DNA of 64,000 nucleotides from Candidatus Aminicenantes bacterium (GTDB taxonomy: Bacteria > Acidobacteriota > Aminicenantia > Aminicenantales > UBA4085): the NCBI GenBank assembly GCA_963715635.1, contig OY970261.1, positions 1,086,438 through 1,150,437 on the forward strand. The letters run 5' to 3'. The translations under genes were made by a program, and so were the position numbers. Numbering within the stretch: the stretch's first letter is position 1; each line of letters begins with the position of its first letter. The notes beneath the pieces were generated by a model, which was not told the origin of the DNA, did no database searches, and was given only the letters and a program-made list of their open reading frames with translations. Below are positions 1-64,000 of the stretch, one piece after another.

Positions 1-68
1 CTTTTTTTCTCGGAGGAGTCATCATGGACCCCTGACTTATATCAAAGAACTGTGGGGATGTCAAAAAT

Positions 69-138
69 CCGGGGTCAAACCTACTCATTACGCCCGCTCC
101 CCAAGAGAATTATGCGTAACGAGTAGGTTTGACCCCGG
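69..138. repeat. REP-like palindromic element, copy 1 (arms ccggggtcaaacctactcattacgc / gcgtaacgagtaggtttgaccccgg, ~20 nt loop)
   Basis: Near-perfect inverted repeat read directly from sequence. It starts 5 nt after the stop (143) of minus gene 143..793. The same arms recur at 2588..2654 and 27801..27866. On the transcribed minus strand the hairpin is followed by a U5 run (reverse complement of aaaaa at 63-67). Confidence 0.8.
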
Positions 139-142
139 TTTC

Positions 143-793
143 CTAGAGAAACATTTTCTTGAAGACGTTGACCAGTCCGAGGGCGTAATCCACTTGCGTC
201 AGCGGCGCCTTGCTTTTCTGGACGATCTTGGTGAAGCGGCCGTCTTTGTTGCTGTCCTTAGTGACGATGATGCAATCGGCGAAAGGAGCGACGGCATCGA
301 TCATCCGTTCATTGTCGCTTCCCGCGGGACCCCGGGTGGCCTCGCCGCCGACGTGCACGGCGATGATGAAAATCTTGTTCTTCTTGCAATAATCCACGAG
401 TTTTTTCAGCCGCGCTTCTTCCGCATCCACGGTCAATCCCGAGGCACCCATCCCTTTCAGGCTGGCACCGATGGCGAAGATGACCGTCTTGTAGGGACTT
501 CCCTTGGCGAACTTGGCCGTGTCTGTATTGATTTCCACATGGAATCCTTCGGCGGGTTGTTTGCCGGCCAGGCCCACGCCGGCCTGGAGCATTTCAACGG
601 TCGGGACGTTGCAGTAGTCATACTTGATGCCCGCTTCCTCCATGACAATATTGAGCGCATTGACATCATTGCTCTGCCCTGCGGACGTGGTCAGCACGGG
701 CAGTTGAGCTTTGGGCGGCGCCTGAGATGAGCCTGTTTGGCACAAGAAAGCAAACATACCAACCATCAAAAACACCATCGCTTTTGTTTTCAT
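143..793 (-). CDS. secreted hypothetical protein (216 aa) with N-terminal signal peptide; fold/family not recognised
   Basis: ORF 143..889 trimmed to ATG at 793, which is preceded by GGAGGAG (reverse complement of 798-805). The protein begins MKTKAMVFLMVGMFAFLCQTGSS, a signal peptide. No confident family assignment. Confidence 0.6.
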   Translation of the reverse strand: MKTKAMVFLMVGMFAFLCQTGSSQAPPKAQLPVLTTSAGQSNDVNALNIVMEEAGIKYDYCNVPTVEMLQAGVGLAGKQPAEGFHVEINTDTAKFAKGSPYKTVIFAIGASLKGMGASGLTVDAEEARLKKLVDYCKKNKIFIIAVHVGGEATRGPAGSDNERMIDAVAPFADCIIVTKDSNKDGRFTKIVQKSKAPLTQVDYALGLVNVFKKMFL

Positions 794-831
794 ATCTCTC
801 CTCCTCTTGGACGCAGGATTTTCTTGTCTTT

Positions 832-2562
832 TTATCTCTGGGGCTCCGGCTCCATCAGGACGTCGATCATCCGGACGGCCTTTTGCCATGTCTGAGAATA
901 GGGTTTGCCGCGTCCCCGGTTTCGTTTTTCGCTGTCATAAAAGCCGAAATGATTGTATTTTACGAGCAGTTTGTCTCCGAGCTCCCACCAAGCATTCACG
1001 ACTTTGTTGGCATTGTCCAGGCAGTACTTGGTCAGGAATTCGCGGGCCTTGACCGGGCTTTTGGCATAGAGGTCCTGGGCCTTTTTATCGATCTCGGCGG
1101 TCCTCTGGACGGCGCCGGCTTCGTGCTCGAGCTGTGCTTTTTTCACATCTTCGATGGCTTCGGCATAGACGACCTGAGTGTGGAAATCGACGTAATCGAA
1201 GGCCCAACGCGCCGAGCCGCGGTTGAACTCAAAGTGATCGCCGATGCCGAAGGATTTGGGAAGGTCGTTGATCCCGGCATAGAGCGGCACGTAGCAGGAA
1301 GTGTCCTGAGGGCCGAACGCCAGCCACTCGATTCCTCCAATCGGGTCGGGCAGCCACCCTCGGCACTGGACCAGACTGGTGTATTCGACGTTGGAAACCC
1401 CGATCAGCCGCGTATTCCGCCAGTAGTTGGGATTCTGGTACGGACCGCCGCGGATGCCCTTGACGGGGTCGAAGATCGTCCCGTAGCTCTTGTCACGGGT
1501 CATGTTCATGACGTCCTGGACGGAGATCTTATTGTCGGGCTTGACCGAGAACGGCAGGTCCATGTTCTGGATCTCGGGGCCGAGCTTCAGCGACGGGGCA
1601 ACGATGTTGAAGAACCGCCATATGCGTGACGCCCGACCCTGGCTGCTCATGGCGCTTCCCTCGTGTGGGGAGTAGGCCCGCTTGAAGCTAAAGGGCTTGC
1701 CGCTGGCCGGGTCGTAGAGCTTCTGCTCGACGGCGAAGGAAATGACGTTCGGCGAAGCCATGAAGAAATCTTTATTGTTGAGATCGATCTCGCCGATGCG
1801 CGATTCATTGGGACATACGCTCACGTTTTCATCGGGGATGCGCTGGGCGCACCAGACGGCGCCCGGCTTTCCGGTCTCCGGGGTCCACAGCGGGCCCGCG
1901 GGCATGATCTCGAAAACCCAGACTTCGCTAGGGTCGGAGACGGCCAGCATCTCGCCGCCGTCGTTGAACCCGTAGCCGAATTTCTCGGCGGCATCGCCCA
2001 TGACCTTGATCGCCTCGCGGGCGGTCTTCGACCGCTCCATAGCCAGGAGCGTCAGCATGGTGATGTCGAACTTCGCCGAGGGGGTGTTATTGTCGAGCTT
2101 GCGGACAGCGCCGATCGTCGATTCCGAGATCGCCATCTGATTTTCGTTCATATAACCGAACATGCCGCGATGGTAGGCGAAGGTGTGGGGGATTTCCGGG
2201 ATCTCGAGGCCCGCGAAGTCCTTTTTGTAAAGCTCCCACTTCAAGCCTTCTTTGGGCGGCCAAGTCTTGTACTGGTTGATGTGATAGATTTTTCGCGTGG
2301 AGCCGGGCTTGTGGTCCGCCGCGGGAATATGGCCCCACGTCCAGTCGCACGTCCCGCAGTCACAGGTATGGGTGGTCATGGTCGAGCCGTCCACGGACGC
2401 CCCTTTCGCGATCATGATGACTGTGCACGCGTCATGGCCAAGGTCCGCCATGAGGTCATCTTGGGCGGTGTTGGCCTTGCGGGGGCCGATGAATGCAAAA
2501 GCGCCAACGAGCAAAAGGGCTGTCAGCAGGCCGATCAAGGCCCATCGTTGTTTTAATAACAT
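832..2562 (-). CDS. peptidase C69 family dipeptidase (Ntn-hydrolase), secreted, 576 aa
   Basis: Signal peptide followed by DACTVIMIAKGASVDGSTM, the N-terminal Cys nucleophile block typical of C69 dipeptidases. ~60% identical paralog immediately downstream. Confidence 0.8.
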   Translation of the reverse strand: MLLKQRWALIGLLTALLLVGAFAFIGPRKANTAQDDLMADLGHDACTVIMIAKGASVDGSTMTTHTCDCGTCDWTWGHIPAADHKPGSTRKIYHINQYKTWPPKEGLKWELYKKDFAGLEIPEIPHTFAYHRGMFGYMNENQMAISESTIGAVRKLDNNTPSAKFDITMLTLLAMERSKTAREAIKVMGDAAEKFGYGFNDGGEMLAVSDPSEVWVFEIMPAGPLWTPETGKPGAVWCAQRIPDENVSVCPNESRIGEIDLNNKDFFMASPNVISFAVEQKLYDPASGKPFSFKRAYSPHEGSAMSSQGRASRIWRFFNIVAPSLKLGPEIQNMDLPFSVKPDNKISVQDVMNMTRDKSYGTIFDPVKGIRGGPYQNPNYWRNTRLIGVSNVEYTSLVQCRGWLPDPIGGIEWLAFGPQDTSCYVPLYAGINDLPKSFGIGDHFEFNRGSARWAFDYVDFHTQVVYAEAIEDVKKAQLEHEAGAVQRTAEIDKKAQDLYAKSPVKAREFLTKYCLDNANKVVNAWWELGDKLLVKYNHFGFYDSEKRNRGRGKPYSQTWQKAVRMIDVLMEPEPQR

Positions 2563-2587
2563 GTTGGTCCTCCAACCGTAGTATAAT

Positions 2588-2654
2588 CGGGGTCAAAGCT
2601 ACTCATTACGCACATTCCCCATCTGATTTATGCGTGATGAGAAGCTTTGACCCC
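2588..2654. repeat. REP-like palindromic element, copy 2 (arms ggggtcaaagctactcattacgca / tgcgtgatgagaagctttgacccc)
   Basis: Inverted repeat 23 nt before the stop codon of minus gene 2677..4401 on the plus coordinate (stop at 2677). Same family as 69..138. The stem carries compensatory change AACCT/AGGTT -> AAGCT/AGCTT. Confidence 0.8.
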
Positions 2655-2676
2655 ATTCTAGACCCCGTTCTAAACA

Positions 2677-4401
2677 TTATCGTCGTTCCTCGGTTTCTGT
2701 ATAAACGTCCATCATCCGCACGGCTTTTTGCCAGACCTGCGGCAATGCCTTGCTGCGGGCCCGGCTCCTTTTCTCGGGATCATAGAAACCGAAATGATTG
2801 TATTTGACGAGCAGCCTGTCGCCGAGATCCCACCAGGCCGCCACCACCTTGTTGGCGTTGTCCAGGCAATAATTTGTCAAAAATTCGACCGCCTTGGCCG
2901 GGCTTCTAGTATAAAGCTCCTGGGCCTTCTTATCAATTTCTGCAACTCGGGTCAACGCGCCGACTTCCCATTCCTGCTGGGCCTTTTTTATATCTTCGAT
3001 CGCTTCCGAATAGGCGACCTGGGCGTGATAATCCGTATAATCAAATGCCCAGCGGGCCGAGCCCCGGTTGAGCTCCCAGTGGTCGCCGATATTGAACGAT
3101 TTTGGCACGGCGGTGACGCCGGCATAGAACGGCATGTAGCACGATGTGTCCTGAGACCCCCAGGCGAGCCAGACGATCCCGCCGATGGGAGCGGGCAGCC
3201 AGTTCCGACATTGGGTAACCGTCGTGTATTCGGCTCCTCTTGTCCCGATTGTCCGCGTCCCTCCGTAATAGTTGGGGTTGGCATAAGGGCCTCCCCGGAT
3301 GCCCTTCACAGGGTCAAGCGACGTCCCCTGGCACTTGTCGCGCGTAAAAGTCATGACGTCCAGGGCCGAAATCTTTTTGTCCGGCTTCACGGAGAAGGGC
3401 AGGTCCATGTTGGGCGTTTCGGGCGGCAATTTTTGGGACGAGGCGACGAGGTCAAAAAAGCGCCAGAGCCGAGACCTCCCTCCGCTAGTGGCCGCGCTTC
3501 CCTGGGCAGGTGAATAGGCCCTTTTCCAGCTGAAGGGCTTGCCGCTGTTAGGGTCGTACAAACCGTTTTCCACAGCGCAGGAGAGGACGTTCGAGGATGC
3601 CATAAAGAGGTCGGGATTGTTGAGGTTGACTTCGCCGATGCGGGACTCGTTCGGGCAGACGCTGACCTGGTCATCGGGAATCCGGTGGGCGCACCAGACG
3701 GCGCCCGGCTTTCCGCTCTCCGGCGTCCACAGCGGGCCGACGGGTATGATCTCGAAATCCCAGACTTCTTTCGCGTCGGCCACGGCCAGCATCTCACCGC
3801 CGTCGACAAAACCGTATCCATATTTTTCGGCCAGGGAGCCCATAAGCTGAATGGCTTCTCGCGCCGTCTTCGACCTCTCCATGGCCAGGAGGGAGAGCAT
3901 GGTGATGTCCATTTTGGGGGCCGATGTCGAATTGCTGATCTTGCGCTGGTTCCCGATGGTCGATTCGCCCATAGCCAGCTGCTGGTCGTTCATATAGCCG
4001 AAGACGCCGTGGACATAGCCGTAAGTGTGGGCCGGTTGGGGAAGTTCCAGGCCCGAATAATCTTTTTTAATCATATCCCACTTCAGCCCTTCTTTGGGCG
4101 GCCATGTCCGCATCTGGGAAATGTGGTAGATCTTGCGCATTTCGCCCGGCTTATGATCGGCGGCGGGCACATGGCGCCAAGTCCAGTCGCAGATGCCGCA
4201 GTCCGCCGTGTGTGTGGCCATGACCGACCCATCGGTAGAGGCATCTTTCCCGACCATGATGACCGTGCAATTGTCGGAGGAAATGATGACGTTGAACGAC
4301 TCAGTGTCTTTGCTTTTTAAAAAAGAAAATGTCAGAAATGATCCAATGCTTAGGATGAACACGAATGCCAAGAGAATTATTAGTGTTTTCTTATTTGACA
4401 T
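2677..4401 (-). CDS. peptidase C69 family dipeptidase, paralog 2, secreted, 574 aa
   Basis: Signal peptide followed by DNCTVIMVGKDASTDGSVM. Colinear similarity to 832..2562 over full length. Confidence 0.8.
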   Translation of the reverse strand: MSNKKTLIILLAFVFILSIGSFLTFSFLKSKDTESFNVIISSDNCTVIMVGKDASTDGSVMATHTADCGICDWTWRHVPAADHKPGEMRKIYHISQMRTWPPKEGLKWDMIKKDYSGLELPQPAHTYGYVHGVFGYMNDQQLAMGESTIGNQRKISNSTSAPKMDITMLSLLAMERSKTAREAIQLMGSLAEKYGYGFVDGGEMLAVADAKEVWDFEIIPVGPLWTPESGKPGAVWCAHRIPDDQVSVCPNESRIGEVNLNNPDLFMASSNVLSCAVENGLYDPNSGKPFSWKRAYSPAQGSAATSGGRSRLWRFFDLVASSQKLPPETPNMDLPFSVKPDKKISALDVMTFTRDKCQGTSLDPVKGIRGGPYANPNYYGGTRTIGTRGAEYTTVTQCRNWLPAPIGGIVWLAWGSQDTSCYMPFYAGVTAVPKSFNIGDHWELNRGSARWAFDYTDYHAQVAYSEAIEDIKKAQQEWEVGALTRVAEIDKKAQELYTRSPAKAVEFLTNYCLDNANKVVAAWWDLGDRLLVKYNHFGFYDPEKRSRARSKALPQVWQKAVRMMDVYTETEERR

Positions 4402-4603
4402 ATCTAAACTCCATCATCTGGGGACGCATATAGGATTCACTAGATGTCCCTGATTTTTTCCTGCCCCCGCCGAGATTTTTTTCGAGGACAATACCTTGGG
4501 GCGGGTGGCATGGCATATTCCCCGCACGCCCGCTTTAAGGATTGCTCCTAATGAGTTCATCGCCAAAGGCTCCATGGAAAGGAGGCAGAGAGCGAAGCGA
4601 CCG

Positions 4604-4638
4604 TTGGAGGGAAACCCATGCCAAGGGTTTCCCTCCAA
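4604..4638 (-). terminator. perfect 14-bp stem hairpin (TTGGAGGGAAACCC-atgccaa-GGGTTTCCCTCCAA) 56 nt 3' of gene 4694..5857
   Basis: Read directly. No U-tract follows, so it may be a factor-dependent terminator or an RNA-stability hairpin. Confidence 0.4.
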
Positions 4639-4693
4639 GAGTGTCCGACAGGACCCGCCCCGCCGCCCGTCCGAGAATAAAATGCGCTATTTC

Positions 4694-5857
4694 TCACTCG
4701 TAATAAACGCTTTTCGGGTCGGCCTTCGCCGGGTCGTTGAAATAGTGCCCCACGCCATTCTGGACGAGGTCCGCATACCGAGGGATGCCCTGAAGCCGGA
4801 TGGGCTGGTCCGGGTTCTTCTTGGAATATTGACGCATGATTTCGAGAGCGACGGAGCAATGTTGGCCGACACGCTTCTCCATCGGCCAGCCCTTCTCGTC
4901 ATACGGGACGAACAATTTTTTCTTCTTGGATAGGCTCAGCAAAAATGGGTCCTTGCCGTCCAGAAGCAGTTTGACCGTTTTGGGTCCGGTCGGCTGGTCG
5001 AGGAAGGGGATGGGAGCTTCCATGAGGAAGGGCAGCGTGTCGGAAAAATCGCCGATCTCCCTGTGGGAAAGGCCATGGAATCCGGAGGGAGACGGCTCGA
5101 CATGGTTGTCGAAGCCTTCCATGGCTTTGACGGTCATCGCCGTCAAGGTGGCGATCTTCGCGGATTTGTCGGGCGCGACGATGCAGTTCGTAACGGGGAA
5201 CATGGTCTCCGCGCCATGCATGTCCATGGCGATGTTCATTTTGTCCTGCCTCATCATCTGCATGGCGGCGTAGGTCACGCGTTCCATGAGAGCGCCGTGG
5301 GGCCGCCCCGGCCACGTGCGGTTGGTGTTCCGGATATCGAGATAGGAGAGGAGCTGTCTGTCGGGATAATGGATGTAGACGTCCGGGTCGGGCCACTGGT
5401 CGAGCGGAGACGCGTCGCGATTGCCCATGCGGAACCGCACGCGGCCCCATTCGGTGGGGATATCGAAATACAGCGGATAGCCGTCGCCGGGCTTAGTGTT
5501 GCGGCTGGCGCTGTTGTTGAATTCCGGGATGATGTAGAGGGTCCCTTTTTCGACGACCGCGTTCTCGATCATGATGATGGTCGCCAGCAGTCCCGCCGGC
5601 TCGTTGGCATGGGTGTTGGCCATAATCAACACTTTCCCCCCTGGCTCTTTGCCTTCGAGGATGAAGACATCGGTGTCGGCCATCGTCCCTTTCAAGCTGG
5701 GCACGAATTCGCTCAGCTTGATGACTTTTGTCACGCCGGGCCCCGCGATGACAGGAATCTGAAAATGCCGATGTTTGTAGAGAGGAAGGCCTCCGAGAAT
5801 GCTCACAGCCAGAAGGATCAGGACCAGCGCCGATTTGATTCTCGATTCGCGGGACAT
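4694..5857 (-). CDS. succinylglutamate desuccinylase/aspartoacylase (AstE/AspA) family zinc deacylase, N-terminal membrane anchor/signal, 387 aa
   Basis: LIMANTHANEPAG matches the GGxHGNE zinc-binding block of the AstE/AspA (M14-like) family. Hydrophobic N-terminus. Confidence 0.7.
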   Translation of the reverse strand: MSRESRIKSALVLILLAVSILGGLPLYKHRHFQIPVIAGPGVTKVIKLSEFVPSLKGTMADTDVFILEGKEPGGKVLIMANTHANEPAGLLATIIMIENAVVEKGTLYIIPEFNNSASRNTKPGDGYPLYFDIPTEWGRVRFRMGNRDASPLDQWPDPDVYIHYPDRQLLSYLDIRNTNRTWPGRPHGALMERVTYAAMQMMRQDKMNIAMDMHGAETMFPVTNCIVAPDKSAKIATLTAMTVKAMEGFDNHVEPSPSGFHGLSHREIGDFSDTLPFLMEAPIPFLDQPTGPKTVKLLLDGKDPFLLSLSKKKKLFVPYDEKGWPMEKRVGQHCSVALEIMRQYSKKNPDQPIRLQGIPRYADLVQNGVGHYFNDPAKADPKSVYYE

Positions 5858-5869
5858 CTTTTTTCCTTT

Positions 5870-6025
5870 TTATTTGAAGCGCAGGATGCGGAGCAAGAGC
5901 GGCACCAGGACCAGCAGGTACAGGATCATATCGTTAACGTTCTTTTTTTCGTGGATAAAGTTCCAGATGAGCATCGCCGCGACATAGGCGCTGATGACAT
6001 AATAGAGGATCATGATCAGGGGCAT
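5870..6025 (-). CDS. small hydrophobic membrane peptide (51 aa, MPLIMILYYVISAYVAAMLIWNF...RILRFK), below the ORF-track cutoff
   Basis: ATG at 6025 is preceded by GAGGAG (reverse complement of 6031-6036) and 12 nt after the upstream permease stop. The peptide ends 13 nt before the deacylase start. Two hydrophobic segments. Confidence 0.45.
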   Translation of the reverse strand: MPLIMILYYVISAYVAAMLIWNFIHEKKNVNDMILYLLVLVPLLLRILRFK

Positions 6026-6037
6026 GGCATCTCTCCT

Positions 6038-7351
6038 CTACATGCTCCACCGGACCAAAAAGGCCAGCTTTGCGCTATAGACCACCATCAGGATACCCAC
6101 AGCCGTAATCACCAGCCAGGGAAGCCAGGTGGTCTTCAAGAATGACCAATACGAACCCTTATATTCAGAGACCATGACGCTCAGCCGTCCAATCAAGGCC
6201 GTCGGCGGCAGGCCGTCGCCCAGCGGCCAGAGCAGGCTCAGTCCGGCGATGGCGACCGTCGCATGCAGGCCGATCGAATCGAAAAACCAGATGAGGGGGA
6301 TGCCCAGGATGGCGGCGGCGCCGTACGTGAGGACGCCTTCGGAAAACGGGATGATCGCGGTGAGCAGGATATAAAGAAGGATGAGCGGCGTGCTGATGAC
6401 GGCAAAGGAGAGCAGGCCTCGGACTCCCGTCGCCGTCATGATCTGCTGGAGCATCCCGACGACGATCATCGTGGCCAGCAACGGCAGCAGCCTTTTCATG
6501 GTGTCCCGTGATAAGGTCAAGACTTTGATTTTCTTGGGGCTGACGAGAAGCGCCACAAGGGCCGAGATGACAAACTCCAGGGGCAGCCCGAAAATAGGCA
6601 GTGCAAACGGCCAGATCCTCGAGGCGACGATGAGCCCGAAAAAGACAAGAAATGGAAGCAAGACTCTCCACCAGGTCATGCCCTTGGGGGCTTCGGGCAT
6701 ATTCTGGAGCGCAGTCTGCGGGTCTGTGGCGCTTTCTTTTTTCCAGCCCAGGACGAACAAGGTGAATGTCCCGAGCAGCAACACGGGAATCCCCAGTGTG
6801 AACTCAAAGCCGACGTACGGAATGGCCGTCCCGGCGCAGAGGATCATCGCCCAGATGTTGACGGGCGGGGCCGCCGCGCTGAGCCCGGCCCAAATGAACA
6901 TCATGGCGGCGACTCTCCTTTGGGGAACGCCGAGAAATTTAAGGGCCATGGCCACTGGCGCGCCGACCACCAACAAGGAGACGCTGCCCGCCCCGGTCAG
7001 CGCCCCGGGGATGAGGACGATGATCATCAATATGAACAGGGCGATGAGGCGCTTGTTGTGAAAGAGCCGGATCGTGCCGCGGACCACGTAATTCACGCCG
7101 CCGGATTCGCTGATGATGGCCATGAAAATGGTCGCCGTGGAAAAGAGGAGCATGACATCCAGATAAGGGAAGCTGCCCTCGATGAGCTGACGGGGGAGGT
7201 CGGCGATGGGCGGCGTTTTGACGAAAGCCCCGGCGATGCCTCCGGCCAGAGCGGAGGCGAGAATGCTGAGCTCAACGGATAATTTCTTCCACTTCGCCAC
7301 CGCGTAGGCGGCGACCATGACCAGCAGGATGATCCCGACTTGAAAAGTCAT
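6038..7351 (-). CDS. 12-TM permease, DctM-like (TRAP large subunit / ion-transporter superfamily), 437 aa
   Basis: Highly hydrophobic 437-aa protein whose length and topology resemble DctM. No solute-binding protein gene is adjacent, so the family call is tentative. Confidence 0.5.
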   Translation of the reverse strand: MTFQVGIILLVMVAAYAVAKWKKLSVELSILASALAGGIAGAFVKTPPIADLPRQLIEGSFPYLDVMLLFSTATIFMAIISESGGVNYVVRGTIRLFHNKRLIALFILMIIVLIPGALTGAGSVSLLVVGAPVAMALKFLGVPQRRVAAMMFIWAGLSAAAPPVNIWAMILCAGTAIPYVGFEFTLGIPVLLLGTFTLFVLGWKKESATDPQTALQNMPEAPKGMTWWRVLLPFLVFFGLIVASRIWPFALPIFGLPLEFVISALVALLVSPKKIKVLTLSRDTMKRLLPLLATMIVVGMLQQIMTATGVRGLLSFAVISTPLILLYILLTAIIPFSEGVLTYGAAAILGIPLIWFFDSIGLHATVAIAGLSLLWPLGDGLPPTALIGRLSVMVSEYKGSYWSFLKTTWLPWLVITAVGILMVVYSAKLAFLVRWSM

Positions 7352-7468
7352 GCCTTCAGCCTAGCAGCCATTTTATATTTTGCTTTTCCCAATAGTCAAG
7401 CCCGAACCCGTTCCGCTTCTGATTTGACCCGTGTTCCTATTTTCATTATATTACTCCGCGCAACCGCC

Positions 7469-9265
7469 ATGCCGACCGTTCAAAAAAAAATCGCGGCGCC
7501 TGTCCTTGTCATCATTTCCGCAATCGGGCTGCTCTCGTTCGCGACGGCCTGCAAAAAGCGGCCGTCCCCTCAAGAAATTCTCGTGACCCTGATACAGGAG
7601 AACCTCCGCGGCCGGCTGGACAAAGCAGAAATCCCGCCGGAGGTTTGCGTCGGGGACGATCTCATCCAGGCCTCGACGCTCGTCGGGGAATTTTATCAGG
7701 GCCGTCAGTATCAGCCGGCCTGGAGCCGCCAAGGAAGCTTGCTTGCTCACGTCGAGTCGTTGCTTTTCGCTATCCGGGCGGCCGAACAGGAGGGCCTTTT
7801 TCCATGGGATTATCACCTCCAATCGATCGTGGCAAAGGCGAAAGAGTTCGTGCGCATTTCGGGCGGCGAGCCCCGGCAGTTGGCCTCCGTCCTGAGCGAC
7901 CTTGAGCTTCTCCTGACGGATGCGTTTTTAGTTTATGCGACCCACCTGGCGCAGGGAAAAGTCAATCGCGATACGTTCGAGGCGGAATGGGATGCGGAGT
8001 GCCGATCCATGGATGTGCTTGACCTTCTCCAAACATCGCTGGCTTCAGGCCGCGTTTGGGAGAATCTCCGGAACCTTCCCCCCCAGCATGCCTATTATGC
8101 CGACCTGAAAAAAGCACTCATTAGCTATCGAAAGCTGGCCTCGAAAAACGACTGGCCCCGGGTCCCGGGAGATCCTCCGCTTCAAAAGGGGGATAGGGGC
8201 AAGCGGGTTGAAGCTCTCAGGAGCAGATTGCTCAGAGAAGGCTTCGACGGCCGTCTTCAATCGAAGCCCAAAGACCTCTTTGACGAAAGCACGGAACAGG
8301 CCGTCTGCCGGTTCCAGGATAAGCACGGACTTCCGCAGACCGGGGTGGTCGATGAGCCCACGTTCAAAGCCCTGGCGGTTTCTGCGGCAGAGCGCATGCG
8401 TCAGATCGAGGTAAATCTGGAACGGTGGCGATGGCTTCCCCACGACCTCGGGCCCACCTATGCCGTTGTCGATGCGGCCAGCTTCGAAATGTTCGTGGTC
8501 GACCGCGGGCAGGAGGTCATGGCCATGAAGATCGTGGCGGGGATGATGGCCTGGCCCACGCCAGTTTTTAGCAGCCGGATGACGGATATCGTCATCAACC
8601 CTTACTGGTATGCCCCGAGCCAAGTCCTTCTCAAAGAGCTGATCAATTATATGAAGGCCGACCCGAATTACCTGACCAGCAACAAGATGAAGCTGCTGCA
8701 AGGCTGGGGGAAAGAGGAAGTCGAGGTGGATGTCAAAACGCTCGACCTGAACGAGGTCAACGCAAAGAATTTGGATTTTCACCTCCGGCAGGACCCCGGA
8801 CCGCTGAACGTGCTGGGCCGCATCAAATTTTCGATGCCCAACACGTATGATGTGTATCTTCACGACACGCCGTACCAATCGGATTTCGGCCAGTTCACCC
8901 GGACCTTCAGCCATGGCTGCATCCGAATCGCCAAGCCCGTGGATTTTGCTCTATTCCTTCTCCAGGACCCGGAGCGCTGGGACGAGGAAAAGATCGCCGC
9001 ATGTATCGGCCAGGAAGTGGAGCAGACCATCCCGGTGAAAAGGCGCCTCAATGTCCATGTCTTTTACGGCACGGCCTGGCCCCTGGAAGACGGCAGCGTC
9101 CAATTCCGGCAGGATATCTACGAGCAGGACAATCGGGTGGCCGAAGCATTGCACCAAAACCCGCTCAAGGCCCACAAGATCGCGGCCTCTTCTTTGAACG
9201 GCAAACAACCGGTAAAAAAAGAGGCGAGCTCTCAAAGCGATGAGAAAAAGCGCGATGATCGCTGA
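7469..9265 (+). CDS. L,D-transpeptidase, YcbB/LdtD-like (PG-binding domain + YkuD catalytic domain), 598 aa
   Basis: FSHGCIRIAKP catalytic Cys motif. Peptidoglycan-binding-domain-like stretch DESTEQAVCRFQDKHGLPQTGVVDEPTFKALA. Signal peptide after ATG 7469 (longer ORF starts 7340). Confidence 0.8.
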   Translation: MPTVQKKIAAPVLVIISAIGLLSFATACKKRPSPQEILVTLIQENLRGRLDKAEIPPEVCVGDDLIQASTLVGEFYQGRQYQPAWSRQGSLLAHVESLLFAIRAAEQEGLFPWDYHLQSIVAKAKEFVRISGGEPRQLASVLSDLELLLTDAFLVYATHLAQGKVNRDTFEAEWDAECRSMDVLDLLQTSLASGRVWENLRNLPPQHAYYADLKKALISYRKLASKNDWPRVPGDPPLQKGDRGKRVEALRSRLLREGFDGRLQSKPKDLFDESTEQAVCRFQDKHGLPQTGVVDEPTFKALAVSAAERMRQIEVNLERWRWLPHDLGPTYAVVDAASFEMFVVDRGQEVMAMKIVAGMMAWPTPVFSSRMTDIVINPYWYAPSQVLLKELINYMKADPNYLTSNKMKLLQGWGKEEVEVDVKTLDLNEVNAKNLDFHLRQDPGPLNVLGRIKFSMPNTYDVYLHDTPYQSDFGQFTRTFSHGCIRIAKPVDFALFLLQDPERWDEEKIAACIGQEVEQTIPVKRRLNVHVFYGTAWPLEDGSVQFRQDIYEQDNRVAEALHQNPLKAHKIAASSLNGKQPVKKEASSQSDEKKRDDR

Positions 9266-9299
9266 TGGCGCTCAAGATCAGGGCGGGCGGGTCTGATTA

Positions 9300-10055
9300 T
9301 CAAAAGAGCTCTTCAAAAGACATTTTTCTTTTCCGGAGTCCCGTCACGAGCCTTTCTTTTTGTTTTCGAAAAAAAGCGTCGGTCGAGGCTTCGGCCAACC
9401 CCAGCCGGGCATAGAAACCACGGATCATGTCCATATAATTCATCCGGTCGATCAGGACCTGATCGACTTTTCCTTCGAGCTCCGCGACAAGCCGTTCCGG
9501 ATCCCCGGGGAGGAGAGGACCGATAAACGCATGCGTTTTGATTCCGGCCTGATGGAGTTTTTCCAGAGCTTTAATCCGCTCTTTGACCGATGAGGCATGG
9601 GGCTCGAACAGCCGAGCGATTTCTTCGTTCTCGGTAGCGATCGTGAAGGTGAATTCGATTTCTTGAAACTGCAGGAACACATCCAAATCGCGGAGCGCTA
9701 AAACCGATTTTGATTGGATATGGACGGGAAACTGGGCGGCCGCCAGCTCGATCAGGCACTGCCGGGTCAGCTTGTATTTCGCTTCCAGGGGCTGATAAGG
9801 ATCGCAGACCGATGACACCCAGACCACGCCCCGCTTGGCCCGCATCAGCTGCTTTTTCAAAACTTGCGGCGCGTTGACTTTGACATCCACGAATTCGCCC
9901 CAGGGCTCGCTATGGCCGGAATAGCGCGGGATGAACAGCCGGGCGTAGCAGTATCGACAGCCGACCTGACAGCCCGTGTAAGGATTCACGCAGTAATCGA
10001 AGATCTTGGACTTGTTGAGGATGCTTTTGGCCTGGACTTGGGCGACTTTCAGCAC
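9300..10055 (-). CDS. radical SAM protein, SplB-like (COG1533 DNA-repair-photolyase family), 251 aa
   Basis: NPYTGCQVGCRYCYAR = CxxxCxYCY radical-SAM cluster motif of the SplB-like family. Confidence 0.7.
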   Translation of the reverse strand: MLKVAQVQAKSILNKSKIFDYCVNPYTGCQVGCRYCYARLFIPRYSGHSEPWGEFVDVKVNAPQVLKKQLMRAKRGVVWVSSVCDPYQPLEAKYKLTRQCLIELAAAQFPVHIQSKSVLALRDLDVFLQFQEIEFTFTIATENEEIARLFEPHASSVKERIKALEKLHQAGIKTHAFIGPLLPGDPERLVAELEGKVDQVLIDRMNYMDMIRGFYARLGLAEASTDAFFRKQKERLVTGLRKRKMSFEELF

Positions 10056-10153
10056 GATCGGTTTTTCCTCTGGCTATTGATAGCATAGCTAAAGTGTTTT
10101 TTCCAGACGTTGTATCGGGGCTTGCCGAGAACCCGGCGCCGGCGGGCTTCTAA

Positions 10154-10179
10154 CTGGAGAATCGTCTCCGATTCTCCAG
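10154..10179 (-). terminator. hairpin CTGGAGAATCG-tctc-CGATTCTCCAG 3' of the ECF sigma operon
   Basis: Perfect 11-bp inverted repeat, 22 nt after the stop of ORF 10201..10539 (stop at 10201, minus strand). Confidence 0.4.
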
Positions 10180-10200
10180 GTGACTGGCGTGTGATATGAC

Positions 10201-10539
10201 TTATTTCTTAGGAGGCGCCGCCATCCTCTCCTCGATCTTCTTCTGCAACGCCTGTCGTTGACCAAACGTATCCAGATAGATCTGCAGGTCGATGATTTCC
10301 TGGGCGAGGGCAGTGGCGACCAAATTTATCCTCATCGGTCCCCGCAAATCCAGGAAATTATCCTTGGCCACCCGGTCTCGCGTAAATTCCCATAGCACCT
10401 GATCGATGACCGGCGAGAGAATTCCCCCCCGGTCGGGCGTGGCGACAAGCTTGGTCACGGCCAGCATCATATTGTAGCGCCGGAAGAAGACGGCATTGAT
10501 TTTCCCGGCCTCCCGAGCTTTATTAGCAGCGACCATCAT
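10201..10539 (-). CDS. hypothetical protein (112 aa), last gene of ECF sigma operon
   Basis: ORF with ATGATG start overlapping the previous ORF by 17 nt. No recognisable family. Could be the continuation of a frameshifted single gene with 10523..10786. Confidence 0.4.
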   Translation of the reverse strand: MMVAANKAREAGKINAVFFRRYNMMLAVTKLVATPDRGGILSPVIDQVLWEFTRDRVAKDNFLDLRGPMRINLVATALAQEIIDLQIYLDTFGQRQALQKKIEERMAAPPKK

Positions 10540-10786
10540 TTCTTGGAGGCGCGTTTCGATGACGTTCCAACGTCCCTCGCTGAGCCATGTCGCGGAGGCT
10601 ATCGAGGAAGAGGTCCAGAAGGGCCGTTCCGTCCGCGGGCGAGATCTGCAACGAATCCTTTACTTGTACAACCGCCGTTTCAGAGGACGCGTTCAGCGCT
10701 TGCGCATCCCGGTCGGGCCTCGCCGTTTCCTGGGCGGCCCATCCGCTCATGGCCGACAATAGGATCGCTCCGACGATCAATAATTT
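10523..10786 (-). CDS. small secreted protein (88 aa, signal peptide MTRKLLIVGAILLSAMSGWAAQE)
   Basis: ATG 10786 preceded by GGAGG (reverse complement of 10792-10796), 11 nt after the anti-sigma stop. Cleavable signal peptide. Confidence 0.55.
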   Translation of the reverse strand, partial: KLLIVGAILLSAMSGWAAQETARPDRDAQALNASSETAVVQVKDSLQISPADGTALLDLFLDSLRDMAQRGTLERHRNAPPRNDGRC

Positions 10787-10796
10787 TCTGGTCATG

Positions 10797-11369
10797 TTAA
10801 ACCTCCTTGAATTTATCTTTGAATAATGAGAACGCACGCTCGATTGTTTTATCGCCAAACAGTATTTTCATTTTTTGTTCGAGGCTGTAGCGGGGCTCGA
10901 GTTTGCCCGCAGGGGAGACCACTGTCTCTCCCCCGGTCGTCGCACCGCGGGTCGCGAAGGTGAGGGCCCTGGACATGATGGCGGCAGCCGGAGAAAGACT
11001 TTCATTTTCCGCGGTCTCCCTTTGATAGGAAAGAGGCAATTTCTGGAAACCGGGCAGGTCGTTGAGCGCCGCGTCGATTATTCCCAGCCCCGTTCGCGAA
11101 AACTGCGGCTTGGCTCGGGTGAACCACAGGACCGCTGATATGATCATAATCGCGCCGACGGAAAATCCGAGAACCGGAATCCATGCCCGTCTGACCAGGC
11201 CGGGCGGGATCTTCGTCCCCTCCGGCCGGACCCGGCCGATAACCTGTAGGCGCGCTTCGAAATTCCCGGCGCGGAAATGGCGGAGTCCGTTTTCGGTTTC
11301 ACGTTGAATGATTTGCCGGACCTCTTCAGGCAGGTCATGGAGGTGCTTCCCTGTATCCTTTTCACTCAT
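10797..11369 (-). CDS. anti-sigma factor, single-pass membrane protein (190 aa)
   Basis: Start overlaps the ECF sigma stop by 8 nt. Cytoplasmic N-domain, then one TM helix (VLGFSVGAIMIISAVLWF), then a periplasmic C-domain. Confidence 0.65.
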   Translation of the reverse strand: MSEKDTGKHLHDLPEEVRQIIQRETENGLRHFRAGNFEARLQVIGRVRPEGTKIPPGLVRRAWIPVLGFSVGAIMIISAVLWFTRAKPQFSRTGLGIIDAALNDLPGFQKLPLSYQRETAENESLSPAAAIMSRALTFATRGATTGGETVVSPAGKLEPRYSLEQKMKILFGDKTIERAFSLFKDKFKEV

Positions 11370-11880
11370 GGCATTCCTCCTTCATAGCGGCCGTAATCGC
11401 CCCTCGGGCCCGGGTGAGCCGCGACATCACGGTGCCCGGCGGGATCTTTAAGACACGGCCCAAATCTTCGTAGGAGAGGCCGCCGTATTCACGGAGGACG
11501 AATACCTCTCGCTGTTTTTTGGGCAGGCTTCGAACCGCGTCCTTGAGCCGACAAAGACTTGCATTCGCTTCGGAAACCATCTCTGGAGTGCGGGGATCGG
11601 CGGCGGTGTCGGGAACGACATCTGCGAGGTCGATCGGACTCCGCCGCATCCGCCGGAGGTGATCGAGGCAGGTCGTCCGGGCGATCCGCAGCAGCCATAT
11701 CCGTAGGCTGCCAGGCTGGCGGAGATCGCCGGCTCGGGCAAACGCTTTGAGGAAGGCATCCTGGCAAAGGTCTTCGGCATCGGCGACGTTCCTAGAAAAA
11801 CCCAGGCAGACCCGGAAGACATCCTCCCGGAAACTTATGAGTTCGCGGAAACGCCCATCGTCCGATGCGGTCATATCCAT
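11362..11880 (-). CDS. ECF (sigma-70 family, group IV) RNA polymerase sigma factor, 172 aa
   Basis: Region 2 (EDLCQDAFLKAF...WLLRIARTTCLDHLR) and region 4 (EVFVLREYGGLSYEDLGRVLKIPPGTVMSRLTRAR) are readable. Confidence 0.85.
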   Translation of the reverse strand: MDMTASDDGRFRELISFREDVFRVCLGFSRNVADAEDLCQDAFLKAFARAGDLRQPGSLRIWLLRIARTTCLDHLRRMRRSPIDLADVVPDTAADPRTPEMVSEANASLCRLKDAVRSLPKKQREVFVLREYGGLSYEDLGRVLKIPPGTVMSRLTRARGAITAAMKEECHE

Positions 11881-12022
11881 GGCTCCGTCATGTCATACAG
11901 AAGACGTTCTCGAGGCAAGAATATTCCATTTCTTGCCCGGGCACAACAATAAAAGCCTTGATTTTCGGCCTCGACAACGGTCAAAATGGAGATGATTATT
12001 ATTCCTGTTTGAGCATAGCAGC

Positions 12023-13342
12023 TTGGCCCGAAAACAAGAGACCGGCTCCATCCCGCAGGGGGACAAGAAAATCATCCGCGGCTGGGTGATGTATGACTGG
12101 GCCAATTCCGTCTATCAACTGACCATCGCCTCGACTATTTTTCCAATTTACTACAACCAGGTGACACGATCGGGGAGCAATTTTACGGTGGATTTCTTCG
12201 GCCTTCCGATCATCAACACCGTGCTCTATTCCTGGGCGATCGCCGCGGCCTATCTCGTCGTAGCGCTCTTTTCCCCGCTGTTTTCCTCGATCGCCGATTA
12301 CACGGGGCGGCGTAAAGCCTTCATGAAGATGTTCACGTGGATTGGCGCTCTCTCCTGCGGCGCCCTGTTCTTTTTTGACAAGAATACGATCGAACTCGGA
12401 ATCGTCGCTTTTTGGCTGGGGACAGTCGGCTACGGCGGGAGCATCGTCTTTTACAATTCTTTTCTTCCCGTCATCGCCAAGCCCGAGGACCAGGACCGGG
12501 TGAGCGCCCGCGGCTATTCCATGGGCTACTTGGGCAGCGTCATCCTTCTGGTCATGAACCTCATCGTCGTCCTGAAGCCGGACTGGTTCGGCATCAGCGA
12601 CAAGCTCCTGCCGGCCAAGCTGTCCTTTTTGTCCGTCTTCCTGTGGTGGATCGGCTTCTCTCAGATCACCTTCCGCCGCTTGCCGAAATACACGTTCGGC
12701 CACCGGGCCAAAGGCAAGAGCGCTCTTTTCGGCGGATACAAAGAGCTCCGGCTCGTTATCCGGCAAATCAGGAAGCTGCCCCGTTTGAAACTTTTCTTAT
12801 TCGGGTTTTTCTTTATCATGATGGGGCTGCTGACGGTCATGTTCATGGCCGCTACCTACGGTGAAAAGCAGCTCCGGCTGAGTGAGGGGATCCTAATTTC
12901 CACCATTCTGGTCATTCAGATCATCGGCATGCTGGGGGCCTGGCTTTTCGCCAGGATTTCCGGACGACTGGGCAATATCCGAGCCTTTATCCTCACAGTC
13001 ATCATTTGGGTTCTGGTCTGCATCGGGGCCTATTATATCCGCGATGCCGCAGGATTTATCGCGGTCGCGGCCTGCGTCGGGCTGGTCATGGGAGGCTCCC
13101 AATCGCTGGCCCGTTCCACCTATTCCAAGATGCTTCCGGAAACGGAAGACCACACGTCCTTTTTTAGCTTTTATGACGTCGTGGAAAAGCTGGCCACGGT
13201 TGGCGGCACGTTCAGTTTCGGGATCATCGAGGCGCTGACGGGGAGCATGAGGAATTCCGTCCTGGCCATCGCGGCGTTTTTTGCTGTCGGGCTGGTGTTC
13301 ATGCTTTTTCTTTTGAGACGGCGCGACGTCCCCACGATCTAG
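12023..13342 (+). CDS. MFS transporter, UMF1/Atg22-like family, 439 aa
   Basis: GWVMYDWANSVYQLT N-terminal motif typical of Atg22-like MFS. 12 predicted TM segments. Confidence 0.75.
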   Translation: MARKQETGSIPQGDKKIIRGWVMYDWANSVYQLTIASTIFPIYYNQVTRSGSNFTVDFFGLPIINTVLYSWAIAAAYLVVALFSPLFSSIADYTGRRKAFMKMFTWIGALSCGALFFFDKNTIELGIVAFWLGTVGYGGSIVFYNSFLPVIAKPEDQDRVSARGYSMGYLGSVILLVMNLIVVLKPDWFGISDKLLPAKLSFLSVFLWWIGFSQITFRRLPKYTFGHRAKGKSALFGGYKELRLVIRQIRKLPRLKLFLFGFFFIMMGLLTVMFMAATYGEKQLRLSEGILISTILVIQIIGMLGAWLFARISGRLGNIRAFILTVIIWVLVCIGAYYIRDAAGFIAVAACVGLVMGGSQSLARSTYSKMLPETEDHTSFFSFYDVVEKLATVGGTFSFGIIEALTGSMRNSVLAIAAFFAVGLVFMLFLLRRRDVPTI

Positions 13343-13416
13343 CCGTAGGCCGCTTGATTTGACAATCGCTTTTTCCGGTGATACAAGCGATAGAAATGAA
13401 TCCTCAAGGAGGTCTT

Positions 13417-15582
13417 ATGCATAAACTTCGCCAACCATTTCTTTGTCGGTATCACCGCGCCCTCTTTGTCGTCCTCATCGCATCCCTCGTCGTTTTTTGG
13501 CAGATCGGCTGCCAGCCGGCGCAGAAGGCCGAGCCGGGTCCGAAACCTCCGGTCGCCGAAAAGATAAAAAAAGAGCTGACCATCCACGGCCAGACCCGCA
13601 TCGATGACTACTTCTGGTTGAGGGCGCGGGAGAACCCAAAAGTTCTGGATTATTTGAAAGCGGAAAACGAATATGAAAAGGCCGTGATGAAACACACGGA
13701 GTCGCTCCAGGATGTTCTTTATAAAGAGATCATCGGACGGATCAAGCAAACCGACTTGTCGGTTCCCTATAAGGACAACGGCTATTTCTATTACACGCGC
13801 TATGAAGAGGGGAAAGATTATCCTCTCTACTGCCGGAAAAAGGTGGCACTCGAGGCGGCGGAAGAGGTCATGCTGAACGGCCCGCTGATGGCCGAAGGCC
13901 ATGGCTTTTTTGCCATCGGAGGCTGGTCGGTCAGCCCGGATAACAAGCTTATCGCTTACGGCGTCGATACGGTCAGCCGTAGAAAATATACCCTTCACTT
14001 CAAGAACCTCGTCACTGAGCAGGTCCTGCCGGATGAGATCGCCACGACCAGCGGCTCGGCCGCTTGGGCCGGCGACAACAAAACGATATTTTATACGGTC
14101 AAAGACGACACGACGCTACGCCCGTTCAAGGTCATGAAGCATGTCCTTGGTGCCCCTGTTTCCACGGACGCCGAAATCTATGTGGAGAAGGATGAAACCT
14201 ACGAGATCGAGGTTTACGAATCCAAGTCCAAAAAATATTTGATCATCGGCTCCGGTAGCACCTTATCCGACGAATGCTGGTTTCTCGATGCGAACAACGC
14301 TAACGGCAAATTCAAGGTCATCCAGCCCCGGCAAAAAGACCTGAAGTACAGCGTCGAACATTTCAAGGATAAGTTTTTCATTCTGACTAACGATCAGGCT
14401 AAAAATTTTCGGCTGATGGCGACGCCGGTCACAAAGACAACCAAAGACAATTGGACCGAGGTCATTCCCCATCGAGCGGATGTTTTCCTCGAAGATTTCG
14501 CCATCTTCAATAATTTTTTGGTCCTGCATGAGCGGAAAATGGGCCTGCCCCAACTTCGGATCATAGCCTGGGCCGACAAATCCGAGCATTATCTGGATTT
14601 TGGAGAAGCGACTTACACGGCCGGCCTGGCCATGAATCCTGAATTCGACACGGACGTCGTGCGATACAGCTATGAATCTCTGACCACTCCCAATTCGATA
14701 TTTGATTACAACATGAAAACGAAACAAAAGACGCTCCTCAAACAGGAAGAAGTGCTGGGTGGCTTCGACGCCAAGAACTATCATGCAGAGAGGCTCTATG
14801 CCACGGCCAAGGACGGCGTCCAGGTTCCGCTTTCGCTTGTCTACCGGGTCGGATTCGAGAAGAACGGCCAAGGTCCCTGCCTGCTCGACGGCTACGGGTC
14901 TTACGGAGCGAGCTCCGACCCAGACTTCAGATCGGCCCGGTTGAGCCTTCTCGACCGCGGTTTTGTCTATGCCATCGCCCATATCCGGGGCGGCCAGGAG
15001 ATGGGCCGGAGCTGGTATGAAGACGGCAAGCTGCTCAAGAAGAAAAACACGTTCACAGATTTCATCGCTTGCGCCGAGTATCTCGTCGCCCAAAAATTCA
15101 CGCGTCCCGAAAAACTTTTCGCCATGGGCGGCAGCGCCGGCGGTCTGCTGATGGGCGCCGTGGTCAACATGCGGCCGGATCTTTTCAAAGGTGTGATTGC
15201 CAGAGTTCCTTGGGTGGATGTCGTGACCACCATGCTCGACAGTTCCGTTCCCCTGACCACTAGCGAATACGATGAATGGGGGAATCCCAACACTAAAGAA
15301 TATTATGATTATATGCTGTCCTATTCGCCCTACGACAACGTCGAGCGGAAAGATTATCCGGCGATGCTGGTGACGACGGGATTGCATGATTCCCAGGTCC
15401 AATACTGGGAGCCCGCCAAGTGGGTGGCCAAGCTGCGGGCGATGAAGACGGACAAGAATATCCTTCTACTCGTCACCAACATGGAGGCCGGGCACGGCGG
15501 GGCGTCGGGCCGGTTCCGGAGATTGAGAGAAACGGCGCTCCAATACGCTTTCATGCTCGACTTGGCGGGAATAACGAAATAA
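13417..15582 (+). CDS. ptrB: oligopeptidase B (protease II), S9A prolyl-oligopeptidase family, lipoprotein-like signal, 721 aa
   Basis: GGSAGGLLMGAVVN catalytic-Ser block and full-length S9A architecture. ATG 13417 preceded by AAGGAGG. Confidence 0.8.
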   Translation: MHKLRQPFLCRYHRALFVVLIASLVVFWQIGCQPAQKAEPGPKPPVAEKIKKELTIHGQTRIDDYFWLRARENPKVLDYLKAENEYEKAVMKHTESLQDVLYKEIIGRIKQTDLSVPYKDNGYFYYTRYEEGKDYPLYCRKKVALEAAEEVMLNGPLMAEGHGFFAIGGWSVSPDNKLIAYGVDTVSRRKYTLHFKNLVTEQVLPDEIATTSGSAAWAGDNKTIFYTVKDDTTLRPFKVMKHVLGAPVSTDAEIYVEKDETYEIEVYESKSKKYLIIGSGSTLSDECWFLDANNANGKFKVIQPRQKDLKYSVEHFKDKFFILTNDQAKNFRLMATPVTKTTKDNWTEVIPHRADVFLEDFAIFNNFLVLHERKMGLPQLRIIAWADKSEHYLDFGEATYTAGLAMNPEFDTDVVRYSYESLTTPNSIFDYNMKTKQKTLLKQEEVLGGFDAKNYHAERLYATAKDGVQVPLSLVYRVGFEKNGQGPCLLDGYGSYGASSDPDFRSARLSLLDRGFVYAIAHIRGGQEMGRSWYEDGKLLKKKNTFTDFIACAEYLVAQKFTRPEKLFAMGGSAGGLLMGAVVNMRPDLFKGVIARVPWVDVVTTMLDSSVPLTTSEYDEWGNPNTKEYYDYMLSYSPYDNVERKDYPAMLVTTGLHDSQVQYWEPAKWVAKLRAMKTDKNILLLVTNMEAGHGGASGRFRRLRETALQYAFMLDLAGITK

Positions 15583-15595
15583 GAGAAATATCAGA

Positions 15596-15625
15596 GATGG
15601 CTATCGCTCCCCATCCGGATTTTTT
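15596..15625 (+). terminator. intrinsic terminator-like hairpin (GATGG...CCATC) + T6
   Basis: Stem-loop followed by ttttt(t) 14 nt after the ptrB stop. Confidence 0.4.
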
Positions 15626-15681
15626 ACGATTGGATTCGCTTCGATAAAAGGATTCATCGGATAATGCTCAAAGGAGGACGC

Positions 15682-17082
15682 ATGAATTTAAAATTTTCAA
15701 TTTTGTCAATCGCGGCAACGGCACTAGTTGTATTTGTTTTTTCTTTCCTTCCCGTTTTTGCCCAGGCCGCGGTTCCCCAGGAAACGGTGGCGCAGAAAGA
15801 GGCGCGGATGAAATGGTGGACCGAAGCGCGATTCGGCATGTTCATCCATTGGGGCCTTTACGCCCAGGCCGCGCGGCATGAATGGGTGAAAAATTACGAG
15901 CATATCAAAGACGAGGATTATCAGAAATATTTCGAAGTCTTCAACCCGGACCTCTATGACCCCGGGGCATGGGCGCGTGCAGCCAAGAACGCCGGAATGA
16001 AATATTTTGTCATCACGACCAAGCACCACGAAGGATTCTGTCTCTGGGACTCGAAATACACGGATTACAAGGCGACCAAGACTCCCTACGGCAAAGACCT
16101 GATCAAGCCGCTCGTCAAAGCTATGCGCGACGAGGGGCTGCGGGTCGGCTTTTATTATTCGCTCCTGGACTGGCATCATCCCGAATACACGGTCGATCGC
16201 TATCACCCGATGTTCAATAATCTGGAGTTCCGAGAGAAGGCCAAAAACCGCGATATGAAAAAGTATGTGGAATATCTGCACAACCAGGTGCGTGAGATCT
16301 TGACCGAATTCGGCCAGGTGGACTGCCTGTTCCTGGACTATTCCTTCCCCGGGAAAGATGGAAAGGGAAGGGACGACTGGCAATCCGAGAAGCTCCTGAA
16401 GATGATCCGGGAGCTCCAGCCGAACATCATCATCAATGACCGCTTGGATTTGCTCGATGTGCAAGGCGGCTGGGATTTCCGGACGCCCGAGCAGTTCATG
16501 CCGCGTGAATGGGTCAAGATGAACGGTCTGAGAGTGCCCTGGGAGACCTGCCAAACCTTCTCCGGCTCATGGGGGTATTATCGGGATGAAGCGACCTGGA
16601 AAAGCGTCCGCCAGCTTGTGGTCATGCTGATCGAAACGGTAAGCAAGGGCGGCAACCTGCTGTTGAACGTCGGGCCGACGGCCCGCGGCACGTTCGACTT
16701 TCGGGCGCTGGATCGGCTCAGCGGTATCGGCGAATGGACGAGGCTCAATGGCCGCTCGATCTACGGCTGCACGGAAGCGCCGGAAGGTTTCAGGACGCCG
16801 GCCAACTGCCTCCTGACTTACAATCCTCAGACGAAGCGGATGTATGTCCATGTCCTCGAATGGCCGATGGGAGCACTTTATCTGGATGGATTTGCCGGCA
16901 AGGTCAAGTACGCCCAACTTCTCAATGATGCTTCTGAAATCCGTTTTTCCGAGGTCAGCAAGACCGAAGTTGGATTTATGCCGGGGGACAGGAAAGAAGC
17001 TCCCAGCCAGTCCATCCTTCTCAGGATCCCGGTCCAGCCGCCTCCGGTCACCGTCCCCGTCATTGAACTGTTCCTTAAATAA
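15682..17082 (+). CDS. alpha-L-fucosidase, GH29, secreted, 466 aa
   Basis: KWWTEARFGMFIHWGLYA and HHEGFCLWDS blocks characteristic of GH29. AAAGGAGG RBS before ATG 15682. Confidence 0.85.
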   Translation: MNLKFSILSIAATALVVFVFSFLPVFAQAAVPQETVAQKEARMKWWTEARFGMFIHWGLYAQAARHEWVKNYEHIKDEDYQKYFEVFNPDLYDPGAWARAAKNAGMKYFVITTKHHEGFCLWDSKYTDYKATKTPYGKDLIKPLVKAMRDEGLRVGFYYSLLDWHHPEYTVDRYHPMFNNLEFREKAKNRDMKKYVEYLHNQVREILTEFGQVDCLFLDYSFPGKDGKGRDDWQSEKLLKMIRELQPNIIINDRLDLLDVQGGWDFRTPEQFMPREWVKMNGLRVPWETCQTFSGSWGYYRDEATWKSVRQLVVMLIETVSKGGNLLLNVGPTARGTFDFRALDRLSGIGEWTRLNGRSIYGCTEAPEGFRTPANCLLTYNPQTKRMYVHVLEWPMGALYLDGFAGKVKYAQLLNDASEIRFSEVSKTEVGFMPGDRKEAPSQSILLRIPVQPPPVTVPVIELFLK

Positions 17083-17120
17083 AAAAATTCTCGTCCATTT
17101 CATGCGGGTAAAGATCTTCT

Positions 17121-17174
17121 GGGAAACGACCGGAAACAGCCTCGCTTCGGCTATCTCCGGGTCGTTTCCCTTTT
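17121..17174 (+). terminator. intrinsic terminator: GGGAAACGACCGG...CCGGGTCGTTTCCC + TTTT
   Basis: 13-bp stem (one bulge) with a nested loop hairpin, followed by a T-run. 39 nt 3' of the GH29 stop. Confidence 0.55.
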
Positions 17175-17223
17175 CAATTCACACGAAATGGAAGAGAACC
17201 AATAAAAGGAAAAGGAGGCGCGC

Positions 17224-20067
17224 ATGAGATTTTTTAAGAAAAACAGTCTGATGTTATTCTGCGTTGCGCTCATTTTTTTGGAGAGCAGCGAATTGCCGGC
17301 CGCCCAATCGGCTTCGGTGAAGCCTGTCGCGTTCGATTTAAAAGCAGGTCAGAATACGCAGCAATTTTTGCTGTTCAATGAACTCGTCCAGTGCACGATC
17401 TCTATTGAATCCAGCCGGCTCATTTCCGATGAGGTCAAAGCTCTTCCGCAATGGCTGTCTGCGTTCAACCCGTCCTCTGAGCTTACCGTTCAAACCGATG
17501 CCGATTTCTTGCTGGATGTGATGTGGACCGGCTGGACGGCGCCCGGCAAAGTGGACAATGCCGATAATCCCGCCGAACTGACTAAGCAGAATTTTCTGCT
17601 GACCGAGCATAAAATCCGCGAGCTGCAGGGTGGGGGCAAAGAGCTCGACCTTTTTTTCAGGGGCGTCCGCCGCATGCCGCTGGAGGTTTGTCTGACCTAC
17701 CGGCTCGAGCCGGATGCGTTTTTTGTTAAAAGAAAATTGGCCGTGCGGGCGGCCGCGCCTTCTCAAGCCGCCGCCTCTCGTCCAAGTGCCCGCGCCTCTC
17801 ACTTTCTTCGCTGGACCTGGCCGCGGCATGGGGTCATCCCAGGAAAGATCGATATCGTCAAGGCTGGCGGGTTCGGCCAGCCCTTCGCCTTTCAGACCGG
17901 CCCGGGCGGCTCATTTTTCGGCCTCGAGTATACGACATCAAATAATACCCTGCGCGCCCTGGACAATGGGAAAAGCGAGCTGGCCTGCGGGCAAGAGATC
18001 GGCCAGCTCATCGGCGATTCCTGGATTGAGAGCGAATGGGTCGTCGAAGCCCTTGCGCCCGAACCCTTTGTCAAAAAATGGTTCTGGAAATATGTGGACC
18101 GCATCCGTGTCGCCCCGCTCAAACCCTATATCCTTTACAACAGTTGGTACGACCTGAGGGCGCCGGAGTATGTGAAAAATCCGGAACGGAGCCTGACCGA
18201 AAAAAACCTCTTGACGACGATCGAATTTTTCCGGACACGGATGTTCGAAAAGCGAGGCTTGAGGCTGGATGCGTTTGTTTTGGATGACGGCTGGGACGTG
18301 TACCGGAGCGACTGGGTGTTGAATAAAGACCAGTTTCCTCGCGGTCTGACCCCTCTCGCCGAGGCGCTGAAGCCGATGGGGACGAGACTCGGCATCTGGT
18401 TCGGGCCGATCGGCGGGTACTCCAACCGGAACCTCCGCCTTGAATACATGAAATCACACGGCTATGAAGTCGTTGGCGATCAACTGTGCCTAGCCGGCAC
18501 AAACTATAAGGCGCTGCTCAAAAAGCGGACGACGGATTTTGTTCGCAACGACGGTGTCGGCTATTACAAGTGGGACGGCATTCAATTCTCGTGCAGCGAG
18601 CCCAACCACGGCCATCCCCAGGACATCTATTCGCGCCGCGCGGTGATGGAATCCTTGATCGAACTGGCCCGGGCCGTTCACGCGGAAAACAAGGATGCTT
18701 TTCTAAACGTCACCTCCGGCACCTGGCTCAGCCCCTGGTGGGTGAAATATGCCAATACCATCTGGATGCAGGGGTCGGACTACGGCTACGCGGATGTCCC
18801 TTCGATCAGCCTTAGGGACGGCGCGATTACCTACCGGGATTCTGTGCTTTATGACGGCCTGATCCACCAGGACTCCTGGTTCCCAATCGCCAACCTGATG
18901 ACTCACGGCCTGATCAAGGGGCACCTCCAAATGCTGGGCGGGAAGGAAGAAACCCTGGACAAATTCACGACTGAGGTGCTGCTCTATTTCGCCCGCGGCA
19001 TCGAGATGTGGGAGCTCTACCTCTCGCCGGACGTGCTGACGGAGGCTGAGTGGGATGCCCTGGCCCAAGGGATCCGCTGGGCCAAGGACCGCTTCGACAT
19101 CTTGAAATGGACTGACATGGTCGGCGGAGACCCGGATAAATTCGAGCCGTACGGCTTTGTCCATTTCGCCGGGACAAAGGGAATTCTGGCTGTTCGGAAT
19201 CCCGGAATGGAACCCAATTCCCTTTCCATCAGATTGGGCGTTTCTTATGGCCTGGCGGGTGATGCGAAAAACTTGGTCCTGGAGCGTGTTTATCCGAATC
19301 GATGGATATCTCCGCTGCTCTACCAGGCAGAGTCAAATGTTGAGCTTTCGCTCGAGGGCTATGAAACGGCCATCTATGAGGTCTATCCCTTGGAGGAGGC
19401 CAAAGAGCCCCTTGTCGCCGGGACGATTTTTGATGCGGCTATGAGTGGAAAAGACCGCTATAGGATTCAATGTTTCGATGCCGGCCAAGGAAGCAAGCTG
19501 TTCAACCCGCAGCTTGTCCGCTCCTTAAGATTCAGGGGAGCTCGGGTCGATCCTGAGCAATTCAAATTGGCCCAGCGGCCTATACTGAAGGCGGTCGCCG
19601 GGACGTCCTTTCAAGGGCAGGCCGGCCAGGGCCGGTATGTTGTTGGGGTGAAATTTATTCTTCAGTCGCCCGCCAAAGAGGGAGCCCTTGCTTTTTTGCT
19701 GCAGCAGTCCGGCGAGCCAACGCCCAACCGGAGGGACCCGGATGTCACGATTTTGTTCGACGGAAAAAAGGCCGAGGTCAAGACCGAAAATCAAAAGGGG
19801 AGCTGGAGTTGGTTCAAGATTAAGGTAAAGCCGGGGGCGCATTCGGCCCGGCTCGAGATCTCTCTTTCAAAGGATATGCAGGATTTTATGGGGAAGACAT
19901 CGGCTTGGCTGGTCGCGCAAGAAAAGCCGCAACCCGAAGAAATCCAGCTAGATTTAAGAAACGAGATCACTTTGTCGCGGGCGATGCCGCCGCTGCCGTT
20001 TCCCGTCGGAGTGATTGTCAAAAATTATAAGATCGGGGAGACGGCCATAGAAATCAATCGGCAATAA
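17224..20067 (+). CDS. large secreted glycoside hydrolase, GH-D clan (GH27/GH36-like alpha-galactosidase) catalytic core with extra N- and C-terminal domains, 947 aa
   Basis: FVLDDGWD motif (DDGW is typical of GH27/GH36 TIM barrels). Signal peptide. AAGGAGG RBS. Confidence 0.5.
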   Translation: MRFFKKNSLMLFCVALIFLESSELPAAQSASVKPVAFDLKAGQNTQQFLLFNELVQCTISIESSRLISDEVKALPQWLSAFNPSSELTVQTDADFLLDVMWTGWTAPGKVDNADNPAELTKQNFLLTEHKIRELQGGGKELDLFFRGVRRMPLEVCLTYRLEPDAFFVKRKLAVRAAAPSQAAASRPSARASHFLRWTWPRHGVIPGKIDIVKAGGFGQPFAFQTGPGGSFFGLEYTTSNNTLRALDNGKSELACGQEIGQLIGDSWIESEWVVEALAPEPFVKKWFWKYVDRIRVAPLKPYILYNSWYDLRAPEYVKNPERSLTEKNLLTTIEFFRTRMFEKRGLRLDAFVLDDGWDVYRSDWVLNKDQFPRGLTPLAEALKPMGTRLGIWFGPIGGYSNRNLRLEYMKSHGYEVVGDQLCLAGTNYKALLKKRTTDFVRNDGVGYYKWDGIQFSCSEPNHGHPQDIYSRRAVMESLIELARAVHAENKDAFLNVTSGTWLSPWWVKYANTIWMQGSDYGYADVPSISLRDGAITYRDSVLYDGLIHQDSWFPIANLMTHGLIKGHLQMLGGKEETLDKFTTEVLLYFARGIEMWELYLSPDVLTEAEWDALAQGIRWAKDRFDILKWTDMVGGDPDKFEPYGFVHFAGTKGILAVRNPGMEPNSLSIRLGVSYGLAGDAKNLVLERVYPNRWISPLLYQAESNVELSLEGYETAIYEVYPLEEAKEPLVAGTIFDAAMSGKDRYRIQCFDAGQGSKLFNPQLVRSLRFRGARVDPEQFKLAQRPILKAVAGTSFQGQAGQGRYVVGVKFILQSPAKEGALAFLLQQSGEPTPNRRDPDVTILFDGKKAEVKTENQKGSWSWFKIKVKPGAHSARLEISLSKDMQDFMGKTSAWLVAQEKPQPEEIQLDLRNEITLSRAMPPLPFPVGVIVKNYKIGETAIEINRQ

Positions 20068-20072
20068 ACATC

Positions 20073-20114
20073 GGGGACACGTACCGAATTCCAGAGAATT
20101 CGGAATATGTCCCC
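20073..20114. terminator. bidirectional terminator hairpin between convergent genes (GGGGACA..CCGAATTC-cagag-GAATTCGG..TGTCCCC)
   Basis: Only 54 nt separate the stops at 20067 (+) and 20122 (-). Hairpin followed by TTTT on the plus strand and U-rich on the minus strand. Confidence 0.55.
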
Positions 20115-20121
20115 ATTTTCT

Positions 20122-21606
20122 TTACAGTTCTTTGACGTAGATGTTTCGGAAATATGGCGGAGAGATGCTGTCGTGGTTCTGGAGCCCGATGTAGCCCTCG
20201 AGGGCATAATCCTTGACCTTTCCGCCCGGCTTGGCATCCCAATCGAGGATCAATTTCCCGTTCAATTCGACCTTGAGGTGTTGGCCTTTGAACTCAATCT
20301 TGAAATGGTTCCATTCGCCGGTCGGCAGGGAGGCAGTCATCGTCGGCGCTTCGACATCATAGGCCGCCCCGGTCACATGGATTCCCTCGCCCGCGTCATA
20401 GATCTGGATCTCGAAGGAATGATAGATGTAGTCGTCGCTGGTCGGGACTTCGGGAACCCGGATAAAGATCCCCGAGTTCGTCTCCTCCGTCGAGCACTTG
20501 AAGTCGCACTCGAGAATGAAATCTTTATACTTCTTGCCGTACCAGAGCAGGCCCATGCCGCCCTGGCCTTTGAGCACGCCCGCCTTCGGATCGACCTCGA
20601 AGTAGCCCGGGCCGTAATGGTTCCAGCCGTGTTTTTCGTAGCGGCCGCCGGCCTTTCGAAAAATCTGCTCGTAGCCTTCGTAATAGGTGATGCTCTTGAC
20701 ATAGTCGATGCTTTTTTTAATGGCGGGGCTGGGGTTGGCGGCCTCTTTCTCGGCCTCGTATTCCATCGTCAGATATCCGTCATAGTCCTGCAGGGTCAGC
20801 TCGGCCAGGATGTCGTGCATGTTCGCTTTGCCGCTGCCCCAGGGGACGTCATCGGTAGCCGGCGGCGGGCCGTAGCCAGTGCGATCTTTCAGGTGGGTAT
20901 CGATGATCCGGCCTTCGAGGAGTCTCAACGCTTCGAGCGGGTTGTTCATGCCCCGCATCCAGTGCCCGGTGTCGGCGCATGAGCCGATGCACTCATCACG
21001 GCCCTTGACGTGGTCGTACACGGTCTCGGGCTTGGCATATTTGTTGGGCTCAGGATGGTTATGGATGGCGATCTGAATATTATATTCCTTGACCATCTTC
21101 TCAAGGAGCGTGAAGTCGTCGTCCGCGGGCTCGGTCACGATCGTCCGGAAGCCCATCTTTCGCGCGAAACTAAAGACTTTTCGCATGCTCTCCTCGGTTG
21201 TGCCGATGTCGCAGACGCCGTAGGCTACGATAGAAACGCCTGCTTCCTTGAGCTTGGCTTTGATTTTAGCTAGCTGCTCGTCCGTCAGGTTGTCGTCAAA
21301 CTTGACGTTCGGGAATTCCGCTCCCAGGGCCTGCCCCGGATACGCCTGGGCATATTCCACGCCGAGCTCTTTGAGTTTTGCCAGCGTCTCCAAGAAACTG
21401 AATCTCCGGTAGGACCAGCACTGCACGGCGATGGGAAATTTCTTGATCCGGACATCCTTATAATTTGTGCTCTCGACTTGTTTTTGGATCTCGGGCGAAA
21501 AATGGCGGATCTGCGGCGCCGCCGCCTGCTGGCCAGGCGCTATTTGAATTGCAAGAAATATTAGAAAAGGAACGGCCACAAATAGAATTAAAGATTTCCC
21601 TCTCAT
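20122..21606 (-). CDS. secreted fusion protein: sugar-phosphate isomerase/epimerase (xylose-isomerase-like TIM barrel) + C-terminal DUF1080 (3-keto-disaccharide-hydrolase fold), 494 aa
   Basis: N-terminal signal peptide. TIM-barrel blocks (IVAYGVCDIG, IAIHNHPE, DTGHWMRG). C-terminal GIFIRVPE...FEIQIYD...GYIGLQNHDS...FRNIYVKEL is classic DUF1080. Confidence 0.75.
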   Translation of the reverse strand: MRGKSLILFVAVPFLIFLAIQIAPGQQAAAPQIRHFSPEIQKQVESTNYKDVRIKKFPIAVQCWSYRRFSFLETLAKLKELGVEYAQAYPGQALGAEFPNVKFDDNLTDEQLAKIKAKLKEAGVSIVAYGVCDIGTTEESMRKVFSFARKMGFRTIVTEPADDDFTLLEKMVKEYNIQIAIHNHPEPNKYAKPETVYDHVKGRDECIGSCADTGHWMRGMNNPLEALRLLEGRIIDTHLKDRTGYGPPPATDDVPWGSGKANMHDILAELTLQDYDGYLTMEYEAEKEAANPSPAIKKSIDYVKSITYYEGYEQIFRKAGGRYEKHGWNHYGPGYFEVDPKAGVLKGQGGMGLLWYGKKYKDFILECDFKCSTEETNSGIFIRVPEVPTSDDYIYHSFEIQIYDAGEGIHVTGAAYDVEAPTMTASLPTGEWNHFKIEFKGQHLKVELNGKLILDWDAKPGGKVKDYALEGYIGLQNHDSISPPYFRNIYVKEL

Positions 21607-21818
21607 CGAATCCTCCTCTCATCACGCTAAATAGTCGTCATTGAAAGCAACGATGCAGAGTGGGTGGCGCCGATCGGGGTGCCCCACGCCCGGAACGAAA
21701 ATATTTGCAGATAAGGTCCGATTTTTGAGATCCACGCCCATAGTCCCAAATATTTTCGTGAGGAGGTGGGGCTGGTCGGCGACAGGACCCACCCTGCATA
21801 TTGCTATCACCGACAACC

Positions 21819-23069
21819 TTATTTCCCCTTTGGGTTCCACGTCCCTTTGGCCACGGCCGGCACGAACATGTCGAGACCCGGCGGTGGGAAGGGGATGGTG
21901 GTTTCCTTTTCCGCGCTCATGTAGGCCGTCATTAACAGCTCGGTGACATTGACGCCGTCGCTGAAATTCTCTTCCGGCCGCTTGCCCGCCAGGAACGACT
22001 GGACCATGTGGCGGTTTTCGGCGATGTAGCCGTACTCGGTCTCTTCGTTGGCCACCACCGGCATGAGCCCGATCTCGGCATTCTGTTTTTCGACCAGGTC
22101 TTCGCCCTCCTTGCCTATGACGTTTCGGCTGAAGAAGACTTTGAGCCCGGAATCCAGCGTGTTGATCTGCAACGAGTATTCCGGCCCCAGCAACTCCATG
22201 GTCAGCCGCAGGCCGGCTCCGATATAGCACCAGGACGTCGTCGTTTCGACGATGACCTTTTTTCCCTTTTTATCTTTATACTCCACGAGAGACCGGGCAA
22301 AATCCTCAGCCGGCCTCTTGAGATAGTCTGTCTTGCCGCCGCTGTTCTTAGCCAGGATCGCCGCATAGTGCGGCTCCTGCCATTTCAGGCAATTCATGTA
22401 GGCCGTGACGCTGACGGGCTTAAGGACATTGCGCGGCGCGCCGGGCGGCGTCAGCATGAACCGGGCCTCTTCGACCGAGTGGCACATCATATCGTTGAGC
22501 ACGCCGCCGCCCTGGAGCGTGCCCTCCCAGAACCAGGGCATGTGAGGCCCGCTGTGTTCCTCGGCGGCCCGGGCGAGATAGGGGGGACCGGATATGGCGG
22601 CGCCGCGTGCCCAGACGATTTCTTTTCCCCTGACGACGGCGGGCGCAAAGACCTGGTTTTCCAGGTAGCCGTCGAGGAGCTTGGCCTTCCTGGCCAGCTC
22701 GAGCATGCGCCGCGCTTCCTTGACATTTCGTCCCAGCGGTTTTTCGCAGGTGACGCCGACGAGCTCGCCCTTGCCCTTAAGGACCGCCTGGGCGATTTCC
22801 TCCATGACCTCGACGCGGGTGTAGTTGGGCGCACCGATCCAGAGCGCGTCAATGGCCGGGTCGGCGATCATATCCGTTATCGACTTATAGGGCTTTGCTT
22901 TGCCGACCTTGAGTTTCCGCGCCAGGGCGACGGCTTCACCCGCGCGTTTTTCGTCCGGGTCGAAAATGCCCAGGATGTCCGCGTCCCGGATGCCCACCCA
23001 GGATCGGATGTGAAAGCGAGCGATGAAACCGCCTCCGATAATCCCAATGCCTAAATATTTCTTTTTCAT
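21819..23069 (-). CDS. Gfo/Idh/MocA family NAD(P)-dependent oxidoreductase (candidate glycoside 3-dehydrogenase), 416 aa
   Basis: GIGIIGGGFIARFH Rossmann motif and EKP motif (VTCEKPLGRN). Real start MKKKYLG at 23069; the 687-aa ORF in the track is a spurious 5' extension. Confidence 0.8.
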   Translation of the reverse strand: MKKKYLGIGIIGGGFIARFHIRSWVGIRDADILGIFDPDEKRAGEAVALARKLKVGKAKPYKSITDMIADPAIDALWIGAPNYTRVEVMEEIAQAVLKGKGELVGVTCEKPLGRNVKEARRMLELARKAKLLDGYLENQVFAPAVVRGKEIVWARGAAISGPPYLARAAEEHSGPHMPWFWEGTLQGGGVLNDMMCHSVEEARFMLTPPGAPRNVLKPVSVTAYMNCLKWQEPHYAAILAKNSGGKTDYLKRPAEDFARSLVEYKDKKGKKVIVETTTSWCYIGAGLRLTMELLGPEYSLQINTLDSGLKVFFSRNVIGKEGEDLVEKQNAEIGLMPVVANEETEYGYIAENRHMVQSFLAGKRPEENFSDGVNVTELLMTAYMSAEKETTIPFPPPGLDMFVPAVAKGTWNPKGK

Positions 23070-23089
23070 AGTTAACCCCTTTTTTGTTA

Positions 23090-24310
23090 TTAAGCCTGCG
23101 CCGGCGTTTCGGCCGGGCCTTTCTTTTCCTTGAACAGCGCCACGAAGGCGACGGCACAGACAAGCGTCAGGACCGTCGGCACCCAGAAGACATTTCTCCA
23201 GTTCGTCACCTTTTCGACAGTGAAAAGACCCTGGATCCATCCCGAAAAATTGCTCCCGATGAAACTGCCGAGTCCCAGGATGATGACGGCAATCAAGCTT
23301 TGGGCCGAGGCGCGGATGTCCTTGGGCGCGATCATATCCACGTAGATATAGGCGGCCGTGAAGAAGAACACGTAGCAGAAGCCGTGGAGAGACAGCGAAG
23401 CGACGACCAGCCAGGCGGGCGTCCCGATGACGAAGATGATATAGCGGAGCGGCCAGGCCAGGACGCCAAGAACCATCGTTTTTTTGATGCCGTATTTGGG
23501 GAGGAAGTAGGGGAGGAGAAGGGCCATGACGAAGATTTCGGCAACCTGGGCGATGGTCATGACGCCTGAAAGCCAGGATTCGGTCACGCCGACTTTGGGC
23601 GAAGTGAGGAAAGGCGCCGTCAGGACATAATAGAATTGAAGCTCCGTGGCGACAATAAAAGCGATGATGGTGAAGACCAGGAAGTTCTTGTCCTTGAGCA
23701 TCTTGATGGCCTCCAGGAAAGCCCAGGGTTTGGCGCCTTCTTTTTTCGGCGGCGTATGCGGAAGCCCAAAGGCCAGGAACCCCATGATGACTGAGAAAAT
23801 GCCGGCCAGAAACAGCGTGTCTCCGTTGACGGCAATGGCCGAGACCGATTTGGCGGCCAGGCGCCATCCCACGAGCCCCCAACCCGCCGCAATCCAGCCG
23901 ATCGTTCCCCAGACCCGGATCTTGCCGAAATCCTTTTCCGAGTTTTGAAGATTAATGAAAGCGATGGAGTTCGTCAGGGCCAGCGTCGGCGCATAGATGA
24001 GGCAGTAAATGAACATCACCCAAATAATGGCCGAGTAGGATGCGACGGCCGAGCCCAGAACCAACAGGATGCCGCCGGCGATCTGCATGAAGGCGATCAC
24101 TTTTTGGGTGGGGAAGTAACGGTCGGCCAGCTGGCCGCCGATAAAAGGCGCGATGATCGTGGCGATCGGCAGCAAGCTGTAGATGAAACCGGCCTGGGGG
24201 CCGCTGAACCCCAGCGTATTGATCAAATAGGCCGAGAGCACCGGGAACCAGGAGCCCCAGATCGCGTACTCCAAGAACATCATGATGCCAAGGCGGAATT
24301 TTGCGTTCAT
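23090..24310 (-). CDS. MFS transporter, nucleoside:H+ symporter (NupG/XapB-like) family, 406 aa
   Basis: MNAKFRLGIMMFLEYAIWGSWFPVLSAYL resembles the NupG N-terminus. ATG 24310 preceded by GGAGG. 20 nt downstream of it sits the Gfo gene start. Confidence 0.65.
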   Translation of the reverse strand: MNAKFRLGIMMFLEYAIWGSWFPVLSAYLINTLGFSGPQAGFIYSLLPIATIIAPFIGGQLADRYFPTQKVIAFMQIAGGILLVLGSAVASYSAIIWVMFIYCLIYAPTLALTNSIAFINLQNSEKDFGKIRVWGTIGWIAAGWGLVGWRLAAKSVSAIAVNGDTLFLAGIFSVIMGFLAFGLPHTPPKKEGAKPWAFLEAIKMLKDKNFLVFTIIAFIVATELQFYYVLTAPFLTSPKVGVTESWLSGVMTIAQVAEIFVMALLLPYFLPKYGIKKTMVLGVLAWPLRYIIFVIGTPAWLVVASLSLHGFCYVFFFTAAYIYVDMIAPKDIRASAQSLIAVIILGLGSFIGSNFSGWIQGLFTVEKVTNWRNVFWVPTVLTLVCAVAFVALFKEKKGPAETPAQA

Positions 24311-24528
24311 ACCCTCCTTCCTTTTCATGAAGAATTCATTGGGGATGATAGGGCGAAGCCAAAAATATATAAATTTCGACGCTTTGTCAAATGGGCTCGG
24401 GGCAAGCGCTTCATTAAAGGAGAAGGGGGTCCTGTCGCCGACCAGCCCCATCATCCTCGCTGAAAAATTTGGGTATATATCCAGGACTGCTGAATTGACA
24501 GAATGTATCCCAAATTTTCGTCAGCTGC

Positions 24529-24569
24529 GGTGGCTGGGGCGCCCGGTCGGCGCCACCCCACTTTTTTTT
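24529..24569 (+). terminator. plus-strand intrinsic-terminator-like GC hairpin (GGTGGC..GGCGCC..GGCGCC..ACC) followed by T8, inside a divergent intergenic region
   Basis: Read directly: GC-rich self-complementary segment 24529-24559, then tttttttt at 24562-24569. No plus-strand gene ends upstream (the upstream gene is on the minus strand). Confidence 0.45.
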
Positions 24570-24683
24570 AATCGCGCATTGCCCCTCGCCCGACAAAAAA
24601 AAGAAAAAATGAATATTACACGCTCTAGTTTGACTTCGGATGGGAAAAATATTATGGTAGAGTCACGGCAGGCAATCACGGCT

Positions 24684-27600
24684 ATGAAATGCCCTCAGTG
24701 CCAGTTTGAAAACCCCGGAGACACCCGTTTCTGCGGCAGCTGCGGGGCACCCCTTCGTCCTTCCCAGGAGAGCGTCTCGGCCCGCACAGAAACCATGCAA
24801 ACTCCAAGAAAAGAACTCGCGTCGGGCAGCCTGTTTGCTGGCCGCTACCAGGTCATTGAAGAGCTGGGAAAAGGCGGCATGGGCAAAGTCTACAAAGTAT
24901 TGGACAAAGATCTGGATGTGAAAGTCGCCCTCAAACTCCTGAAGCCCGAGATCGCCTCCGATGAAGAGACGATTGCCCGCTTCCGGAACGAGCTCAAAGT
25001 CGCCCGCACCGTCACCCACAAAAATGTCTGCCGGATGTACGATTTCGGGAGGGCCGAGGGCACGTACTTTATCACGATGGAGTATGTCCCCGGCGAGGAC
25101 CTCAAGAGCACGATAACTAGAGTCGGGCAGTTGAGTGTAGGGAAGACGATCGCCGTTATCAAGCAGGTCTGTGAGGGATTGGCCGAAGCCCACCGGCTGG
25201 GTGTTGTCCATCGGGACCTCAAGCCCCAGAACATCATGCTCGATCGAGAGGGAAACGCCCACATCATGGACTTCGGGATCGCCCGGACCTTTCGGACGAA
25301 AGGCCTCACGGGCGGCAACGTGATGATCGGCACGCCCGAATACATGTCCCCGGAACAGGTCGAAGGGAAGGACATCGACACGCGCTCGGATATCTATTCT
25401 CTCGGCATCATTCTTTTCGAAATGCTGACAGGAAGAATTCCTTTTGAGGGTGAATCTGTTTTAAGCGTTGCCCTCAAACAGGAAACCCAGCCGCCCCCTG
25501 ATCCGAGAGCAATTAACAGCCAGATTCCGGAAGACTTCAGCCGCCTGATTCTCAAGTGCCTGGAAAAAGAAAGAGCCAAGAGATTCCAGAGTGCTGAAGA
25601 AGTATTGGCTGAGCTGGCCAAGATTGAAAAAGGCGTCCCCACGACAGAGCGGGTGATTCCCCGACCCACGCGCCTCGCCTCGAGGGAAATCACGGTCAAA
25701 TTTACCCTGAAAAAGCTATTTGTTCCCGCCCTCATTGTCATAGCGGTTGTTGCGGCAGGGCTGTTCGCCCTCTTCTTGATCCCCAAAAAAGAGCCGGCTA
25801 GACATTCCATTGCCGTCATCAGCTTTAAAAATCAAACGGGCGACAAGGCCTTCGACTATCTCCAGGAAGCCATTCCCAACCTTCTGATCACGAGCCTCGA
25901 GCAGTCCAAATATCTGCGGGTGACGACATGGGAAAGGATGAAGGACATCCTCAGGCAGTTGGGCAAAGACGCCGGAGGCCTTATCGATGAGGATCTTGGG
26001 TTCGAGCTCTGCCGAAAGGAGGGCATCGAGGCGATCGTTATCGGAAGCTTCGTCAAGGCCGGAGAGATGTTCGCCACGGACACCAAAGTCCTGGAAGTGG
26101 AGACGAAAAAGCTCGTCAGAAGCGCCGGCGCCAGGGGCGAAGGCGTCGGAAGCATTCTTAAAAGCCAGATCGACGATCTGAGCCGAAATATCTCGCGGGG
26201 CATCGGATTATCGGAGCGCAAGATTGCCGCGGCAGCCCCGGCCAGGATCATCGATCTCACCACCAATTCGATGGAAGCCTATAACTATTTTTTGAGGGGC
26301 CGGGACGATTATGAAAAGTTTTTTTATCTTGACGCCCAAAAATTTTTGAAGAAGGCCGTCGAGCTTGACCCGACCTTTGCCGTGGCTTGCCTCTACCTGG
26401 CCAGGGCCAGCGCAAATTTGGTTGATTTCAAGGCCCGGGATGAAGCTCACGAGATCGCCAAAAAATATTCTCAGAAAGCCACTGAGAAAGAGAGGCTTTA
26501 CATCGAGGCCTCTTACGCCAACATTATTGAAAGGAACCCGGAGAAGAGATTCCGCATCCTCTCCGAATTGGTCAAAAAATTTCCTGAAGAAAAATATGCC
26601 CATTCCGAGCTGGGTGACTATTATGAAGACCAGGGGCAATATCGGGAAGCCATCGAAGAGCTCGACAGAGCTATTGCGCTTGACCCGAATTTCGGCTTTG
26701 CCATCAATCAAGCCGCCTATGACTATGCGCGGACGGGCAATATTGAAAAGGCCGTCGAATACTTCGAGCGTTATGCGTCCGTCAATCCTGGACTCCCCAA
26801 TCCCATAGACTCCATTGCCGAGTTGAACCTGCGCATAGGAAAACTTGATGAGGCCATCGCGAAATACAAGGAAGCCTTGGCCATTAAGCCCGATTTTTAT
26901 CGCTCTTGCGAGGGGCTCGCTTATATTTTTGCCCTGAAGGAAGATTACGCGGAGACGATGAGCTGGGTTGAGCAATTTGTCGAGGGGGCGCCGACTCCAT
27001 CGGCGAAATGGGAAGGAATTTGGCTGAAAGCTTACTTTGACTATTTCCTCGGCCGTTGGGATCGATCTCTGGCAGAATACCTTGCCTTGAAAAAGCAGGC
27101 TGAAAAGGCGGAATTTTCGTATGGGGTCGCAACGATAGACTGGATCACAGGATATATTTATTCGGATCTCGGGCAATTCGACCTAGCCCGAAGATCCTTC
27201 AAAGGATGGATCGATTATAATTTCAAGCAGAATCCGTCCACCAGGACTTCTGATGCGGCGCGAGACGGTTTCCAGTGCGCATGGGTAGACCTTAGACAAG
27301 GGCGAATAGAGGCCGCGAAAGCTAAGCTTAAGGAAATTGAATCCCTCCTGCCTGCAGTGGATTCAGCCAATAAAAAGGATATGACATTTCTTTATGAGCT
27401 ACTCGGTACGGAGGTTTGGCTGGCGGAGGGTTCCATCGATAAAGCCATCGCCCTTGCCGAAAAAATCGTTCCTTTGGACCCGCCGCTGATGCAAACGGCA
27501 AGCCTGGCCTTCACCAACCAGCCCTTCCTCAAAGACGTTTTGGCGCGTGCTTACTGGAAAAAAGGCGAGTTGGACAAAGCCATCTCGGAATACAAACGGC

Positions 27601-27797
27601 TAATGACCATTGATCCTAAAAACCAGCTCCGTTTCCTCATCCATCCGCTGTATCATTACAGGCTGGGCCGGATCTATGAAGAAAAAGGCGAGAAGGCCCA
27701 AGCCCGGGAGCAGTATCAAAAATTCCTTGAGCTTTGGAAAGACACCGACCCCGGCCATCCCGAGATCGCGGACGCAAAGAAGCGCCTGGCGGGATAA
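24684..27797 (+). CDS. Ser/Thr protein kinase (Hanks-type) with N-terminal zinc-ribbon, one TM helix and C-terminal TPR-repeat sensor domain, ~1038 aa
   Basis: CPQCQFENPGDTRFCGSCG zinc ribbon, GKGGMGKVYK glycine loop, HRDLKPQNIML catalytic loop, DFGIAR, TM (LFVPALIVIAVVAAGLFALFLI), then TPR-like repeats. Start ambiguous (24609/24654/24684) because the frame is open back to 24282. Confidence 0.8.
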   Translation: MKCPQCQFENPGDTRFCGSCGAPLRPSQESVSARTETMQTPRKELASGSLFAGRYQVIEELGKGGMGKVYKVLDKDLDVKVALKLLKPEIASDEETIARFRNELKVARTVTHKNVCRMYDFGRAEGTYFITMEYVPGEDLKSTITRVGQLSVGKTIAVIKQVCEGLAEAHRLGVVHRDLKPQNIMLDREGNAHIMDFGIARTFRTKGLTGGNVMIGTPEYMSPEQVEGKDIDTRSDIYSLGIILFEMLTGRIPFEGESVLSVALKQETQPPPDPRAINSQIPEDFSRLILKCLEKERAKRFQSAEEVLAELAKIEKGVPTTERVIPRPTRLASREITVKFTLKKLFVPALIVIAVVAAGLFALFLIPKKEPARHSIAVISFKNQTGDKAFDYLQEAIPNLLITSLEQSKYLRVTTWERMKDILRQLGKDAGGLIDEDLGFELCRKEGIEAIVIGSFVKAGEMFATDTKVLEVETKKLVRSAGARGEGVGSILKSQIDDLSRNISRGIGLSERKIAAAAPARIIDLTTNSMEAYNYFLRGRDDYEKFFYLDAQKFLKKAVELDPTFAVACLYLARASANLVDFKARDEAHEIAKKYSQKATEKERLYIEASYANIIERNPEKRFRILSELVKKFPEEKYAHSELGDYYEDQGQYREAIEELDRAIALDPNFGFAINQAAYDYARTGNIEKAVEYFERYASVNPGLPNPIDSIAELNLRIGKLDEAIAKYKEALAIKPDFYRSCEGLAYIFALKEDYAETMSWVEQFVEGAPTPSAKWEGIWLKAYFDYFLGRWDRSLAEYLALKKQAEKAEFSYGVATIDWITGYIYSDLGQFDLARRSFKGWIDYNFKQNPSTRTSDAARDGFQCAWVDLRQGRIEAAKAKLKEIESLLPAVDSANKKDMTFLYELLGTEVWLAEGSIDKAIALAEKIVPLDPPLMQTASLAFTNQPFLKDVLARAYWKKGELDKAISEYKRLMTIDPKNQLRFLIHPLYHYRLGRIYEEKGEKAQAREQYQKFLELWKDTDPGHPEIADAKKRLAG

Positions 27798-27800
27798 AAT

Positions 27801-27866
27801 CGGGGTCAAACCTACTCATTACGCACAATTGGCCAGGGGAATATGCGTAACGAGTAGGTTTGACCC
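27801..27866. repeat. REP-like palindromic element, copy 3 (opposite orientation to copies 1 and 2)
   Basis: Begins 4 nt after the kinase stop (27795-27797). Arms identical to copy 1. The loop ACAATTGGCCAGGGGAATAT gives the same GGGGA(A/G) loop motif on the mRNA strand as copies 1 and 2. Confidence 0.8.
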
Positions 27867-27934
27867 CACTAATCTCGCCAAAGGTCAGCGGTTATGGTAT
27901 TTTAAAGAGCGATTATTCGCCGCGAGGATATCCC

Positions 27935-29797
27935 ATGCATATTAAGAACAGTCTGAACGTAAAATCGGCCGTCGGCTATTTTTTACTCAGCGTTTTTGTG
28001 TTCTTTATCCTCTCGATTGCCGCGGACGGGGCGGAAACAAAAAATTTTTATTATCCCGAAGTCCGAATCGAGGTCCAGATTGCCGCGGATGGAACATTCA
28101 CCGTCGATGAATACCGGACTTATGAATTCCAGGGCCGCTTTTCCTGGGCGACGCTCTGGATCGCGCAACGCGTCGAGCGGCAGGGCTACGCCTATGATAT
28201 TTCCATAGAAGATTTTTCTGTCACCGACGAACACAACTTGCCGCTCCGGATAGAGCAAAGCATAAAACGCGAACGCTTCGAAGCCAAGTGGTATTATTCG
28301 GCCCGCAACGAGCGCCGCACCTTCCACATCCATTATCGGGTCCGCGGCGGGATCATCAGCTATCCGGAAGTCTCCGAGCTTTACTGGCAGGTGATCGGAG
28401 AAGGGTGGGACAAGCCTACTCATAACGCGGTGATCACCGTCCGCCTTCCAGGATCCGTGGCGAATAAGAGCGATATTCTTGTCTACGGACATGGGCCTCT
28501 TTCGGGCTATGCAGAGATCGTGGATAGCCAGACAGCCCGTTTTTCGGCCACTTATATCCGGTCCGGCCAATTCCTGGAAATCCGAATGGTTTGGCCGGCC
28601 GAGCTCGTTACCGGCGTCCCCTCGAATCGCCACACAGTGGACTCGATCCGCCGCGAAGAAGCGCAGTTCGTCCAGGATACGATCGCCAAGGCCAAGCGCG
28701 ACCAGGAACGAGAAGCGCGCAACGCGAAGAACCTGCAGCGCGGGTTCTATGCCTGGCTGGCCTTGTTCATCCTGGTGCCTCTCATCTGGCTGCTCTTTTA
28801 TTTGCATTTCTGGAAAAAGGTCGGCAAGGATTATCGTTTTATTGATATTCCTTCCTATGCCCATGAGCCGGCCTCCAAGCTCCAGCCGGCCCTTGTCGAA
28901 GTTCTTTTAAAAGAAGGGGCGGGGATCACGCCGAAGTCGTTCACGGCCACGATTTTCGATTTGGCCAGGCGCGGCTATATCGAGATCGAAGACCGGCTTG
29001 TGGAAAAGCGGGGCCTCTTCGGGAGCAAAGACGACTACGAAACGACGCTGACTTTGCGCAAAGAATTTCAGAGCGAAACGACCCTGCTCGGCTACGAGCG
29101 GGATCTTTTGGAATGGCTGTTCAGTAAGCCGTCCGACGATGCGCCGCAGGCCGGCGCGCGGCAGACGCTCGACAATATCAAAAAATACCTCAAACGCAAT
29201 CCCCAGACGTTTCAAAAATGGTATCTGGAATGGGCCAAGGACATCAAACTCGAGGGGAAAAAGCTCAATTTCATCGAGCCGGCGAGCTTGCGCATGCGCA
29301 ATATCTTTCTCGTTGTCACTTGGCCTCTGGCCGTTTTAACCCTCAATCCCGCCCTGGTCGCTCTCGCGATTCTCCTCATTCCGTTCATGAAGCGGCGGGC
29401 TCAACATTGGGCGCACGAGAATGAGCAATGGAAAGCCCTGCGGCGGTTCCTGGACGACTTCTCTGATTTTAAAGAACTCCCGCCCGAAGCGTATAAATTG
29501 TGGGAGCGATATTTGGTCTTTGGGATTATTTTTGGAAACGCCAAAAAAATCATCAAGACGCTTCCCTTGATTCTCAAGGACGAGCGGGCGGCGGCCCCGG
29601 TCTGGTACTCAGGCTACATCCAATCAAGCTTTATCAGCTCGGGAAGGCTCACCAGCATGATCAGCAGCATCGACCACATCTCGAGCTCCATCCAGCAGGC
29701 CAGCACTTCGGCGGCCCATTATTCCTCCGGCGGCGGAGGAGGATTCAGCGGAGGAGGCGGCGGGGGAGGCGGGGGCGGCGGCGGAAGCGCCGGCTAA
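27935..29797 (+). CDS. DUF2207 family membrane protein with C-terminal Gly-rich tail, 620 aa
   Basis: Signal/TM N-terminus, large extracytoplasmic domain, central TM helices (FYAWLALFILVPLIWLLFYL; VTWPLAVLTLNPALVALAILLIPF) and terminal SSGGGGGFSGGGGGGGGGGGGSAG, which is typical of DUF2207. Confidence 0.7.
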   Translation: MHIKNSLNVKSAVGYFLLSVFVFFILSIAADGAETKNFYYPEVRIEVQIAADGTFTVDEYRTYEFQGRFSWATLWIAQRVERQGYAYDISIEDFSVTDEHNLPLRIEQSIKRERFEAKWYYSARNERRTFHIHYRVRGGIISYPEVSELYWQVIGEGWDKPTHNAVITVRLPGSVANKSDILVYGHGPLSGYAEIVDSQTARFSATYIRSGQFLEIRMVWPAELVTGVPSNRHTVDSIRREEAQFVQDTIAKAKRDQEREARNAKNLQRGFYAWLALFILVPLIWLLFYLHFWKKVGKDYRFIDIPSYAHEPASKLQPALVEVLLKEGAGITPKSFTATIFDLARRGYIEIEDRLVEKRGLFGSKDDYETTLTLRKEFQSETTLLGYERDLLEWLFSKPSDDAPQAGARQTLDNIKKYLKRNPQTFQKWYLEWAKDIKLEGKKLNFIEPASLRMRNIFLVVTWPLAVLTLNPALVALAILLIPFMKRRAQHWAHENEQWKALRRFLDDFSDFKELPPEAYKLWERYLVFGIIFGNAKKIIKTLPLILKDERAAAPVWYSGYIQSSFISSGRLTSMISSIDHISSSIQQASTSAAHYSSGGGGGFSGGGGGGGGGGGGSAG

Positions 29798-29832
29798 GAA
29801 GTATCCTGGGAGAAACAATCAAGATTCTTTTC

Positions 29833-29861
29833 TTGACACAAGCGGACCGCCCCTCTATGGT
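29833..29861 (+). promoter_or_regulatory. sigma-70-like promoter TTGACA-N17-TATGGT, followed by ~145-nt structured leader before the PEBP gene
   Basis: Read directly. The downstream leader contains the hairpin ACCCTTTA...TAAAGGGT. Confidence 0.4.
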
Positions 29862-30006
29862 AATGAAAAGGAGATCAAAATCGAGGGCCTGTTCCTCCCT
29901 TAGCGAATGAGGAGCAAAGAGAGAACAAAAGAAGAATTTAATTTAGCAATATTCAACCCTTTAGCGACTCGACCGATGAGAAGGTTAAAGGGTCGGAGAA
30001 TTAGCC

Positions 30007-30465
30007 ATGGAGATTAAGATTACGAGCGCGGCTTTTCGGGAAGGGGAGATGATTCCCCGGCAATATGCGTGCGACGGGCCGGACGTATCGCCGCCGCTAG
30101 CTTGGAGTTCGATTCCCGCGGCGGCCAAAAGCTTAGCCCTGATTTGCAATGACCCAGACGCGCCGCGGGGGACGTGGGTCCACTGGGTGATCTACGACAT
30201 TCCGTCCCATGTCGCACAGCTGGCCGAGTCGATTCCGCCTCAACGTGAACTCCAGGACGGAACCAGGCAGGGCCGGAATGACTTCGGTAAGATCGGATAC
30301 GGAGGGCCTTGCCCGCCCGGTGGTACGCACAGGTATTTCTTCAAAATCTATGCGTTGGACCAAATGCTCGGTTTGGATTCCGGGGCGACAAAAGCTCAAC
30401 TGCTCAAAGCTATGGAAGGCCGTATCTTGGCCCAAGGGCAGCTCATGGGGAAATACAGGCGCTAA
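30007..30465 (+). CDS. YbhB/YbcL family Raf-kinase-inhibitor-like (PEBP) protein, 152 aa
   Basis: GGPCPPGGTHRYFFKIYALD is the PEBP signature. Confidence 0.85.
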   Translation: MEIKITSAAFREGEMIPRQYACDGPDVSPPLAWSSIPAAAKSLALICNDPDAPRGTWVHWVIYDIPSHVAQLAESIPPQRELQDGTRQGRNDFGKIGYGGPCPPGGTHRYFFKIYALDQMLGLDSGATKAQLLKAMEGRILAQGQLMGKYRR

Positions 30466-30535
30466 GGCTAGTCCTGCACCTAAACCGATCACCCTTCCAT
30501 TACGTATGTATTATAAAGTTAATAAGGAGAACGCG

Positions 30536-30802
30536 ATGAAAGAAGAAAAAAAGACGGGAAAGACAAGAACCGAAGAATTCAAGGTCAGTGGAGGTGAGAT
30601 CCTCAACAAGTTTAAGGAGCTGATCCACGAAGGAAATATCCGCCGCATTATCCTCAAGGACGAGGATGGGAAAACATTCCTGGAGATTCCACTCACGGTC
30701 GGTATCATCGGGGCTGCCTTGGCTCCGGTGCTGGCAGCGATCGGCGCCATCGCCGCGCTCGTTTCCAAATTGACGATCGTCGTCGAAAAAGTCGATAACT
30801 GA
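30536..30802 (+). CDS. DUF4342 domain protein, 88 aa
   Basis: AAGGAGA RBS. EEFKVSGGEILNKFKELIHEGNIRRIILKDEDGKTFLEIPLTVGIIGAALAPVLAAIGAIAAL matches the DUF4342 pattern. The track ORF 30209..30802 is a spurious extension. Confidence 0.7.
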   Translation: MKEEKKTGKTRTEEFKVSGGEILNKFKELIHEGNIRRIILKDEDGKTFLEIPLTVGIIGAALAPVLAAIGAIAALVSKLTIVVEKVDN

Positions 30803-30851
30803 TTCAGGCTTGAAATCAGGCTGAGCTTCCCAGCAAGGTCAAGCCTTCCAT

Positions 30852-32114
30852 TTGACAAAAAAAACTCCCAACAAACAGGGATCTTGGCTGTCGAAGATCA
30901 TCCTGGGCTTTATCGTCGCGGCTACGGGCGTCGGCGCGGGCGACCTGATAACAGCCAGCCTGGCGGGGTCGAATATCGGCGTCGTTTTAGTCTGGACCGC
31001 CCTGGGGGGCGCTTTCATCAAGTTCGTTCTTGCCGAGGGCATCGCGCGCTGGCAAATGGCTACCGGGACGACGGTCCTTGAAGGATGGGTGGAGCGGCTG
31101 GGGCGCGGAGTTCAATGGGTATTCATTTTTTATTTTATTCTGTGGTCTTACTGTGTCGGCGGCGCCCTGATCAACGCCTGCGGCGTGGCCGGCGTCGGCC
31201 TGTTTCCTATCGGTGATCCGCAGACATCGAAAATTTTCTGGGGCATCCTCCATTCGCTCATCGGCCTGGTCTTGGTCTGGTTTGGGGGTTTCAGGATCTT
31301 CCAGTATGCCATGTCGCTGCTGACGGCGATCATGTTCGTCACCGTTCTTTTGACCGTATTTTTGATCTCGCCGGATTGGGCGGCCATTGGCAGGACGCTC
31401 ATTCGTCCGGCCCTGCCTGCGGGTGGGACGGCCTGGCTGCTGGGAGTACTGGGCGGGATCGGCGGAACCGTGACGCTCCTTTCCTATAGTTACTGGGTCC
31501 GCGAAAAGAAAAGGATCGGCAGGCAGGGCGTCAAGGATTGCCGGCTTGACCTCGGCCTCGGCTACGCATTGACCGCCTTTTTTGGCGCTTCCATGGTCAT
31601 TATCGGATCCAGGGTAACGATCGAAGGGCAGGGTGCGACCGTGGCTCTTGTTCTGGCCGACCAACTCGCCCGCGTCCTGGGACCGGCAGGAAAATGGATT
31701 TTTCTTTGGGGATTTTGGGGTGCGGTGTTCTCCAGTCTTCTTGGAGTCTGGCAGGGCGTCCCCTACATATTCGCCGATTTTCTTTACCTGCGGCGGGGTA
31801 TGATCCTTGACAAGACCCCGGAAAACAACATCACGACAACAATAGAATACCGAGGCTACCTGCTGGCCTTGACGTTCGTGCCCATCCATCTTCTCTGGTT
31901 CAAAGTGCAGCAAGTCCAGCTTGTCTATTCCGTGATGGGCGCGCTGTTCATGCCCCTGCTGGCGCTGACCTTGCTTCTCCTGAACACCAGGACGGCCTGG
32001 GTTGGCAAAGAATTCAAGAACAGCTGGGTGACGAACGTCCTCCTCGTTCTGACTCTTGCCTTTTTCACCTATATCGGCATCCAGGAGATCATGGGCACCT
32101 TCACCGGCCCCTAG
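30852..32114 (+). CDS. NRAMP-like divalent metal cation transporter (distant), 420 aa; apparent TTG start
   Basis: About 11 TM segments. N-terminal GVGAGDLITASLAGSNIGVVLVWTALGGAFIKFVLAEGIARW resembles the Nramp TM1-2 region. The first in-frame codon at 30852 is TTG; no ATG lies upstream of the conserved TM1. Confidence 0.5.
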   Translation: MTKKTPNKQGSWLSKIILGFIVAATGVGAGDLITASLAGSNIGVVLVWTALGGAFIKFVLAEGIARWQMATGTTVLEGWVERLGRGVQWVFIFYFILWSYCVGGALINACGVAGVGLFPIGDPQTSKIFWGILHSLIGLVLVWFGGFRIFQYAMSLLTAIMFVTVLLTVFLISPDWAAIGRTLIRPALPAGGTAWLLGVLGGIGGTVTLLSYSYWVREKKRIGRQGVKDCRLDLGLGYALTAFFGASMVIIGSRVTIEGQGATVALVLADQLARVLGPAGKWIFLWGFWGAVFSSLLGVWQGVPYIFADFLYLRRGMILDKTPENNITTTIEYRGYLLALTFVPIHLLWFKVQQVQLVYSVMGALFMPLLALTLLLLNTRTAWVGKEFKNSWVTNVLLVLTLAFFTYIGIQEIMGTFTGP

Positions 32115-32160
32115 ACAGATCTCTTTGCCTGTGCTATAAATTTCTGATTCCAGAGACGAT

Positions 32161-33276
32161 ATGGCCAATCCATCTGTCAACGCAAGAGCCCTCTTGAGCG
32201 CTTCCTTAAAAACAAGCGCCGGGACTATCGCTCCGGTTTCAACGGCTGCCAGGCAGGCTTTCCGACAGGACTTTGCCCGCCTCCTCGACCTCGTTCAAAA
32301 AAGGTTTGTCGTTGATACCCGATACGGCCGCGACGAGGTTCTGGCCGGCCGGCTGGAATTTCTCAAGGATATGCACAAATACCTGGGCGAAATGTTCGGC
32401 GCTGTCTATGAATTCGGCCTTTATGAAAATCTGGTGGATGAATTTTCCTGGTTTGTCTCGGCGGCGTCTTCGCGGGGATTGAAGAAAGACTATTTTGAAA
32501 AAATGCTGGATGCCTGGCAATCCGCCCTTCACGGGATTCTCGAACCTGTCAAGGTCCGTGAGCTTGCCGCGCTACCGCAGTTTTTGTCCCGGAATCTGGA
32601 CGCTTTTCTTCGAATGCCCCAGCCTTCGGACCAGCTTGAGGCCGGTGCCAAAAGGCATCTCGCCCGGCTGCTCCTTGAGAAAAACAGGCGCGAGGCGGCC
32701 GAGGAGGTCCTTTCCCTGGCCAAGGAATATGCTTCTCCCGAGAGCCTGTTCCAGACTATTTTGGCGCCCGTTTTGCATCACATCGGCCGGCTCTGGCAAT
32801 TGAATCAAGTGAGCGTGGCCGATGAACATGCCGCTTTTGAAATCTGCCGCTACATCATTTTCCGCTTTTGCGACAGCCTCCCCAGGGAGTCGAAGAAATC
32901 CACCAGGGCCTTTGTCGGCTGCGTCACAGGGGAGGAGCACGCGCTGGCCGCGGAAATGACGGCCGAGGTCCTCGGCCTGAGAGGCTGGGCCGTATTTTTC
33001 TCCGGCCGGAGCGCGCCTCTGGACGAGATTCTGCGGTCCGCCCGCGAGTTCCGGCCGGATGTCATTTTTCTTTCCGTGAGTTTATTGTCCAATCTGCCGT
33101 CTGCAAGAGACCTGCTCCTGGCGCTCAAGAGCGCCGTCCCCGGCAGCCGGATCGTCCTGGGCGGCTCGGCGGCCCTGGCTGCCAAACAGGTTATGGAAAG
33201 ATATGCGGACGCGGTGGCCGAAAGTATTCAGGCCGGATACCGAAAGGCCTGGGACATGTTGAGGAATCATGCGTAG
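32161..33276 (+). CDS. cobalamin (B12)-binding domain protein: N-terminal unknown domain + B12-binding-2 helical bundle + B12-binding Rossmann domain, no DNA-binding domain, 371 aa
   Basis: IGRLWQLNQVSVADEHAAFEI (W..E..H, B12-binding-2 like). TGEEHALAAEMT (DxHxxG-like), FLSVSLLSN (SxL), VLGGSA (GG). Confidence 0.6.
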   Translation: MANPSVNARALLSASLKTSAGTIAPVSTAARQAFRQDFARLLDLVQKRFVVDTRYGRDEVLAGRLEFLKDMHKYLGEMFGAVYEFGLYENLVDEFSWFVSAASSRGLKKDYFEKMLDAWQSALHGILEPVKVRELAALPQFLSRNLDAFLRMPQPSDQLEAGAKRHLARLLLEKNRREAAEEVLSLAKEYASPESLFQTILAPVLHHIGRLWQLNQVSVADEHAAFEICRYIIFRFCDSLPRESKKSTRAFVGCVTGEEHALAAEMTAEVLGLRGWAVFFSGRSAPLDEILRSAREFRPDVIFLSVSLLSNLPSARDLLLALKSAVPGSRIVLGGSAALAAKQVMERYADAVAESIQAGYRKAWDMLRNHA

Positions 33277-34390
33277 AAAGACGGCCTGGAAAATGCTCCT
33301 TCATGACCGGTTGACAAGCGCCGGCTCGATTCTCGGCGTCATTGCTATCGTCTTTCTCGTCGGCCAGCAATATTCTGTCCTCTTTGGACTGTTTGGGTTT
33401 ATGTCGGCGTTGGTCGACCACAGCGGCGCCGATATTTGGATCTGCAGCAAGAACACGGACAACATCAACGCTTCTGGCACTTTGCCCATCCGATACATCG
33501 ATCGGATCGCCGGACTTCCCGAAGTGGAATGGGTGGAACCCATTATTTCGAGCGGAGGTGCGATCAAGCTCAAGAATGGCAAGACCCAGCCCGTCCAGGT
33601 CGTCGGTGTGCCGCGGCCCACTCTGACCGGAGGGCCCTGGCGTTTCGCCAAAGGCTCGATCGAGGTGCTGCTCGATTATGAAGGGGTAACCCTTGATAAA
33701 CTCGACCTTTCGACACTCGGCAATCCCGGGCTCGGGGATATCATCGAGGTGAGCGACCGACGAGTCCGGCTGGCCGGCATTACCCAAAACGTCCGCGGCT
33801 TCCAGGGGACGCTGATTTTCACTAACCTGCGGAAGGCCCGGGAGATCACCAAGCTGCCGCCCGATAGGACAAGCTACATTCTCATCAAGGCCAAAGAGGG
33901 ACAAAGTGTCGCCGGGCTCGTCCGTGAGCTGAAACAGCTTCTGCCGAAGGCGGAAGCGATTCCCCGCGCCGAGCTGGCCCGAAATACGCGGATTTATTAC
34001 GTCGTCAATACGGGCATCGGCAGCAGTATCGGATTTTCGGTCCTCGTCGGAGCCCTGGTCGGGATCGTAATCATCACTCTGACCATGTACACTGCGGTGC
34101 TCAACCGGCAGAAGGATTTTGCCGTGCTGCGCGCCATCGGCGGCCGGCGCAGGGACATCCTGGTCATCGTCTTCTATCAAACCCTGTTCATCGCCCTGGC
34201 CGGGGTGTTCCTTGGTTTCCTGCTCCTGGCCTCTTTTCTTTCCGGTGTCCGTGAAACGAACCTGCCGACTGGCATCCTGGTCTGGGTTCCCCCCGTTCAC
34301 GCCTTTTTGACGCTGGGGTTTAGTTTCCTGGGTGCCATCTTTGCAATGCGCCGGGCGGTGAAAATCGACCCGGCATCAGTGTTCAGATAA
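33269..34390 (+). CDS. ABC transporter permease, FtsX/MacB-like (4 TM with large periplasmic loop), 373 aa
   Basis: Overlaps the B12 gene stop by 8 nt. Topology is one N-terminal TM, a periplasmic domain of about 230 aa, then three C-terminal TM helices. Confidence 0.75.
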   Translation: MRRKTAWKMLLHDRLTSAGSILGVIAIVFLVGQQYSVLFGLFGFMSALVDHSGADIWICSKNTDNINASGTLPIRYIDRIAGLPEVEWVEPIISSGGAIKLKNGKTQPVQVVGVPRPTLTGGPWRFAKGSIEVLLDYEGVTLDKLDLSTLGNPGLGDIIEVSDRRVRLAGITQNVRGFQGTLIFTNLRKAREITKLPPDRTSYILIKAKEGQSVAGLVRELKQLLPKAEAIPRAELARNTRIYYVVNTGIGSSIGFSVLVGALVGIVIITLTMYTAVLNRQKDFAVLRAIGGRRRDILVIVFYQTLFIALAGVFLGFLLLASFLSGVRETNLPTGILVWVPPVHAFLTLGFSFLGAIFAMRRAVKIDPASVFR

Positions 34391-34395
34391 GAAAC

Positions 34396-35121
34396 ATGTC
34401 CACACCCGTCGTCCAGCTCGAAGAAATCGCCCGTGATTTTTATGACGGGAAGCAGCTCCGCCGCGTCCTTCAGCCCATCACCCTGGGCCTCTTCGCGCGG
34501 GAGTTCGCCGTCATCGCCGGGCCTTCGGGAAGCGGCAAAACGACCCTGCTGACGATCATCGGCCTGATCCTGAAACCGTCTTCGGGAAGAATTTTTATCG
34601 GCGATAAGGATGTCAGCCGCGAACCGGAAAATGTGCAGGCGACATTGCGCATGAAAAAATTCGGATTCGTCTTCCAGCAGGCCGACCTCATCCCCGGCCT
34701 GAACGTGCTGGAAAACATTTTGATCGCGGCGGCCGTCCAGGGCCAGCGAATCCCGTCGGCCGTCAAGAAACGGGCCAAGGATATCCTCCATCAATTCGGT
34801 CTCGAGACCTATGCCGAGGCCAAGCCCCAGCAGCTGTCCATGGGCCAGAAGCAGCGGGTGGCCATGGCCAGGGCGCTGGTCAACGACCCCCTGCTCTTGC
34901 TGTGCGATGAGCCGACCTCGGCCCTCGATGTGGAAAGCAGCAATATCGTCCTCGACAGCTTGAAAAAATTGTCCGCGGATGAACGCCGGGGCGTCGTCAT
35001 GGTCACGCATGATCCGCGCGTGTTTCCCTATGCCGACCGGCTCATCAAGCTGGAAAACGGCTCCATCATCTATGATTCCCGCCGGGATAAAGGAAGGGGG
35101 AGTGATGAAACGATTTCTTAA
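34396..35121 (+). CDS. ABC transporter ATP-binding protein (MacB/LolD-like), 241 aa
   Basis: Walker A GPSGSGKTT, signature LSMGQKQRVAMARAL, Walker B LLLCDEPTSALD. Confidence 0.9.
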   Translation: MSTPVVQLEEIARDFYDGKQLRRVLQPITLGLFAREFAVIAGPSGSGKTTLLTIIGLILKPSSGRIFIGDKDVSREPENVQATLRMKKFGFVFQQADLIPGLNVLENILIAAAVQGQRIPSAVKKRAKDILHQFGLETYAEAKPQQLSMGQKQRVAMARALVNDPLLLLCDEPTSALDVESSNIVLDSLKKLSADERRGVVMVTHDPRVFPYADRLIKLENGSIIYDSRRDKGRGSDETIS

Positions 35122-35977
35122 GTGGGCGCTCTTTTTGATGATCATCGCGGCGGGCGGATGGTATATCTATACCTCCCTGGCCAAGTCCGCCAAGCCGCCG
35201 ACCGCGGCGGCGCCGCCGGCGCTGCCCAAGGTTCCGCAAAGGGTTTACGGGATCGTCGAGCCGGCCGGCCGCGAGGTCTATGTGACATCGTCCGTATCCC
35301 GCCCCATCCGGGGGATCTATGTCAAGGAAGGCGACAGGTTGAAGAAAGGACAGCTGGTCCTGTCCCTGGAGAATGACCTGGAGCTGGCCCAACTCGAAGC
35401 GGCCTTGGCCAAGGTGGACCTGCGCCGCAAAGAGTATGAGAACAGCCAGTATGACCTTCAGAAAAAGAAGCAGCTGTTTGAAAATGAATCGGCGACCGAA
35501 TATGACTTCAACCAGCTCCGGCTGAAGGTCGAGCTAAATCTCTTGAACTTCGAGGCCGTCCGCAAAGACGTGGACCTGATCAAGGCCCAGCTCGCCCAGT
35601 TGGAGCTGAGGTCTCCTATCGATGGAAAAGTTTATAAAATGGATGCCCGGCTGGGGGAGACCCTGACGCCCGGCGCGGCGCCCAAGATCGTCCTGGGCTC
35701 GCCCAACCTTTGGGTCCGGCTCTATGTCGAGTCCTTCTGGATGGACCGCTTCCAGCTCGGCGGCCTATGCCAGGTCTATGACTCCGAGACCAATGAATTC
35801 CTCGGCACAGGAACGGTCATCAGCAAATCGCCGACTCTATCCACGCGCACGTTCCGGACAGAGGATGTCGGAGAGAGGTTCGATGCAGAGTTTGAGCAAA
35901 TCGTGTTGACGCTCGACTCGAAAAAAGAAAATATCCCACTCGGATTGAATGTCGTCGCATCGCTGGAGAAAAAATAA
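35105..35977 (+). CDS. HlyD-family periplasmic adaptor (membrane fusion protein), 290 aa
   Basis: ATG 35105 overlaps the ATPase stop. N-terminal TM, coiled-coil segment, beta-barrel/lipoyl-like C-terminus. Confidence 0.7.
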   Translation: MKRFLKWALFLMIIAAGGWYIYTSLAKSAKPPTAAAPPALPKVPQRVYGIVEPAGREVYVTSSVSRPIRGIYVKEGDRLKKGQLVLSLENDLELAQLEAALAKVDLRRKEYENSQYDLQKKKQLFENESATEYDFNQLRLKVELNLLNFEAVRKDVDLIKAQLAQLELRSPIDGKVYKMDARLGETLTPGAAPKIVLGSPNLWVRLYVESFWMDRFQLGGLCQVYDSETNEFLGTGTVISKSPTLSTRTFRTEDVGERFDAEFEQIVLTLDSKKENIPLGLNVVASLEKK

Positions 35978-36054
35978 TATAAATAGGGGGGCCATCGTCC
36001 TTCAAAAGATGCCCCCCATTTGACGGACCTTATGGGTTGAGGGAGGAGGGAAAC

Positions 36055-38100
36055 ATGTCTAAAGAGGCTACGAAAAAAATTTTGATCAGGCCTATCATTT
36101 TTTGCTTTGTGGCATGCTTTGTCTTTTCCGGGATATCCCCGGTCGCTCAAAAGAATGACAAGCGGCTCGAGACCGAAACGTATTTCGATATGGAATCCAT
36201 CGGGAGCCCGCAGATTTCGCCCGACGGCAAAAGCATCATTTTCACAAGGGGCTGGGTCGATAAGGTCAACGACCAAGCGCGGAGCAACTTATGGATCGTT
36301 GATATCGAGGGAAAAAGAGTTCGGGAGGTGACACGCGGCAAATGGCGCGATACATCTCCGGTCTGGTCGCCCGACGGAAAAAAGATCGCTTTTCTTTCGG
36401 AACGGGATGATACGACCCAAATCCATGTCATGTGGTTGGACACGGGCGAGGTGGCCCAGCTCACGCACCTGGAACGGGCTCCGAGCAATCTTGTCTGGTC
36501 GCCCGACGGGAAAAAGCTTGCCTTCACGACTTTTCTGCCTGACGACAAGCCGATCCTGAACGTCAAGCTCCCCAAGCGGCCTGAAGGCGCTAAGTGGGCG
36601 GCGCCGGCGGTGCTCGTGGACCGCTTGGCCTGGCGCGCCGACGGAAGAGGCTGGCTTCCCAAAGGCTATACGCATATTTTCATGATTGATGCCGAACTGG
36701 GAGGCACACCTCGTCAGGTCACCTCCGGCGATTTTTCGCATAACGACCCTCAATGGTCGGCCGACGGAAAAACAATCTATCTTAGCGCCATCCGGAAGCC
36801 GGATGCCGAATACGAGTTCGGCGATTCCGAGATCTATGCCGCCGACCTCAAAACACTGGAGATTAAAGCCCTGACCGACCGCAAAGGCCCGGATGGCAGT
36901 CCGCGCCTCTCGCCGGACGGAAAGTGGATCGCCTATACGGGCTATGACGAAAAGAAATATACCAGCCATCTTTCGAGCCTTTATCTCATGGATTCAAGCG
37001 GCGGGTCCAAGCGCCTGCTGGCGGGGAACCTGCCCAGCTCGCCGTCCAACGCCGTCTGGGCCGCCGACAATTCCGGCGTATATTACCAGATGGAGGAGCG
37101 CGGCGAGGCCAATATCTATTTTGTTCCTCTGAACGGCGCGATCAGGAAAGTCACTAAAGGCGCCCATGTTCTGTCGGGCGTTTCGGTGGCCAAGAACGGC
37201 CAAGCCGCGGCGACCGTGACAACGCCGTCTCGGCCGGGCTATCTCGTCACATTTCCGCTGCTGAAACCCGAGATCCTCAAAGAGCTCGTCGACGTCAATG
37301 CCGATGTGCTGGCCGATATCAAGCTCGGCGAGGTCGATGAATTGCAGTTCAAGTCCCCGGACGGCCTTGACCTGCAGGGCTGGTTGATCAAGCCGGCGGA
37401 ATTCGATCCAGCCAAGAAATATCCGATGCTGCTCTACATTCACGGCGGCCCCTGGTCGATGTATTCCGTGGCCTTCAACTGGGATTGGCAGAACTTTGCC
37501 GCGAACGGCTATGCCGTATTGTTCATGAACCCGCGCGGGAGCACGGGCTACGGCCAGAATTTTGTGAACGGCATTCAATATTCGTATCCCGGCAAAGACT
37601 ATGAGGACCTGATGGCCGGGGTCGATGCAGCCCTGGCCAAGGGCTTCATCGACAAGGACAATTTATTCGTCTGCGGGGGCAGCGGCGGCGGCGTGCTGAC
37701 GGCCTGGATTGTCGGCCATACCAATCGCTTCCGGGCCGCCGTCTCCATGCGGCCGGTGATCAACTGGCATTCGTTCGTCGGCATCACGGATGGCCCGAGC
37801 TGGTACAGGCAGTTTAAGAAATACCCGTGGGAAGACCCGCTGGAATATGCCGTGCGCTCGCCGCTCAATTATGTGGCCAATGTCACGACGCCCACCATGG
37901 TCATGACGGGCGAAGCGGATCTCCGCACCCCCATCAGCCAGAGCGAGGAGTTCTATCGCGCCCTGAAGATGCTCAAGAAAGACACTCTGCTGGTCCGGAT
38001 GCCCGAGGAATTTCACGGCTGGAGGCGGCCCTCGCACCGGCTTCTCCAGCAGGCCTACCTGATGGCCTGGTTCGAGAAGTACAGAGTGAAGAAGCAGTGA
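36055..38100 (+). CDS. S9 family serine peptidase (acylaminoacyl-peptidase/dipeptidyl-peptidase type) with N-terminal TolB-like beta-propeller, secreted, 681 aa
   Basis: Repeated WSPDGKKIAF propeller blades. CGGSGGGVLTA catalytic GxSxG. GGAGG RBS before ATG 36055. Confidence 0.8.
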   Translation: MSKEATKKILIRPIIFCFVACFVFSGISPVAQKNDKRLETETYFDMESIGSPQISPDGKSIIFTRGWVDKVNDQARSNLWIVDIEGKRVREVTRGKWRDTSPVWSPDGKKIAFLSERDDTTQIHVMWLDTGEVAQLTHLERAPSNLVWSPDGKKLAFTTFLPDDKPILNVKLPKRPEGAKWAAPAVLVDRLAWRADGRGWLPKGYTHIFMIDAELGGTPRQVTSGDFSHNDPQWSADGKTIYLSAIRKPDAEYEFGDSEIYAADLKTLEIKALTDRKGPDGSPRLSPDGKWIAYTGYDEKKYTSHLSSLYLMDSSGGSKRLLAGNLPSSPSNAVWAADNSGVYYQMEERGEANIYFVPLNGAIRKVTKGAHVLSGVSVAKNGQAAATVTTPSRPGYLVTFPLLKPEILKELVDVNADVLADIKLGEVDELQFKSPDGLDLQGWLIKPAEFDPAKKYPMLLYIHGGPWSMYSVAFNWDWQNFAANGYAVLFMNPRGSTGYGQNFVNGIQYSYPGKDYEDLMAGVDAALAKGFIDKDNLFVCGGSGGGVLTAWIVGHTNRFRAAVSMRPVINWHSFVGITDGPSWYRQFKKYPWEDPLEYAVRSPLNYVANVTTPTMVMTGEADLRTPISQSEEFYRALKMLKKDTLLVRMPEEFHGWRRPSHRLLQQAYLMAWFEKYRVKKQ

Positions 38101-38161
38101 GCGGCGCGGGGCAGCATCCGTACGACCCGTGTCGGGTATAATTTTGTTAAGGGGTGATACG

Positions 38162-40009
38162 ATGTCTACAAAGGGCTTGTCAAAGGGTCGAAGATGTGTT
38201 CTTTTATTAGTTTTGATGATCGTGGTTGGAGCGAATTCGACGTATCCTGAGCGGACGGAAAAGCCGGTGCTTCACGGCAAGCACTGGATCGCCATCACCG
38301 GCAAGCCGATCGCGGCCACGGCCGGAGCCATGATGTTCATAAAAGGCGGGAATGCCGTCGATGCCGCCTGCGCCATGCTCGGGGCCGTTTGTACGATGTG
38401 GGACGTGTTGAGTTGGGGAGGAGAAACCCAGGCGCTCATTTATAACCCGCAAACCAAAAAAGTGATTGCCATCAACGGCTTGGGCGTTGCCCCGACCGGG
38501 GCCACTCCGGAATTTTACAGATCCAAAGGTTATAAATATCCGCCGGCGACCGGCCCGTTGGCTGCCGTCACTCCTGGAACTCCCGGCGGCCTGATCACGA
38601 TGCTCGCTGAATATGGCACCTTCAGCCTGAAAGACGTGCTTGCTCCAGCCATCCAGATGGCAGAGGGCTATCCGATGGAGAAAGACACGGTCGATAGGAT
38701 CGAAAAAGATATGGAAAAAATCAAGCAGTGGCCCTATTCCAAGAAGATCATGCTTCCGCATCTTGGGGAGAGCCACGAAGCTCCTTATCCGGGCGAGGTC
38801 TTCCGTCAGCCCGACCTTTTGGACACGCTGAAAAAAATCGTCACCGCCGAGCAGGAAGCACTGGCCAAAGGAAAGAGCCGGAAGGATGCGCTCTATGCCG
38901 CTTACGACCGGTTTTACAAGGGCGACATAGCCCGGGAGTTCGTCCGCGGCTCGCACGAACAGGGCGGACTCATAACGATGGAAGATCTGGCCAAGTGGAA
39001 GGTCTATATCGAAGAACCAGTGATGAGCACGTATAAAGGGATCGATGTCTACAAGCTGAATTCCTGGGTGCAGGGGCCGGTGATGCTCCAGGCGTTGAAC
39101 ATGCTGGAAAACTTGGACTTGAAAGCAATGGGCTTTAACAGCGCCAAATACATCCATGCCCTCTATCAGGTTATGAATCTGGCGTTTGCCGATCGGGATT
39201 TTTATTATGGCGATCCCTATTTCCCGCCCGAGGAGCCCATGAAGGGACTTCTTTCCAAAGAATATGCGAGAGACCGCCTGAATCTCCTCCATTGGGAACG
39301 CAATGAGCCTTCGGTCAAGCCCGGCGATCCCTATTCTTATGAAGGGAAAAAGAACCCGTTTCTGAAATATCTGGTGACGTGGCCGCCCTCAGAAAAGGAT
39401 ACGGCCGCTAAAGAGGAATCATTCTGGGGGGGAACGACCTCCATCCAATCCGCTGATGAAAAAGGCTGGGTCGTTTCGGTCACGCCGAGCGGCGGCTGGG
39501 TCCCGGCCGTGATCGCCGGCCGGACGGGAATCGGCATGAGCCAGCGCGCCCAGAGCTTTGTCCTCGACCCGGCAGAAAATCCGTTTAACGTCATCGCTGC
39601 CGGCAAACGGCCAAGAGCCACGCTGTCGCCCGGCCTAGCCCTCAAAGACGGGAAGCCCTATCTTTCGTTTGCCGTCCAGGGAGGCGATACCCAGGACCAG
39701 AATCTCCTCCAGTTCTTCCTGGATGTGGTGGAGTGGGGGATGAACGTCCAGGAGGCATGCGAAGCGCCGAACATCACGAGCTATCAGATGCGCAATTCTT
39801 TTGAGGACCACAAGCCCATCCCCGGCAAGCTCGAGATCAATGAAAAAGTCCCGGCCGAAGTCAGAGAAAAGCTCAAAGCCATGGGATATGTACTAGACGT
39901 CAAAAAATATACTTCCGGCCCGATCAATGCCATCTTCTTCGATTGGAAACATGGGACCTTATGGGGCGGCTCGAGCAATTACGGCGACGACTATGGAATC
40001 TCTTGGTGA
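38162..40009 (+). CDS. gamma-glutamyltransferase (GGT) family Ntn-hydrolase, secreted, 615 aa
   Basis: GGTTSIQSADEKGWVVSVTPSGG block containing the Thr nucleophile; overall length is typical of GGT. Confidence 0.75.
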   Translation: MSTKGLSKGRRCVLLLVLMIVVGANSTYPERTEKPVLHGKHWIAITGKPIAATAGAMMFIKGGNAVDAACAMLGAVCTMWDVLSWGGETQALIYNPQTKKVIAINGLGVAPTGATPEFYRSKGYKYPPATGPLAAVTPGTPGGLITMLAEYGTFSLKDVLAPAIQMAEGYPMEKDTVDRIEKDMEKIKQWPYSKKIMLPHLGESHEAPYPGEVFRQPDLLDTLKKIVTAEQEALAKGKSRKDALYAAYDRFYKGDIAREFVRGSHEQGGLITMEDLAKWKVYIEEPVMSTYKGIDVYKLNSWVQGPVMLQALNMLENLDLKAMGFNSAKYIHALYQVMNLAFADRDFYYGDPYFPPEEPMKGLLSKEYARDRLNLLHWERNEPSVKPGDPYSYEGKKNPFLKYLVTWPPSEKDTAAKEESFWGGTTSIQSADEKGWVVSVTPSGGWVPAVIAGRTGIGMSQRAQSFVLDPAENPFNVIAAGKRPRATLSPGLALKDGKPYLSFAVQGGDTQDQNLLQFFLDVVEWGMNVQEACEAPNITSYQMRNSFEDHKPIPGKLEINEKVPAEVREKLKAMGYVLDVKKYTSGPINAIFFDWKHGTLWGGSSNYGDDYGISW

Positions 40010-40054
40010 TTCTCCGACCCTCCGAGAGTTGTATAATAGGAGTGGGTGAGGAAA

Positions 40055-41089
40055 ATGAACGAAGACGACAAACATCCTTTGGACTGGCTGAGTGGAGAGG
40101 CGGCGGCCGAACCTTCGCGCCCTTGTGAAGTCGATCAGGCGGCCGTTTCTTCCGTGGACCTCTTGGACGCGTATTCCAAGGCCGTCATCGCCGTCGTCGA
40201 GGCCGTCGGTCCAGCGGTCGTCAGCATATCCGTCGGCCAGGAGACGTCGCGGTCGGAGTTCGAGCCGATGGGCGCGGGCTCGGGATTTGCCATCACGCCG
40301 GACGGGTACCTGCTGACCAACAGCCACGTCGTCGCCGATGCCAAAAAGATCGAGACAACCTTCATGGACGGCAGGCGCCTCGAGGCAACGCTCGTCGGGC
40401 TGGACGCGTTGACCGACCTGGCCGTGATCCGCGTGAACGCTTCAGCGCTTCCCTATGCAGAGTTGGGCGAGTCTTCCGGCCTGAGGGTCGGGCAGCTGGT
40501 GATTGCCATGGGAAACCCGCTGGGCTTTCAGTCAACAGTTTCAACCGGAGTCATCAGCGCGCTCGGTCGAACACTCCGCAGCCAAATGGGACGGCTCATC
40601 GAAAATATTATCCAGCATACGGCGCCCTTGAACCCGGGGAATTCGGGCGGTCCGCTTCTTGATGCCAAAGGCAGGGTTGTGGGCATCAACACGGCCATCA
40701 TCGCCATGGCCCAGGGGATCGGCTTTTCCATTCCCTCCAACACGGCCAAATGGGTGGTTTCGCAGCTCCTAACCCAGGGCAAGGTCCGGAGAAGCCACCT
40801 GGGGCTCGTGGGATACTCTAGGCAGCTCGACCGCCGCATCGTCCGTTTTCACAAGCTCAACAAAAACGCCGCTGTCGAGATCGTCGGCATCGAGCCGAGC
40901 GGGCCGGCCAAGAATTCCGGCCTGAGAACCGGGGACCTGGTTGTCGCGATCAATCAAAACGAGGTGACGAGCGTGGACGACATGTTCCGCATCCTGGCCG
41001 AATGGCCGGTCGGGCAGCCTCTCATCCTGACGGCTATCCGGGGCAAAGAGCGGATCGAGATGAGCGTTGCGCCCATCGAAGCCACATAA
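40055..41089 (+). CDS. trypsin-like serine protease, HtrA/DegP family with C-terminal PDZ domain, 344 aa
   Basis: TNSHVV (His), GNSGGPLLDAKGRVVGINTAI (Ser). PDZ-like C-terminus (GIEPSGPAKNSGLRTGDLVVAINQNEV). Confidence 0.85.
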   Translation: MNEDDKHPLDWLSGEAAAEPSRPCEVDQAAVSSVDLLDAYSKAVIAVVEAVGPAVVSISVGQETSRSEFEPMGAGSGFAITPDGYLLTNSHVVADAKKIETTFMDGRRLEATLVGLDALTDLAVIRVNASALPYAELGESSGLRVGQLVIAMGNPLGFQSTVSTGVISALGRTLRSQMGRLIENIIQHTAPLNPGNSGGPLLDAKGRVVGINTAIIAMAQGIGFSIPSNTAKWVVSQLLTQGKVRRSHLGLVGYSRQLDRRIVRFHKLNKNAAVEIVGIEPSGPAKNSGLRTGDLVVAINQNEVTSVDDMFRILAEWPVGQPLILTAIRGKERIEMSVAPIEAT

Positions 41090-41099
41090 GCTAAAATAA

Positions 41100-43742
41100 A
41101 TGATAAAAAAAATCGTCTATTCCTTTTTGATCGCGGCGTTTCTCGTCGCCGGCGGCAGCCGATGCGCCAGACGATCGAGCTCTATGCCTGCCTATAAAAA
41201 CCCCGATCTTCCGCTGGAAAAAAGGCTGAATGACCTCGTTTCGCGAATGACGCTTGAAGAAAAAGTCTCCCAGATGATGAACGATGCGACCGCTGTCGAA
41301 CGGCTCGACATTCCTAGATATGACTGGTGGAATGAAGCCCTCCACGGTGTGGCCCGGGCGGGCCTGGCCACTGTCTTTCCCCAGGCCATCGGCCTGGCCG
41401 CAACCTGGGATACCGGTCTCATGCACCGGGTGGCTCAAGTGATTTCTGACGAGGGACGGGCCAAGCACCATGAGTTTGTCCGGCGCGGCCTGCGCGGGAT
41501 CTACCAAGGTCTGACGTTCTGGTCGCCAAACATCAACCTATTCCGAGATCCCCGTTGGGGCCGGGGGATGGAAACATATGGCGAGGATCCCTATCTGACG
41601 GGCCGGATGGGAGTCGCCTTTATCCGGGGCCTGCAGGGCGACGACCCAAAATACATTAAGGTCGTAGCCACGCCCAAGCACTATGTCGTCCACAGCGGGC
41701 CCGAACCGGACCGCCATTCGTTCGATGCCGTCGTTGATGAGCGGGACTTTCGCGAATCCTACCTGCCGCATTTCGAGGCCTGCATTGTGGAGGCCAAGGC
41801 CTTTTCCGTGATGTGCGCTTACAACCGGTACCTGGGCGAAGCGTGCTGCGGGAGCTCGAGGCTTCTGACCTCGATCCTGAGGAAGGAATGGGGTTTCGGC
41901 GGATATGTTGTTTCCGACTGCGGAGCCATCGGCGATATCTCGGCCGGCCACAAAATCGTCGGGACCTCCGCCGAAGCGGCGGCCCTGGCCGTCAAGTCCG
42001 GGTGCGACCTCAGCTGCGGCCATGAGTATAAGAGTCTGTTGGAGGCCGTCAAGAAGGGCCTGATCACGGAGAAAGAGATCGACGTTTCCGTCAAGAGGCT
42101 TTTCCGGGCGAGGTTCATCCTGGGCATGTTCGACCCTCCGCAGATCGTGCCCTATGCCAACATTCCCTATTCGGTGGTCGATAGCCAGCCGCACAAAAAC
42201 CTGGCGCTCGAGGCCGCCCAGGAGTCGATCGTTCTTTTGAAAAATGAGAAGAATACGCTGCCCTTGCCCAAGACATTGAAAACAATCGCGGTCATCGGGC
42301 CGAATGCGTCCGACGTAGAAGTGCTGCTCGGCAACTATAACGGAACGCCGTCTCATCCTATCACGCCTTTGCAGGGCATCCTCGACAAAGTCGCTCCCGC
42401 GACAAACGTCCTTTATGCATTGGGCTGCGAATGGGCGGCGAATATGCCGGTCCTCGAAGTCGTCCCTGATTCCGCCTTCGTCACGTCCACGGCCGGCCGG
42501 AAGATGAACGGCCTGAAGGGCGAATATTTCAACAACCGCGATTTGCAGGGAGAGCCGGTGTTCATGCGTATCGATAAAAATATCGATTTCAACTGGTGGG
42601 ACGGAGCGCCGGACCCAAATTTTGACCCGGACAATTTCAGCGTGCGCTGGACAGGCGAGATCGTCCCGCCGGTGTCGGGGACCTACGCGCTCGGCGCCGA
42701 AGGGTTCAACGGGTTCCGGCTTTTTCTGGGCGATGAACTCGTCGTCCAGTTCAACGGAACGCATCACCCGAGAAAGACCTATAAGCCGGTTCCTCTCGTC
42801 AGCGGCAAGAGCTATAAAATCAAGCTCGAGTTCTTCGAGCGGGCCGGCGACGCCCATATCAAGCTTTTATGGAGGCGGCCCGGCCTCGAGGCGAAGAAGG
42901 AGGCCTTGGAGAAGGCCGGGCAGGCTGACGCCGTGGTCCTAGTCATGGGCCTCTCCCCGCGGCTTGAGGGGGAGGAAATGGATGTGCCGGTAGAGGGCTT
43001 TTCCGGCGGCGACCGTTTGACACTGGACCTGCCGGCCGTCCAGGAGGACTTGATTAAATCAGTCGCGGCGCTCGGCAAGCCGGTCGTCCTGGTCCTTCTG
43101 AATGGAAGCGCGGTGGCGGTCAACTGGGCCGCCGAGCATATCCCGGCTATCATCGAGGCATGGTATCCCGGCCAGGCGGCGGGCCAAGCCCTTGCCGACG
43201 TTTTGTTCGGCGACTATAATCCCGGCGGACGGCTGCCCGTCACGTTTTACAGGTCTGTCGCCGATTTGCCGCCGTTTAAAGATTATCAAATGAAGGGGCA
43301 CACCTACCGTTATTTTGAAGGCGAGCCTCTGTACCCGTTTGGCTTTGGCCTGAGCTATACGAAATTTGAGTATTCGAATCTCATGCTCCCCAAAATCATG
43401 GCCCGGAATGAGGAGATCACGGTTGCGGTGGATGTCCAAAATGCGGGCGCCAGGGCCGGGGAGGAAGTCGTCCAGCTTTACCTGACGGACGTGGAAGCTT
43501 CTGTCCCTGTCCCTCTCCGGTCTTTGCAAGGGTTCGAGAGGGTTTCCTTGAACCCGGGAGAAAAGAAGACCGTTCGATTTACCTTGAAGCCAGATCAATT
43601 TTCCTTGATCGATAAGGATTTCAAGAGGACCATCGAGCCCGGCGCTTTTGAGGTGGCCGTGGGCGGAATGCAGCCCGGATTCAAGGGGAAGGCCGCCGAA
43701 TGTGCCTCCCAAGTGCTCACCGCCAGACTGGACATAAAATAA
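41100..43742 (+). CDS. GH3 beta-glucosidase/beta-xylosidase with inserted PA14 domain and C-terminal Fn3-like domain, secreted, 880 aa
   Basis: KHYVVHSGPE and GFGGYVVSDCGAIGDI GH3 blocks. GLKGEYFNNRDLQGEPVF...NFDPDNFSVRWTGEI is a PA14 signature. Confidence 0.85.
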   Translation: MIKKIVYSFLIAAFLVAGGSRCARRSSSMPAYKNPDLPLEKRLNDLVSRMTLEEKVSQMMNDATAVERLDIPRYDWWNEALHGVARAGLATVFPQAIGLAATWDTGLMHRVAQVISDEGRAKHHEFVRRGLRGIYQGLTFWSPNINLFRDPRWGRGMETYGEDPYLTGRMGVAFIRGLQGDDPKYIKVVATPKHYVVHSGPEPDRHSFDAVVDERDFRESYLPHFEACIVEAKAFSVMCAYNRYLGEACCGSSRLLTSILRKEWGFGGYVVSDCGAIGDISAGHKIVGTSAEAAALAVKSGCDLSCGHEYKSLLEAVKKGLITEKEIDVSVKRLFRARFILGMFDPPQIVPYANIPYSVVDSQPHKNLALEAAQESIVLLKNEKNTLPLPKTLKTIAVIGPNASDVEVLLGNYNGTPSHPITPLQGILDKVAPATNVLYALGCEWAANMPVLEVVPDSAFVTSTAGRKMNGLKGEYFNNRDLQGEPVFMRIDKNIDFNWWDGAPDPNFDPDNFSVRWTGEIVPPVSGTYALGAEGFNGFRLFLGDELVVQFNGTHHPRKTYKPVPLVSGKSYKIKLEFFERAGDAHIKLLWRRPGLEAKKEALEKAGQADAVVLVMGLSPRLEGEEMDVPVEGFSGGDRLTLDLPAVQEDLIKSVAALGKPVVLVLLNGSAVAVNWAAEHIPAIIEAWYPGQAAGQALADVLFGDYNPGGRLPVTFYRSVADLPPFKDYQMKGHTYRYFEGEPLYPFGFGLSYTKFEYSNLMLPKIMARNEEITVAVDVQNAGARAGEEVVQLYLTDVEASVPVPLRSLQGFERVSLNPGEKKTVRFTLKPDQFSLIDKDFKRTIEPGAFEVAVGGMQPGFKGKAAECASQVLTARLDIK

Positions 43743-43990
43743 GGGCATGTTCCGAATTCTGAGGGATTCGGCATGTACCCATATATTTCTGCCAAGGAAT
43801 AGCTCGTTTTGACTGTCTAATCTATGGATGAGGTTTAGCGAAATATGACCGGAATGGCTGTCAATTGTCACAAACGGAGGACAGTTGCGAGATTGCCGCG
43901 GATAAGTATAAGGGGAGAAAATTTGGCACGCTTCTTGTATAATAGGGGAGCAGGATGGCTATGACGTCATTGCCACGCTCCCGGTTAAAA

Positions 43991-44019
43991 TTGACAAATT
44001 CTATAGGAATATGTATATT
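43991..44019 (+). promoter_or_regulatory. sigma-70-like promoter TTGACA-N17-TATATT upstream of 44071 gene
   Basis: Read directly in the 330-bp AT-richer intergenic region. An extended-10-like TGTATAAT element is also present near 43936. Confidence 0.45.
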
Positions 44020-44070
44020 TAAGCCAACGGAGAGCGATTTGAAAGGAACACCTAGGAAAGGAGGCCTACC

Positions 44071-47000
44071 ATGATTTCTGGGCTAATGACAAAACGCGTT
44101 CAAAAAACTGTTTTTCTGGCCGCGGCTCTTTGTTTGGGCTTAGTTCTGTCCAGCCCGCCCGTTTTCGGACAGTACTTCGGCCGGAACAAAGTCCAGTATG
44201 AGAAATTTGATTATAAGGTCATGAAGACCGAGCATTTTGATATGTATTTTTATCCTGAGGAAGAGCAGGCCGTCCGGTCCGCCGCTCTGATGGCCGAGCG
44301 CTGGTACAAGCGATACGCCAAGCTCTTCAATTATGAGCTGCGCGGGCGGCAGGCCTTGGTCATGTACGCCAGCCACCCCCAATTTGAGCAGACGACCGTG
44401 CTGTCCGACATCATCGGCGAAGGCACCGGCGGTGTCACGGAATCCATCAAGCGCCGTATCATCCTTCCCTTCGGCGGTTCCCTCCAAGAAACAGACCACG
44501 TCATCGGTCACGAGCTCGTCCATGCCTTCCAGTATGACATGGCTTCCGGGCCGACTCCGCAGTACTCCGGCCAGGCCGCCGGAGGGCTGGAACGGGCGCC
44601 CCTGTGGGTCATCGAGGGAATGGCGGAATATCTTTCGATCGGCCCCGTCGACCCGAACACCGCGATGTGGATGCGCGACGTGATCAAGCAAAAGAAAATC
44701 CCCACGATCAAAGACCTGCGAAATCCACGTTACTTTCCCTATCGCTATGGCCAGGCAGTCTGGGCCTATATTGGCGGCCGCTGGGGCGACCTTGTCGTGG
44801 CCAAGTTGATGAAGGACATCTGCCGCGGCGCCGATTATGAAAAAGCCCTGGAACACGCGCTTGGAGAGAACCTGAAAAAGTTGGGCGAGGACTGGCAGGC
44901 CTCGATGAAAAAGGACTATACACCCGTCCAGCAGGGGACGCAGTCCCCGACGGCCACGGGGCGGCTGCTGGTCCAGGGGTCCGAAGAGGACCGGTATAAT
45001 GTCGCTCCCGTGCTCAGCCCGGACGGCAAGAAATTTGTCTATATCTCTTCCAGAGACCTCTTTTCTCTGGAGATGTTCATGGGCGATGCGAAAACCGGAA
45101 AAACGACCAAGCGGCTCACCAGGACCTCGGTGGACCCCCATTTCCAGAGCATTCAGTTCATCAACTCCGCCGGGTCCTGGGACTTGGAGGGCAATCGGTT
45201 TGCCTTCGGGGCGGTGAGCGCCGGCAAGCCGGTGCTGGCTTTTCTCGACGTCGAAGGCCAAAAAATCGCCGATGAGATCCAGTTCCCGGAGCTCGGGGAG
45301 ATCCTCAACCCGACCTGGTCTCCGGACGGCAAAGAGGTCGCTTTCTCGGCCCTGGCCGGCGGCTATACCGATATTTACATCTACGACCTGGAAACCAAGA
45401 AATTGAAGAACATGACAAATGACCCCTACGGGGACATCCATCCCGTTTGGTCGCCGGATGGCCGCTCGATCGCCTTCGTCACGGAACGGTTCACGACACA
45501 GCTTTCGGTGCTGAACATGGGGAATTTTCGTCTGGCCTTGTTGGACCCTGAAACAGGAGAAATCAAGGAGCTCAAGGCATTCGATGACGCCAAGAATATC
45601 AACCCTCAGTGGTCGTCGGATTCGAGGTCGCTCTACTTTGTTTCCGACCACAAGGGCATTTCCAACGTGTATAGGCTCGAGATCGCGTCCGGGGCATTGA
45701 GCGAACTCTCAAACCTCTACACCGGCGTCAGCGGGATCACCACTCTCAGCCCCGCCCTGTCCATCGCCGCAAAATCCAACGATCTCCTGTACAGCGTCTA
45801 TGAAAACGGGAATTTCAGCATTTTTACCATCGAACCGCATGACTTGTTGGCGGGCAAGGCCGTGGAATCCCGGGCGGACCAGGCATATTCTCCGGCCGTG
45901 CTGCCTCCCAAGGAACGCTCGGGATCGGAAATTCTCGGGCTGCTCAAGAATCCCTGGTTCGGGCTTCCAGCGGACGCTTCGAAGTTTGCCGTCAGTCCCT
46001 ATAAGCCTAAATTGTCCTTGGATTACGTGGCCCCGCCGCAGGTGGGTGTCGGCGTCGACCGTTTCGGCACTTATGGTGGAGGCGGCCTTTCTCTGTTCTG
46101 GAGCGATATGCTGGGGTATCACAACCTGGGCACGATGGTCCAGGTCAGCAGCCGAATTGACGAATCCGCTGCCATTGTCCAATACTTCAACTCCAGGAAC
46201 CGCCTGAACTGGGGCGTGGCGGCTTATCGCATCCCTTATATTTACGGAGGCTATGGGATTTATGCGGATAATGTCTTCGGTGAGCCGGCGTACAGCGAAG
46301 TCGAGGACCTTTATGAACAAATCTATTATCAGCTCGGCGGCTTTGCTTCGTATCCGTTCAGCCAAATGCAGCGGTTTGAGCTATCGGCGGGCCTCAATTA
46401 CATCGATTTTAGACACGTTCAATATATCACCTCCTACTCGGCCATCGACGGTACGCAGCTTTTATATGAAAAGCATGTTATCGACGATATGCCGCCCGGC
46501 CTGACTATGGCCTATGCTGGCGCCGCTCTTGTCTATGATAGCGCGTTCTTCGGCGCGACGGCCCCCATCCTGGGTCAGAGCTACAGGCTTGAAGTGGCCC
46601 CTACGATCGGGTCCTTAAATTTCTATACATTATTAGGGGATTATCGCCGGTATTTTATGCCTATCAAGCCGTTTACTCTGGCCTTCCGGGTCATGACATA
46701 TGGGCGCTACGGAAAAGGCAGCGATGACTCGCGGCTGTACCCCATGTTTCTGGGCTATGAAGATTTGGTGCGGGGGTATAATTACGGAGATTTTACCGCG
46801 GAGGAAGTCGATCCTCAGACCGGATCGTTCAATTTCAACAGGCTGTGGGGAAGCCGGATGATCGTCGCCAATGCGGAGCTGCGTTTTCCTTTGTTTGGCG
46901 CCTTTGGGATCGGCAAAGGTTTCTACGGTATTTTCCCGATCGATTTTGTTGCCTTTTATGATGCCGGCGTGACCTGGGATTCCTCCACGAGTCCGGGTTT

Positions 47001-47196
47001 GGCATTGCACCCGTTTTCAAATAGTCTCCCGGGGTCCCCTAAGTCCGGAGTGCAGTACCCCGTCTCTAGCGCGGGTTTAGGCGTGAGAGTCAACCTCCTG
47101 GGGTATCTTGTTCTGGGCGTTAATTATGTCTGGCCGTTCGACCGGCCCGCCCGAAAGACGGGATACTGGGAATTCAGCTTCTATCCGGGATTTTAG
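44071..47196 (+). CDS. large outer-membrane protein: N-terminal gluzincin metalloprotease domain (HExxH...E) + TolB-like beta-propeller + C-terminal beta-barrel ending in an OMP beta-signal, 1041 aa
   Basis: Signal peptide. DHVIGHELVHAFQYD (HExxH) plus VIEGMAEYLS (third-ligand Glu). Propeller blades (LSPDGKKFVYIS, WSPDGKEVAFS, WSPDGRSIAFV, WSSDSRSLYFV). About 450 aa of alternating amphipathic strands ending YWEFSFYPGF with a terminal Phe. Confidence 0.65.
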   Translation: MISGLMTKRVQKTVFLAAALCLGLVLSSPPVFGQYFGRNKVQYEKFDYKVMKTEHFDMYFYPEEEQAVRSAALMAERWYKRYAKLFNYELRGRQALVMYASHPQFEQTTVLSDIIGEGTGGVTESIKRRIILPFGGSLQETDHVIGHELVHAFQYDMASGPTPQYSGQAAGGLERAPLWVIEGMAEYLSIGPVDPNTAMWMRDVIKQKKIPTIKDLRNPRYFPYRYGQAVWAYIGGRWGDLVVAKLMKDICRGADYEKALEHALGENLKKLGEDWQASMKKDYTPVQQGTQSPTATGRLLVQGSEEDRYNVAPVLSPDGKKFVYISSRDLFSLEMFMGDAKTGKTTKRLTRTSVDPHFQSIQFINSAGSWDLEGNRFAFGAVSAGKPVLAFLDVEGQKIADEIQFPELGEILNPTWSPDGKEVAFSALAGGYTDIYIYDLETKKLKNMTNDPYGDIHPVWSPDGRSIAFVTERFTTQLSVLNMGNFRLALLDPETGEIKELKAFDDAKNINPQWSSDSRSLYFVSDHKGISNVYRLEIASGALSELSNLYTGVSGITTLSPALSIAAKSNDLLYSVYENGNFSIFTIEPHDLLAGKAVESRADQAYSPAVLPPKERSGSEILGLLKNPWFGLPADASKFAVSPYKPKLSLDYVAPPQVGVGVDRFGTYGGGGLSLFWSDMLGYHNLGTMVQVSSRIDESAAIVQYFNSRNRLNWGVAAYRIPYIYGGYGIYADNVFGEPAYSEVEDLYEQIYYQLGGFASYPFSQMQRFELSAGLNYIDFRHVQYITSYSAIDGTQLLYEKHVIDDMPPGLTMAYAGAALVYDSAFFGATAPILGQSYRLEVAPTIGSLNFYTLLGDYRRYFMPIKPFTLAFRVMTYGRYGKGSDDSRLYPMFLGYEDLVRGYNYGDFTAEEVDPQTGSFNFNRLWGSRMIVANAELRFPLFGAFGIGKGFYGIFPIDFVAFYDAGVTWDSSTSPGLALHPFSNSLPGSPKSGVQYPVSSAGLGVRVNLLGYLVLGVNYVWPFDRPARKTGYWEFSFYPGF

Positions 47197-47363
47197 GAAA
47201 AGACGCGGGTCCCCCCTCCGCTACGGGGGCTTGAGGACGGCCTAAGCGCCGCCCATACATTGTCAATTTATTTATTGCGTTTGTAGTAGTACTTTTCTGG
47301 CAATAACAATTCCCCTATTGATATATCCCCGTTTTCTGTATAAATTGGAGAAACGAGGTCGCT

Positions 47364-48506
47364 GTGAAAAGACGGGAATTTTTGCTCGGCTTGGGGGCGG
47401 GCGCGCTCGCAGCGAAAGGGTTCGATTTATTCGGCAGGGACGCACTGCCTTTTCAAGACGCGCCCAAACAAAGAATCAAGAATTGGGCATGGACGCATCC
47501 CGACCCGAAAATTACCGCCGAGGATTGGAAGCGAAAGTTCGGCCTGGCTGCGGCCGCGGGAATCCAGGCCATCCATCTGCTGAGCTATTCGGGGGCCAAG
47601 GCCTTTTACCCAAGCTCTCATGCCCTCCATGAGACAGACGAACTGGCCACGATCCTGCCCGTCGCCAAGCAGGCTGGCCTTGAGGTCCATGCCTGGATCT
47701 GCGCGCTCGTCTGCAATGCCGAGTCTGTCCAAAAAGACCATCCGGACTGGTTTGTCATCAGCCGCAACGGTGAATCGACGCTGGTCAAGCAGCCGTATAT
47801 TCCTTCCTACAAATGGCTTTGTCCTTCGCGGCCCGAAGTTTATGAATACCTGGAAAAGTTCGTGAAGGAGCTGGCGGATTATGAAGGAATCAAGGGCATT
47901 CATCTGGATTATATCCGCTATCCCGATGTCATCCTGCCGGAAGCCCTTCAGCCCAAGTACAATCTCGTCCAGGACAGAGAATATCCCGAGTTTGATTTCT
48001 GTTATTGTCCGGTCTGCCGAAAATATTTTGAGCGGCGGGAAGGCATCGATCCGCTGAAGATCCAGGACCCATCCGCCCATCAAGCCTGGAAAAATTATCG
48101 GTATCAGACGATCACCAGCCTCGTGGACAAGCTGGCCGATGTTGTCCACGAGAAGGGAAAGGCGATTTCCGCGGCGGTTTTTGCCACTCCGGAGCTCTCC
48201 CGCCTATATGTCCGCCAGGACTGGCCGAAGTGGAAGCTCGATACGGTCCATCCGATGATCTATCATTATTATTACGCCAAGGGTCTGGATTGGCTGGAGC
48301 CGGCTACGCGGGAAGGCGTCGCCGAGCTTCCTGCGAGCCGGCCTCTCTATAGCGGTCTTTTTATCTCCCAGATCAAACCCTCGGAGCTCTCTCGAGCCGT
48401 TGAGGGGGCCTTCAAGGGAGGGGCGCGAGGAATCACCCTGTTTGCCATGGGCTCGATGACGGATGAGCATTGGAAGGCCCTTGGCGAAGCTTTAAAGGGG
48501 AGATAA
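47364..48506 (+). CDS. Tat-exported glycoside-hydrolase-like family 10 (GHL10/DUF4015) TIM-barrel protein, 380 aa; GTG start
   Basis: Twin-arginine signal KRREFLLGLGAGALAA. TIM-barrel GH-like blocks. Candidate promoter TTGATA-N15-TATAAA upstream. Confidence 0.65.
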   Translation: MKRREFLLGLGAGALAAKGFDLFGRDALPFQDAPKQRIKNWAWTHPDPKITAEDWKRKFGLAAAAGIQAIHLLSYSGAKAFYPSSHALHETDELATILPVAKQAGLEVHAWICALVCNAESVQKDHPDWFVISRNGESTLVKQPYIPSYKWLCPSRPEVYEYLEKFVKELADYEGIKGIHLDYIRYPDVILPEALQPKYNLVQDREYPEFDFCYCPVCRKYFERREGIDPLKIQDPSAHQAWKNYRYQTITSLVDKLADVVHEKGKAISAAVFATPELSRLYVRQDWPKWKLDTVHPMIYHYYYAKGLDWLEPATREGVAELPASRPLYSGLFISQIKPSELSRAVEGAFKGGARGITLFAMGSMTDEHWKALGEALKGR

Positions 48507-48616
48507 AGAAGAAATAGACTTTAAAAAGAATGATAAAAGATTTCATAATAAAATCATTCATTCCCCCAACCCCCCGAGGGATTTGAGGGAGAAGAGAAAA
48601 AGATCGGAGGATCGAA

Positions 48617-49726
48617 ATGTCCGTTCGTCATCTTGTCTATTTTTTAATTTTCTGCCTGATCGTGTCCATGGGATTTTCGGACGGGACCAAGGTCCCCGAG
48701 CCGAAGATCTCCTTTGATCCGGAAAGATACATCTGTTACAGGGCCGCCGGGCCGGTCCACATCGACGGCAATCTTGATGAAGACGTCTGGTCCAAGATTC
48801 CCTGGTCGGACAACTTCGTGGATATTGAGGGTTCGCTTTGTCCCAAGCCAAGATACCGGACGATAGTCAAGATGCTGTGGGACTCTGAATATTTTTATAT
48901 CGGGGCCTATCTCGAGGAGCCCGACGTTTGGGGCACGCTGACCAAGCGCGATTCGATCATCTTCCAGGACAACGATTTTGAGGTCTTTATCGACCCCGAC
49001 GGCGATACCCACAATTATTACGAGCTCGAGATGAACGCCTTGAACACGGTCTGGGATCTTTTCCTGGTCAAACCCTACCGCGACGGCGGGCCCGCTATCC
49101 ACGCCTGGGATATTCTTGGGTTGAAAACGGCAGTCAAGGTCAACGGGACGGTCAACAATCCGGGCGATAAAGACAAAGGATGGTTCGTCGAGATCGCCAT
49201 GCCTTGGGAGATCCTCAAAGAAGCCGCCGCGGCCAAGTCATTGCCCAAGCCGGGAGACCAATGGCGGGTTAATTTTTCCCGGGTGGAGTACCGCATGAAC
49301 GTCGAGAACGGGCTTTACGTCAAAGTTAAAGACCCGGCGACGGGAAAACCCTTCGCCGAAGACAACTGGGTCTGGTCGCCCATGGGTTTGATCAACATCC
49401 ATTATCCAGAGATGTGGGGTTATATCCAGTTCTCCGGGAAGACCGCCGGCCGAGGAAAAGATTCGTTCCAGGACAGGCCTGAAGAAGAAGCCAAATGGGC
49501 CTTGCGGAGAATTTACTACAAGGAGTGGGCGGTCAAGGCCGAAAAAGGAAATTTTTCCCCAGACCTGGGAGCTCTCGGGCTCAAAGAAAAAGATCTTAAA
49601 GTCGATGATTTTGTCTTCCCTCCCGTCATCCAGACCACGACAAGCCTGTTCGAGGCTATTTACCGCGGCAAGTCTGGCGAGGTCTGGCACATCAGCCAGG
49701 ACGGGAAAGTGTGGAAGGACAAATAA
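48617..49726 (+). CDS. carbohydrate-binding family 9 (CBM9)-like domain protein, N-terminal anchor/signal, 369 aa
   Basis: GGAGG RBS. HIDGNLDEDVWSKIPWSDNF...FEVFIDPDGDTHNYYELEMNALNTVWD is CBM9/DOMON-like. Confidence 0.6.
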   Translation: MSVRHLVYFLIFCLIVSMGFSDGTKVPEPKISFDPERYICYRAAGPVHIDGNLDEDVWSKIPWSDNFVDIEGSLCPKPRYRTIVKMLWDSEYFYIGAYLEEPDVWGTLTKRDSIIFQDNDFEVFIDPDGDTHNYYELEMNALNTVWDLFLVKPYRDGGPAIHAWDILGLKTAVKVNGTVNNPGDKDKGWFVEIAMPWEILKEAAAAKSLPKPGDQWRVNFSRVEYRMNVENGLYVKVKDPATGKPFAEDNWVWSPMGLINIHYPEMWGYIQFSGKTAGRGKDSFQDRPEEEAKWALRRIYYKEWAVKAEKGNFSPDLGALGLKEKDLKVDDFVFPPVIQTTTSLFEAIYRGKSGEVWHISQDGKVWKDK

Positions 49727-49842
49727 TCGATTATAGAGAGGATGAAAAAAAGACGTAATCCTCCCAGTTCGAAAGCATAGCCATGCTCAGGAACAAGAGT
49801 GAACCCTGCTTAAAAAACGCACGCAAATAGGATGGCGTAAAT

Positions 49843-51060
49843 ATGGAAAGAAAAGCTAATATCAAAAAAAAGAAATCGAAAAGCCCTCCGTCACTTGCCG
49901 GCGCGGGTTCACGTTTCACCGAGCTCAAGCGGGTGAAAGAGGCGCTCCGTGAATCTGAGGAGAAATTGCCCAAGCTGGTTGAGGCGGTGCCCGTAGGCAT
50001 AGGGATATTAGACCTGAAGGGGAATGTCTATTCTATAAACCGGACAGTGGAGGAGATGACAGGCTATTCGCAAGAGGAATTCAAAACAATCAATGTTGGG
50101 GAAACTTACGCGGATGCCAACGATCGCAGGGAGATGCTCAAAATCCTGGATGAAACAGGTAAACTCCGGGATTACACAGTCAGGATGAAGCGAAAAGACG
50201 GGACGGCTTATTATGCTCTCCTCAACATAGACCAGATAGAATTGGGCGGACAGCGAGTCTTACTTATGGCCCAGCAGGACATCACCGCCCTCAAAAAGGC
50301 TGAGGAAGAGATCGTGAGATTAAATAAGGACCTTGAGAGCCGGGTCGTTCAACTTTCCGCCTTGAACACGGACCTGGAACGTTCCAACAGAGATCTTGAA
50401 CAGTTCGCTTATGTCGCCTCTCATGACCTTCAGGAGCCGCTGAGAATGATCTCCAGCTTCACCCAGCTCTTGGAGCAGCGCTATAAAGGAAAACTCGACA
50501 AGAGTGCCGATGAATTTACCAAGTTTGTCGTGGATGGCGCCAACCGCATGCAGCGCATGATCAATGACCTTTTATCCTACTCCCGCATTTCCAGCCGCGG
50601 CAAGCCCTTCGAGCCTGTCAGCAGCGAAGAGATCCTGGCCCAGGTTCAGGTCAACCTTCTTCTTTTAATCGAAGAGAACCATGCTCTTCTGACCCATGAA
50701 TCCTTGCCTGAGATTACTGCCGATGCTTCCCAGATGCTCCTTCTGTTCCAGAACTTGATCGGAAATGCAATAAAATTCAAGGGAAAGGAGCCGCCCCGGG
50801 TCCATGTCTTCTCTGAGTCAAGGGAGGAAGAATGGATGTTTGGAGTCCGGGATAACGGCATAGGCATAGCCAAAGAATATTTCGACCGAATTTTCGTCAT
50901 CTTCCAGCGCCTGTACAGCAGAGAAGAGTATTCGGGAACGGGCATCGGGCTGGCCATCTGCAAGAAGATTGTGGAAAGGCATGGCGGGCGGATCTGGGTG
51001 GAATCAGAGCTCGGCAAAGGTTCCACTTTCTTTTTCACAATACCAAAAAGGAGGGAATGA
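49843..51060 (+). CDS. PAS-domain sensor histidine kinase (Cph1-type HisKA), 405 aa
   Basis: PAS ([18 protein letters not shown]), H-box [14 protein letters not shown], HATPase [32 protein letters not shown]. Confidence 0.9.
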
Positions 51061-51518
51061 TTATGGTTTCCGAAATCGCGGTCCATCCCATCGAAATCTT
51101 ATTGGTTGAGGACAATCCGGGGGATGCCCGGCTGGCCTTGGAAGTTTTCCAGGACGCCAAAGTCCGCAACACTCTGCACCGGGTGGATAACGGCCAGGAG
51201 GCGATGGATTTTCTGCGGAAAGAGGGTAAGCATGCTCAAATGGCGCGGCCCGACCTCATCCTGCTGGACCTCAACCTTCCCGGAAAAGACGGCCGGGAGG
51301 TTCTGGCAGAGATCAAAGAAGACCCCGACCTGAAGCGAATCCCAGTGGTTATCTTGACAGTTTCTAAGGATGAGGAAGACGTCCTGAAGACGTACAACCT
51401 CCATGCGAACTGTTTTATCACAAAGCCCATTGACTTGAATCAATTCATCAAGGTCGTGAAATCCATCGAGGACTTCTGGCTGACTGTGGTCAAGCTGCCG
51501 CCGGACGGGAGCAAGTGA
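51057..51518 (+). CDS. single-domain response regulator (Rcp1/CheY-like receiver), 153 aa
   Basis: [13 protein letters not shown], phospho-acceptor Asp in [13 protein letters not shown], conserved Lys in ITKP. Overlaps the HK stop by 4 nt. Confidence 0.9.
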
Positions 51519-51947
51519 AAATAACGAGGAAAAATATTCTTTTCATCCTCTAATCCCATTTAAAATAAATAACTTGTAAGAAAGTTTACAAATCAAGACG
51601 TCTTTGATTAAGCCCACATCCCCCCGATAGGTGATAAAACCCGAATAAAAATCATCTTAAACTTCATTCAAAAAGGGGATTGTTAAGCCGAAGGATTCCC
51701 CCGACAATTTTAGCATGCCGAGCAGAAATCGCGATGGTCTATCTCAGATAAGCCTGACGGGCACGGAGAGCATTACGTCATAATCCTGGGGCCGTGAGAG
51801 GGAGAAAACAGCAACTCACCAACCTTGCCGGAGACAGAGAAATTAAGATGAAGACATCCGCCAACACGATGAGACAAATTCAGATTCGGACGGCGATGGA
51901 AATCTTAACGGGCTGGCCAAGATGAAACTCCCGACAAAAGATAAAAC

Positions 51948-54900
51948 ATGACCGACAAAAAGATCAAGGTGCTGATGATCGAGGATAGCCCCGGGGATAT
52001 CCGCCTCATTCGCGAAATGTTTAAGGAAGTGGGCATCAGCCTGTTTGAGCTTGAAACTGCCTCCTGCCTCAAGGAGGGGTTGGAGAAAATCAAAGAGACC
52101 TTGTATGACGTCATCCTCTTGGATCTCGGGCTGCCCGACAGCCGGGGACTTGAGACGTTCATCAAGGTCAATGTTCAGAAACAAGAGGTTCCGATTATCG
52201 TGCTGACAGGTCTCGCCGATGAAACGCTTGCTCTCGATGCCATAAAAAGAGGGGCACAGGATTATCTTGTCAAAGAGCAACTCAACACCGGCCGGCTGGC
52301 GACGTCGATCAGCTATGCCATTGAACGCAAAAAAACAGAACGCCGGCTTATCAAGTCTGAGCAATGGTTTCGAATGCTGATCGAAACCTCTCCAGAAGTG
52401 GTCACCGCAATGGATTTGGAGGGCAGGATTACATACGTTTCCCCCCGAGCTCTCGAGCTCCACGGTTTTAAGAGTCCCGAAGAGCTCATCGGGAAAAACA
52501 TTCTTGAGCTCCTTTCTCCGGAAGATCACGAACGGGCGAAGAAAAATCTTCAGATAACCTTGAAAGACGGTATTTTAAAAAATGAACAATATGCCCTGGT
52601 CAAGAAAGACGGAACCCGATTTGTCGGCGAACTCAGTTCCGCCCTGGTTTGTGATATCGGGGGAGAACTGAAAGGCTTTGTCGCCATTACAAGAGATATT
52701 ACCGAGCGCAGGCTGGCGGAGGAGGCCCTAAAAAAGCGGAATGCCCAGCTTGAGCTGATTTATCATATTCAAAGCGAAATTCCGGCGAATACCGATATTG
52801 AAACGGTGCTCGTCCGGGCGGCCGAAAGCATCGGCAAATCCTTCGGATATTACAAGATTTCCGTGAACCTTTATCATCCGGAGACGGAAGAAATCGAATA
52901 TCTGACCGGCTGGAACAAATCGGGCCTTCTTATCCCCAGGGGCCATAGACAAAAACTTGGGCAGGGGCTTATCGGCAAGGCGGGTCTCTTGAAACAGACG
53001 ATTATCGCTAATGATGTTTCCAAAGAGCTGGACTATATCCCCTATCACCTTACGGAGACAAAAGCGGAGTTGATCATTCCTCTAGTTGTCCAGGATCAGC
53101 TCATTGGGGTTCTCGACCTCCAATCGACTCAGATCAACGCCTTCTCTGAAGACGATGTCTCCGTCCTGCAGGCCATCGCCAGCTATATTGCCCACATTAT
53201 CGATAAGAAGCGGGAGGGAGACGCGCTGAGGGAAAGTGAGCAGAAATTCAAGAATCTTGCCGAACAGGCGCCTAACATGATTTTTATCAACGAGAAGGGC
53301 AGAGTCGTTTTTGCCAACAAGAAGTGCGAAGAGATTATGGGATATCAAAGAGAGGAGATTTACTCGCCTGATTTCGATTTTCTCGTTTTGATTGCGCCGG
53401 AAGATAAAGCCAAGATAAAGGCAAATTTCGCCAAACATTTGCGAGGAGAAGAGAATCCTCCATTGGAATACGCCATTCTCACCAAAGAGGGAAAAAGAAT
53501 CGACGCCATACTTGCCACAACACTTATCGACTATGGGGGAGGGAAAGCCATCCTCGGCACAATCACAGACATCACCGAGCGGAAGTGCGCCGAAAAGGCC
53601 CTGCAGGAGTCGGAAGAAAAATACCGCAATCTCTTTGAGGAAGCGCGGGATGCTATCGCCGTGGCGTCTGCTGAGACGGGCATAATAATCGACTGCAATC
53701 GGGCGGCCACTCTGCTTTGGGGCCGAGAGAAATCGGAACTTGTGGGCCAGCACCAGCGCATACTCCACCCCTCGGAGGAAATAAAAGGCGGAATCTCCCG
53801 GACCTTCCAACAACATCTCGGGGAAAAAGAAGGGCAGGTGCTCGAAGCGCAGATTGTGACCAAGAACGGGGAAATTAGAGGCGTGGAAATCATGGCCAGT
53901 GTCTTTGAGCTAGGCGGCCGGCGACTCATTCAGGGTATATTCCACAACGTCACAGAACGGAGGCGGGCGGAGGAAGAGCTCAAAAAGTCGGAAGAGCGGT
54001 TCAGACTTGTGTTCGAATCTGCTCCCGACGCCTACTATTTGAACGACCTGAAAGGCCATTTTATTGACGGCAATAAGGCCGCGGAGAAACTGACGGGCTA
54101 TAAGAGGGAGGAGCTCGTCGGAATGAGCTTCTTGAAGCTGAACCTGCTTTCTGCGGAGTTTATTCCGAAAGCCGCTTATCTTTTAGTCAAAAACCTAAGA
54201 GGCAAGCCGACCGGGCCCGATGAATTTATTTTGAAAAGAAAAGACGGCAGCAAGGTCGCGGTTGAAATCAGCACCCACCCCGTAAAGGTCGGGGGAAAAG
54301 CGGTCGTTTTGGGAATCGCCAGAGACATCACGGAGCGAAAGAAGGCGGAGCAGGCCCTGAAAGAAAACGAGGAAAAATATCGAACCTTAACCGAAAATGT
54401 CAACATCGGAGTTTACAGAAACACGGTGGGACCCAAAGGCAGGTTCATCGAGGCGAATTCCGCCGAGGTTAAGATGTTTGGTTATAAGAAAAAAAAGGAA
54501 TTCCTGGCTTTGAATGTTTCTGATTTATACGAAAACGAAGCGGACAGAGAAAAATTTAGCGAAAAAATAGTCAGACAGGGATTTGTCAGGAATGAGGAAA
54601 CACACCTCAAGAAAAAGGACGGGAGTTCGATCATTTGTTCGGTATCGGCGGTCGCCGTCAAGGATGGGCAAGGAAACGTCCAATATTTCGACGGAACCAT
54701 TGAAGACATCACCGAGCGCAAGCGGGCGGAGGAGGCGTTGCACGAGAGCGAAGAGAAATATCGGACTCTGGTGGAAAACGCCGCGGAAGCCATCCTCATC
54801 GCCCAAGACGGCATGCTGAAGTTCGTCAATCGTATGGCGAGTGAGATAACCGGTTATTCGGAGCAAGAACTGCGTTCCTCGCCTTTTCTCGAGTTCATTC

Positions 54901-56600
54901 ATTCGGATGACCGGCAGATGGTGGGCGAGCGTTATTTGAGACGCCTCAATGGCGATGTGTCTCTGCCCAGATATGCGTTCAGGTTGGTTAACAAAGACGG
55001 GAGTATCAAGTGGGTGGAGATCGATGCGGTCTTGGTTACTTGGGAAGACAAACCCGCGACATTGAATTTTCTCAGTGACATCACCGAGCGAAAGCGAGTG
55101 GAGGAAGAGCTGAGCAAGCACCGGGAGCACCTCGAGGAGCTTGTCCAGGAACGGACCAAAGAGCTCGAAGAGGCGAAGCAGGACGCCGATGCGGCCAATC
55201 GGGCCAAGAGCGTCTTTCTGGCTAATATGTCGCATGAGATTCGGACGCCGATGAACGCTATCCTTGGATTTTCCCAGTTGATGCGGCAAGATGATACGCT
55301 GAATCCCCGGCAACGGAAGCATCTAGACACCATCAACCGGAGCGGTGAGCACTTGATGGCGCTCATTAACGATGTTCTGGAAATGTCGAAAATAGAAGCC
55401 GGCCGGACGACTCTCAACTCCACGACATTCGACCTCCGGGCGCTGCTCGAGGATCTGGAGATGATGTTTCGCGTACGCACGGACGCGAAAAAGCTGAATT
55501 TTGCCGTGGAGGGCCTGGGTCACATACCTGATTATGTCGTGGGGGATCAAGGCAAACTCCTCCAGGTCTTCATCAACCTGCTCGGGAACGCCGTAAAGTT
55601 CACCGAGAAGGGCGGCATCCTTCTGAGGGTGCGTGTGAATCAGGAGAGCTCGAATAGACTTCGTTTGCAGGCGGAAGTGGAAGACACGGGACCGGGCATT
55701 CCGGAAACGGAACTGAATAACCTGTTTAAACCTTTCCAGCAAACGCAGAATAGCCGCCGGGCCGGATCGGGCACGGGTTTGGGCCTGGCGATCAGCAAGG
55801 CATTTGTCCGCCTGATGGGAGGGGACATCACGGTCGGCAGCAAGGACGGGACCGGATGCTTAATCAAGTTCGATGTTCAGCTGGGAGAGAGCGAGGCTGG
55901 CTCAGACAAGAAAAAGCCGGAATCGGCTCGGGTGAGAGGCCTCCGGCCGGGACAGCCGACGTATCGAATCCTGATTGCCGATGACGAGGACACGAACCTG
56001 ATGCTCATTTCCCAGATGCTCGGCAATATCGGATTCGAAACGAGACAGGCGACTAACGGCGAAGAAGCTGTCGAGACATTCAAGGCATGGCAGCCGCACC
56101 TGATTTTCATGGACATGCGCATGCCCGTGATGGACGGCTACGAAGCCATCCGTCGCATCAGGGCCGGCGCCGGCGGCCGGGACGTCAAGATCGTGATTGT
56201 ATCGGCCAGCGCGTTTGAGCAGAACCGCCAGGAAGCCCTCCGGGCCGGCGCCGACGATTTTATGGCCAAGCCTTTTCGGGAAGCGGTGCTTTTCGAGATG
56301 ATCGGAAAGTTCCTGGGGGTTGAGTACGTTTTTTCCGATGAGGCTGGGCCCGCAAAACTCCTGCCCGGCGCCGCGGTGATGAGCGCGATGACGGCAGAAA
56401 TTTTGTCGGTTCTGCCGGAGGAGTCCGTCAATAAGATGCGGGACGCCGTCATCAACGCGGACTTTGACCTGATGATGGAGTTGGTCGGCGGCGTCGAGGA
56501 CCACAACATCCTTGTCGCCCAGGAACTGCGAAGCCTTATCGAACGTTTTGAATACACGGAATTCCTTGAGCTTTTACGGACAGGAAGAAACGCCCGATGA
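51948..56600 (+). CDS. multi-sensor hybrid histidine kinase: N-terminal REC, about 6 PAS domains, GAF domain, HisKA, HATPase, C-terminal REC (1550 aa)
   Basis: REC (ILLDLGLPD). Repeated (E/K)SE(E/Q)K(Y/F)R PAS starts. GAF (GLIGKAGLLKQTII...VLDLQS). H-box MSHEIRTPMNAILGF. G2 box GTGLGLAISKAF. C-terminal REC (IFMDMRMPVMDG). Confidence 0.9.
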   Translation: MTDKKIKVLMIEDSPGDIRLIREMFKEVGISLFELETASCLKEGLEKIKETLYDVILLDLGLPDSRGLETFIKVNVQKQEVPIIVLTGLADETLALDAIKRGAQDYLVKEQLNTGRLATSISYAIERKKTERRLIKSEQWFRMLIETSPEVVTAMDLEGRITYVSPRALELHGFKSPEELIGKNILELLSPEDHERAKKNLQITLKDGILKNEQYALVKKDGTRFVGELSSALVCDIGGELKGFVAITRDITERRLAEEALKKRNAQLELIYHIQSEIPANTDIETVLVRAAESIGKSFGYYKISVNLYHPETEEIEYLTGWNKSGLLIPRGHRQKLGQGLIGKAGLLKQTIIANDVSKELDYIPYHLTETKAELIIPLVVQDQLIGVLDLQSTQINAFSEDDVSVLQAIASYIAHIIDKKREGDALRESEQKFKNLAEQAPNMIFINEKGRVVFANKKCEEIMGYQREEIYSPDFDFLVLIAPEDKAKIKANFAKHLRGEENPPLEYAILTKEGKRIDAILATTLIDYGGGKAILGTITDITERKCAEKALQESEEKYRNLFEEARDAIAVASAETGIIIDCNRAATLLWGREKSELVGQHQRILHPSEEIKGGISRTFQQHLGEKEGQVLEAQIVTKNGEIRGVEIMASVFELGGRRLIQGIFHNVTERRRAEEELKKSEERFRLVFESAPDAYYLNDLKGHFIDGNKAAEKLTGYKREELVGMSFLKLNLLSAEFIPKAAYLLVKNLRGKPTGPDEFILKRKDGSKVAVEISTHPVKVGGKAVVLGIARDITERKKAEQALKENEEKYRTLTENVNIGVYRNTVGPKGRFIEANSAEVKMFGYKKKKEFLALNVSDLYENEADREKFSEKIVRQGFVRNEETHLKKKDGSSIICSVSAVAVKDGQGNVQYFDGTIEDITERKRAEEALHESEEKYRTLVENAAEAILIAQDGMLKFVNRMASEITGYSEQELRSSPFLEFIHSDDRQMVGERYLRRLNGDVSLPRYAFRLVNKDGSIKWVEIDAVLVTWEDKPATLNFLSDITERKRVEEELSKHREHLEELVQERTKELEEAKQDADAANRAKSVFLANMSHEIRTPMNAILGFSQLMRQDDTLNPRQRKHLDTINRSGEHLMALINDVLEMSKIEAGRTTLNSTTFDLRALLEDLEMMFRVRTDAKKLNFAVEGLGHIPDYVVGDQGKLLQVFINLLGNAVKFTEKGGILLRVRVNQESSNRLRLQAEVEDTGPGIPETELNNLFKPFQQTQNSRRAGSGTGLGLAISKAFVRLMGGDITVGSKDGTGCLIKFDVQLGESEAGSDKKKPESARVRGLRPGQPTYRILIADDEDTNLMLISQMLGNIGFETRQATNGEEAVETFKAWQPHLIFMDMRMPVMDGYEAIRRIRAGAGGRDVKIVIVSASAFEQNRQEALRAGADDFMAKPFREAVLFEMIGKFLGVEYVFSDEAGPAKLLPGAAVMSAMTAEILSVLPEESVNKMRDAVINADFDLMMELVGGVEDHNILVAQELRSLIERFEYTEFLELLRTGRNAR

Positions 56601-57694
56601 AATCATCGATCGCTCATCCACCTGAGCCGAATGTCCTTATCGTGGATGATACCCCGGCCAACCTCCAGCTGTTGGCGAATATGCTCAAGGACCGAGGATA
56701 TAAAACCAGGCCGGTTCCCAGCGGGATGCTGGCCCTTCAAGCCGCCCGGAGCGACCCGCCGGACCTGATCCTGCTCGACATCAACATGCCGGGGATGAAC
56801 GGCTACGAAGTCTGTGAGCGCCTGAAAGTAGACGAACAGCTGAAGGAAATCCCGGTCATCTTCATCAGCGCTCTTAACGAACTCCTGGATAAAGTCAGGG
56901 CGTTCTCCGTCGGCGGAGTTGACTACATCTCCAAGCCCTTTCAGATTGATGAAGTCCAGGCTCGAGTGGAAACGCACCTGAAGCTCCGAAGCCTTCAAAA
57001 AGAGCTCGAGATGCACAATCGTGAATTGGAGAAGCTTGTTCAAGCCCAGGTGAAGCGAATTTCAGACACGCAGATGGCCATGATATTCGCCCTGGCCAAG
57101 TTGGCAGAATCTCGCGATGATGATACCGGTATGCATCTGGAACGGGTCCAAGTTTTTTGCAAGCAGTTGGCCGCCAGACTGAAACAGCGCTCCCGCTGGG
57201 GCGGACAGATCGATGAGGTTTTTGTCGAGAACATTTATCATGCGAGTCCTCTGCACGACATCGGCAAAGTCGCCATTCCTGATCATATTCTCCTGAAACC
57301 TGGGAAGCTGACGCCAGAAGAATTTGAGGTTATGAAGACCCACGCCCGGCTCGGGGCTGATACTCTGGAGTCCGTCCGGCAAAAATACCCGGGAAATGCA
57401 CTGCTCGACATGGGGATCACCATCGCCGGGTTCCATCATGAGAAGTGGGACGGTAGCGGCTATCCCCAGGGTTTAGCGGGCGAAACCATCCCGCTTTCCG
57501 CGCGCATCATGGCGGTGGCGGACGTCTATGAAACCTTGAGGGCGAAGCGCTGTTATAAACCCGCCTTTTCTCATGAAAAAAGCACGGAGATCGTTCTTGC
57601 CGCGAGCGGGACGCACTTCGACCCGGAGATCGTCAAGGCCTTTGCTGAACTCAAAGATGAGTTCAGAAAAATACGGGAAGGGATGAAAGAATAA
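56597..57694 (+). CDS. response regulator with HD-GYP phosphodiesterase output domain (c-di-GMP hydrolysis family), 365 aa
   Basis: REC (LILLDINMPGMNG). HD (LHDIGKVAIPD). GYP (HHEKWDGSGYPQGL). Start overlaps the hybrid-HK stop by 4 nt. Confidence 0.9.
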   Translation: MKSSIAHPPEPNVLIVDDTPANLQLLANMLKDRGYKTRPVPSGMLALQAARSDPPDLILLDINMPGMNGYEVCERLKVDEQLKEIPVIFISALNELLDKVRAFSVGGVDYISKPFQIDEVQARVETHLKLRSLQKELEMHNRELEKLVQAQVKRISDTQMAMIFALAKLAESRDDDTGMHLERVQVFCKQLAARLKQRSRWGGQIDEVFVENIYHASPLHDIGKVAIPDHILLKPGKLTPEEFEVMKTHARLGADTLESVRQKYPGNALLDMGITIAGFHHEKWDGSGYPQGLAGETIPLSARIMAVADVYETLRAKRCYKPAFSHEKSTEIVLAASGTHFDPEIVKAFAELKDEFRKIREGMKE

Positions 57695-57900
57695 AGCCCT
57701 TTGTCATCTCACCCTCCGAGAGGGCATCGTCTTTCCCCAAAAATTTGTAGCGCTTCGCAATCGATTCCCCTGCCTGCGCGACACAGCCTTGTCCGGCCTA
57801 GAGGGTTTTGCAAAGAACACCAAAATGTGTTAATAGTGTTTGGAGATTTCAGCTTGCATATGAGAAACTCCTCCATTTATCCAAGCCAGGGGAGGCACCG

Positions 57901-59107
57901 ATGAAATCGTCGCAAAAAATTGCCGTCAGTCTTTTCGCGATCCTCTTTGTCAGTCTTAGCTGCGGACGCAAGACGCTGCCTCGATCGGGCGCCGAGGATG
58001 TCGGCATGTCGCAGGAGCGCCTTAACCAGGCCTCGGTCATCATCAAAGAGGCCATCGCCCGCAAGGATTTTCCCGGCGCGGTTCTCCTCGTGTCCCGTAA
58101 AGGCCAAGTTGTCCTGCGCGAAGCCTATGGCGAGAGCCAATGGGTTCCACAGCACAAGCCGATGACCGCGGATATGATTTTCGACATGGCTTCGCTCACC
58201 AAGCCCATCGCCACGGCCACGTCGATCATGATCCTGGCCGAACAGGGAAAGCTGAGCATTTATGAGAAAGTCAAGGACTATGTCCCGGAGTTTCTGCCCT
58301 ATGTCGATGACAAGGGCAAGCCCGGAGAGGATGCCCGCCTCTGGCATCTCCTCACGCATACTTCGGGGCTGCCGTCGTATACCCCAGCAGCCGAGGTCGA
58401 AAAGAAATTTGGGAGTCCCTGCCCAGTCGATACCCTGGTCATCCACATCGGTCAGCTCAAGAAAGAAACGCCGCCGGGAGAGAAATTTACTTACAGCTGC
58501 CTTGGCTATATCACTCTGGCCTACATTGTCAAAAAAGTCTCGGGGAAGACCATCGCGGAATTCGCCGAAGAAAATATCTTTAGGCCTCTCAAAATGCGGC
58601 ATACCTTCTACAATCCGGCGCCGAGGTACCTCAACCTCTGCGTCCCTACCCAAGTCTTTGACGGCAACCCGCTGGTCGGGGTTGTCCATGACCCCCTGGC
58701 CAGGCTGCAGGGCGGGATTTCGGGGAACGCCGGGCTTTTCTCCACGGCCGATGACTTGGCCATTTTTGCCCAAATGCTCTTGAACAAAGGCGAATTCGGC
58801 GGCGCGCGGATCCTCAGCCCCCTGACCGTGGAGCGAATGACTTCGGTCTATCCTAAAGCTACATTTGCCGGCCGCGGGCTAGGCTGGGACCTCGAGCTCG
58901 GCGTATGCCAGCTCGGCCGGAGATATATTCGGCCCGCGCTCCTACGGACATACGGGCTACACCGGGACGTCGATCTGGATCGACCCTGAAACGGAGACGG
59001 TCCTGGTCTTCCTCACCAACAGGGTCCATCCCGATGACAAGGGGGAAATCGTCATCAAACGCTGCCGGGTGGCCAATGTTGTCGCCGGGGCCATCATTGA
59101 AAAATAA
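57901..59107 (+). pseudogene. S12 beta-lactamase-family serine hydrolase with an apparent -1/+2 frameshift near 58895-58922 (or a sequencing error)
   Basis: SxxK (MASLTKP) in frame 1 up to GLGWDLELG. The canonical C-terminal blocks DIFGPRSYGHTGYTGTSIWIDPETETVLVFLTNRVHPDD...IIEK are readable only in frame 2 (58883..59107, stop TAA 59105-59107). The frame-1 ORF instead ends in unrelated sequence at 58989. Confidence 0.6.
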
Positions 59108-59119
59108 AGGGAGCCCGCC

Positions 59120-61150
59120 ATGAAATATTTTTTACTCGTCCTCGCCTGCGCCGTTTGTTTGTTTGCCGTCCGCTTTTCCGGAACATCCGGCGAAAAAGGA
59201 CCGAGAACAGAAGCGTTCGTGGTGAAGGTTCCTCCCTCGGCCGGCCAGAACCGCCATTACATCTCCAACCGGGAGCCGCTTGTCCCCAGCCCGCTGATCA
59301 AGCTCCCCATCGGAGCGATCGAGCCCAAAGGCTGGCTGCTCAGCCAGCTCCAGCTGATGCGAAATGGATTCACCGGCCGGTTGAAAGAGCTTAGCAAATT
59401 TTTGAGCTCGGGCAGCGGCTGGCAGACGTTGAAGGACAAAGGCTGGGAGGAAATGCCCTACTGGCTGAAGGGGTTTGGCGACCTCGGCTATCTCCTTAAA
59501 GATCCCGCGCTCATCGACGAGGCCAGGCGATGGCTGGACGAGGCGCTGAACAGCCAGCAGCCGGATGGATATTTCGGCCCGGCCGACAATAAGAAAAACC
59601 TCGACCTCTGGCCCAACATGCTCATGCTGTTTTGCCTGCAGAGCTTTTATGAAGCGACCGGAGACAAGCGTGTCCTCCCGTTTATGACGAAATATTTTCG
59701 CTATGAGCTCAACCTGCCCGCGGACGAGCTTCTCCCAGGAAGCTGGCAGAAGCTGCGCGGGGGCGATAATCTCGAGAGTGTCTATTGGCTATACAATCGG
59801 ACCGGTGAGAAATTCCTGCTCGACCTGGGCCGTCGCCTGTTCGAGCGGACCTCGGACTGGACGTCCCCCATCCTCACATCCGAAAGGGATAAAAAGCTCG
59901 AGGCCAGCTCGTTCTACCATGGCGTTAATATCACCATGGGTTTCCGCGAGCCCGGCGTCTATTACCAGCAGTCGAAAGACAAAAAATACCTGGAGGCCGT
60001 TGAGCGGAATTACCGCCAGATCATGGACGATTACGGCCAGCAGCCCGGCGGGATGTTCGGCGCCGACGAGAACATCAGGCCGAGTCACAGCGATCCTCGG
60101 CAGGGCGCAGAGACATGCTCGATGGTCGAGTTCATGTATTCGAATGAGTCTCTTTTGAAAATCACGGGCGACACGCGGTATGCCGAGCGGTGCGAAGAGA
60201 TCGCTTTTAACTCCCTCCCGGCTGCTCTGACCCCCAACCTTCGCGGACTTCATTACCTGACAGCCCCCAACCTGATTTCCTGTGACAGCTCTGGCGATCA
60301 TGATTTCCAAAACAACGGCACGCTCGTCTCTTACGATCCCTGGAGCTACCGCTGCTGCCAGCACAATTTCGCCTTCGGCTGGCCATATTTCGCCGAGCAT
60401 CTTTGGCTGGCCACCGAGGACAATGGGATCGCCGCCGTCCTCTATGCGCCTTCGCAGGTCACCTCCAAAGTGGCGGGCGGAACCGAAGTCCGGATCGTGG
60501 AGGATACCCGGTATCCTTTTGGAGATTGGATCGACCTGACCATCTCGACAAACACACCGGTCGAATTTCCGCTTTATTTGCGGATTCCCGAATGGTGCCC
60601 AAACGCAAAAATTGTCTTGAACGGTGAAGATCTGAAAGTCCAGGCCCAGCCTTCGGCTTATGTTGCCCTACGGCGCAAGTGGTCCAATGGAGATAAGATC
60701 CGGGTGGAGCTTCCTCAGAAAATTGAAGTGAAGACGTGGAAAAAGCTGGGGAACGCCGTTTCCGTCCGGAGAGGCCCGCTCTGGTATTCGCTGATGATCG
60801 GAGAAAAGTGGAACCGCTACGGGGGCACGGACGAATGGCCGGCCTACGAAATTCTGCCGACGACGCCATGGAATTACGGGCTGGCCTTAAATCCCGCGGA
60901 TCCCGCGGCATCCATCACACTTGTCAATCAAAAACCGCCGGCTGACCAGCCTTTTAGGCCGGAAGTGGCGCCCATCGTCCTCAAGGCTGAAGCCAGACGC
61001 ATACCGCAGTGGAAGGAAGAGAAACGCATGGTCGGGAAACTGCCGGTCAGCCCTGTCCAGACAAGCAGTCTCTTGGAAGACATCACCCTGATCCCGATGG
61101 GATGTGCCAGGCTGCGCATCTCTTCCTTCCCGGCGGTTTCGGGCAAATAA
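59120..61150 (+). CDS. GH127-like (DUF1680, beta-L-arabinofuranosidase family) (alpha/alpha)6-barrel glycoside hydrolase, secreted, 676 aa
   Basis: Signal peptide. PDGYFGP, ETCSMVEFMYS and YRCCQHNFAFGWP (Cys cluster) resemble the HypBA1-type GH127 blocks (DGYL, ETCAS, CACC). Confidence 0.5.
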   Translation: MKYFLLVLACAVCLFAVRFSGTSGEKGPRTEAFVVKVPPSAGQNRHYISNREPLVPSPLIKLPIGAIEPKGWLLSQLQLMRNGFTGRLKELSKFLSSGSGWQTLKDKGWEEMPYWLKGFGDLGYLLKDPALIDEARRWLDEALNSQQPDGYFGPADNKKNLDLWPNMLMLFCLQSFYEATGDKRVLPFMTKYFRYELNLPADELLPGSWQKLRGGDNLESVYWLYNRTGEKFLLDLGRRLFERTSDWTSPILTSERDKKLEASSFYHGVNITMGFREPGVYYQQSKDKKYLEAVERNYRQIMDDYGQQPGGMFGADENIRPSHSDPRQGAETCSMVEFMYSNESLLKITGDTRYAERCEEIAFNSLPAALTPNLRGLHYLTAPNLISCDSSGDHDFQNNGTLVSYDPWSYRCCQHNFAFGWPYFAEHLWLATEDNGIAAVLYAPSQVTSKVAGGTEVRIVEDTRYPFGDWIDLTISTNTPVEFPLYLRIPEWCPNAKIVLNGEDLKVQAQPSAYVALRRKWSNGDKIRVELPQKIEVKTWKKLGNAVSVRRGPLWYSLMIGEKWNRYGGTDEWPAYEILPTTPWNYGLALNPADPAASITLVNQKPPADQPFRPEVAPIVLKAEARRIPQWKEEKRMVGKLPVSPVQTSSLLEDITLIPMGCARLRISSFPAVSGK

Positions 61151-61252
61151 AGGATAGCGCAAACGATTGAGCAAGAAATTGCCCAATTCCCCGTTTTATA
61201 AAGAGGAAAGGGGAGATAACAAGCTTTTGAATTCGTCAAGGGAGGCGCAAAC

Positions 61253-63745
61253 ATGGGAAGAATTCGAACAGCCTTCTTAATCGGGCTTTTTGTTTTATGC
61301 TTAGCAGCGGCCAATTTTGGCCAGGAAAAAGACCCGCGTGATTTTACGGCCCATCTCGTCGGCCACGCCCATATCGATCTAAGCTGGCTCTGGCGATGGG
61401 AAGAGACCGTCCATGACGTCGCCTTCCAGACATTCAAAGGGACCCTGGCCCAAATGGACAAGATGCCCGGACTGACATTTGCCCAGAGCCAGGCCGCCAT
61501 TTATGAGGCCATCGAAAAAAACTACCCCGATTTATTCAAGGCTATTCAAGCCAAAGTCAAGGCAGGCACTTGGCTTCCGGTCGGAGGGATGTGGGTCGAG
61601 CCGGATTTGAACATGCCCGACGGCGAATCGCTGGCCAGGCAGCTTCTTTACGGAAAGAGATATTTTCTGGATAAGTTTGGCGTGGACGTCAAGGTCGGCT
61701 GGAACCCGGATTCCTTCGGCCACAACTGGCAGTTGCCGCAGATCATGGCCAAGGCCGGCCTCAAATATTACATCTTCGAGCGCTGCGCCCCGGACAAGAC
61801 GCTGCTTTTCCAGTGGCAGGGCATGGATGGGTCGAAAATTCTGGCCTATGTTCCTCCGGGCTGGTATCTGGTCGGGCTCAAGAATGGGACAAAAGACGTG
61901 ATTTTTGACGCAGCCAAGAACTCATCGCTCATGGATTACATGCTTCTCTACGGCGAGGGCGACCATGGCGGCGGGCCCCGGGACTCCGACCTTGAGGCCA
62001 TCAAAAAGTTTAAAAAAGACAAGGGTCAGCCTCGGACAAAATTCGTTGCGCCCGAGGATTATTTCAAGCTGCTCGAGAGTCAAAAATTGGAAATTCCGGT
62101 TTTTAACAATGAGTTGAATTTCACCTTCCCGGCCTGCTATACAACCCAGGCCCAAACGAAGAAGAATAACCGTAAATCGGAATCCCTCTTGCTGTCCGCG
62201 GAGAAATTTTCTGCCCTGGCTGTGGCCAGCGGCTACAGGGATTATTACCCGGAGAGGGACCTGGATGAGGCCTGGAAAATTGTGCTCAGGAATCAATTCC
62301 ATGATATCCTGGACGGGTCGAGCATCGGGCCTGTCTACGATGAGGTGAATGGATTTTATCAGGCGGTTTTTGACAGAGGACGGCGGGCTCTCAACTTTTC
62401 TCTGGAGTCAATCTCCAACAGCATCGATACTAGGGGAGAGGGCTTGCCGCTGGTTGTTTATAATCCATTGTTTTGGGAGCGGACAGAGCCCGTCGTCTCC
62501 GAATTTTATCTATTGAAAAAATTCGGCGGCTTCAAGGTCCTGGATGCGCAGGGCGCGGCCGTCCCGTTTCAGGTTATCACCAAGGAAGACAAAGAATCGC
62601 AGAATCTTTATAGAATCGTGTTTATTGCCGAAAACATTCCCTCGTTTGGGTATAAGCTCTACCGGATCGCGGGCATGGATAAAGCTCCGGAATTCAAGTC
62701 GAATTTGGGCGCGGACGTCAACTCGCTCGAGAATGAATACTTCAAGGTCCGCCTGAACCCGGCCACGGGCTGGCTGGAAAGCATTTTTGACAAGGCTAAC
62801 AACCGGGAGATTCTTGGGGGACAGGGCAATGTCCTGCAGGCGATCGTGGATGAACCTGAGAATATGTCCGCCTGGGAGCTTGGACTCAAAGATCAGTCCT
62901 GGAATATCGGCCAAGAAGGCGCAACGGTGGAGGTCGTCGAAGCGGGGCCGGTGCGCGCTGTCGTTCGCGTCAAAAGTCTATTTCGGAATTCTATGTTCGG
63001 CCAGGACATCATCCTCTACAATAGGATCCCGCGCATCGATTTCCGACTGAGTCTGAACTGGCAGGAGAGAAACCTGATGATCAAAGCGGCCTTCCCGCTC
63101 AATGTTAAAAATGGGAAGGCGGATTTTGAGATCCCCTTCGGCGCTGTTTCCAGGCCTGCCGATGGCCGCGAAGTGCCGGCCCTTCGCTGGGTTGACCTGA
63201 GCGATGAATCCGGCGGCTATGGGGTCAGCCTGCTCAACGATTGCAAATACGGGTTTGATGTGAAGAACAACACGATCAGGCTTTCGGTTATCCACGGCGC
63301 CACAAATCCAGATCCGGAAGCCGACCGGGGGCACCATGAACTCCTCTATTCTCTCTATCCTCATCGCGGCACGTGGAAAGACGCCCTGACCGTCCGGCGC
63401 GGCTATGAATTCAACACCCCGCTTATGCCGAGGGTGGCCATGGCCCACCCGGGGCCGCTTCCGGCAAGCCAGACGTTTGTCAGCGTCGGTCCCGACAATA
63501 TCATCCTTACCTCGCTCAAGAAAGAAATGGGCTATTATTATCGCGGCCTGATTCTGCGCTTGTACGAAGCGTTCGGGAAAAAGACGGAAGCAAAGATCGA
63601 GTTGCCTTGGCCCGTAGATGCCTGGGTGACGGACCTGATCGAACGGCCGGGCAAAAAAATCGAGGCCACAGAAAAGACCGTTGCGCTTTCCTTCGAACCC
63701 TATGAGATCAAGACGATCAGGATCGTCAGAAAGCCGGGTCCATGA
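61253..63745 (+). CDS. alpha-mannosidase, GH38, secreted, 830 aa
   Basis: HLVGHAHIDLSWLWRWEET is the N-terminal GH38 metal-binding block. GGAGG RBS. Size and domain order are typical. Confidence 0.85.
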   Translation: MGRIRTAFLIGLFVLCLAAANFGQEKDPRDFTAHLVGHAHIDLSWLWRWEETVHDVAFQTFKGTLAQMDKMPGLTFAQSQAAIYEAIEKNYPDLFKAIQAKVKAGTWLPVGGMWVEPDLNMPDGESLARQLLYGKRYFLDKFGVDVKVGWNPDSFGHNWQLPQIMAKAGLKYYIFERCAPDKTLLFQWQGMDGSKILAYVPPGWYLVGLKNGTKDVIFDAAKNSSLMDYMLLYGEGDHGGGPRDSDLEAIKKFKKDKGQPRTKFVAPEDYFKLLESQKLEIPVFNNELNFTFPACYTTQAQTKKNNRKSESLLLSAEKFSALAVASGYRDYYPERDLDEAWKIVLRNQFHDILDGSSIGPVYDEVNGFYQAVFDRGRRALNFSLESISNSIDTRGEGLPLVVYNPLFWERTEPVVSEFYLLKKFGGFKVLDAQGAAVPFQVITKEDKESQNLYRIVFIAENIPSFGYKLYRIAGMDKAPEFKSNLGADVNSLENEYFKVRLNPATGWLESIFDKANNREILGGQGNVLQAIVDEPENMSAWELGLKDQSWNIGQEGATVEVVEAGPVRAVVRVKSLFRNSMFGQDIILYNRIPRIDFRLSLNWQERNLMIKAAFPLNVKNGKADFEIPFGAVSRPADGREVPALRWVDLSDESGGYGVSLLNDCKYGFDVKNNTIRLSVIHGATNPDPEADRGHHELLYSLYPHRGTWKDALTVRRGYEFNTPLMPRVAMAHPGPLPASQTFVSVGPDNIILTSLKKEMGYYYRGLILRLYEAFGKKTEAKIELPWPVDAWVTDLIERPGKKIEATEKTVALSFEPYEIKTIRIVRKPGP

Positions 63746-63851
63746 TTCCATGGACAAGACGAGACGCCTAAACCGATAGATAAAAGGCTTGAAAGATTCT
63801 GAAATTTCATCATAATAGGGTACTCATTATTTTCCTTTTCTGGAGGTTTTC

Positions 63852-64000
63852 ATGCATAAAAAAGTCCTAAGCTTATTTTGTCTTTTGGCCTTGGTTTTCG
63901 GCCTGGCCGCCTTGGCACTCGCCCAGGAGCAGGCAGCTGAAACCAAGAGTGAAGTTCCCGAGCTGACGGCCTTCCATGAAATCATCTATCCCATCTGGCA
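63852..64000 (+). CDS. secreted protein, 5' partial (runs off window end)
   Basis: ATG 63852 then MHKKVLSLFCLLALVFGLAALALAQEQ signal peptide. Truncated by the window boundary. Confidence 0.5.
   Translation, partial: MHKKVLSLFCLLALVFGLAALALAQEQAAETKSEVPELTAFHEIIYPIW

Follow-up and report, generated by a model that had tools for sequence, protein, structure and literature searches.

The three long hairpins found in the window, by which we mean the whole 64-kb stretch of DNA that was analysed, are likely copies of a 66-bp REP/REPIN-like palindromic DNA repeat that forms a lineage-specific, high-copy family, designated here family A; it is probably a non-autonomous element of one Candidatus Aminicenantes clade. 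Its copies persist nearly only in intergenic DNA, where the first nucleotides past stop codons and the gaps between convergent genes are preferred, and their evolution is that of DNA palindromes: complementarity of the arms is retained, loops invert, copies decay, half-copies and arrays are formed, and a second element, family B, inserts into them. The original prediction had deduced an RNA-level function from the loop shared by the three hairpins and had named a REP/MITE-like palindrome populating gene 3' ends as the fallback; it is the fallback that the evidence favours. The elements and the genes flanking them are the following.

71..136, minus strand: family A copy 1 (arms 71-93 and 114-136, 23 nt; loop 20 nt)
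143..889, minus strand: DUF6305 gene (ORF and Pfam; start at 697 according to the gene caller)
832..2562, minus strand: second peptidase C69 paralogue (ORF, Pfam and gene caller)
2589..2654, minus strand: family A copy 2 (arms 2589-2612 and 2631-2654)
2677..4401, minus strand: peptidase C69 gene (ORF and Pfam)
24684..27797, plus strand: Ser/Thr protein kinase gene with TPR repeats (Pfam)
27802..27867, plus strand: family A copy 3 (arms 27802-27825 and 27844-27867)
27935..29797, plus strand: DUF2207 membrane protein gene (start 67 nt past copy 3)

The palindromes lie within 1-2 nt of where they had been predicted; that of copy 1 extends to 69-138 through its CC/GG outer pairs, and 66-141 is reachable at 93% complementarity. 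Their placement next to stop codons was likewise confirmed, the distances being 6 nt for copy 1 (from the TAG stop of the DUF6305 gene at 143-145), 22 nt for copy 2 and 4 nt for copy 3 (from the TAA stop of the kinase gene, whose start is 24684 in the original prediction, 24795 according to the gene caller and 24282 for the longest ORF). Copy 2 occupies the gap separating two tandem peptidase C69 paralogues, and on the side opposite to the stop of 2677..4401 the start of 832..2562 and its Shine-Dalgarno sequence (GGAGG) are 13-26 nt away. Searching the window with the 23-nt arm and allowing up to 3 mismatches gave 6 matches against 0.00 expected from 100 shuffles, and a covariance model scan of the 64 kb revealed no fourth copy. 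On either strand the three copies, with loops of 18-20 nt, fold at -40 to -58 kcal/mol (copy 1 at -54.9 kcal/mol) with z-scores of -7.5 to -11.9. Copy 2 carries the arm variant AAAGCT/AGCTTT and two uncompensated arm positions, an A·A mismatch and a T·G wobble, and the mRNA strand of copy 3 has one A·C mismatch. As had been noted before, a clear U-run 3' of the hairpin is present at copy 1 alone (GGAUUUUUG).

Two Aminicenantes MAGs and a collection of metagenomes were scanned with the arm pattern, and the two sets were analysed independently. At least 75 loci were detected in the MAGs and at least 120 in the metagenomes (at least 195 together), and the paired elements number at least 109 and at least 178, respectively, that is at least 287. 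The arms are GGGGTCAAACCTACTCRTTACGC and the loop consensus is ACAATTCTCCAGGGGAAGAT; the combination of a 23-nt arm and a 20-nt spacer was found in 197 of the 287 copies among the matches listed, and spacer-length classes of 19-22, 26-27 and 4 nt could be distinguished. Conservation exceeds 90% in most arm columns and 96% of the arm positions are paired, while conservation of the loop is about 65-90% across the family, with the positions AATT and CAGGGGAA conserved and their neighbours variable. The sequence 5' of the element varies and is rich in A/T, and the tetranucleotide GTAG sits within the 3' arm (GAGTAGG). A single 23-nt arm folds at -0.6 to -2.7 kcal/mol with 3 bp, thus it has no palindromic core of its own. 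Between orthologues the identity is 96.6% in the arms, 89.8% in the loops and 72.6% in the 150-nt flanks (gaps included); such an excess of arm conservation over loops and flanks calls for purifying selection or else for concerted evolution among arms and among copies, and the elements may have some host-level function. The compensatory change described earlier in copy 2 is real (C10G together with G59C), but the argument for selection built on it is weak, since few pairs vary and an inherited sub-type is involved: G-C at this pair is a recurrent family variant present in 7 of 76 distinct copies, and the orthologues of copy 2 in two sister genomes (L033, L058) have C-G at pair 10/59. Neither the window nor 5 related loci gave an Rfam match at gathering score, and no earlier description was found in a literature search with the exact arm sequence; the arms and copies constitute a REP/REPIN-like interspersed palindrome family which, as far as searched, has not been described previously.

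The gene context was evaluated for 271 standard elements among the matches listed (109 from the MAGs and 162 from the metagenomes). Just one of them lies inside a called gene (0/109 and 1/162), and the copies are scattered on both strands among ordinary metabolic and regulatory genes. Facing stop codons are at a median distance of 12 nt in the MAG set and 13 nt in the metagenome set, compared with 96 and 91 nt for facing start codons. Between tandem genes 41 elements are closer to the stop and 12 to the start in the MAGs (p=8e-5), 62 and 19 in the metagenomes (p=2e-6), giving 103 against 31 when the sets are pooled. The bias toward gene 3' ends expected by the original prediction therefore holds in both sets; the orientation bias expected along with it does not. 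Fourteen elements lie within 10 nt of a stop, where uniform placement outside a promoter exclusion zone of 40 nt would give 4.7, the distance has its mode at about 3-6 nt, and at roughly half of the facing stops the element is no more than 15 nt away. Such an excess, with a mode of 3 nt, is more than tolerance alone would give and is suggestive of targeting or selection.

The view that the hairpin is a strand-specific RNA element, whose orientation follows the gene and which exposes at each mRNA 3' end a GGGGA(A/G) loop to be recognised by an RNA-binding protein or termination factor, agrees with the window. According to the covariance model, 3/3 copies carry the GGGGA-type loop in the same sense as the mRNA of the upstream gene: with model R1, copy 1 reaches 86 bits for the minus strand versus 73.1 for the plus strand, copy 2 reaches 76.5 versus 63.5 bits with the minus strand higher, and copy 3 reaches 90 versus 75.6 bits with the plus strand higher, and the G-type loop reads UUGGGGAGCGG on the minus strand in copy 1 and CCAGGGGAAUAU on the plus strand in copy 3. 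The family-wide conservation of the loop motif mentioned above also fits. Nevertheless, the agreement between element and gene orientation does not extend beyond the window, since of 112 informative copies in the matches listed 52 have the G-type loop on the mRNA strand and 60 on the opposite one. Selection on sense-strand RNA predicts an excess of G·U wobbles over A·C mismatches on the mRNA strand, but 50 and 52 were counted, respectively; furthermore U-tracts are few, no Rfam family was matched, and 16 MAG and 22 metagenome copies are flanked by divergent genes, neither of which turns its 3' end towards them. Comparison of orthologous copies revealed a loop inverted in place in 12 of 40 groups; of 10 flipped examples, 6 show 95-100% identity once one loop is reverse-complemented, whereas random loop pairs have a mean identity of 65% and 0.9% of them reach 95%. 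In-place loop inversion is a DNA-level process, and it makes the loop orientation uninformative about transcription; the appearance of the same loop on all three window mRNAs is a coincidence of the 1-in-4 to 1-in-8 kind. We consider a strand-specific RNA function very improbable: random orientation relative to the genes and flipping of the loop in place point to a REP-like DNA repeat instead.

A hairpin selected by the host irrespective of its orientation, as a bidirectional terminator, insulator, 3'-end stabiliser or translation-termination brake with multiplication being secondary, would account for the tight apposition to stops and for the high conservation of orthologous arms relative to their flanks. 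It would also explain the 25 MAG and 40 metagenome copies that fill convergent gaps, often with 2-8 nt on each side, and the unrelated hairpins found at equivalent positions of the window (20073-20114 and 4604-4638). Additionally, ribosome stalling is reported for those E. coli REPs that lie within 15 nt of a stop (Liang et al. 2015, quoted in PMC12306157). We still regard this explanation as unlikely. An exit-side U-tract (5 or more T in 8 nt) was present in only 5/53 and 15/81 tandem copies of the MAG and metagenome sets (14/50 and 29/80 on convergent sides), a 20-nt loop on a 23-bp stem is far from the terminator norm, copies are decayed or missing at orthologous sites, and about 17% of copies are located between divergent genes. 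Moreover, covariance model R1 detected no family A copy in about 75 kb from three other relatives within the Aminicenantes, with an amino-acid identity of 62-67% at DUF2207, a sample that includes the syntenic loci L077 and L078 and the kinase-DUF2207 spacer of L076; genes in the same order there do not need the element. A classical MITE, which would have arisen by deletion from an insertion sequence encoding a DDE transposase and bounded by 23-bp terminal inverted repeats, would share the inverted repeats, the small size, the high copy number and the intergenic location. No flanking direct repeat was found at any offset, however (no excess for k = 2-6, with k = 3-4 taken at any offset up to 11 nt), and this lack of target-site duplications speaks against a DDE transposase; the palindrome is near-perfect along the whole arm, unlike the ends of insertion sequences, and neither an insertion sequence with such ends nor a transposase was found in the 1.36 Mb sampled, which is a small part of any one genome. 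The class was rejected, and such an origin seems most doubtful. The core consensus of integron attC sites is GTTRRRY/RYYYAAC. The arm sequence GTTTGAC/GTCAAAC differs from it by one mismatch, and the elements directly follow ORFs, as would recombination sites of this kind or paired DNA-uptake sequences doubling as terminators. The attC class was also discarded: the copies are dispersed on both strands among ordinary genes rather than forming same-orientation cassette arrays, their arms are fully paired without the extrahelical bases typical of attC, and single arms are virtually never located within genes, unlike uptake sequences, which leaves this proposal with hardly any credibility.

The REP/REPIN-like reading is in line with the gain, loss and decay of copies at related loci. 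Orthologues of copy 2 are present in L033 and L058, and those of copy 3 in L031 and L051. L044 has an element and the matching window site, 24417-24614, has none; L033 lost the left arm opposite window copy 1, L051 has an additional half-copy, and in L003 arm-plus-loop units form a tandem array. Family B copies are nested in the loops of family A, where they occupy one fixed site with TCC before it and CAGGGG after it. A clean empty site was not found in a close relative, and the mobility of family A is therefore inferred from its distribution. Several loci end at an arm, thus the 23-nt arms are likely breakpoints in MAG assembly. The loop inversions offer a clean natural case of spacer inversion between short inverted repeats.

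Based on this distribution, family A would have multiplied within this Aminicenantes lineage, possibly by a mechanism of the RAYT or IS200/IS605 type that recognises hairpins in single strands, or by recombinational copying; the lack of target-site duplications is compatible with both. The search for a RAYT, proposed along with the original prediction, brought no candidate: E. coli TnpA-REP, its query sequence checked against PDB 4ER8, had no credible tblastn or phmmer match in 0.54 + 0.82 Mb (1.36 Mb, a small part of any one genome), and 20 genes bracketed by or adjacent to elements are ordinary genes or toxin-antitoxin pairs according to Pfam. When transcribed, in either orientation, an element should place in the 3' UTR a hairpin of the stability given above, whose most likely effect, by analogy and independently of orientation, would be to hinder 3' exonucleases or read-through; a copy beginning no more than 15 nt past the stop may also disturb the terminating ribosome, as has been reported for E. 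coli REPs. A new type of hairpin element, set at ORF ends by its inserting enzyme and with a loop that inverts in place, is improbable. As regards its insertion half, the mode of 3-6 nt applies past any of the three stops, with no sequence-specific target and no duplication; as regards its inversion half, the rate of inversion may be comparable to a flank divergence of 5-10%. If it were true, and if stop-adjacent hairpins modulated translation termination or mRNA decay genome-wide, a mobile palindrome would have created a lineage-wide regulatory layer in an uncultivated phylum. For annotation purposes family A should be masked as repeats, and its copies should not be called sRNAs or terminators.

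Compared with known systems, intrinsic (Rho-independent) terminators, the bidirectional ones included, have in common with family A a GC-clamped hairpin directly past the stop, and 65 family A copies lie between convergent genes. Such terminators have a short GC-rich stem, a loop of 3-8 nt and, immediately 3' of the stem, a U-tract, whereas family A has a stem of 23-24 bp, a 20-nt loop, an exit-side U-tract in a minority of copies and a near-identical sequence in at least 287 copies, and it was not assigned to this class. Correia elements (NEMIS, Neisseria) and other bacterial MITEs are short inverted repeats near genes which are co-transcribed and can terminate or process RNA. Family A likewise consists of short inverted-repeat elements adjoining genes, but Correia elements are 100-155 bp long with a TA duplication and an IHF site, and family A is 66 bp long without target duplication.

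The REP/BIME sequences of Enterobacteria and Pseudomonas are, like family A, high-copy, extragenic and hairpin-forming. IS1397 and ISKpn1 insert into REP loops, and here too the hairpin loop is the target of other mobile DNA, namely family B. P. fluorescens GI doublets have A/T-rich flanks (PMC3337134), similarly to family A. According to earlier work quoted in PMC12306157, 260 of 496 E. coli REPs are within 15 nt of a stop, a proportion close to that of the facing stops in family A; the stop-codon hugging of E. coli REPs recurs, with numbers, in an unrelated element. Under the strict definition (PMC8266576) a REP is a palindromic unit of 20-50 nt with a conserved tetranucleotide, usually GTAG, in front of it. 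The extragenic location and high copy number of family A fit it, but its single 66-bp palindrome with a conserved 20-nt loop, without GTAG 5' of a 20-50 nt unit, does not; furthermore the host belongs to a different phylum (Aminicenantes / Acidobacteriota), and no tnpA-REP gene, which in a REPtron is flanked by the repeats, was found in the DNA sampled. Each REPIN arm has its own imperfect palindromic core (PMC3337134), which is absent from the 23-nt arm and places family A outside the strict REPIN definition as well; REPIN spacers are highly variable compared with the family A loop, and a RAYT was not identified for family A in the DNA sampled. The inverted-repeat hairpin itself does fit: both systems consist of two inverted repeats around a short spacer forming a near-perfect hairpin in many copies per genome, both are lineage-restricted with spacer-length classes, and in both singlets or half-copies appear as decay products. 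With family A the Aminicenantes gain a well-characterised REP/REPIN-like family.

The original prediction described three palindromes standing after stop codons in the window; their arm coordinates, their folding and the comparison with shuffled sequence confirmed that they are present as described. All three belong to one family, designated family A:

Copy 1: arms 71-93 and 114-136, loop of 18-20 nt, 6 nt past the stop of the DUF6305 gene
Copy 2: arms 2589-2612 and 2631-2654, loop of 18-20 nt, 22 nt past the stop of a peptidase C69 gene
Copy 3: arms 27802-27825 and 27844-27867, loop of 18-20 nt, 4 nt past the stop of the Ser/Thr kinase-TPR gene

The 23-nt arm had 6 matches in the window at three or fewer mismatches and none in 100 shuffles, and every window copy formed a hairpin on either strand, with folding energies from -40 to -58 kcal/mol (z-scores -7.5 to -11.9), while the Rfam search gave no family match anywhere in the window. 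A 19/23 arm match within the DUF2207 coding sequence (window 28406-28428, also L031 2079-2101 and L051 2301-2323 among the fetched loci) encodes WDKPTHN and was rejected as a coincidence, since distant DUF2207 homologues without the repeat family also conserve the WDKPT motif. Copy 2 is the sole separator of tandem paralogous peptidase C69 genes (window 832-2562 and 2677-4401), the Shine-Dalgarno sequence of the downstream one lying about 13 nt from its arm; an exact-match look-up of the peptidase C69 gene product returned no record.

The arm-pattern scan of representative genomes yielded at least 75 loci, all listed ones originating from two metagenome-assembled genomes, JAPKZH01 (Candidatus Aminicenantes bacterium, lake sediment) and CAZIDN01, and metagenomes contributed at least 120 additional loci; among the matches listed there were 109 and 178 paired elements, respectively, plus solo arms. 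Viral contigs scanned with the arm pattern gave no match. CAZIDN01 is titled "uncultured Eubacteriales", yet its loci (e.g. L004, L035, L054) carry family A; their nucleotide identity to the JAPKZH01 loci is 90-97%, and judging by sequence the label is probably wrong. The window represents a third, related genome (81-91% nucleotide identity across long syntenic stretches), and the named matches of its DUF2207 protein were all Aminicenantes/Aminicenantales. With the covariance model of family A, three more distant Aminicenantes genomes, sampled over 75 kb, gave no member; the sample covered loci whose gene order is the same, and also the L076 spacer between the kinase and DUF2207 genes, the place of copy 3 in the window. 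This L076 spacer has no hairpin; its sequence CTATAAAATC|AAAATTATC looks like an unoccupied site, the relative being too distant to decide. A metagenome scan aimed at the copy 3 locus, looking for unoccupied sites, gave no match, and the DUF2207 homologue search returned relatives of at most 67% identity and no empty site in a close relative.

The loop is 20 nt long in 197 copies among the matches listed; in minor classes its length is 19-22, 26-27 or 4 nt, and a few copies carry long inserts. Its sequence is conserved and hence oriented, reading ACAATTCTCCAGGGGAAGAT or the reverse complement, and sub-family arms read GGGGTCAAAGCTACTTTTTACGC / GCGTAAAAAGTAGCTTTGACCCC. An extension of the palindrome into the variable flanks, which would have amounted to covariation, was rejected: the position-wise test against shuffled partners revealed no excess, and a 4-nt extension occurred in 8 of 108 copies where 3 were expected. 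An inner loop hairpin (TTCTC/GGGAA) was likewise discarded for weak pairing and no convincing covariation. In the sub-family with AAAGCT...TTTTTACGC arms, an outer GGGGTCAA and/or TTGACCCC motif stands 6-10 nt beyond the arms as a nested palindrome (e.g. L005 2962, L003 5248, L063 1759, L064 2597, L042 7007), and in copy 2 GACCCC is found 6 nt past the right arm (window 2661-2666); such outer motifs may reflect a nested insertion or a longer composite unit.

The claim that the elements are placed at gene 3' ends was upheld and could be generalised in two independent sets, for which genes were called with a purpose-written, hexamer-trained gene caller.

Placement of family A elements relative to genes (genome loci plus window; metagenome loci)
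Standard elements within a gene: 0 of 109; 1 of 162
Gene context (tandem / convergent / divergent): 53 / 25 / 16; 81 / 40 / 22
Distance from the arm to a stop facing it, median: 12 nt, with 54 of 114 at 10 nt or less; 13 nt, with 74 of 170 at 10 nt or less and 96 of 170 at 15 nt or less
Distance from the arm to a start facing it, median: 96 nt; 91 nt
Tandem elements nearer the stop versus the start: 41 versus 12 (p=8e-5); 62 versus 19 (p=2e-6)

Under uniform placement with a 40-nt exclusion before the start, 4.7 elements were expected within 10 nt of a stop and 14 were found (P ~5e-5), thus the stop bias exceeds what promoter avoidance would give. The adjoining stops were TAA (27), TGA (16) and TAG (11) with variable spacers, and the 5' arm is stop-free in every frame, so the idea that the element supplies its own stop codon was dismissed. 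Proximity to stops is a strong tendency and no rule: about 17% of the copies lie between divergent genes, and the L044 element stands in such a context between two promoter-like sites. The convergent genes 17224-20067 (+) and 20122-21579 (-) are 54 nt apart, a gap filled by an unrelated 42-nt hairpin at window 20073-20114 (-25 kcal/mol, z = -5.8); family A often takes this kind of site elsewhere.

Copies were regarded as orthologous when both flanks matched. In the first 20 orthologous pairs the arms were 96.6% and the loops 89.8% identical, against 72.6% for the 150-nt flanks. In 12 of the 40 orthologous groups in all data the loop was inverted relative to the flanks; in L019/L035 and L032/L054 the arms are identical and the flanks align, and the loop of one copy is the exact reverse complement of the other. 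Of 10 flipped loops compared with their partners as reverse complements, 6 reached 95-100% identity, whereas random loop pairs averaged 65% and reached 95% in 0.9% of cases; the flips are therefore inversions in place, and separate insertion events do not explain them. The likely cause would be recombination between the 23-bp arms, or template-switching between them during replication. Other copies show further turnover: the left arm is gone from the L033 counterpart of window copy 1, L051 has an additional half-copy, and L003 contains a tandem array of arm-plus-loop units. Turnover is also seen at the L044 element of a sister MAG (4235-4307), since at the matching place in the window stands an unrelated segment of 198 nt (24417-24614). 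This segment includes a terminator-like hairpin followed by T8 (GGGGCGCC..GGCGCCACCCCACTTTTTTTT, ~24536-24570), and both variants are bounded by ATTA.

It had been proposed that the loop orientation follows the gene, and that the shared loop motif and a compensatory change in copy 2 point to a function at the RNA level. According to the covariance model, the GGGGA-reading loop is indeed on the mRNA strand in all three window copies; in the wider sets, counting only copies that have one upstream gene at 40 nt or less, it was on the mRNA versus the opposite strand in 22 versus 22 (set 1) and 30 versus 38 cases (set 2), a 50:50 orientation for which in-place inversion accounts. If the sense RNA were under selection, G·U wobbles should outnumber A·C mismatches on the mRNA strand; the two sets gave 25 versus 20 and 25 versus 32. 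Only 5 of 53 and 15 of 81 tandem copies had five or more T among the 8 nt on the read-through exit side; T-richness beside the elements follows instead the A-rich spacer of a convergent neighbour. The double change of copy 2 exists, nevertheless C10G/G59C is a recurrent sub-family variant, 7 of 76 distinct copies having G-C at this pair and the copy 2 orthologues of both sister genomes C-G, and covariation is thin overall, since double changes in the arms concern three pairs only, mostly sub-family markers. The inference drawn from orientation and loop motif is refuted; the best-supported view is that RNA-level effects of family A, if any, are orientation-independent.

Other repeats were met in and around these elements. 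Family B, a second interspersed repeat of ~96-102 nt (..GAGTTCATCGCC..GGCAGAGAGCGAAGCGACCG TTGGAGGGAAACCC-loop-GGGTTTCCCTCCAAGAGTGTCC), has a copy at window 4552-4646 (palindrome core 4604-4638) in the peptidase C69 / AstE-like gene spacer, 81% identical to the consensus from related loci. About 12 of its ~30 copies across the fetched loci lie in family A loops, which make up far below 1% of the DNA; one or two tandem copies stand between TCC and CAGGGG, in both orientations:

L098: 12733-12900
L119: 3140-3307 and 4603-4872
L193: 499-666 and 4434-4704
L102: 261-429
L125: 2112-2280
L174: 8753-8921
L137: 1464-1720

This recalls IS1397 and ISKpn1, which insert into REP loops. A third palindromic repeat (GTCATTGCGAGGCAC..GTGCCGTGGCAATCTC.. 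/ ..CGCTCGCGATGAC) occurs within or adjoining family A units (L003 5030-5140, L150 1289-1530). Between divergent genes in L098 (10754-11036) and L119 (1161-1443), two degenerate arms of family A enclose a conserved, structured-looking, GC-rich insert of 237 nt, for which Rfam had no match at E <= 0.1.

No target-site duplication was detected at any offset, and this, together with the lack of systematic palindrome extension, argues against a DDE-type MITE. Spread by hairpin-recognising single-strand transposition (RAYT or IS200/IS605 type) or by recombinational copying would be compatible with the data. E. coli TnpA-REP, verified against PDB 4ER8, served as the RAYT query and gave no credible match in the 1.36 Mb covered, which holds only a small and unquantified share of any single genome; marginal matches in L008 and L026 were antisense ORFs within other genes. 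The 20 genes bracketed by elements or located beside solo arms included no transposase and were ordinary enzymes, regulators and toxin-antitoxin pairs.

Compared with known systems, family A resembles REPs and REPINs in being extragenic, hairpin-forming, high-copy, lineage-restricted and near stop codons. Earlier work related in PMC12306157 places about half of the REPs of E. coli no more than 15 nt from a stop and reports that they stall ribosomes; Pseudomonas REP doublets have A/T flanks (PMC3337134). However, family A does not have the GTAG plus palindrome unit by which REPs are defined (PMC8266576), its arms lack the palindromic core of REPINs, and no RAYT was found for it in the DNA sampled, consequently it is not demonstrably a member of the REP/REPIN family. 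It fails the defining tests of attC sites as well, that of a DDE-type MITE for want of a duplication, and those of an intrinsic terminator on loop size and U-tract. The best-supported reading is a new, REP/REPIN-like family of interspersed palindromes in an Aminicenantes clade, and its in-place loop inversion and tight stop spacing are the features most worth pursuing.

Follow-up and report, generated by a model that had tools for sequence, protein, structure and literature searches.

A predicted operon in an Aminicenantia bacterium encodes an exported TIM-barrel::DUF1080 fusion, a proposed bifunctional 3-keto-glycoside lyase/ketoglycal hydratase

Gene content and organization of the locus

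The window, a stretch of 64,000 nucleotides (64 kb), stems from an uncultured sediment bacterium of the class Aminicenantia. At positions 20122-24310, its minus strand carries three consecutive genes that encode a YegT/NupG-type MFS transporter, a Gfo/Idh/MocA oxidoreductase, and a fusion of a TIM barrel to a DUF1080 domain. All three were found where the initial annotation had placed them, and Pfam profile matches for each bear out its domain calls. The features of the locus are as follows.

15682..17082, plus strand: secreted GH29 alpha-L-fucosidase (PF01120, 4.8e-92); context, loosely linked
17224..20067, plus strand: secreted 947-aa protein with a short alpha-galactosidase-like (GH27/36) segment (PF02065, PDB); context
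20073..20114, no strand assigned: hairpin in the 54-nt convergent gap (20068-20121), dG -25.2 kcal/mol, z = -6.6
20122..21606, minus strand: exported TIM-barrel::DUF1080 fusion, 494 aa (PF01261 and PF06439; AlphaFold model)
20131..20631, minus strand: DUF1080 (PF06439) beta-sandwich, residues 326-492 (profile and fold matches)
20692..21435, minus strand: xylose-isomerase-like TIM barrel, residues 58-305, 3P6L-like clade (PDB 3p6l, Foldseek)
21055..21063, minus strand: codons of H182-N183-H184, predicted metal ligand and catalytic base (alignment to AtOGE H132-N133-H134)
21526..21606, minus strand: Sec-type signal peptide, about residues 1-27 of the fusion (basic n-region, hydrophobic helix, variable among orthologues)
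21607..21818, minus strand: spacer between the oxidoreductase and fusion genes, 212 nt (read directly from the sequence)
21819..23081, minus strand: cytoplasmic Gfo/Idh/MocA NAD(P) oxidoreductase, 420 aa (PF01408, 7.5e-19, and PF22725)
23090..24310, minus strand: YegT/NupG-family MFS H+ symporter, 406 aa (PF03825, 1e-109, full-length coverage)
24362..24390, minus strand: candidate sigma-70-like promoter upstream of the MFS gene (TTGACA, 17-nt spacer, TATTTT)

The MFS gene is the first of the predicted operon, and the candidate promoter upstream of it fits the consensus at 10 of 12 positions, which is a pattern match only. Eight nucleotides separate the MFS stop codon from the oxidoreductase gene. 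The spacer between the oxidoreductase and the fusion, which measures only ~10-120 nt in relatives as opposed to 212 nt here, yielded no Rfam hit at E<=1; the fusion ATG is preceded, at a distance of 6 nt, by a GGAGG ribosome-binding site. On its other side the fusion gene converges with the two plus-strand genes. The strong hairpin in the intervening gap, which no shuffled sequence matched in folding (0 of 200), is followed by the U-run UUUUCUUU on the plus strand and likely is a terminator for both transcription units, in agreement with the bidirectional terminator proposed earlier. The convergent pair had been annotated as a fucosidase and an alpha-galactosidase. The former assignment is secure, whereas the latter shrinks to a short and weak similarity: PF02065 scores 26.9 bits, just under its cut-off of 27, and the matches to PDB alpha-galactosidases, 6e-7 at best, span ~55-90 residues within residues ~337-429 only. 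Of 13 related genome loci, 5 have a GH29 orthologue no more than ~5 kb away from the trio, at varying positions.

The exported fusion protein

The N-terminus of the fusion is Sec-like and consists of MRGK, a 19-residue hydrophobic run, and then APG/QQ. In the AlphaFold model (pLDDT 88.8, pTM 0.83), residues 4-21 form the hydrophobic helix of the signal at low pLDDT. Orthologues have comparable N-termini with AxA-type sites, and sequence conservation starts only after about residue 30. Neither a lipobox cysteine nor a twin arginine is present in the signal peptide. Judged by profile coverage, both domains are complete (PF01261: residues 76-305, 6e-19, profile positions 2-248 of 249; PF06439, '3keto-disac_hyd': residues 326-492, 1.4e-35, 123.5 bits, positions 12-187 of 187). 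The initial annotation was thus right in describing a single signal-bearing polypeptide that unites the two domains.

The closest relatives of the TIM domain are the periplasmic 'sugar phosphate isomerase/epimerase' proteins 3P6L, 4KW2, and 3LMZ of Parabacteroides distasonis (37% identity; 3p6l: 6.6e-50, or 3.4e-90 with a profile; Foldseek TM 0.90), with which it has the HNHP, D-x-GH-x-R, H-x-KD, and EYE motifs in common. Unlike the domain studied here, these proteins stand alone; they come from structural genomics and have no assigned activity. All characterised lyases and hydratases are only remote kin. Among them is AtOGE, the Agrobacterium 3-keto-O-glycoside beta-eliminase (8bvk, 6.2e-9), which has a similarly short barrel of ~260 residues and is only ~24% identical over 97 aligned residues. 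Its active-site residues nevertheless recur: besides the H-N-H motif, D212, R218, H238, K240, and D241 match AtOGE D163, R169, H189, K191, and D192, and E282 pairs with E233 by spacing (30/26/44 versus 31/26/44). Across 14 fusions with identities down to 29%, the H-N-H, D, R, and H-x-K-D residues do not vary, and the AtOGE variants H134A and H189A are inactive (PMC10628242). Where the motif is readable, H-x-H occurs in the 3P6L-like clade and in AtOGE, whereas AtHYD and PuCGE have E-x-H and the unrelated MJ1311 has no histidine at this position. An assignment of the domain to the BT2156/AL1 type was rejected (profile E only ~1e-3 to 1e-5).

The DUF1080 domain is a clear homologue of BT2157 (8tda/3osd; profile ~1.6e-25) and AL2 (8v31; 6.5e-25), with 25-26% identity and Foldseek E-values of ~1e-11 to 3e-12. 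The '3-keto-glycoside eliminase/hydratase' 8rr2 also matches by profile (~1e-25) and fold. BT2157 and AL2 are 3-keto-alpha-glycoside lyases and ketoglucal hydratases, and BT2157 was shown not to act as a hydrolase (Nasseri et al., bioRxiv 10.1101/2024.03.25.586180). We therefore propose that the fusion is a bifunctional 3-keto-glycoside lyase/ketoglycal hydratase.

The oxidoreductase and the transporter

The oxidoreductase carries an EKP lysine motif and a D-x-x-x-H motif. Its Rossmann GGGF motif begins as early as residue 11, which leaves no space for a signal peptide, and an in-frame 5' extension would fall within the MFS gene; the earlier statement that the protein has no Tat or Sec signal is thus corroborated. 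The best PDB matches, at only ~77 bits, are 6nor and 6jw6, which we take to be GenD2 and KanD2, followed by 4gqa, 3ezy, DgpA (7xr9), and levoglucosan dehydrogenase (6a3f). GenD2, KanD2, DgpA, and levoglucosan dehydrogenase presumably all act at C3 of glycosides. These glycoside-type relatives outrank inositol dehydrogenases and glucose-fructose oxidoreductases (GFOR), and the protein does not group with either of the latter, an outcome the initial annotation had named as contrary to its reading (NCBIfam iolG: 1.2e-16, 60.6 bits versus a cut-off of 355; GFOR: only 26-30 bits). It matches no characterised glycoside 3-dehydrogenase either. By family models it lies outside both the BT2158 (22.8 bits, cut-off 750) and BT2159 families, and it is at most 26% identical, in the Rossmann part only, to the Tat-exported oxidoreductases, the A. 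tumefaciens 3-ketoglucose reductase, and every other oxidoreductase of a known or related cluster. Cytoplasmic and this distant from BT2158, it was rejected as the enzyme that feeds the exported fusion.

The start of the MFS gene at 24310 (MNAKFRLG...) agrees with the N-termini of E. coli YegT and NupG, to which the protein is homologous over its full length (YegT, 8zoj: 1.5e-69, 238 bits; NupG: 7e-55, 190 bits). The PF03825 family, which also includes XapB, is known for nucleosides and not for keto-sugars. In contrast to these nucleoside:H+ symporters, the transporter stays below the cut-off of the TIGR00889 nucleoside-permease model (314.9 versus 446 bits), and its gene partners are sugar-redox rather than nucleoside enzymes.

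Distribution and genomic context of related loci

The fusion had been regarded as unusual. Instead, it represents a family of considerable size that spans at least two phyla: Aminicenantia contribute more than 120 fusion clusters, and Planctomycetota another large clade at 30-38% identity. It is intact and widespread, not a one-off with a disrupted domain boundary. Reversed and multi-domain arrangements also occur, and DUF1080 is found fused to ThuA and to a PQQ sugar dehydrogenase. P. distasonis has a DUF1080 gene (BDI_1869) at a distance of four locus tags from a 3P6L-like TIM gene (BDI_1873).

In all 14 Aminicenantia-type loci the oxidoreductase gene directly precedes the fusion gene, and a NupG-family MFS gene adjoins, in one of two alternative positions, in 13 of 13 informative loci. 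The oxidoreductase is the most conserved member of the trio (74-95% identity). Recurrence of this gene order in 14 independent loci, despite divergence of the fusion protein to 64-81% identity, is more than chance would produce; the flanks beyond the trio are unrelated. The Planctomycetota-type fusions adjoin at least one Gfo/Idh/MocA gene in 6 of 6 informative loci. Ten of the 11 products examined have twin-arginine signals, and one reaches 606 bits with the BT2158 family model. The same neighbourhoods encode ThuA-DUF1080 fusions and multihaem cytochromes. A dehydrogenase able to make periplasmic 3-keto-glycosides was found neither at the locus nor elsewhere in the 64-kb window, nor in the sequences flanking the 14 related loci; the organism appears to use Tat export. 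Thus, the window contains not a complete pathway but its downstream half, with an importer and a cytoplasmic redox step. The previously suggested role in 3-keto glycoside cleavage stands for the fusion, given its AtOGE-type site, its homology to BT2157/AL2, the context of its Planctomycetota relatives, and its intact conservation. It does not extend to the local oxidoreductase.

Comparison with known systems

The alternative glycosidase pathway of Bacteroides (BT2156-BT2159) and Alistipes (AL1-AL4) likewise combines two exported proteins, a xylose-isomerase-like TIM barrel and a DUF1080 protein, with a Gfo/Idh/MocA protein that lacks a signal (Liu et al., 2021, PMC8121099; Nasseri et al., bioRxiv 10.1101/2024.03.25.586180), and the Planctomycetota relatives of the fusion adjoin a BT2158-like Tat-exported dehydrogenase. 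In the Aminicenantia locus, however, both exported activities reside on one polypeptide, the TIM domain belongs to another clade, a Tat-exported dehydrogenase is lacking, and the fixed extra gene codes for a NupG-type MFS protein in place of a SusR-type regulator. The A. tumefaciens operon, which encodes GlycDH, AtOGE, AtHYD, and Gfo Oxo, the last of which reduces 3-ketoglucose (Bitter et al., 2023, PMC10628242), follows the same four-step logic and has a cytoplasmic Gfo-type enzyme as its final keto-sugar reductase. It differs in that its oxidant is a GMC flavoenzyme and its hydratase is a second TIM barrel (AtHYD) instead of DUF1080, and Gfo Oxo is only ~22% identical to the oxidoreductase described here.

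A tentative pathway and its alternatives

In the reading we favor, which appears to us about evenly balanced between true and false, the trio forms one operon for a lineage-specific, non-Koshland route of glycoside cleavage by oxidation, elimination, hydration, and reduction. The presumed substrates of the exported fusion would be sugars that already bear a 3-keto group when they reach it in the periplasm. The metal-dependent TIM domain, with its AtOGE-like H-N-H / D / H / E site, may catalyze 1,2-elimination of the aglycone from 3-keto-beta-glycosides. [quoted passage not shown] The three parts of the trio would be linked probably through import and reduction of the keto-sugar product: the MFS transporter may take up this small product (or the ketoglycal), which the NAD(P)-dependent oxidoreductase would convert in the cytoplasm, in the simplest case by reducing it to the ordinary sugar. 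Such a step parallels the signal-less oxidoreductases BT2159/AL4 and 'Gfo Oxo' of A. tumefaciens. The initial C3 oxidation would fall to an enzyme whose gene lies in another part of the genome, such as a Tat-exported BT2158-like dehydrogenase. In the published model, however, the 3-keto-sugar product re-oxidises the periplasmic dehydrogenase. If the product were drained into the cytoplasm, this enzyme would stay reduced, which poses a redox problem for the proposed split unless another acceptor exists.

A rather improbable alternative treats the genes as parallel modules with a shared substrate class that accounts for their co-regulation. The transporter would import an intact small glycoside, possibly nucleoside-like, and the oxidoreductase would oxidise it at C3 in the manner of KanD2, GenD2, or DgpA; cleavage would follow inside the cell, either spontaneously if the leaving group is good or through an enzyme not linked to the locus, while the fusion would serve a separate periplasmic pool supplied by an unlinked Tat-exported dehydrogenase. 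This would suit a transporter whose nearest kin, YegT and NupG, are known to carry N-glycosides, and an oxidoreductase whose best solved relatives, as we take them to be, work on intact glycosides. Spontaneous elimination of 3-keto-aryl-glycosides has been measured (methods of PMC10628242). However, no cytoplasmic lyase or hydratase gene lies nearby, and the strict adjacency of the oxidoreductase and fusion genes across all 14 loci speaks for a direct link in metabolism.

Conventional glycan degradation, with DUF1080 as a GH16-like glycanase or carbohydrate-binding module, the TIM barrel as a periplasmic sugar isomerase/epimerase, and the other two proteins taking up and oxidising the released sugar (e.g., by a sugar 1-dehydrogenase), also seems unlikely. 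NCBI labels relatives 'family 16 glycoside hydrolase', the DUF1080 protein THTE_1561 is cited as an endo-xanthanase/lichenase, DUF1080 overlaps CBM66, and the convergent secreted genes and the GH29 orthologues near related trios would be in line with such a role. In the translated DUF1080 domain, however, the GH16 catalytic motif E-x-D-x(x)-E is absent (the sequence reads ECDFK and FEIQIYD), the TIM active site is of the 3-keto-glycoside eliminase and not the phosphosugar isomerase type, and the Planctomycetota relatives reside in dehydrogenase, ThuA, and cytochrome clusters rather than among glycoside hydrolases; the non-hydrolytic nature of BT2157 likewise argues against it. A cyclitol (inositol-like) catabolic trio, composed of analogues of IolT (MFS) and IolG (oxidoreductase) and an IolE-like dehydratase (TIM), is very improbable. 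Although iolG and iolE (9.6e-9) are the top NCBIfam matches of the oxidoreductase and the TIM domain, and IolE and IolI structures are among the remote TIM matches, both models score far under their cut-offs (for iolE 35.2 versus 290 bits), IolE is cytoplasmic, unlike the exported TIM domain with its DUF1080 fusion partner, and no further iol genes were found. The proposed oxidation-to-reduction route would represent a variant of the recently described oxidise-first cleavage of sugar linkages rather than a new kind of system.

Organization of the locus

ORF listing and Pfam scans agree with the initial annotation that three consecutive genes on the minus strand (20122-24310), hereafter the trio, are real:

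23090-24310, minus strand: MFS transporter, 406 aa, first gene; PF03825 over its full length (1e-109, 367.6 bits)
21819-23081, minus strand: Gfo/Idh/MocA oxidoreductase, 420 aa; PF01408 and PF22725
20122-21606, minus strand: TIM::DUF1080 fusion, 494 aa; Sec-type N-terminus, TIM barrel at residues 76-305, DUF1080/PF06439 at residues 326-492

The stop codon of the MFS gene lies 8 nt before the oxidoreductase gene. The spacer between the oxidoreductase and the fusion (21607-21818) measures 212 nt, compared with only about 10-120 nt in relatives, and contains a GGAGG ribosome-binding site. No convincing terminator was found in this spacer, and a scan of the locus that included it gave no Rfam match at E<=1; it could harbor an internal promoter or a regulatory element. 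In the 54-nt convergent gap, direct folding revealed a 17-pair hairpin (dG -25.2 kcal/mol, z -6.6) that a generic terminator scan did not pick up. The convergent GH29 gene was confirmed. The likeness of the adjacent 947-aa gene product to GH-D, which had also been proposed, was recovered too, but the match is short and weak.

Other genes in the window include the following:

24282-27797, plus strand: Ser/Thr kinase with zinc ribbon and TPR repeats; the listed ORF overlaps the MFS start
27860-29797, plus strand: DUF2207 membrane protein with a C-terminal run of about 20 glycines, GGGGGFSGGGGGGGGGGGGSAG
47364-48506, plus strand: GHL10-like putative glycosyl hydrolase, 380 aa, beginning MKRREFLLGLGAG, with a textbook twin-arginine start, MKRREFLLGLGAGALAAKG
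36037-47196 and 13378-15582: many secreted S9/PD40 beta-propeller peptidases, a gamma-glutamyltranspeptidase, an HtrA-like protease and a GH3-PA14 enzyme

Homologues of the kinase align only from residue 109. Thus, its true start is probably near 24606, which would leave a divergent promoter region of approximately 295 nt. Related genomes often have an orthologue of the DUF2207 gene beside the trio. The peptidases and the GH3-PA14 enzyme suggest a mixed proteolytic and saccharolytic lifestyle. Judging from the twin-arginine GHL10-like protein, the organism appears to use Tat export, although the oxidoreductase of the locus carries no such signal.

The exported fusion protein

According to Pfam, both domains of the fusion, a xylose-isomerase-like TIM barrel and a DUF1080 domain, are complete, and AlphaFold modeled a TIM barrel and a beta-sandwich, with the N-terminal helix standing apart (pLDDT 88.8, pTM 0.83). 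The structures closest to the TIM domain are 3p6l, 4kw2 and 3lmz, all periplasmic proteins of P. distasonis (3.4e-90 with the profile, TM 0.90). Its similarity to characterized enzymes is remote only, with 6.2e-9 for the Agrobacterium tumefaciens eliminase AtOGE (8bvk), 9e-5 for the hydratase AtHYD (8ro4) from the same organism, about 1e-3 for AL1/BT1, and 7e-4 to 1.7e-5 for the structures 8tcd, 8tcs and 8tct. The PF01261 fold and export are shared with BT2156/AL1, the TIM lyase of the Bacteroides/Alistipes 3-keto glycoside cleavage system (BT2156-59/AL1-4), and the TIM domain of the fusion belongs to the 3P6L-like clade. In P. distasonis, the locus tags of 4kw2 (BDI_1873, a 3P6L-like TIM protein) and 3u1x (BDI_1869, a DUF1080 protein) are four apart, and the two domains may exist as separate neighboring genes in Bacteroidota.

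AtOGE is a metal-dependent 3-keto-O-glycoside beta-eliminase with a short TIM barrel, a metal site formed by His132, Asp163, His189 and Glu233, and a catalytic His134; the enzyme is dead as H134A or H189A (PMC10628242). Its sequence was taken from the supplement of that paper, and the numbering matches every residue named there. In the HMM alignment, H182-N183-H184 of the fusion pairs with H132-N133-H134 (metal ligand and catalytic base), D212 with D163, R218 with R169, and H238-x-K240-D241 with H189-x-K191-D192, while E282 corresponds to E233 by spacing only. None of these residues varies among 14 fusions, the most divergent of them at 29% identity. This agreement with AtOGE is the strongest single evidence that the TIM domain performs eliminase-type chemistry on a 3-keto sugar. 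Because the overall likeness to AtOGE is low, the match supports a similar mode of action rather than orthology.

The DUF1080 domain scored 123.5 bits against PF06439 (cut-off 26.8). The family profile matched BT2157 (3osd/8tda) at about 1.6e-25, AL2 (8v31) at 6.5e-25 and the "3-keto-glycoside eliminase/hydratase" structures 8rr2/9fbe at about 1e-25, and Foldseek retrieved the same proteins at about 1e-11 to 3e-12 with 25-26% identity and a probability of 1.00. Uncharacterized DUF1080 structures from P. distasonis are nearer still. N377, S378, R383, E399, Q401, D417, W432, N433, Q476 and H478 of the domain are invariant and are candidates for lining the ketoglycal site. The predicted correspondence to the exported DUF1080 lyase/hydratase of BT2156-59/AL1-4 holds at the domain level only, with a putative Sec signal present here as well. 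Relatives of the fusion carry the name GH16 at NCBI, but Pfam places the domain in PF06439 and not in GH16, and the translated residues 310-494 lack the GH16 catalytic motif E-x-D-x(x)-E.

The oxidoreductase and the transporter

The initial annotation found no obvious Tat or Sec signal in the oxidoreductase, and this was borne out: twin arginines are absent, and the Rossmann glycine motif already starts at residue 11, which leaves no room for an export signal. A longer in-frame ORF runs within the MFS gene. BT2158, a Tat-exported glycoside 3-dehydrogenase with tightly bound NAD, has a counterpart only in Planctomycetota relatives and is missing in the Aminicenantia locus, whose oxidoreductase scored 22.8 bits against the BT2158-family model NF058561 (cut-off 750). 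Like the cytosolic second Gfo/Idh/MocA protein BT2159, it is signal-less, but it gave no match at E<=0.01 to the BT2159-family model NF058563. Identity to the Planctomycetota Tat-exported enzymes or to the A. tumefaciens 3-ketoglucose reductase Gfo Oxo is at most 26% and confined to the Rossmann part, so function cannot be transferred from either. Among solved structures, the enzyme comes closest to 6nor and 6jw6, taken here to be the aminoglycoside 3''-dehydrogenases GenD2 and KanD2, followed by 4gqa, 3ezy, DgpA and levoglucosan dehydrogenase, all at 77 bits or less. Inositol dehydrogenases and GFOR, clustering with which would have spoken against the initial annotation, both rank below the 6nor/6jw6/DgpA group among the PDB matches. 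The AlphaFold model, built from 30 close homologues, reached a pLDDT of only 50.3.

The nearest solved relatives of the MFS protein are E. coli YegT (8zoj, 1.5e-69) and NupG (7e-55). Full-length PF03825 is shared with the nucleoside:H+ symporters NupG, XapB and YegT, but the score against the nucleoside permease model TIGR00889 (314.9) is below the cut-off of 446. Nucleoside salvage, considered as a reading of the MFS protein alone, was dropped owing to scores below the family cut-offs and an unfit topology.

Distribution and genomic context of the fusion

A search of 5.8 billion proteins yielded more than 1,600 matches to the fusion at E<=1e-10. Among these, the best 120 clusters all consist of two-domain proteins of about 490 aa, and their named members belong to Candidatus Aminicenantes or Acidobacteria. 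Several far more distant full-length fusions (29-38% identical) came from a library of 50%-identity clusters, together with reversed domain order, tandem TIM barrels, and TIM-HEAT, DUF1080-ThuA and DUF1080-PQQ-dehydrogenase fusions. When one distant fusion was used as the seed, at least 120 further clusters with the same architecture were found; the named ones are Planctomycetota/Sedimentisphaerales, in which the fusions are labeled "family 16 glycoside hydrolase" or "DUF1080 domain-containing protein". Being intact, conserved and common, the fusion was wrongly described as unusual in its architecture, and the suspicion of a one-off with a disrupted domain boundary does not apply.

Gene order was compared in Aminicenantia MAGs (13 genome loci) and at one locus from a metagenome, with fusions 64-81% identical. 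The same signal-less oxidoreductase gene lies directly upstream of the fusion in all 14 loci; at 74-95% identity its product is the most conserved of the trio. A NupG-family MFS gene adjoins in each of the 13 informative loci, either as the upstream orthologue (64-85% identical) or as a 33%-identical paralogue directly downstream. Roughly half of the Aminicenantia loci lack the upstream orthologue, and the NupG family has joined the operon at two alternative places. In these loci (L005-L009 and L011), a 444-aa NupG-family paralogue is located directly downstream of the fusion at about 9460-10850 (e.g., L006:9514-10848). The remaining surroundings vary and include DUF2207, Ser/Thr kinase, AMP-binding enzyme, PilZ and Rnf genes; GH29 occurs within about 5 kb of the trio in five of 13 loci, in differing positions. 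GH29, DUF2207, the Ser/Thr kinase and the AMP-binding enzyme were left out as inconsistent members, and the trio remains as the functional unit. In one MAG (L010:5371-9394), each of its three genes is broken up over different reading frames, reflecting either pseudogenes or long-read indel errors.

In Planctomycetota-type loci, one to four Gfo/Idh/MocA genes adjoin the fusion in six of six informative cases (L016, L017, L018, L024, L025, L026), and ten of the 11 Gfo/Idh/MocA proteins examined have a clear twin-arginine start. One of them, encoded directly upstream of the fusion (L024:5597-6943), matched the BT2158 "glycoside 3-dehydrogenase" model over nearly its full length (606 bits, E 4e-182). 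The combination of a Tat-exported dehydrogenase and the fusion looks like a compact two-gene form of the published pathway. Three large clusters from metagenome or MAG loci (L024:37-15458, L025:5451-9865 and L026:1-8425) contain giant ThuA-HEAT-DUF1080 ORFs of 941-1356 aa. The same clusters encode two to four Gfo/Idh/MocA proteins with Tat signals, the fusion, a multiheme cytochrome and a cytochrome b, and resemble a respiratory-linked system for 3-keto sugar oxidation. Their cytochromes agree with the published suggestion that cytochromes may re-oxidize the periplasmic dehydrogenase.

A possible pathway and its alternatives

In BT2156-59/AL1-4, glycosides have been shown to pass stepwise through oxidation, elimination, hydration and reduction. 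In the Aminicenantia trio, a Sec-exported fusion and a cytoplasmic NAD enzyme cannot share one pool, and the MFS transporter must link them. In the simplest scheme, the fusion would release a free keto-sugar in the periplasm, the transporter would bring it into the cytoplasm, and the oxidoreductase would reduce it there, paralleling BT2159/AL4 and Gfo Oxo, the signal-less parts of the known clusters. This scheme would require an oxidant encoded away from the trio; no second Gfo/Idh/MocA or Tat-exported oxidoreductase was detected in the 64-kb window or in the flanks of the 14 related loci. Import and reduction would also compete with the published recycling of the NADH bound to the periplasmic enzyme. 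On balance, we consider the complete scheme about evenly poised between right and wrong. An arrangement of parallel cytoplasmic and periplasmic branches is rather unlikely. Still less probable, in our view, is that the trio cleaves glycosides as a self-sufficient system, split between compartments and independent of a periplasmic dehydrogenase. In that case the exported fusion may act on glycosides already bearing a keto or enone sugar, or a keto-sugar shuttled over the membrane by the oxidoreductase and the MFS transporter may serve as a diffusible carrier of hydride that connects sugar redox reactions in the periplasm with the NAD(H) pool of the cytoplasm. If true, a strict fermenter could in this way use the 3-keto route and do without cytochromes.

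Two further explanations were considered. The fusion could be a conventional glycanase or binding module joined to an isomerase and feed a sugar 1-dehydrogenase. This is improbable given the missing GH16 motif, the eliminase-type site of the TIM domain and the dehydrogenase-rich context of the relatives. An inositol-like IolT/IolG/IolE trio is very improbable and was dropped at the family level, its topology being unfit and its scores far below the family cut-offs (IolG TIGR04380, 60.6 vs. 355; IolE TIGR04379, 35.2 vs. 290); IolE is cytoplasmic, whereas the TIM domain studied here has a signal peptide.

Implications

Oxidative, non-Koshland glycan cleavage was worked out only in 2021-2024, and both its chemistry and the protein families that take part in it are known (Liu 2021; Bitter 2023; Nasseri 2024). 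Specialists would not be surprised by the locus, as such variants were predicted. Three points appear to be new: TIM::DUF1080 fusions are recognized as a large family with a TIM domain of the uncharacterized 3P6L-like clade, this domain has an AtOGE-like active site, and there is an Aminicenantia layout in which a cytoplasmic oxidoreductase and a YegT/NupG-type transporter replace the Tat-exported dehydrogenase. No account of the fusion was found in the titles, abstracts and passages of the literature that mentions DUF1080, and no literature was found that links NupG, Gfo/Idh/MocA and sugar phosphate isomerase.

Annotation can benefit from the locus, which also raises a clear-cut question for biochemistry. 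Lyase and hydratase steps would often reside on one secreted polypeptide derived from the 3P6L-like TIM clade. Since its partners in Aminicenantia are a cytoplasmic oxidoreductase and a transporter of the NupG type, a concrete, testable question is how the redox cycle is completed. If confirmed, these assignments would provide a function for the structural-genomics proteins 3P6L, 4KW2 and 3LMZ, and for thousands of proteins labeled "family 16 glycoside hydrolase", "DUF1080" or "sugar phosphate isomerase". The fusion occurs abundantly in anaerobic lineages from sediments, namely Aminicenantia and Planctomycetota/Sedimentisphaerales, which are overlooked by CAZy-style predictions of carbon turnover based on glycoside hydrolases.

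Follow-up and report, generated by a model that had tools for sequence, protein, structure and literature searches.

A photocobilin-type sensor gene overlapping the first gene of a MacB-type ABC pump in an Aminicenantes bacterium

Introduction

The known targets of B12-dependent photoreceptors are DNA (CarH/LitR), an antirepressor target (AerR) and a diguanylate cyclase (photocobilins). Photocobilins include standalone forms without an output domain, and either domain order has been described for them (PMC10979010, PMC8717448). Standalone photocobilins control a separate enzyme via protein-protein interaction, and their cellular role is an acknowledged open question (PMC10979010). Here we describe a locus in a 64,000-nt stretch of DNA from a Candidatus Aminicenantes bacterium (contig OY970261.1; hereafter the window), in which a sensor gene of this type is followed directly by the genes of a MacB-type ABC pump. 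An earlier note on this DNA had called such an arrangement not commonly described, and indeed no description of a photocobilin-type sensor paired with a MacB-type pump was found in the literature searched; what appears new is the partner of a known sensor architecture.

Results

The sensor gene and its parts are as follows.

32161..33276, + strand: photocobilin-type sensor gene, 371-aa cytoplasmic product (open reading frame list, Pfam, motifs, PDB matches, AF2)
32161..32640, + strand: globin-fold domain, aa 1-160, core helices about aa 28-150 (predicted structure)
32368-32370, + strand: D70 of the globin domain, at or next to the position of SasPcob Asp270
32449-32451, + strand: W97 of the globin domain, invariant, aligned to SasPcob Trp296
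32656..32850, + strand: B12-binding_2 four-helix bundle, aa 166-230 (Pfam PF02607)
32794-32796 (W) and 32824-32829 (EH), + strand: GxxW (G209-xx-W212) and the adenosyl-pocket Wx9EH (W212-x9-E222-H223) (translation)
32905..33213, + strand: B12-binding Rossmann domain, aa 249-351 (Pfam PF02310)
32938-32940, + strand: putative lower axial ligand H260 (motif, invariant column)

The earlier note had read a B12-binding-2 bundle followed by a canonical Rossmann domain from the letters alone, and both exceed their Pfam cut-offs, the thresholds set beforehand for this reading (PF02607, E 3.5e-10, 40.4 bits against 23; PF02310, E 2.6e-15, 56.8 bits against 32.1). The translation contains G209-xx-W212, W212-x9-E222-H223, E258-E259-H260, G282-xxx-P286, S307-L-L and G334-G335, with GxxH present as G257..H260 overlapping ExH; except for G257 and E258/E259, these residues are invariant in 26 homologues. 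All four photoreceptor motifs of the SignatureFinder set and Wx9EH are found in the sensor, according to the definitions of PMC11796333 and PMC10979010, in which they are photoreceptor signatures; a pocket of the Wx9EH kind is specific to photoreceptors, with their 5'-deoxyadenosyl upper ligand, and not to corrinoid carriers. In the PDB the sensor comes closest to the photocobilins 8J2W/8J2X (E 7e-38); further solved relatives are 8J2Y, 8JBS (B12-binding domain from a protein of the MerR family) and CarH/LitR, and AerR is also among the matches (E 3e-6). The top NCBIfam model is that of CarH, which covers aa 164-342 only and reaches 63 bits against a cut-off of 400, and the corrinoid-protein models fall far below theirs. 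The light-sensing module of CarH type proposed earlier is borne out by these relatives, and we assign the B12 module, on its motifs and matches, as CarH-type and not methyltransferase-type, with AdoCbl binding predicted. No helix-turn-helix or MerR match was found in the sensor by Pfam, as the earlier note had also stated, and the N-terminus folds as a globin instead. The protein is identical to a public sequence (P0047).

The AF2 model of the sensor (pLDDT 91, pTM 0.87) gives a confident globin fold for the N-terminal 160 aa; the earlier note was right that this is a separate domain, but its fold can no longer be called unknown. The closest structures to the domain are phycobiliproteins and the biliverdin-binding globin of SasPcob, with weak Foldseek E-values; when the whole protein is compared, the B12 module accounts for most of the Foldseek signal, since SasPcob has its domains in a different order. 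At the sequence level the globin domain alone has no Pfam and no PDB match, and Pfam returned only noise when the first 160 aa were scanned in 22 family members; a wider profile gives a marginal 19-20 bits (E 0.002) against an Actinoplanes photocobilin-like protein, and hhalign is likewise marginal, though in register (P 6.5e-5, probability 64%). Judged from the predicted structure, the domain is probably a phycobiliprotein/photoglobin-like globin, which places the sensor in the photoglobin-B12 (photocobilin) class, with the globin first. W97 aligns with SasPcob Trp296, a biliverdin contact, and D70 lies at or beside SasPcob Asp270, the D of CXQD, in a register uncertain by one residue. Family members have D, N, T, H or G in the D70 column, and the CXQD Cys is missing, as in SasPcob-like sequences; bilin binding is therefore uncertain, and the sensor may detect light through two chromophores, AdoCbl and a bilin.

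Downstream of the sensor lie the following features.

33269..33276, + strand: overlap of sensor stop and permease start, 8 nt, ATGCGTAG (sequence)
33269..34390, + strand: 373-aa MacB-type (type VII ABC) permease, MacB periplasmic core and FtsX transmembrane domain (Pfam PF12704, PF02687)
34396..35121, + strand: 241-aa ABC ATPase (Pfam ABC_tran)
35105..35977, + strand: 290-aa membrane-anchored HlyD/MFP-type periplasmic adaptor, start MKRFLK (Pfam HlyD_3, start choice)
35986..36017, + strand: G+C-rich hairpin just 3' of the adaptor gene, weak T tail, possibly a terminator closing the operon (folding)

The stop/start overlap between sensor and permease that had been noted before is real and amounts to 8 nt (CATGCGTAG), and the two genes are translationally coupled. 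The permease and ATPase genes are separated by a spacer of 5 nt, and the overlap of ATPase and adaptor genes, also claimed earlier, is 17 nt with an adaptor start at 35105; its open reading frame spans 34979-35977, but 35105 (MKRFLK...) is the likely real start, with GGGGGAG upstream, and the orthologue in locus L001 is called at the equivalent start. The hairpin behind the adaptor folds at -19.4 kcal/mol (z -2.3 against shuffles) and received no call in a consensus terminator scan. At the other end, a gap of 46 nt separates an Nramp gene from the sensor operon, and a sigma-70 consensus scan found no convincing promoter in it. An Rfam scan of the whole window detected neither a cobalamin riboswitch nor any other RNA.

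By their domain content, the permease, ATPase and adaptor are assigned as a MacB-type tripartite pump set. The permease is of the four-TM FtsX type, with both domains above their Pfam cut-offs (MacB_PCD PF12704, 47.9 bits; FtsX PF02687, 48.4 bits), and its best solved match is the haem exporter HrtB (PDB 7W78); membership of the HrtB family was rejected because this match is weak (E 8e-5) and confined to the FtsX transmembrane part. The ATPase (ABC_tran PF00005, 108.5 bits) possesses a Walker A (GPSGSGKTT), a signature (LSMGQ), a Walker B (LLLCDEPT) and an H-loop (VTHD), with MJ0796, 5XU1 and MacB as its best PDB matches and DevA, LolD and MacB as the nearest NCBIfam models, all under their cut-offs. 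The adaptor has an N-terminal hydrophobic anchor, passes the HlyD_3 cut-off (25 bits against 22.2) and stays just short of that of HlyD_D23 (26.9 bits against 30). A DevBCA exporter was rejected on the NCBIfam scores (DevA 192 bits against 295.8, DevC 60 against 290.35, DevB 39.4 against 129), as was LolCDE or MacB equivalog membership, with scores far below the cut-offs. No gene for a TolC-like outer-membrane channel was detected by Pfam in the operon of the window.

The pairing of sensor and pump, whose absence elsewhere would have counted against the earlier note, is very strongly conserved, and in both directions. Seen from the sensor, the 373-aa permease is the next gene downstream in each of the 17 sampled loci that contain a full-length family member, in a sample reaching to sensors of about 30% identity; the ATPase and then the HlyD-type adaptor come after it wherever the contig continues. 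Seen from the permease, the sensor lies directly upstream in 62 of 64 metagenome loci, the remaining two having none; the reciprocity between the sensor and one narrow pump clade is 97%. The same 8-nt overlap occurs at 75 of the 88 sensor/permease junctions, and an overlap of any length at 79 of them. Sixteen permease orthologues align gap-free (mean column identity 73%), and permease matches comprise at least 322 clusters at E <= 1e-10. Genes flanking the sensor-pump set differ between lineages, including the metal transporters upstream (Nramp, P-type ATPase or CorA). P0037, L005 and L018-L026 were treated as outgroups since they have the B12 module or a distant globin only, without the pump; in a member of a remote sister clade (P0143) a GGDEF gene overlaps at the same position as the permease. 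The carriers are non-phototrophic, mostly uncultured bacteria, among which Zixibacteria, WOR-3, Ignavibacteria and Thermodesulfobacteriota MAGs can be named as examples.

In many lineages the operon also contains light- or UV-related genes. Behind the adaptor, a RudS-like DUF523+DUF1722 gene is present in 19 of 45 loci and a UvdE (UV endonuclease) gene in 8 of 21, while the operon of the window itself lacks RudS, UvdE and other light-related neighbours. RudS is a UVA-response tRNA desulfidase; it works against the growth delay caused by UVA, and light-responsive operons typically include it (PMC11417400).

Discussion

It is proposed, with a probability of roughly one half, that the sensor is a standalone photocobilin and the dedicated cytoplasmic regulatory partner of the MacB-type pump, on which it would act by protein-protein contact. 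The N-terminal globin, possibly holding a non-covalent bilin, would be packed on the CarH-type AdoCbl module, and the sensor would be made in fixed proportion with the permease, ATPase and adaptor from one translationally coupled operon. Bound to AdoCbl, the sensor would keep to one state, oligomeric or conformational, in darkness; illumination with green or UV-blue light, and possibly with red light via the bilin, would break the Co-C bond and shift that state, as in CarH and photocobilins. Direct contact with the dimeric ATPase/permease would pass the change on and alter export activity, making the pump part of a light/UV-stress response, with photosensitising tetrapyrroles, envelope lipids or pigments as candidate substrates. 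The near-constant gene overlap suggests that the pump may be switched directly by light. No light-regulated ABC transporter was found in the photoreceptor literature searched, keyword searches included, so the pump-gating step is without precedent there; that this is the first natural photoreceptor-gated ABC transporter, with a two-chromophore photocobilin as a stoichiometric cytoplasmic subunit and light switching the ATPase cycle on or off, is a tentative suggestion against which the odds are somewhat tilted.

The output might instead be indirect, the photoreceptor acting like the antirepressor AerR through a factor encoded elsewhere and the pump being merely a co-expressed light-stress effector. 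Photoglobin genes usually lie near signal-transduction genes (PMC8717448), RudS and UvdE in one operon resemble a regulon of such effectors, and B12-binding sensors that lack a DNA-binding domain and act on separate regulators are known, AerR itself (E 3e-6) being among the PDB matches of the sensor. We nevertheless regard this as unlikely: no transcription factor or signalling gene recurs near the sensor across lineages, and the degree of overlap (75 of 88) and of reciprocity (97%) exceeds the needs of co-regulation and is typical of the subunits of one complex. A similarly low probability is given to a light-independent handling of tetrapyrroles, the 'substrate handoff' of the earlier note, in which the sensor would be a loading chaperone or ligand sensor for cobalamin and/or a bilin or porphyrin and the pump would export that tetrapyrrole. 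Globin and B12 domains are both tetrapyrrole-binding folds, the weak best solved match of the permease (HrtB 7W78, E 8e-5, FtsX transmembrane part) is a haem exporter, and different metal transporters stand upstream in different lineages. MacB-type pumps, however, are considered to draw their substrates from the membrane or periplasm rather than from a carrier in the cytoplasm. The invariant Wx9EH pocket is that of the photoreceptor class, the window has no cobalamin riboswitch or other Rfam match, and genes of cobalamin or haem metabolism do not recur near the sensor; the recurrent extra genes are UV-related, and since RudS and UvdE are found in the operons of many lineages, a light role is favoured over cobalamin trafficking.

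Several homologues carry the name 'methanogenic corrinoid protein MtbC1' from JGI automatic annotation, and NCBIfam models of corrinoid proteins match the sensor weakly, as a methyl-transfer corrinoid protein unrelated to the pump would predict. Their scores (MtbC, MtgC and pyl_corrinoid, 23-26 bits against cut-offs of 215-370, with the CarH model best) effectively refute this highly improbable reading, against which the lack of methyltransferase genes nearby, the extra globin domain and the strict pump linkage also count, and a recurrent misannotation of the sensor family is thereby corrected.

The preferred reading, a photocobilin that regulates the pump, concerns a large and strictly conserved pairing of a standalone photocobilin-type sensor with a defined effector, a narrow MacB-type pump clade of at least 322 permease clusters, which opens the role of standalone photocobilins to direct testing. 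Gating of the pump by the sensor, if it occurs, would add a new class of output for photoreceptors and a new mode of ABC transporter regulation, with a possible optogenetic handle on membrane transport, and would let the hosts respond to illumination by export at once and post-translationally.

Comparison with known systems

The closest described proteins are the photocobilins (SasPcob 8J2W/8J2X, AbDPcob 8J2Y), in which, as here, the B12 module is of CarH type, with Wx9EH and ExH, and is fused to a phycobiliprotein-like globin (PMC10979010, PMC8717448). A conserved Trp of the sensor aligns with the Trp at the position of the biliverdin D-ring, and the sensor has an Asp at or next to the biliverdin-binding position. 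The globin is last in SasPcob and first in the sensor, where it is so diverged that Pfam and PDB sequence searches miss it, lacks the CXQD Cys and has an Asp that varies across the family. Partners described for photocobilins are GGDEF, STAS/SpoIIE, kinases and HTH proteins; the MacB-type ABC pump goes unmentioned there. CarH/LitR (5C8A, 5C8D, 3WHP) share the B12 module and its signature residues, and by this likeness a light-triggered oligomeric change is expected of the sensor, but they have a MerR-type DNA-binding domain where the sensor has its globin, and their output is a promoter whereas that of the sensor would be a membrane transporter.

The pump resembles MacAB-type systems, of which DevBCA and LolCDE are the nearest named, in its FtsX four-TM permease with a MacB core, its MacB/LolD/DevA-type ATPase and its membrane-fusion adaptor. 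It differs from them in that its proteins lie far below the DevA, DevB, DevC, LolC/E and MacB equivalog cut-offs, in the gene order permease-ATPase-adaptor without an outer-membrane channel gene in the operon, and in the obligate partner gene for a cytoplasmic photoreceptor-like protein. A precedent for a MacB/FtsX-type transporter in stable complex with a sensory protein is provided by BceAB-BceS and similar systems, though there is no sequence relationship; in BceAB-BceS the transporter informs a histidine kinase, whereas in the present case the signal would pass from a soluble photoreceptor to the transporter.

A conserved sensor-pump operon

Reading of the ORFs bore out the four same-strand genes of the earlier note, with the sensor, a 371-aa globin and B12-binding protein, ahead of the permease, ATPase and adaptor of the pump:

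30852-32114, Nramp-family gene (Pfam), 46 nt 5' of the sensor gene
32161-33276, + strand, sensor gene (ORF), 371 aa
33269-34390, + strand, permease gene (ORF), 373 aa
34396-35121, + strand, ATPase gene (ORF), 241 aa
34979-35977, + strand, adaptor ORF; plausible start ATG 35105, giving 290 aa
35986-36017, G+C-rich hairpin 3' of the adaptor stop, -19.4 kcal/mol, z -2.3

The claimed overlap of the sensor stop with the permease start is real, the two sharing 8 nt (C ATG CGT AG), and the permease-ATPase gap is 5 nt. The adaptor start at 35105 (MKRFLKWALFLMIIAAGG..., a hydrophobic anchor, with GGGGGAG ahead of the ATG) is equivalent to the start called for the orthologue in locus L001; from this start the adaptor gene overlaps the ATPase gene, as had also been noted, by 17 nt. 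The downstream neighbour is an S9 peptidase gene (Pfam).

The linkage is strict and reciprocal. A 90%-cluster database holds 37 members of the sensor family at E below 1e-20, mostly full-length. We surveyed 17 distinct loci with a full-length member (sensor identity down to about 30%): 13 from the tblastn table (L001, L003 and its duplicate L004, and L006-L015), that of P0024 (gene calls only), and those of P0071, P0104 and P0129, looked up separately. An FtsX/MacB_PCD permease gene comes next after the sensor in 17/17; these permeases have 365-373 aa, usually exactly 373, and 50-90% identity to that of the window, and the ATPase and then the adaptor follow wherever the contig extends. The gene order is the same in L016 and L017, where the sensor gene is truncated. 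From the other side, a metagenome collection was scanned with a gap-free alignment of 16 permeases (mean column identity 73%), which yielded 80 loci. In 64 of them the contig reaches 600 nt or more beyond the permease start, and the sensor gene lies directly 5' of the permease in 62 of these 64, the exceptions, L082 and L084, having a CorA-like gene there instead. Synteny of the B12 sensor with the FtsX, ATPase and HlyD genes is thus conserved in other genomes, and so is the coupling: among 88 loci with both genes, the exact 8-nt overlap recurs in 75 and any overlap in 79. The permease clade comprises at least 322 clusters at E <= 1e-10, none of which carries a functional name. Named hosts of the module include Ignavibacteria, Zixibacteria, WOR-3 and Thermodesulfobacteriota MAGs, and the flanking genes vary by lineage.

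The B12 module

The earlier note read the B12-binding motifs as the light-sensing module of a CarH-type regulator, and this reading holds. Pfam scores B12-binding_2 at 40.4 bits (aa 166-230; cut-off 23) and B12-binding at 56.8 bits (aa 249-351; cut-off 32.1), and detects no HTH, in keeping with the claimed lack of a MerR domain. The top NCBIfam model is CarH, its match limited to aa 164-342; the methyltransferase corrinoid-protein models reach 23-26 bits where 215-370 would be needed. A PDB sequence search with a profile of 26 family members ranks the photocobilins (photoglobin and B12 photoreceptors) 8J2W/8J2X, or SasPcob, first (E 7e-38) and 8J2Y, or AbDPcob, second, followed by 8JBS (the B12-binding domain of a MerR-family protein) and CarH/LitR (about 4e-16), with methionine synthase and corrinoid proteins below. 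Light-responsive B12 domains are defined by W131, E141, H142 and H177 of CarH and by the motifs GxxW, EH, GxxH and GxxxP (PMC11796333; PMC10979010). The equivalents in the sensor are G209/W212, E222-H223, G257/H260 and G282/P286, all invariant in the family alignment except G257, and G334-G335 are invariant too. This signature and the PDB and NCBIfam rankings indicate, at the level of sequence, that the module is of the photoreceptor and not the methyl-transfer type. The JGI/IMG name 'methanogenic corrinoid protein MtbC1', carried by P0003, P0004, P0016, P0018-P0021, P0045, P0046 and other homologues, is a misannotation contradicted by scores and genomic context.

The N-terminal globin domain

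For the N-terminal domain, which the earlier note put at ~180 aa and called of unknown function, structure prediction gives a globin fold (aa 1-160). The AF2 model of the full-length sensor has pLDDT 91 and pTM 0.87, and that of aa 1-160 alone pLDDT 88.6. The closest structures are phycobiliproteins and the biliverdin-binding globin of SasPcob, with phycoerythrin, ApcE and globin-coupled sensors further down. The top Foldseek matches are bilin-binding globins too, namely smURFP with biliverdin and allophycocyanins (TM about 0.6, with weak E-values of 0.09-0.7); the predicted fold is that of a phycobiliprotein/photoglobin-like globin. Since the domain alone matches nothing in Pfam or among PDB sequences, a wider profile was built from an exhaustive HMMER search. 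That search found 302 clusters at 50% identity with E <= 1e-3, of which 97 reach E <= 1e-10; the proteins almost all have 340-375 aa, with the domain N-terminal. Compared with the C-terminal domains of three photocobilin-like proteins from actinobacteria (loci L019-L021), the wider profile gives 19-20 bits by hmmsearch (E 0.002 at PDB-sized Z) and P 6.5e-5 with a probability of 64% by hhalign, the alignments agreeing in register. The family-invariant W97 aligns with the SasPcob Trp that contacts the biliverdin D ring (Trp296 in published numbering, which is SEQRES numbering plus 6). D70 falls at, or one residue off, the biliverdin-binding Asp270, the D of the photoglobin CXQD motif; the site reads FLKD in the window protein, the Cys being missing from it and from SasPcob-type sequences too, and the D70 column is variable across the family (D/N/T/H/G). 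Specific homology to photoglobins is likely on these marginally significant alignments, and bilin binding is possible. Photoglobin and B12 proteins are on record with the globin on either side of the B12 module, and standalone forms exist as well (PMC8717448; PMC10979010); the sensor is therefore a member of this known kind.

Neighbouring genes and a sister clade

Where there is room for it (45 loci), a fifth gene after the adaptor encodes in 19 a DUF523 and DUF1722 fusion, in some DUF523 alone; DUF523 is the 2-thiouracil desulfurase TudS and the fusion has the RudS architecture. A UvdE UV-damage endonuclease gene comes next in 8/21 loci. Examples are:

L010 9884-10846 and L015 9791-10741, RudS-like DUF523+DUF1722 fusion, directly after the adaptor
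L010 11021-11905 and L015 10744-11637, UvdE UV-damage endonuclease, after the RudS-like gene

RudS strips tRNA of its photosensitive 4-thiouridine and shortens the growth delay caused by UVA (PMC11417400). These extensions are independent hints of a light role for the module. Neither gene occurs in operons of the window's own clade, where the neighbours are Nramp, PEBP, DUF4342, peptidases and glycoside hydrolases.

Both extensions occur in WOR-3-type lineages (L010, L015, L054, L059, L060, L065, L087, L094), in which a metallo-beta-lactamase-fold gene often lies just 5' of the sensor. Genes for a standalone DUF1722 and for a small PNPOx-like (split-barrel) protein, the latter a weak Pfam match, lie ahead of the sensor in the P0025 lineage (L007 1-378 and 404-790); split-barrel proteins include some haem-degrading, biliverdin-forming enzymes. 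The P0104 lineage has a catalase and then a DUF454 gene a few kb 5' of the module, and a gene for a TPR protein lies in between (L030 1064-2494; L031 264-1694), which may reflect an oxidative-stress context. Three unrelated metal-ion transporters stand directly 5' of the module in different lineages, namely Nramp (the window, L001, L035), a P-type cation ATPase (L003 6018-7880) and CorA (L082 2385-3449, where the sensor is missing), and the nearest Pfam sub-families of the adaptor are CzcB/CusB-like; the upstream transporters may be chance or a metal link. In L003 (P0019 lineage) a 464-aa ORF without a Pfam match overlaps the adaptor stop codon (11824-13218) and could be an extra pump component, e.g. 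an outer-membrane part.

In the window, a PEBP-family ORF (30007-30465) and a DUF4342 ORF (30209-30802) overlap as listed; because the DUF4342 match is confined to aa 118-194 and the L001 orthologue has 88 aa, the true start of the latter probably lies well 3' of 30209. The window also encodes a Ser/Thr protein kinase of 1171 aa that includes a long TPR region (24282-27797), followed by a DUF2207 membrane protein (27860-29797). A hybrid histidine kinase of 1550 aa (51948-56600) contains many PAS domains, one GAF domain and two receivers; the end of its gene overlaps a receiver-HD-GYP gene of c-di-GMP phosphodiesterase type by 4 nt (56597-57694).

In a remote clade sister to the sensor, that of P0143 (DNHRNH globin motif), a GGDEF gene overlaps the stop codon in place of a permease gene:

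L027 445-1566, P0143 sister-clade sensor gene
L027 1553-2518, 321-aa GGDEF gene, 14-nt overlap

The pair is a split version of AbDPcob, a characterised photocobilin-diguanylate cyclase fusion; P0178 (691 aa, diguanylate-cyclase-like C-terminus by eye) is its fusion counterpart. Isolated photocobilin domains of AbDPcob can activate the separated cyclase via protein-protein interaction (PMC10979010). By analogy, this result and the GGDEF overlap support the view that the gene overlapping the sensor's stop codon would encode its effector.

Proposed function

We propose, with a probability of roughly one half, that the sensor serves the pump as a dedicated cytoplasmic partner, translated together with it, and that it signals light directly to the dimeric ATPase/permease. 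Light would cause Co-C photolysis in the sensor and so alter its oligomeric state, as in CarH and photocobilins, and the change would be relayed straight to the pump. Domain identity with its motifs, the fold, the strict linkage in both directions, the conserved coupling and the UV-related extensions of the operon are shown; cofactor binding, photochemistry, contact between sensor and pump, the substrate and whether light raises or lowers export are what we infer here. That the signal runs indirectly, as with AerR, and the pump is simply co-expressed seems unlikely to us. Light-independent tetrapyrrole sensing or handoff is likewise doubtful: the sensor folds are tetrapyrrole-binding and the permease weakly matches the haem exporter HrtB, in the transmembrane part only, but the Wx9EH pocket is adenosyl-specific, the window has no riboswitch, and no cobalamin or haem metabolism genes recur near the module. 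The JGI annotation as a corrinoid protein for methyl transfer is most improbable, being effectively refuted by the corrinoid-model scores and the gene neighbourhood.

Comparison with known systems

The pump is MacB-type by its domains; assignment to DevA, DevB, DevC, LolC/E or MacB was rejected, all scoring below NCBIfam equivalog/subfamily cut-offs. The main text of the key photoglobin, photocobilin and B12-photoreceptor-mining papers mentions no ABC, FtsX, MacB, HlyD or efflux partner, and neither keyword search nor the accessible literature using "photocobilin" (subscription-only literature being outside reach) yields a sensor-pump pairing; in line with the earlier note, the searchable papers do not describe the arrangement. 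The pairing offers an answer, concrete, widespread and open to test, to the question of what standalone photocobilins are for, and direct gating, if true, would be a new mode of ABC transporter regulation. The sensor differs from CarH, since the DNA-binding domain was looked for and is absent, and matches the photoglobin-B12 class in architecture and signatures. Given this fit and the literature searched, in which no such pairing appears, the system would pair an established class of photoreceptor with an effector of a new and obligate type.
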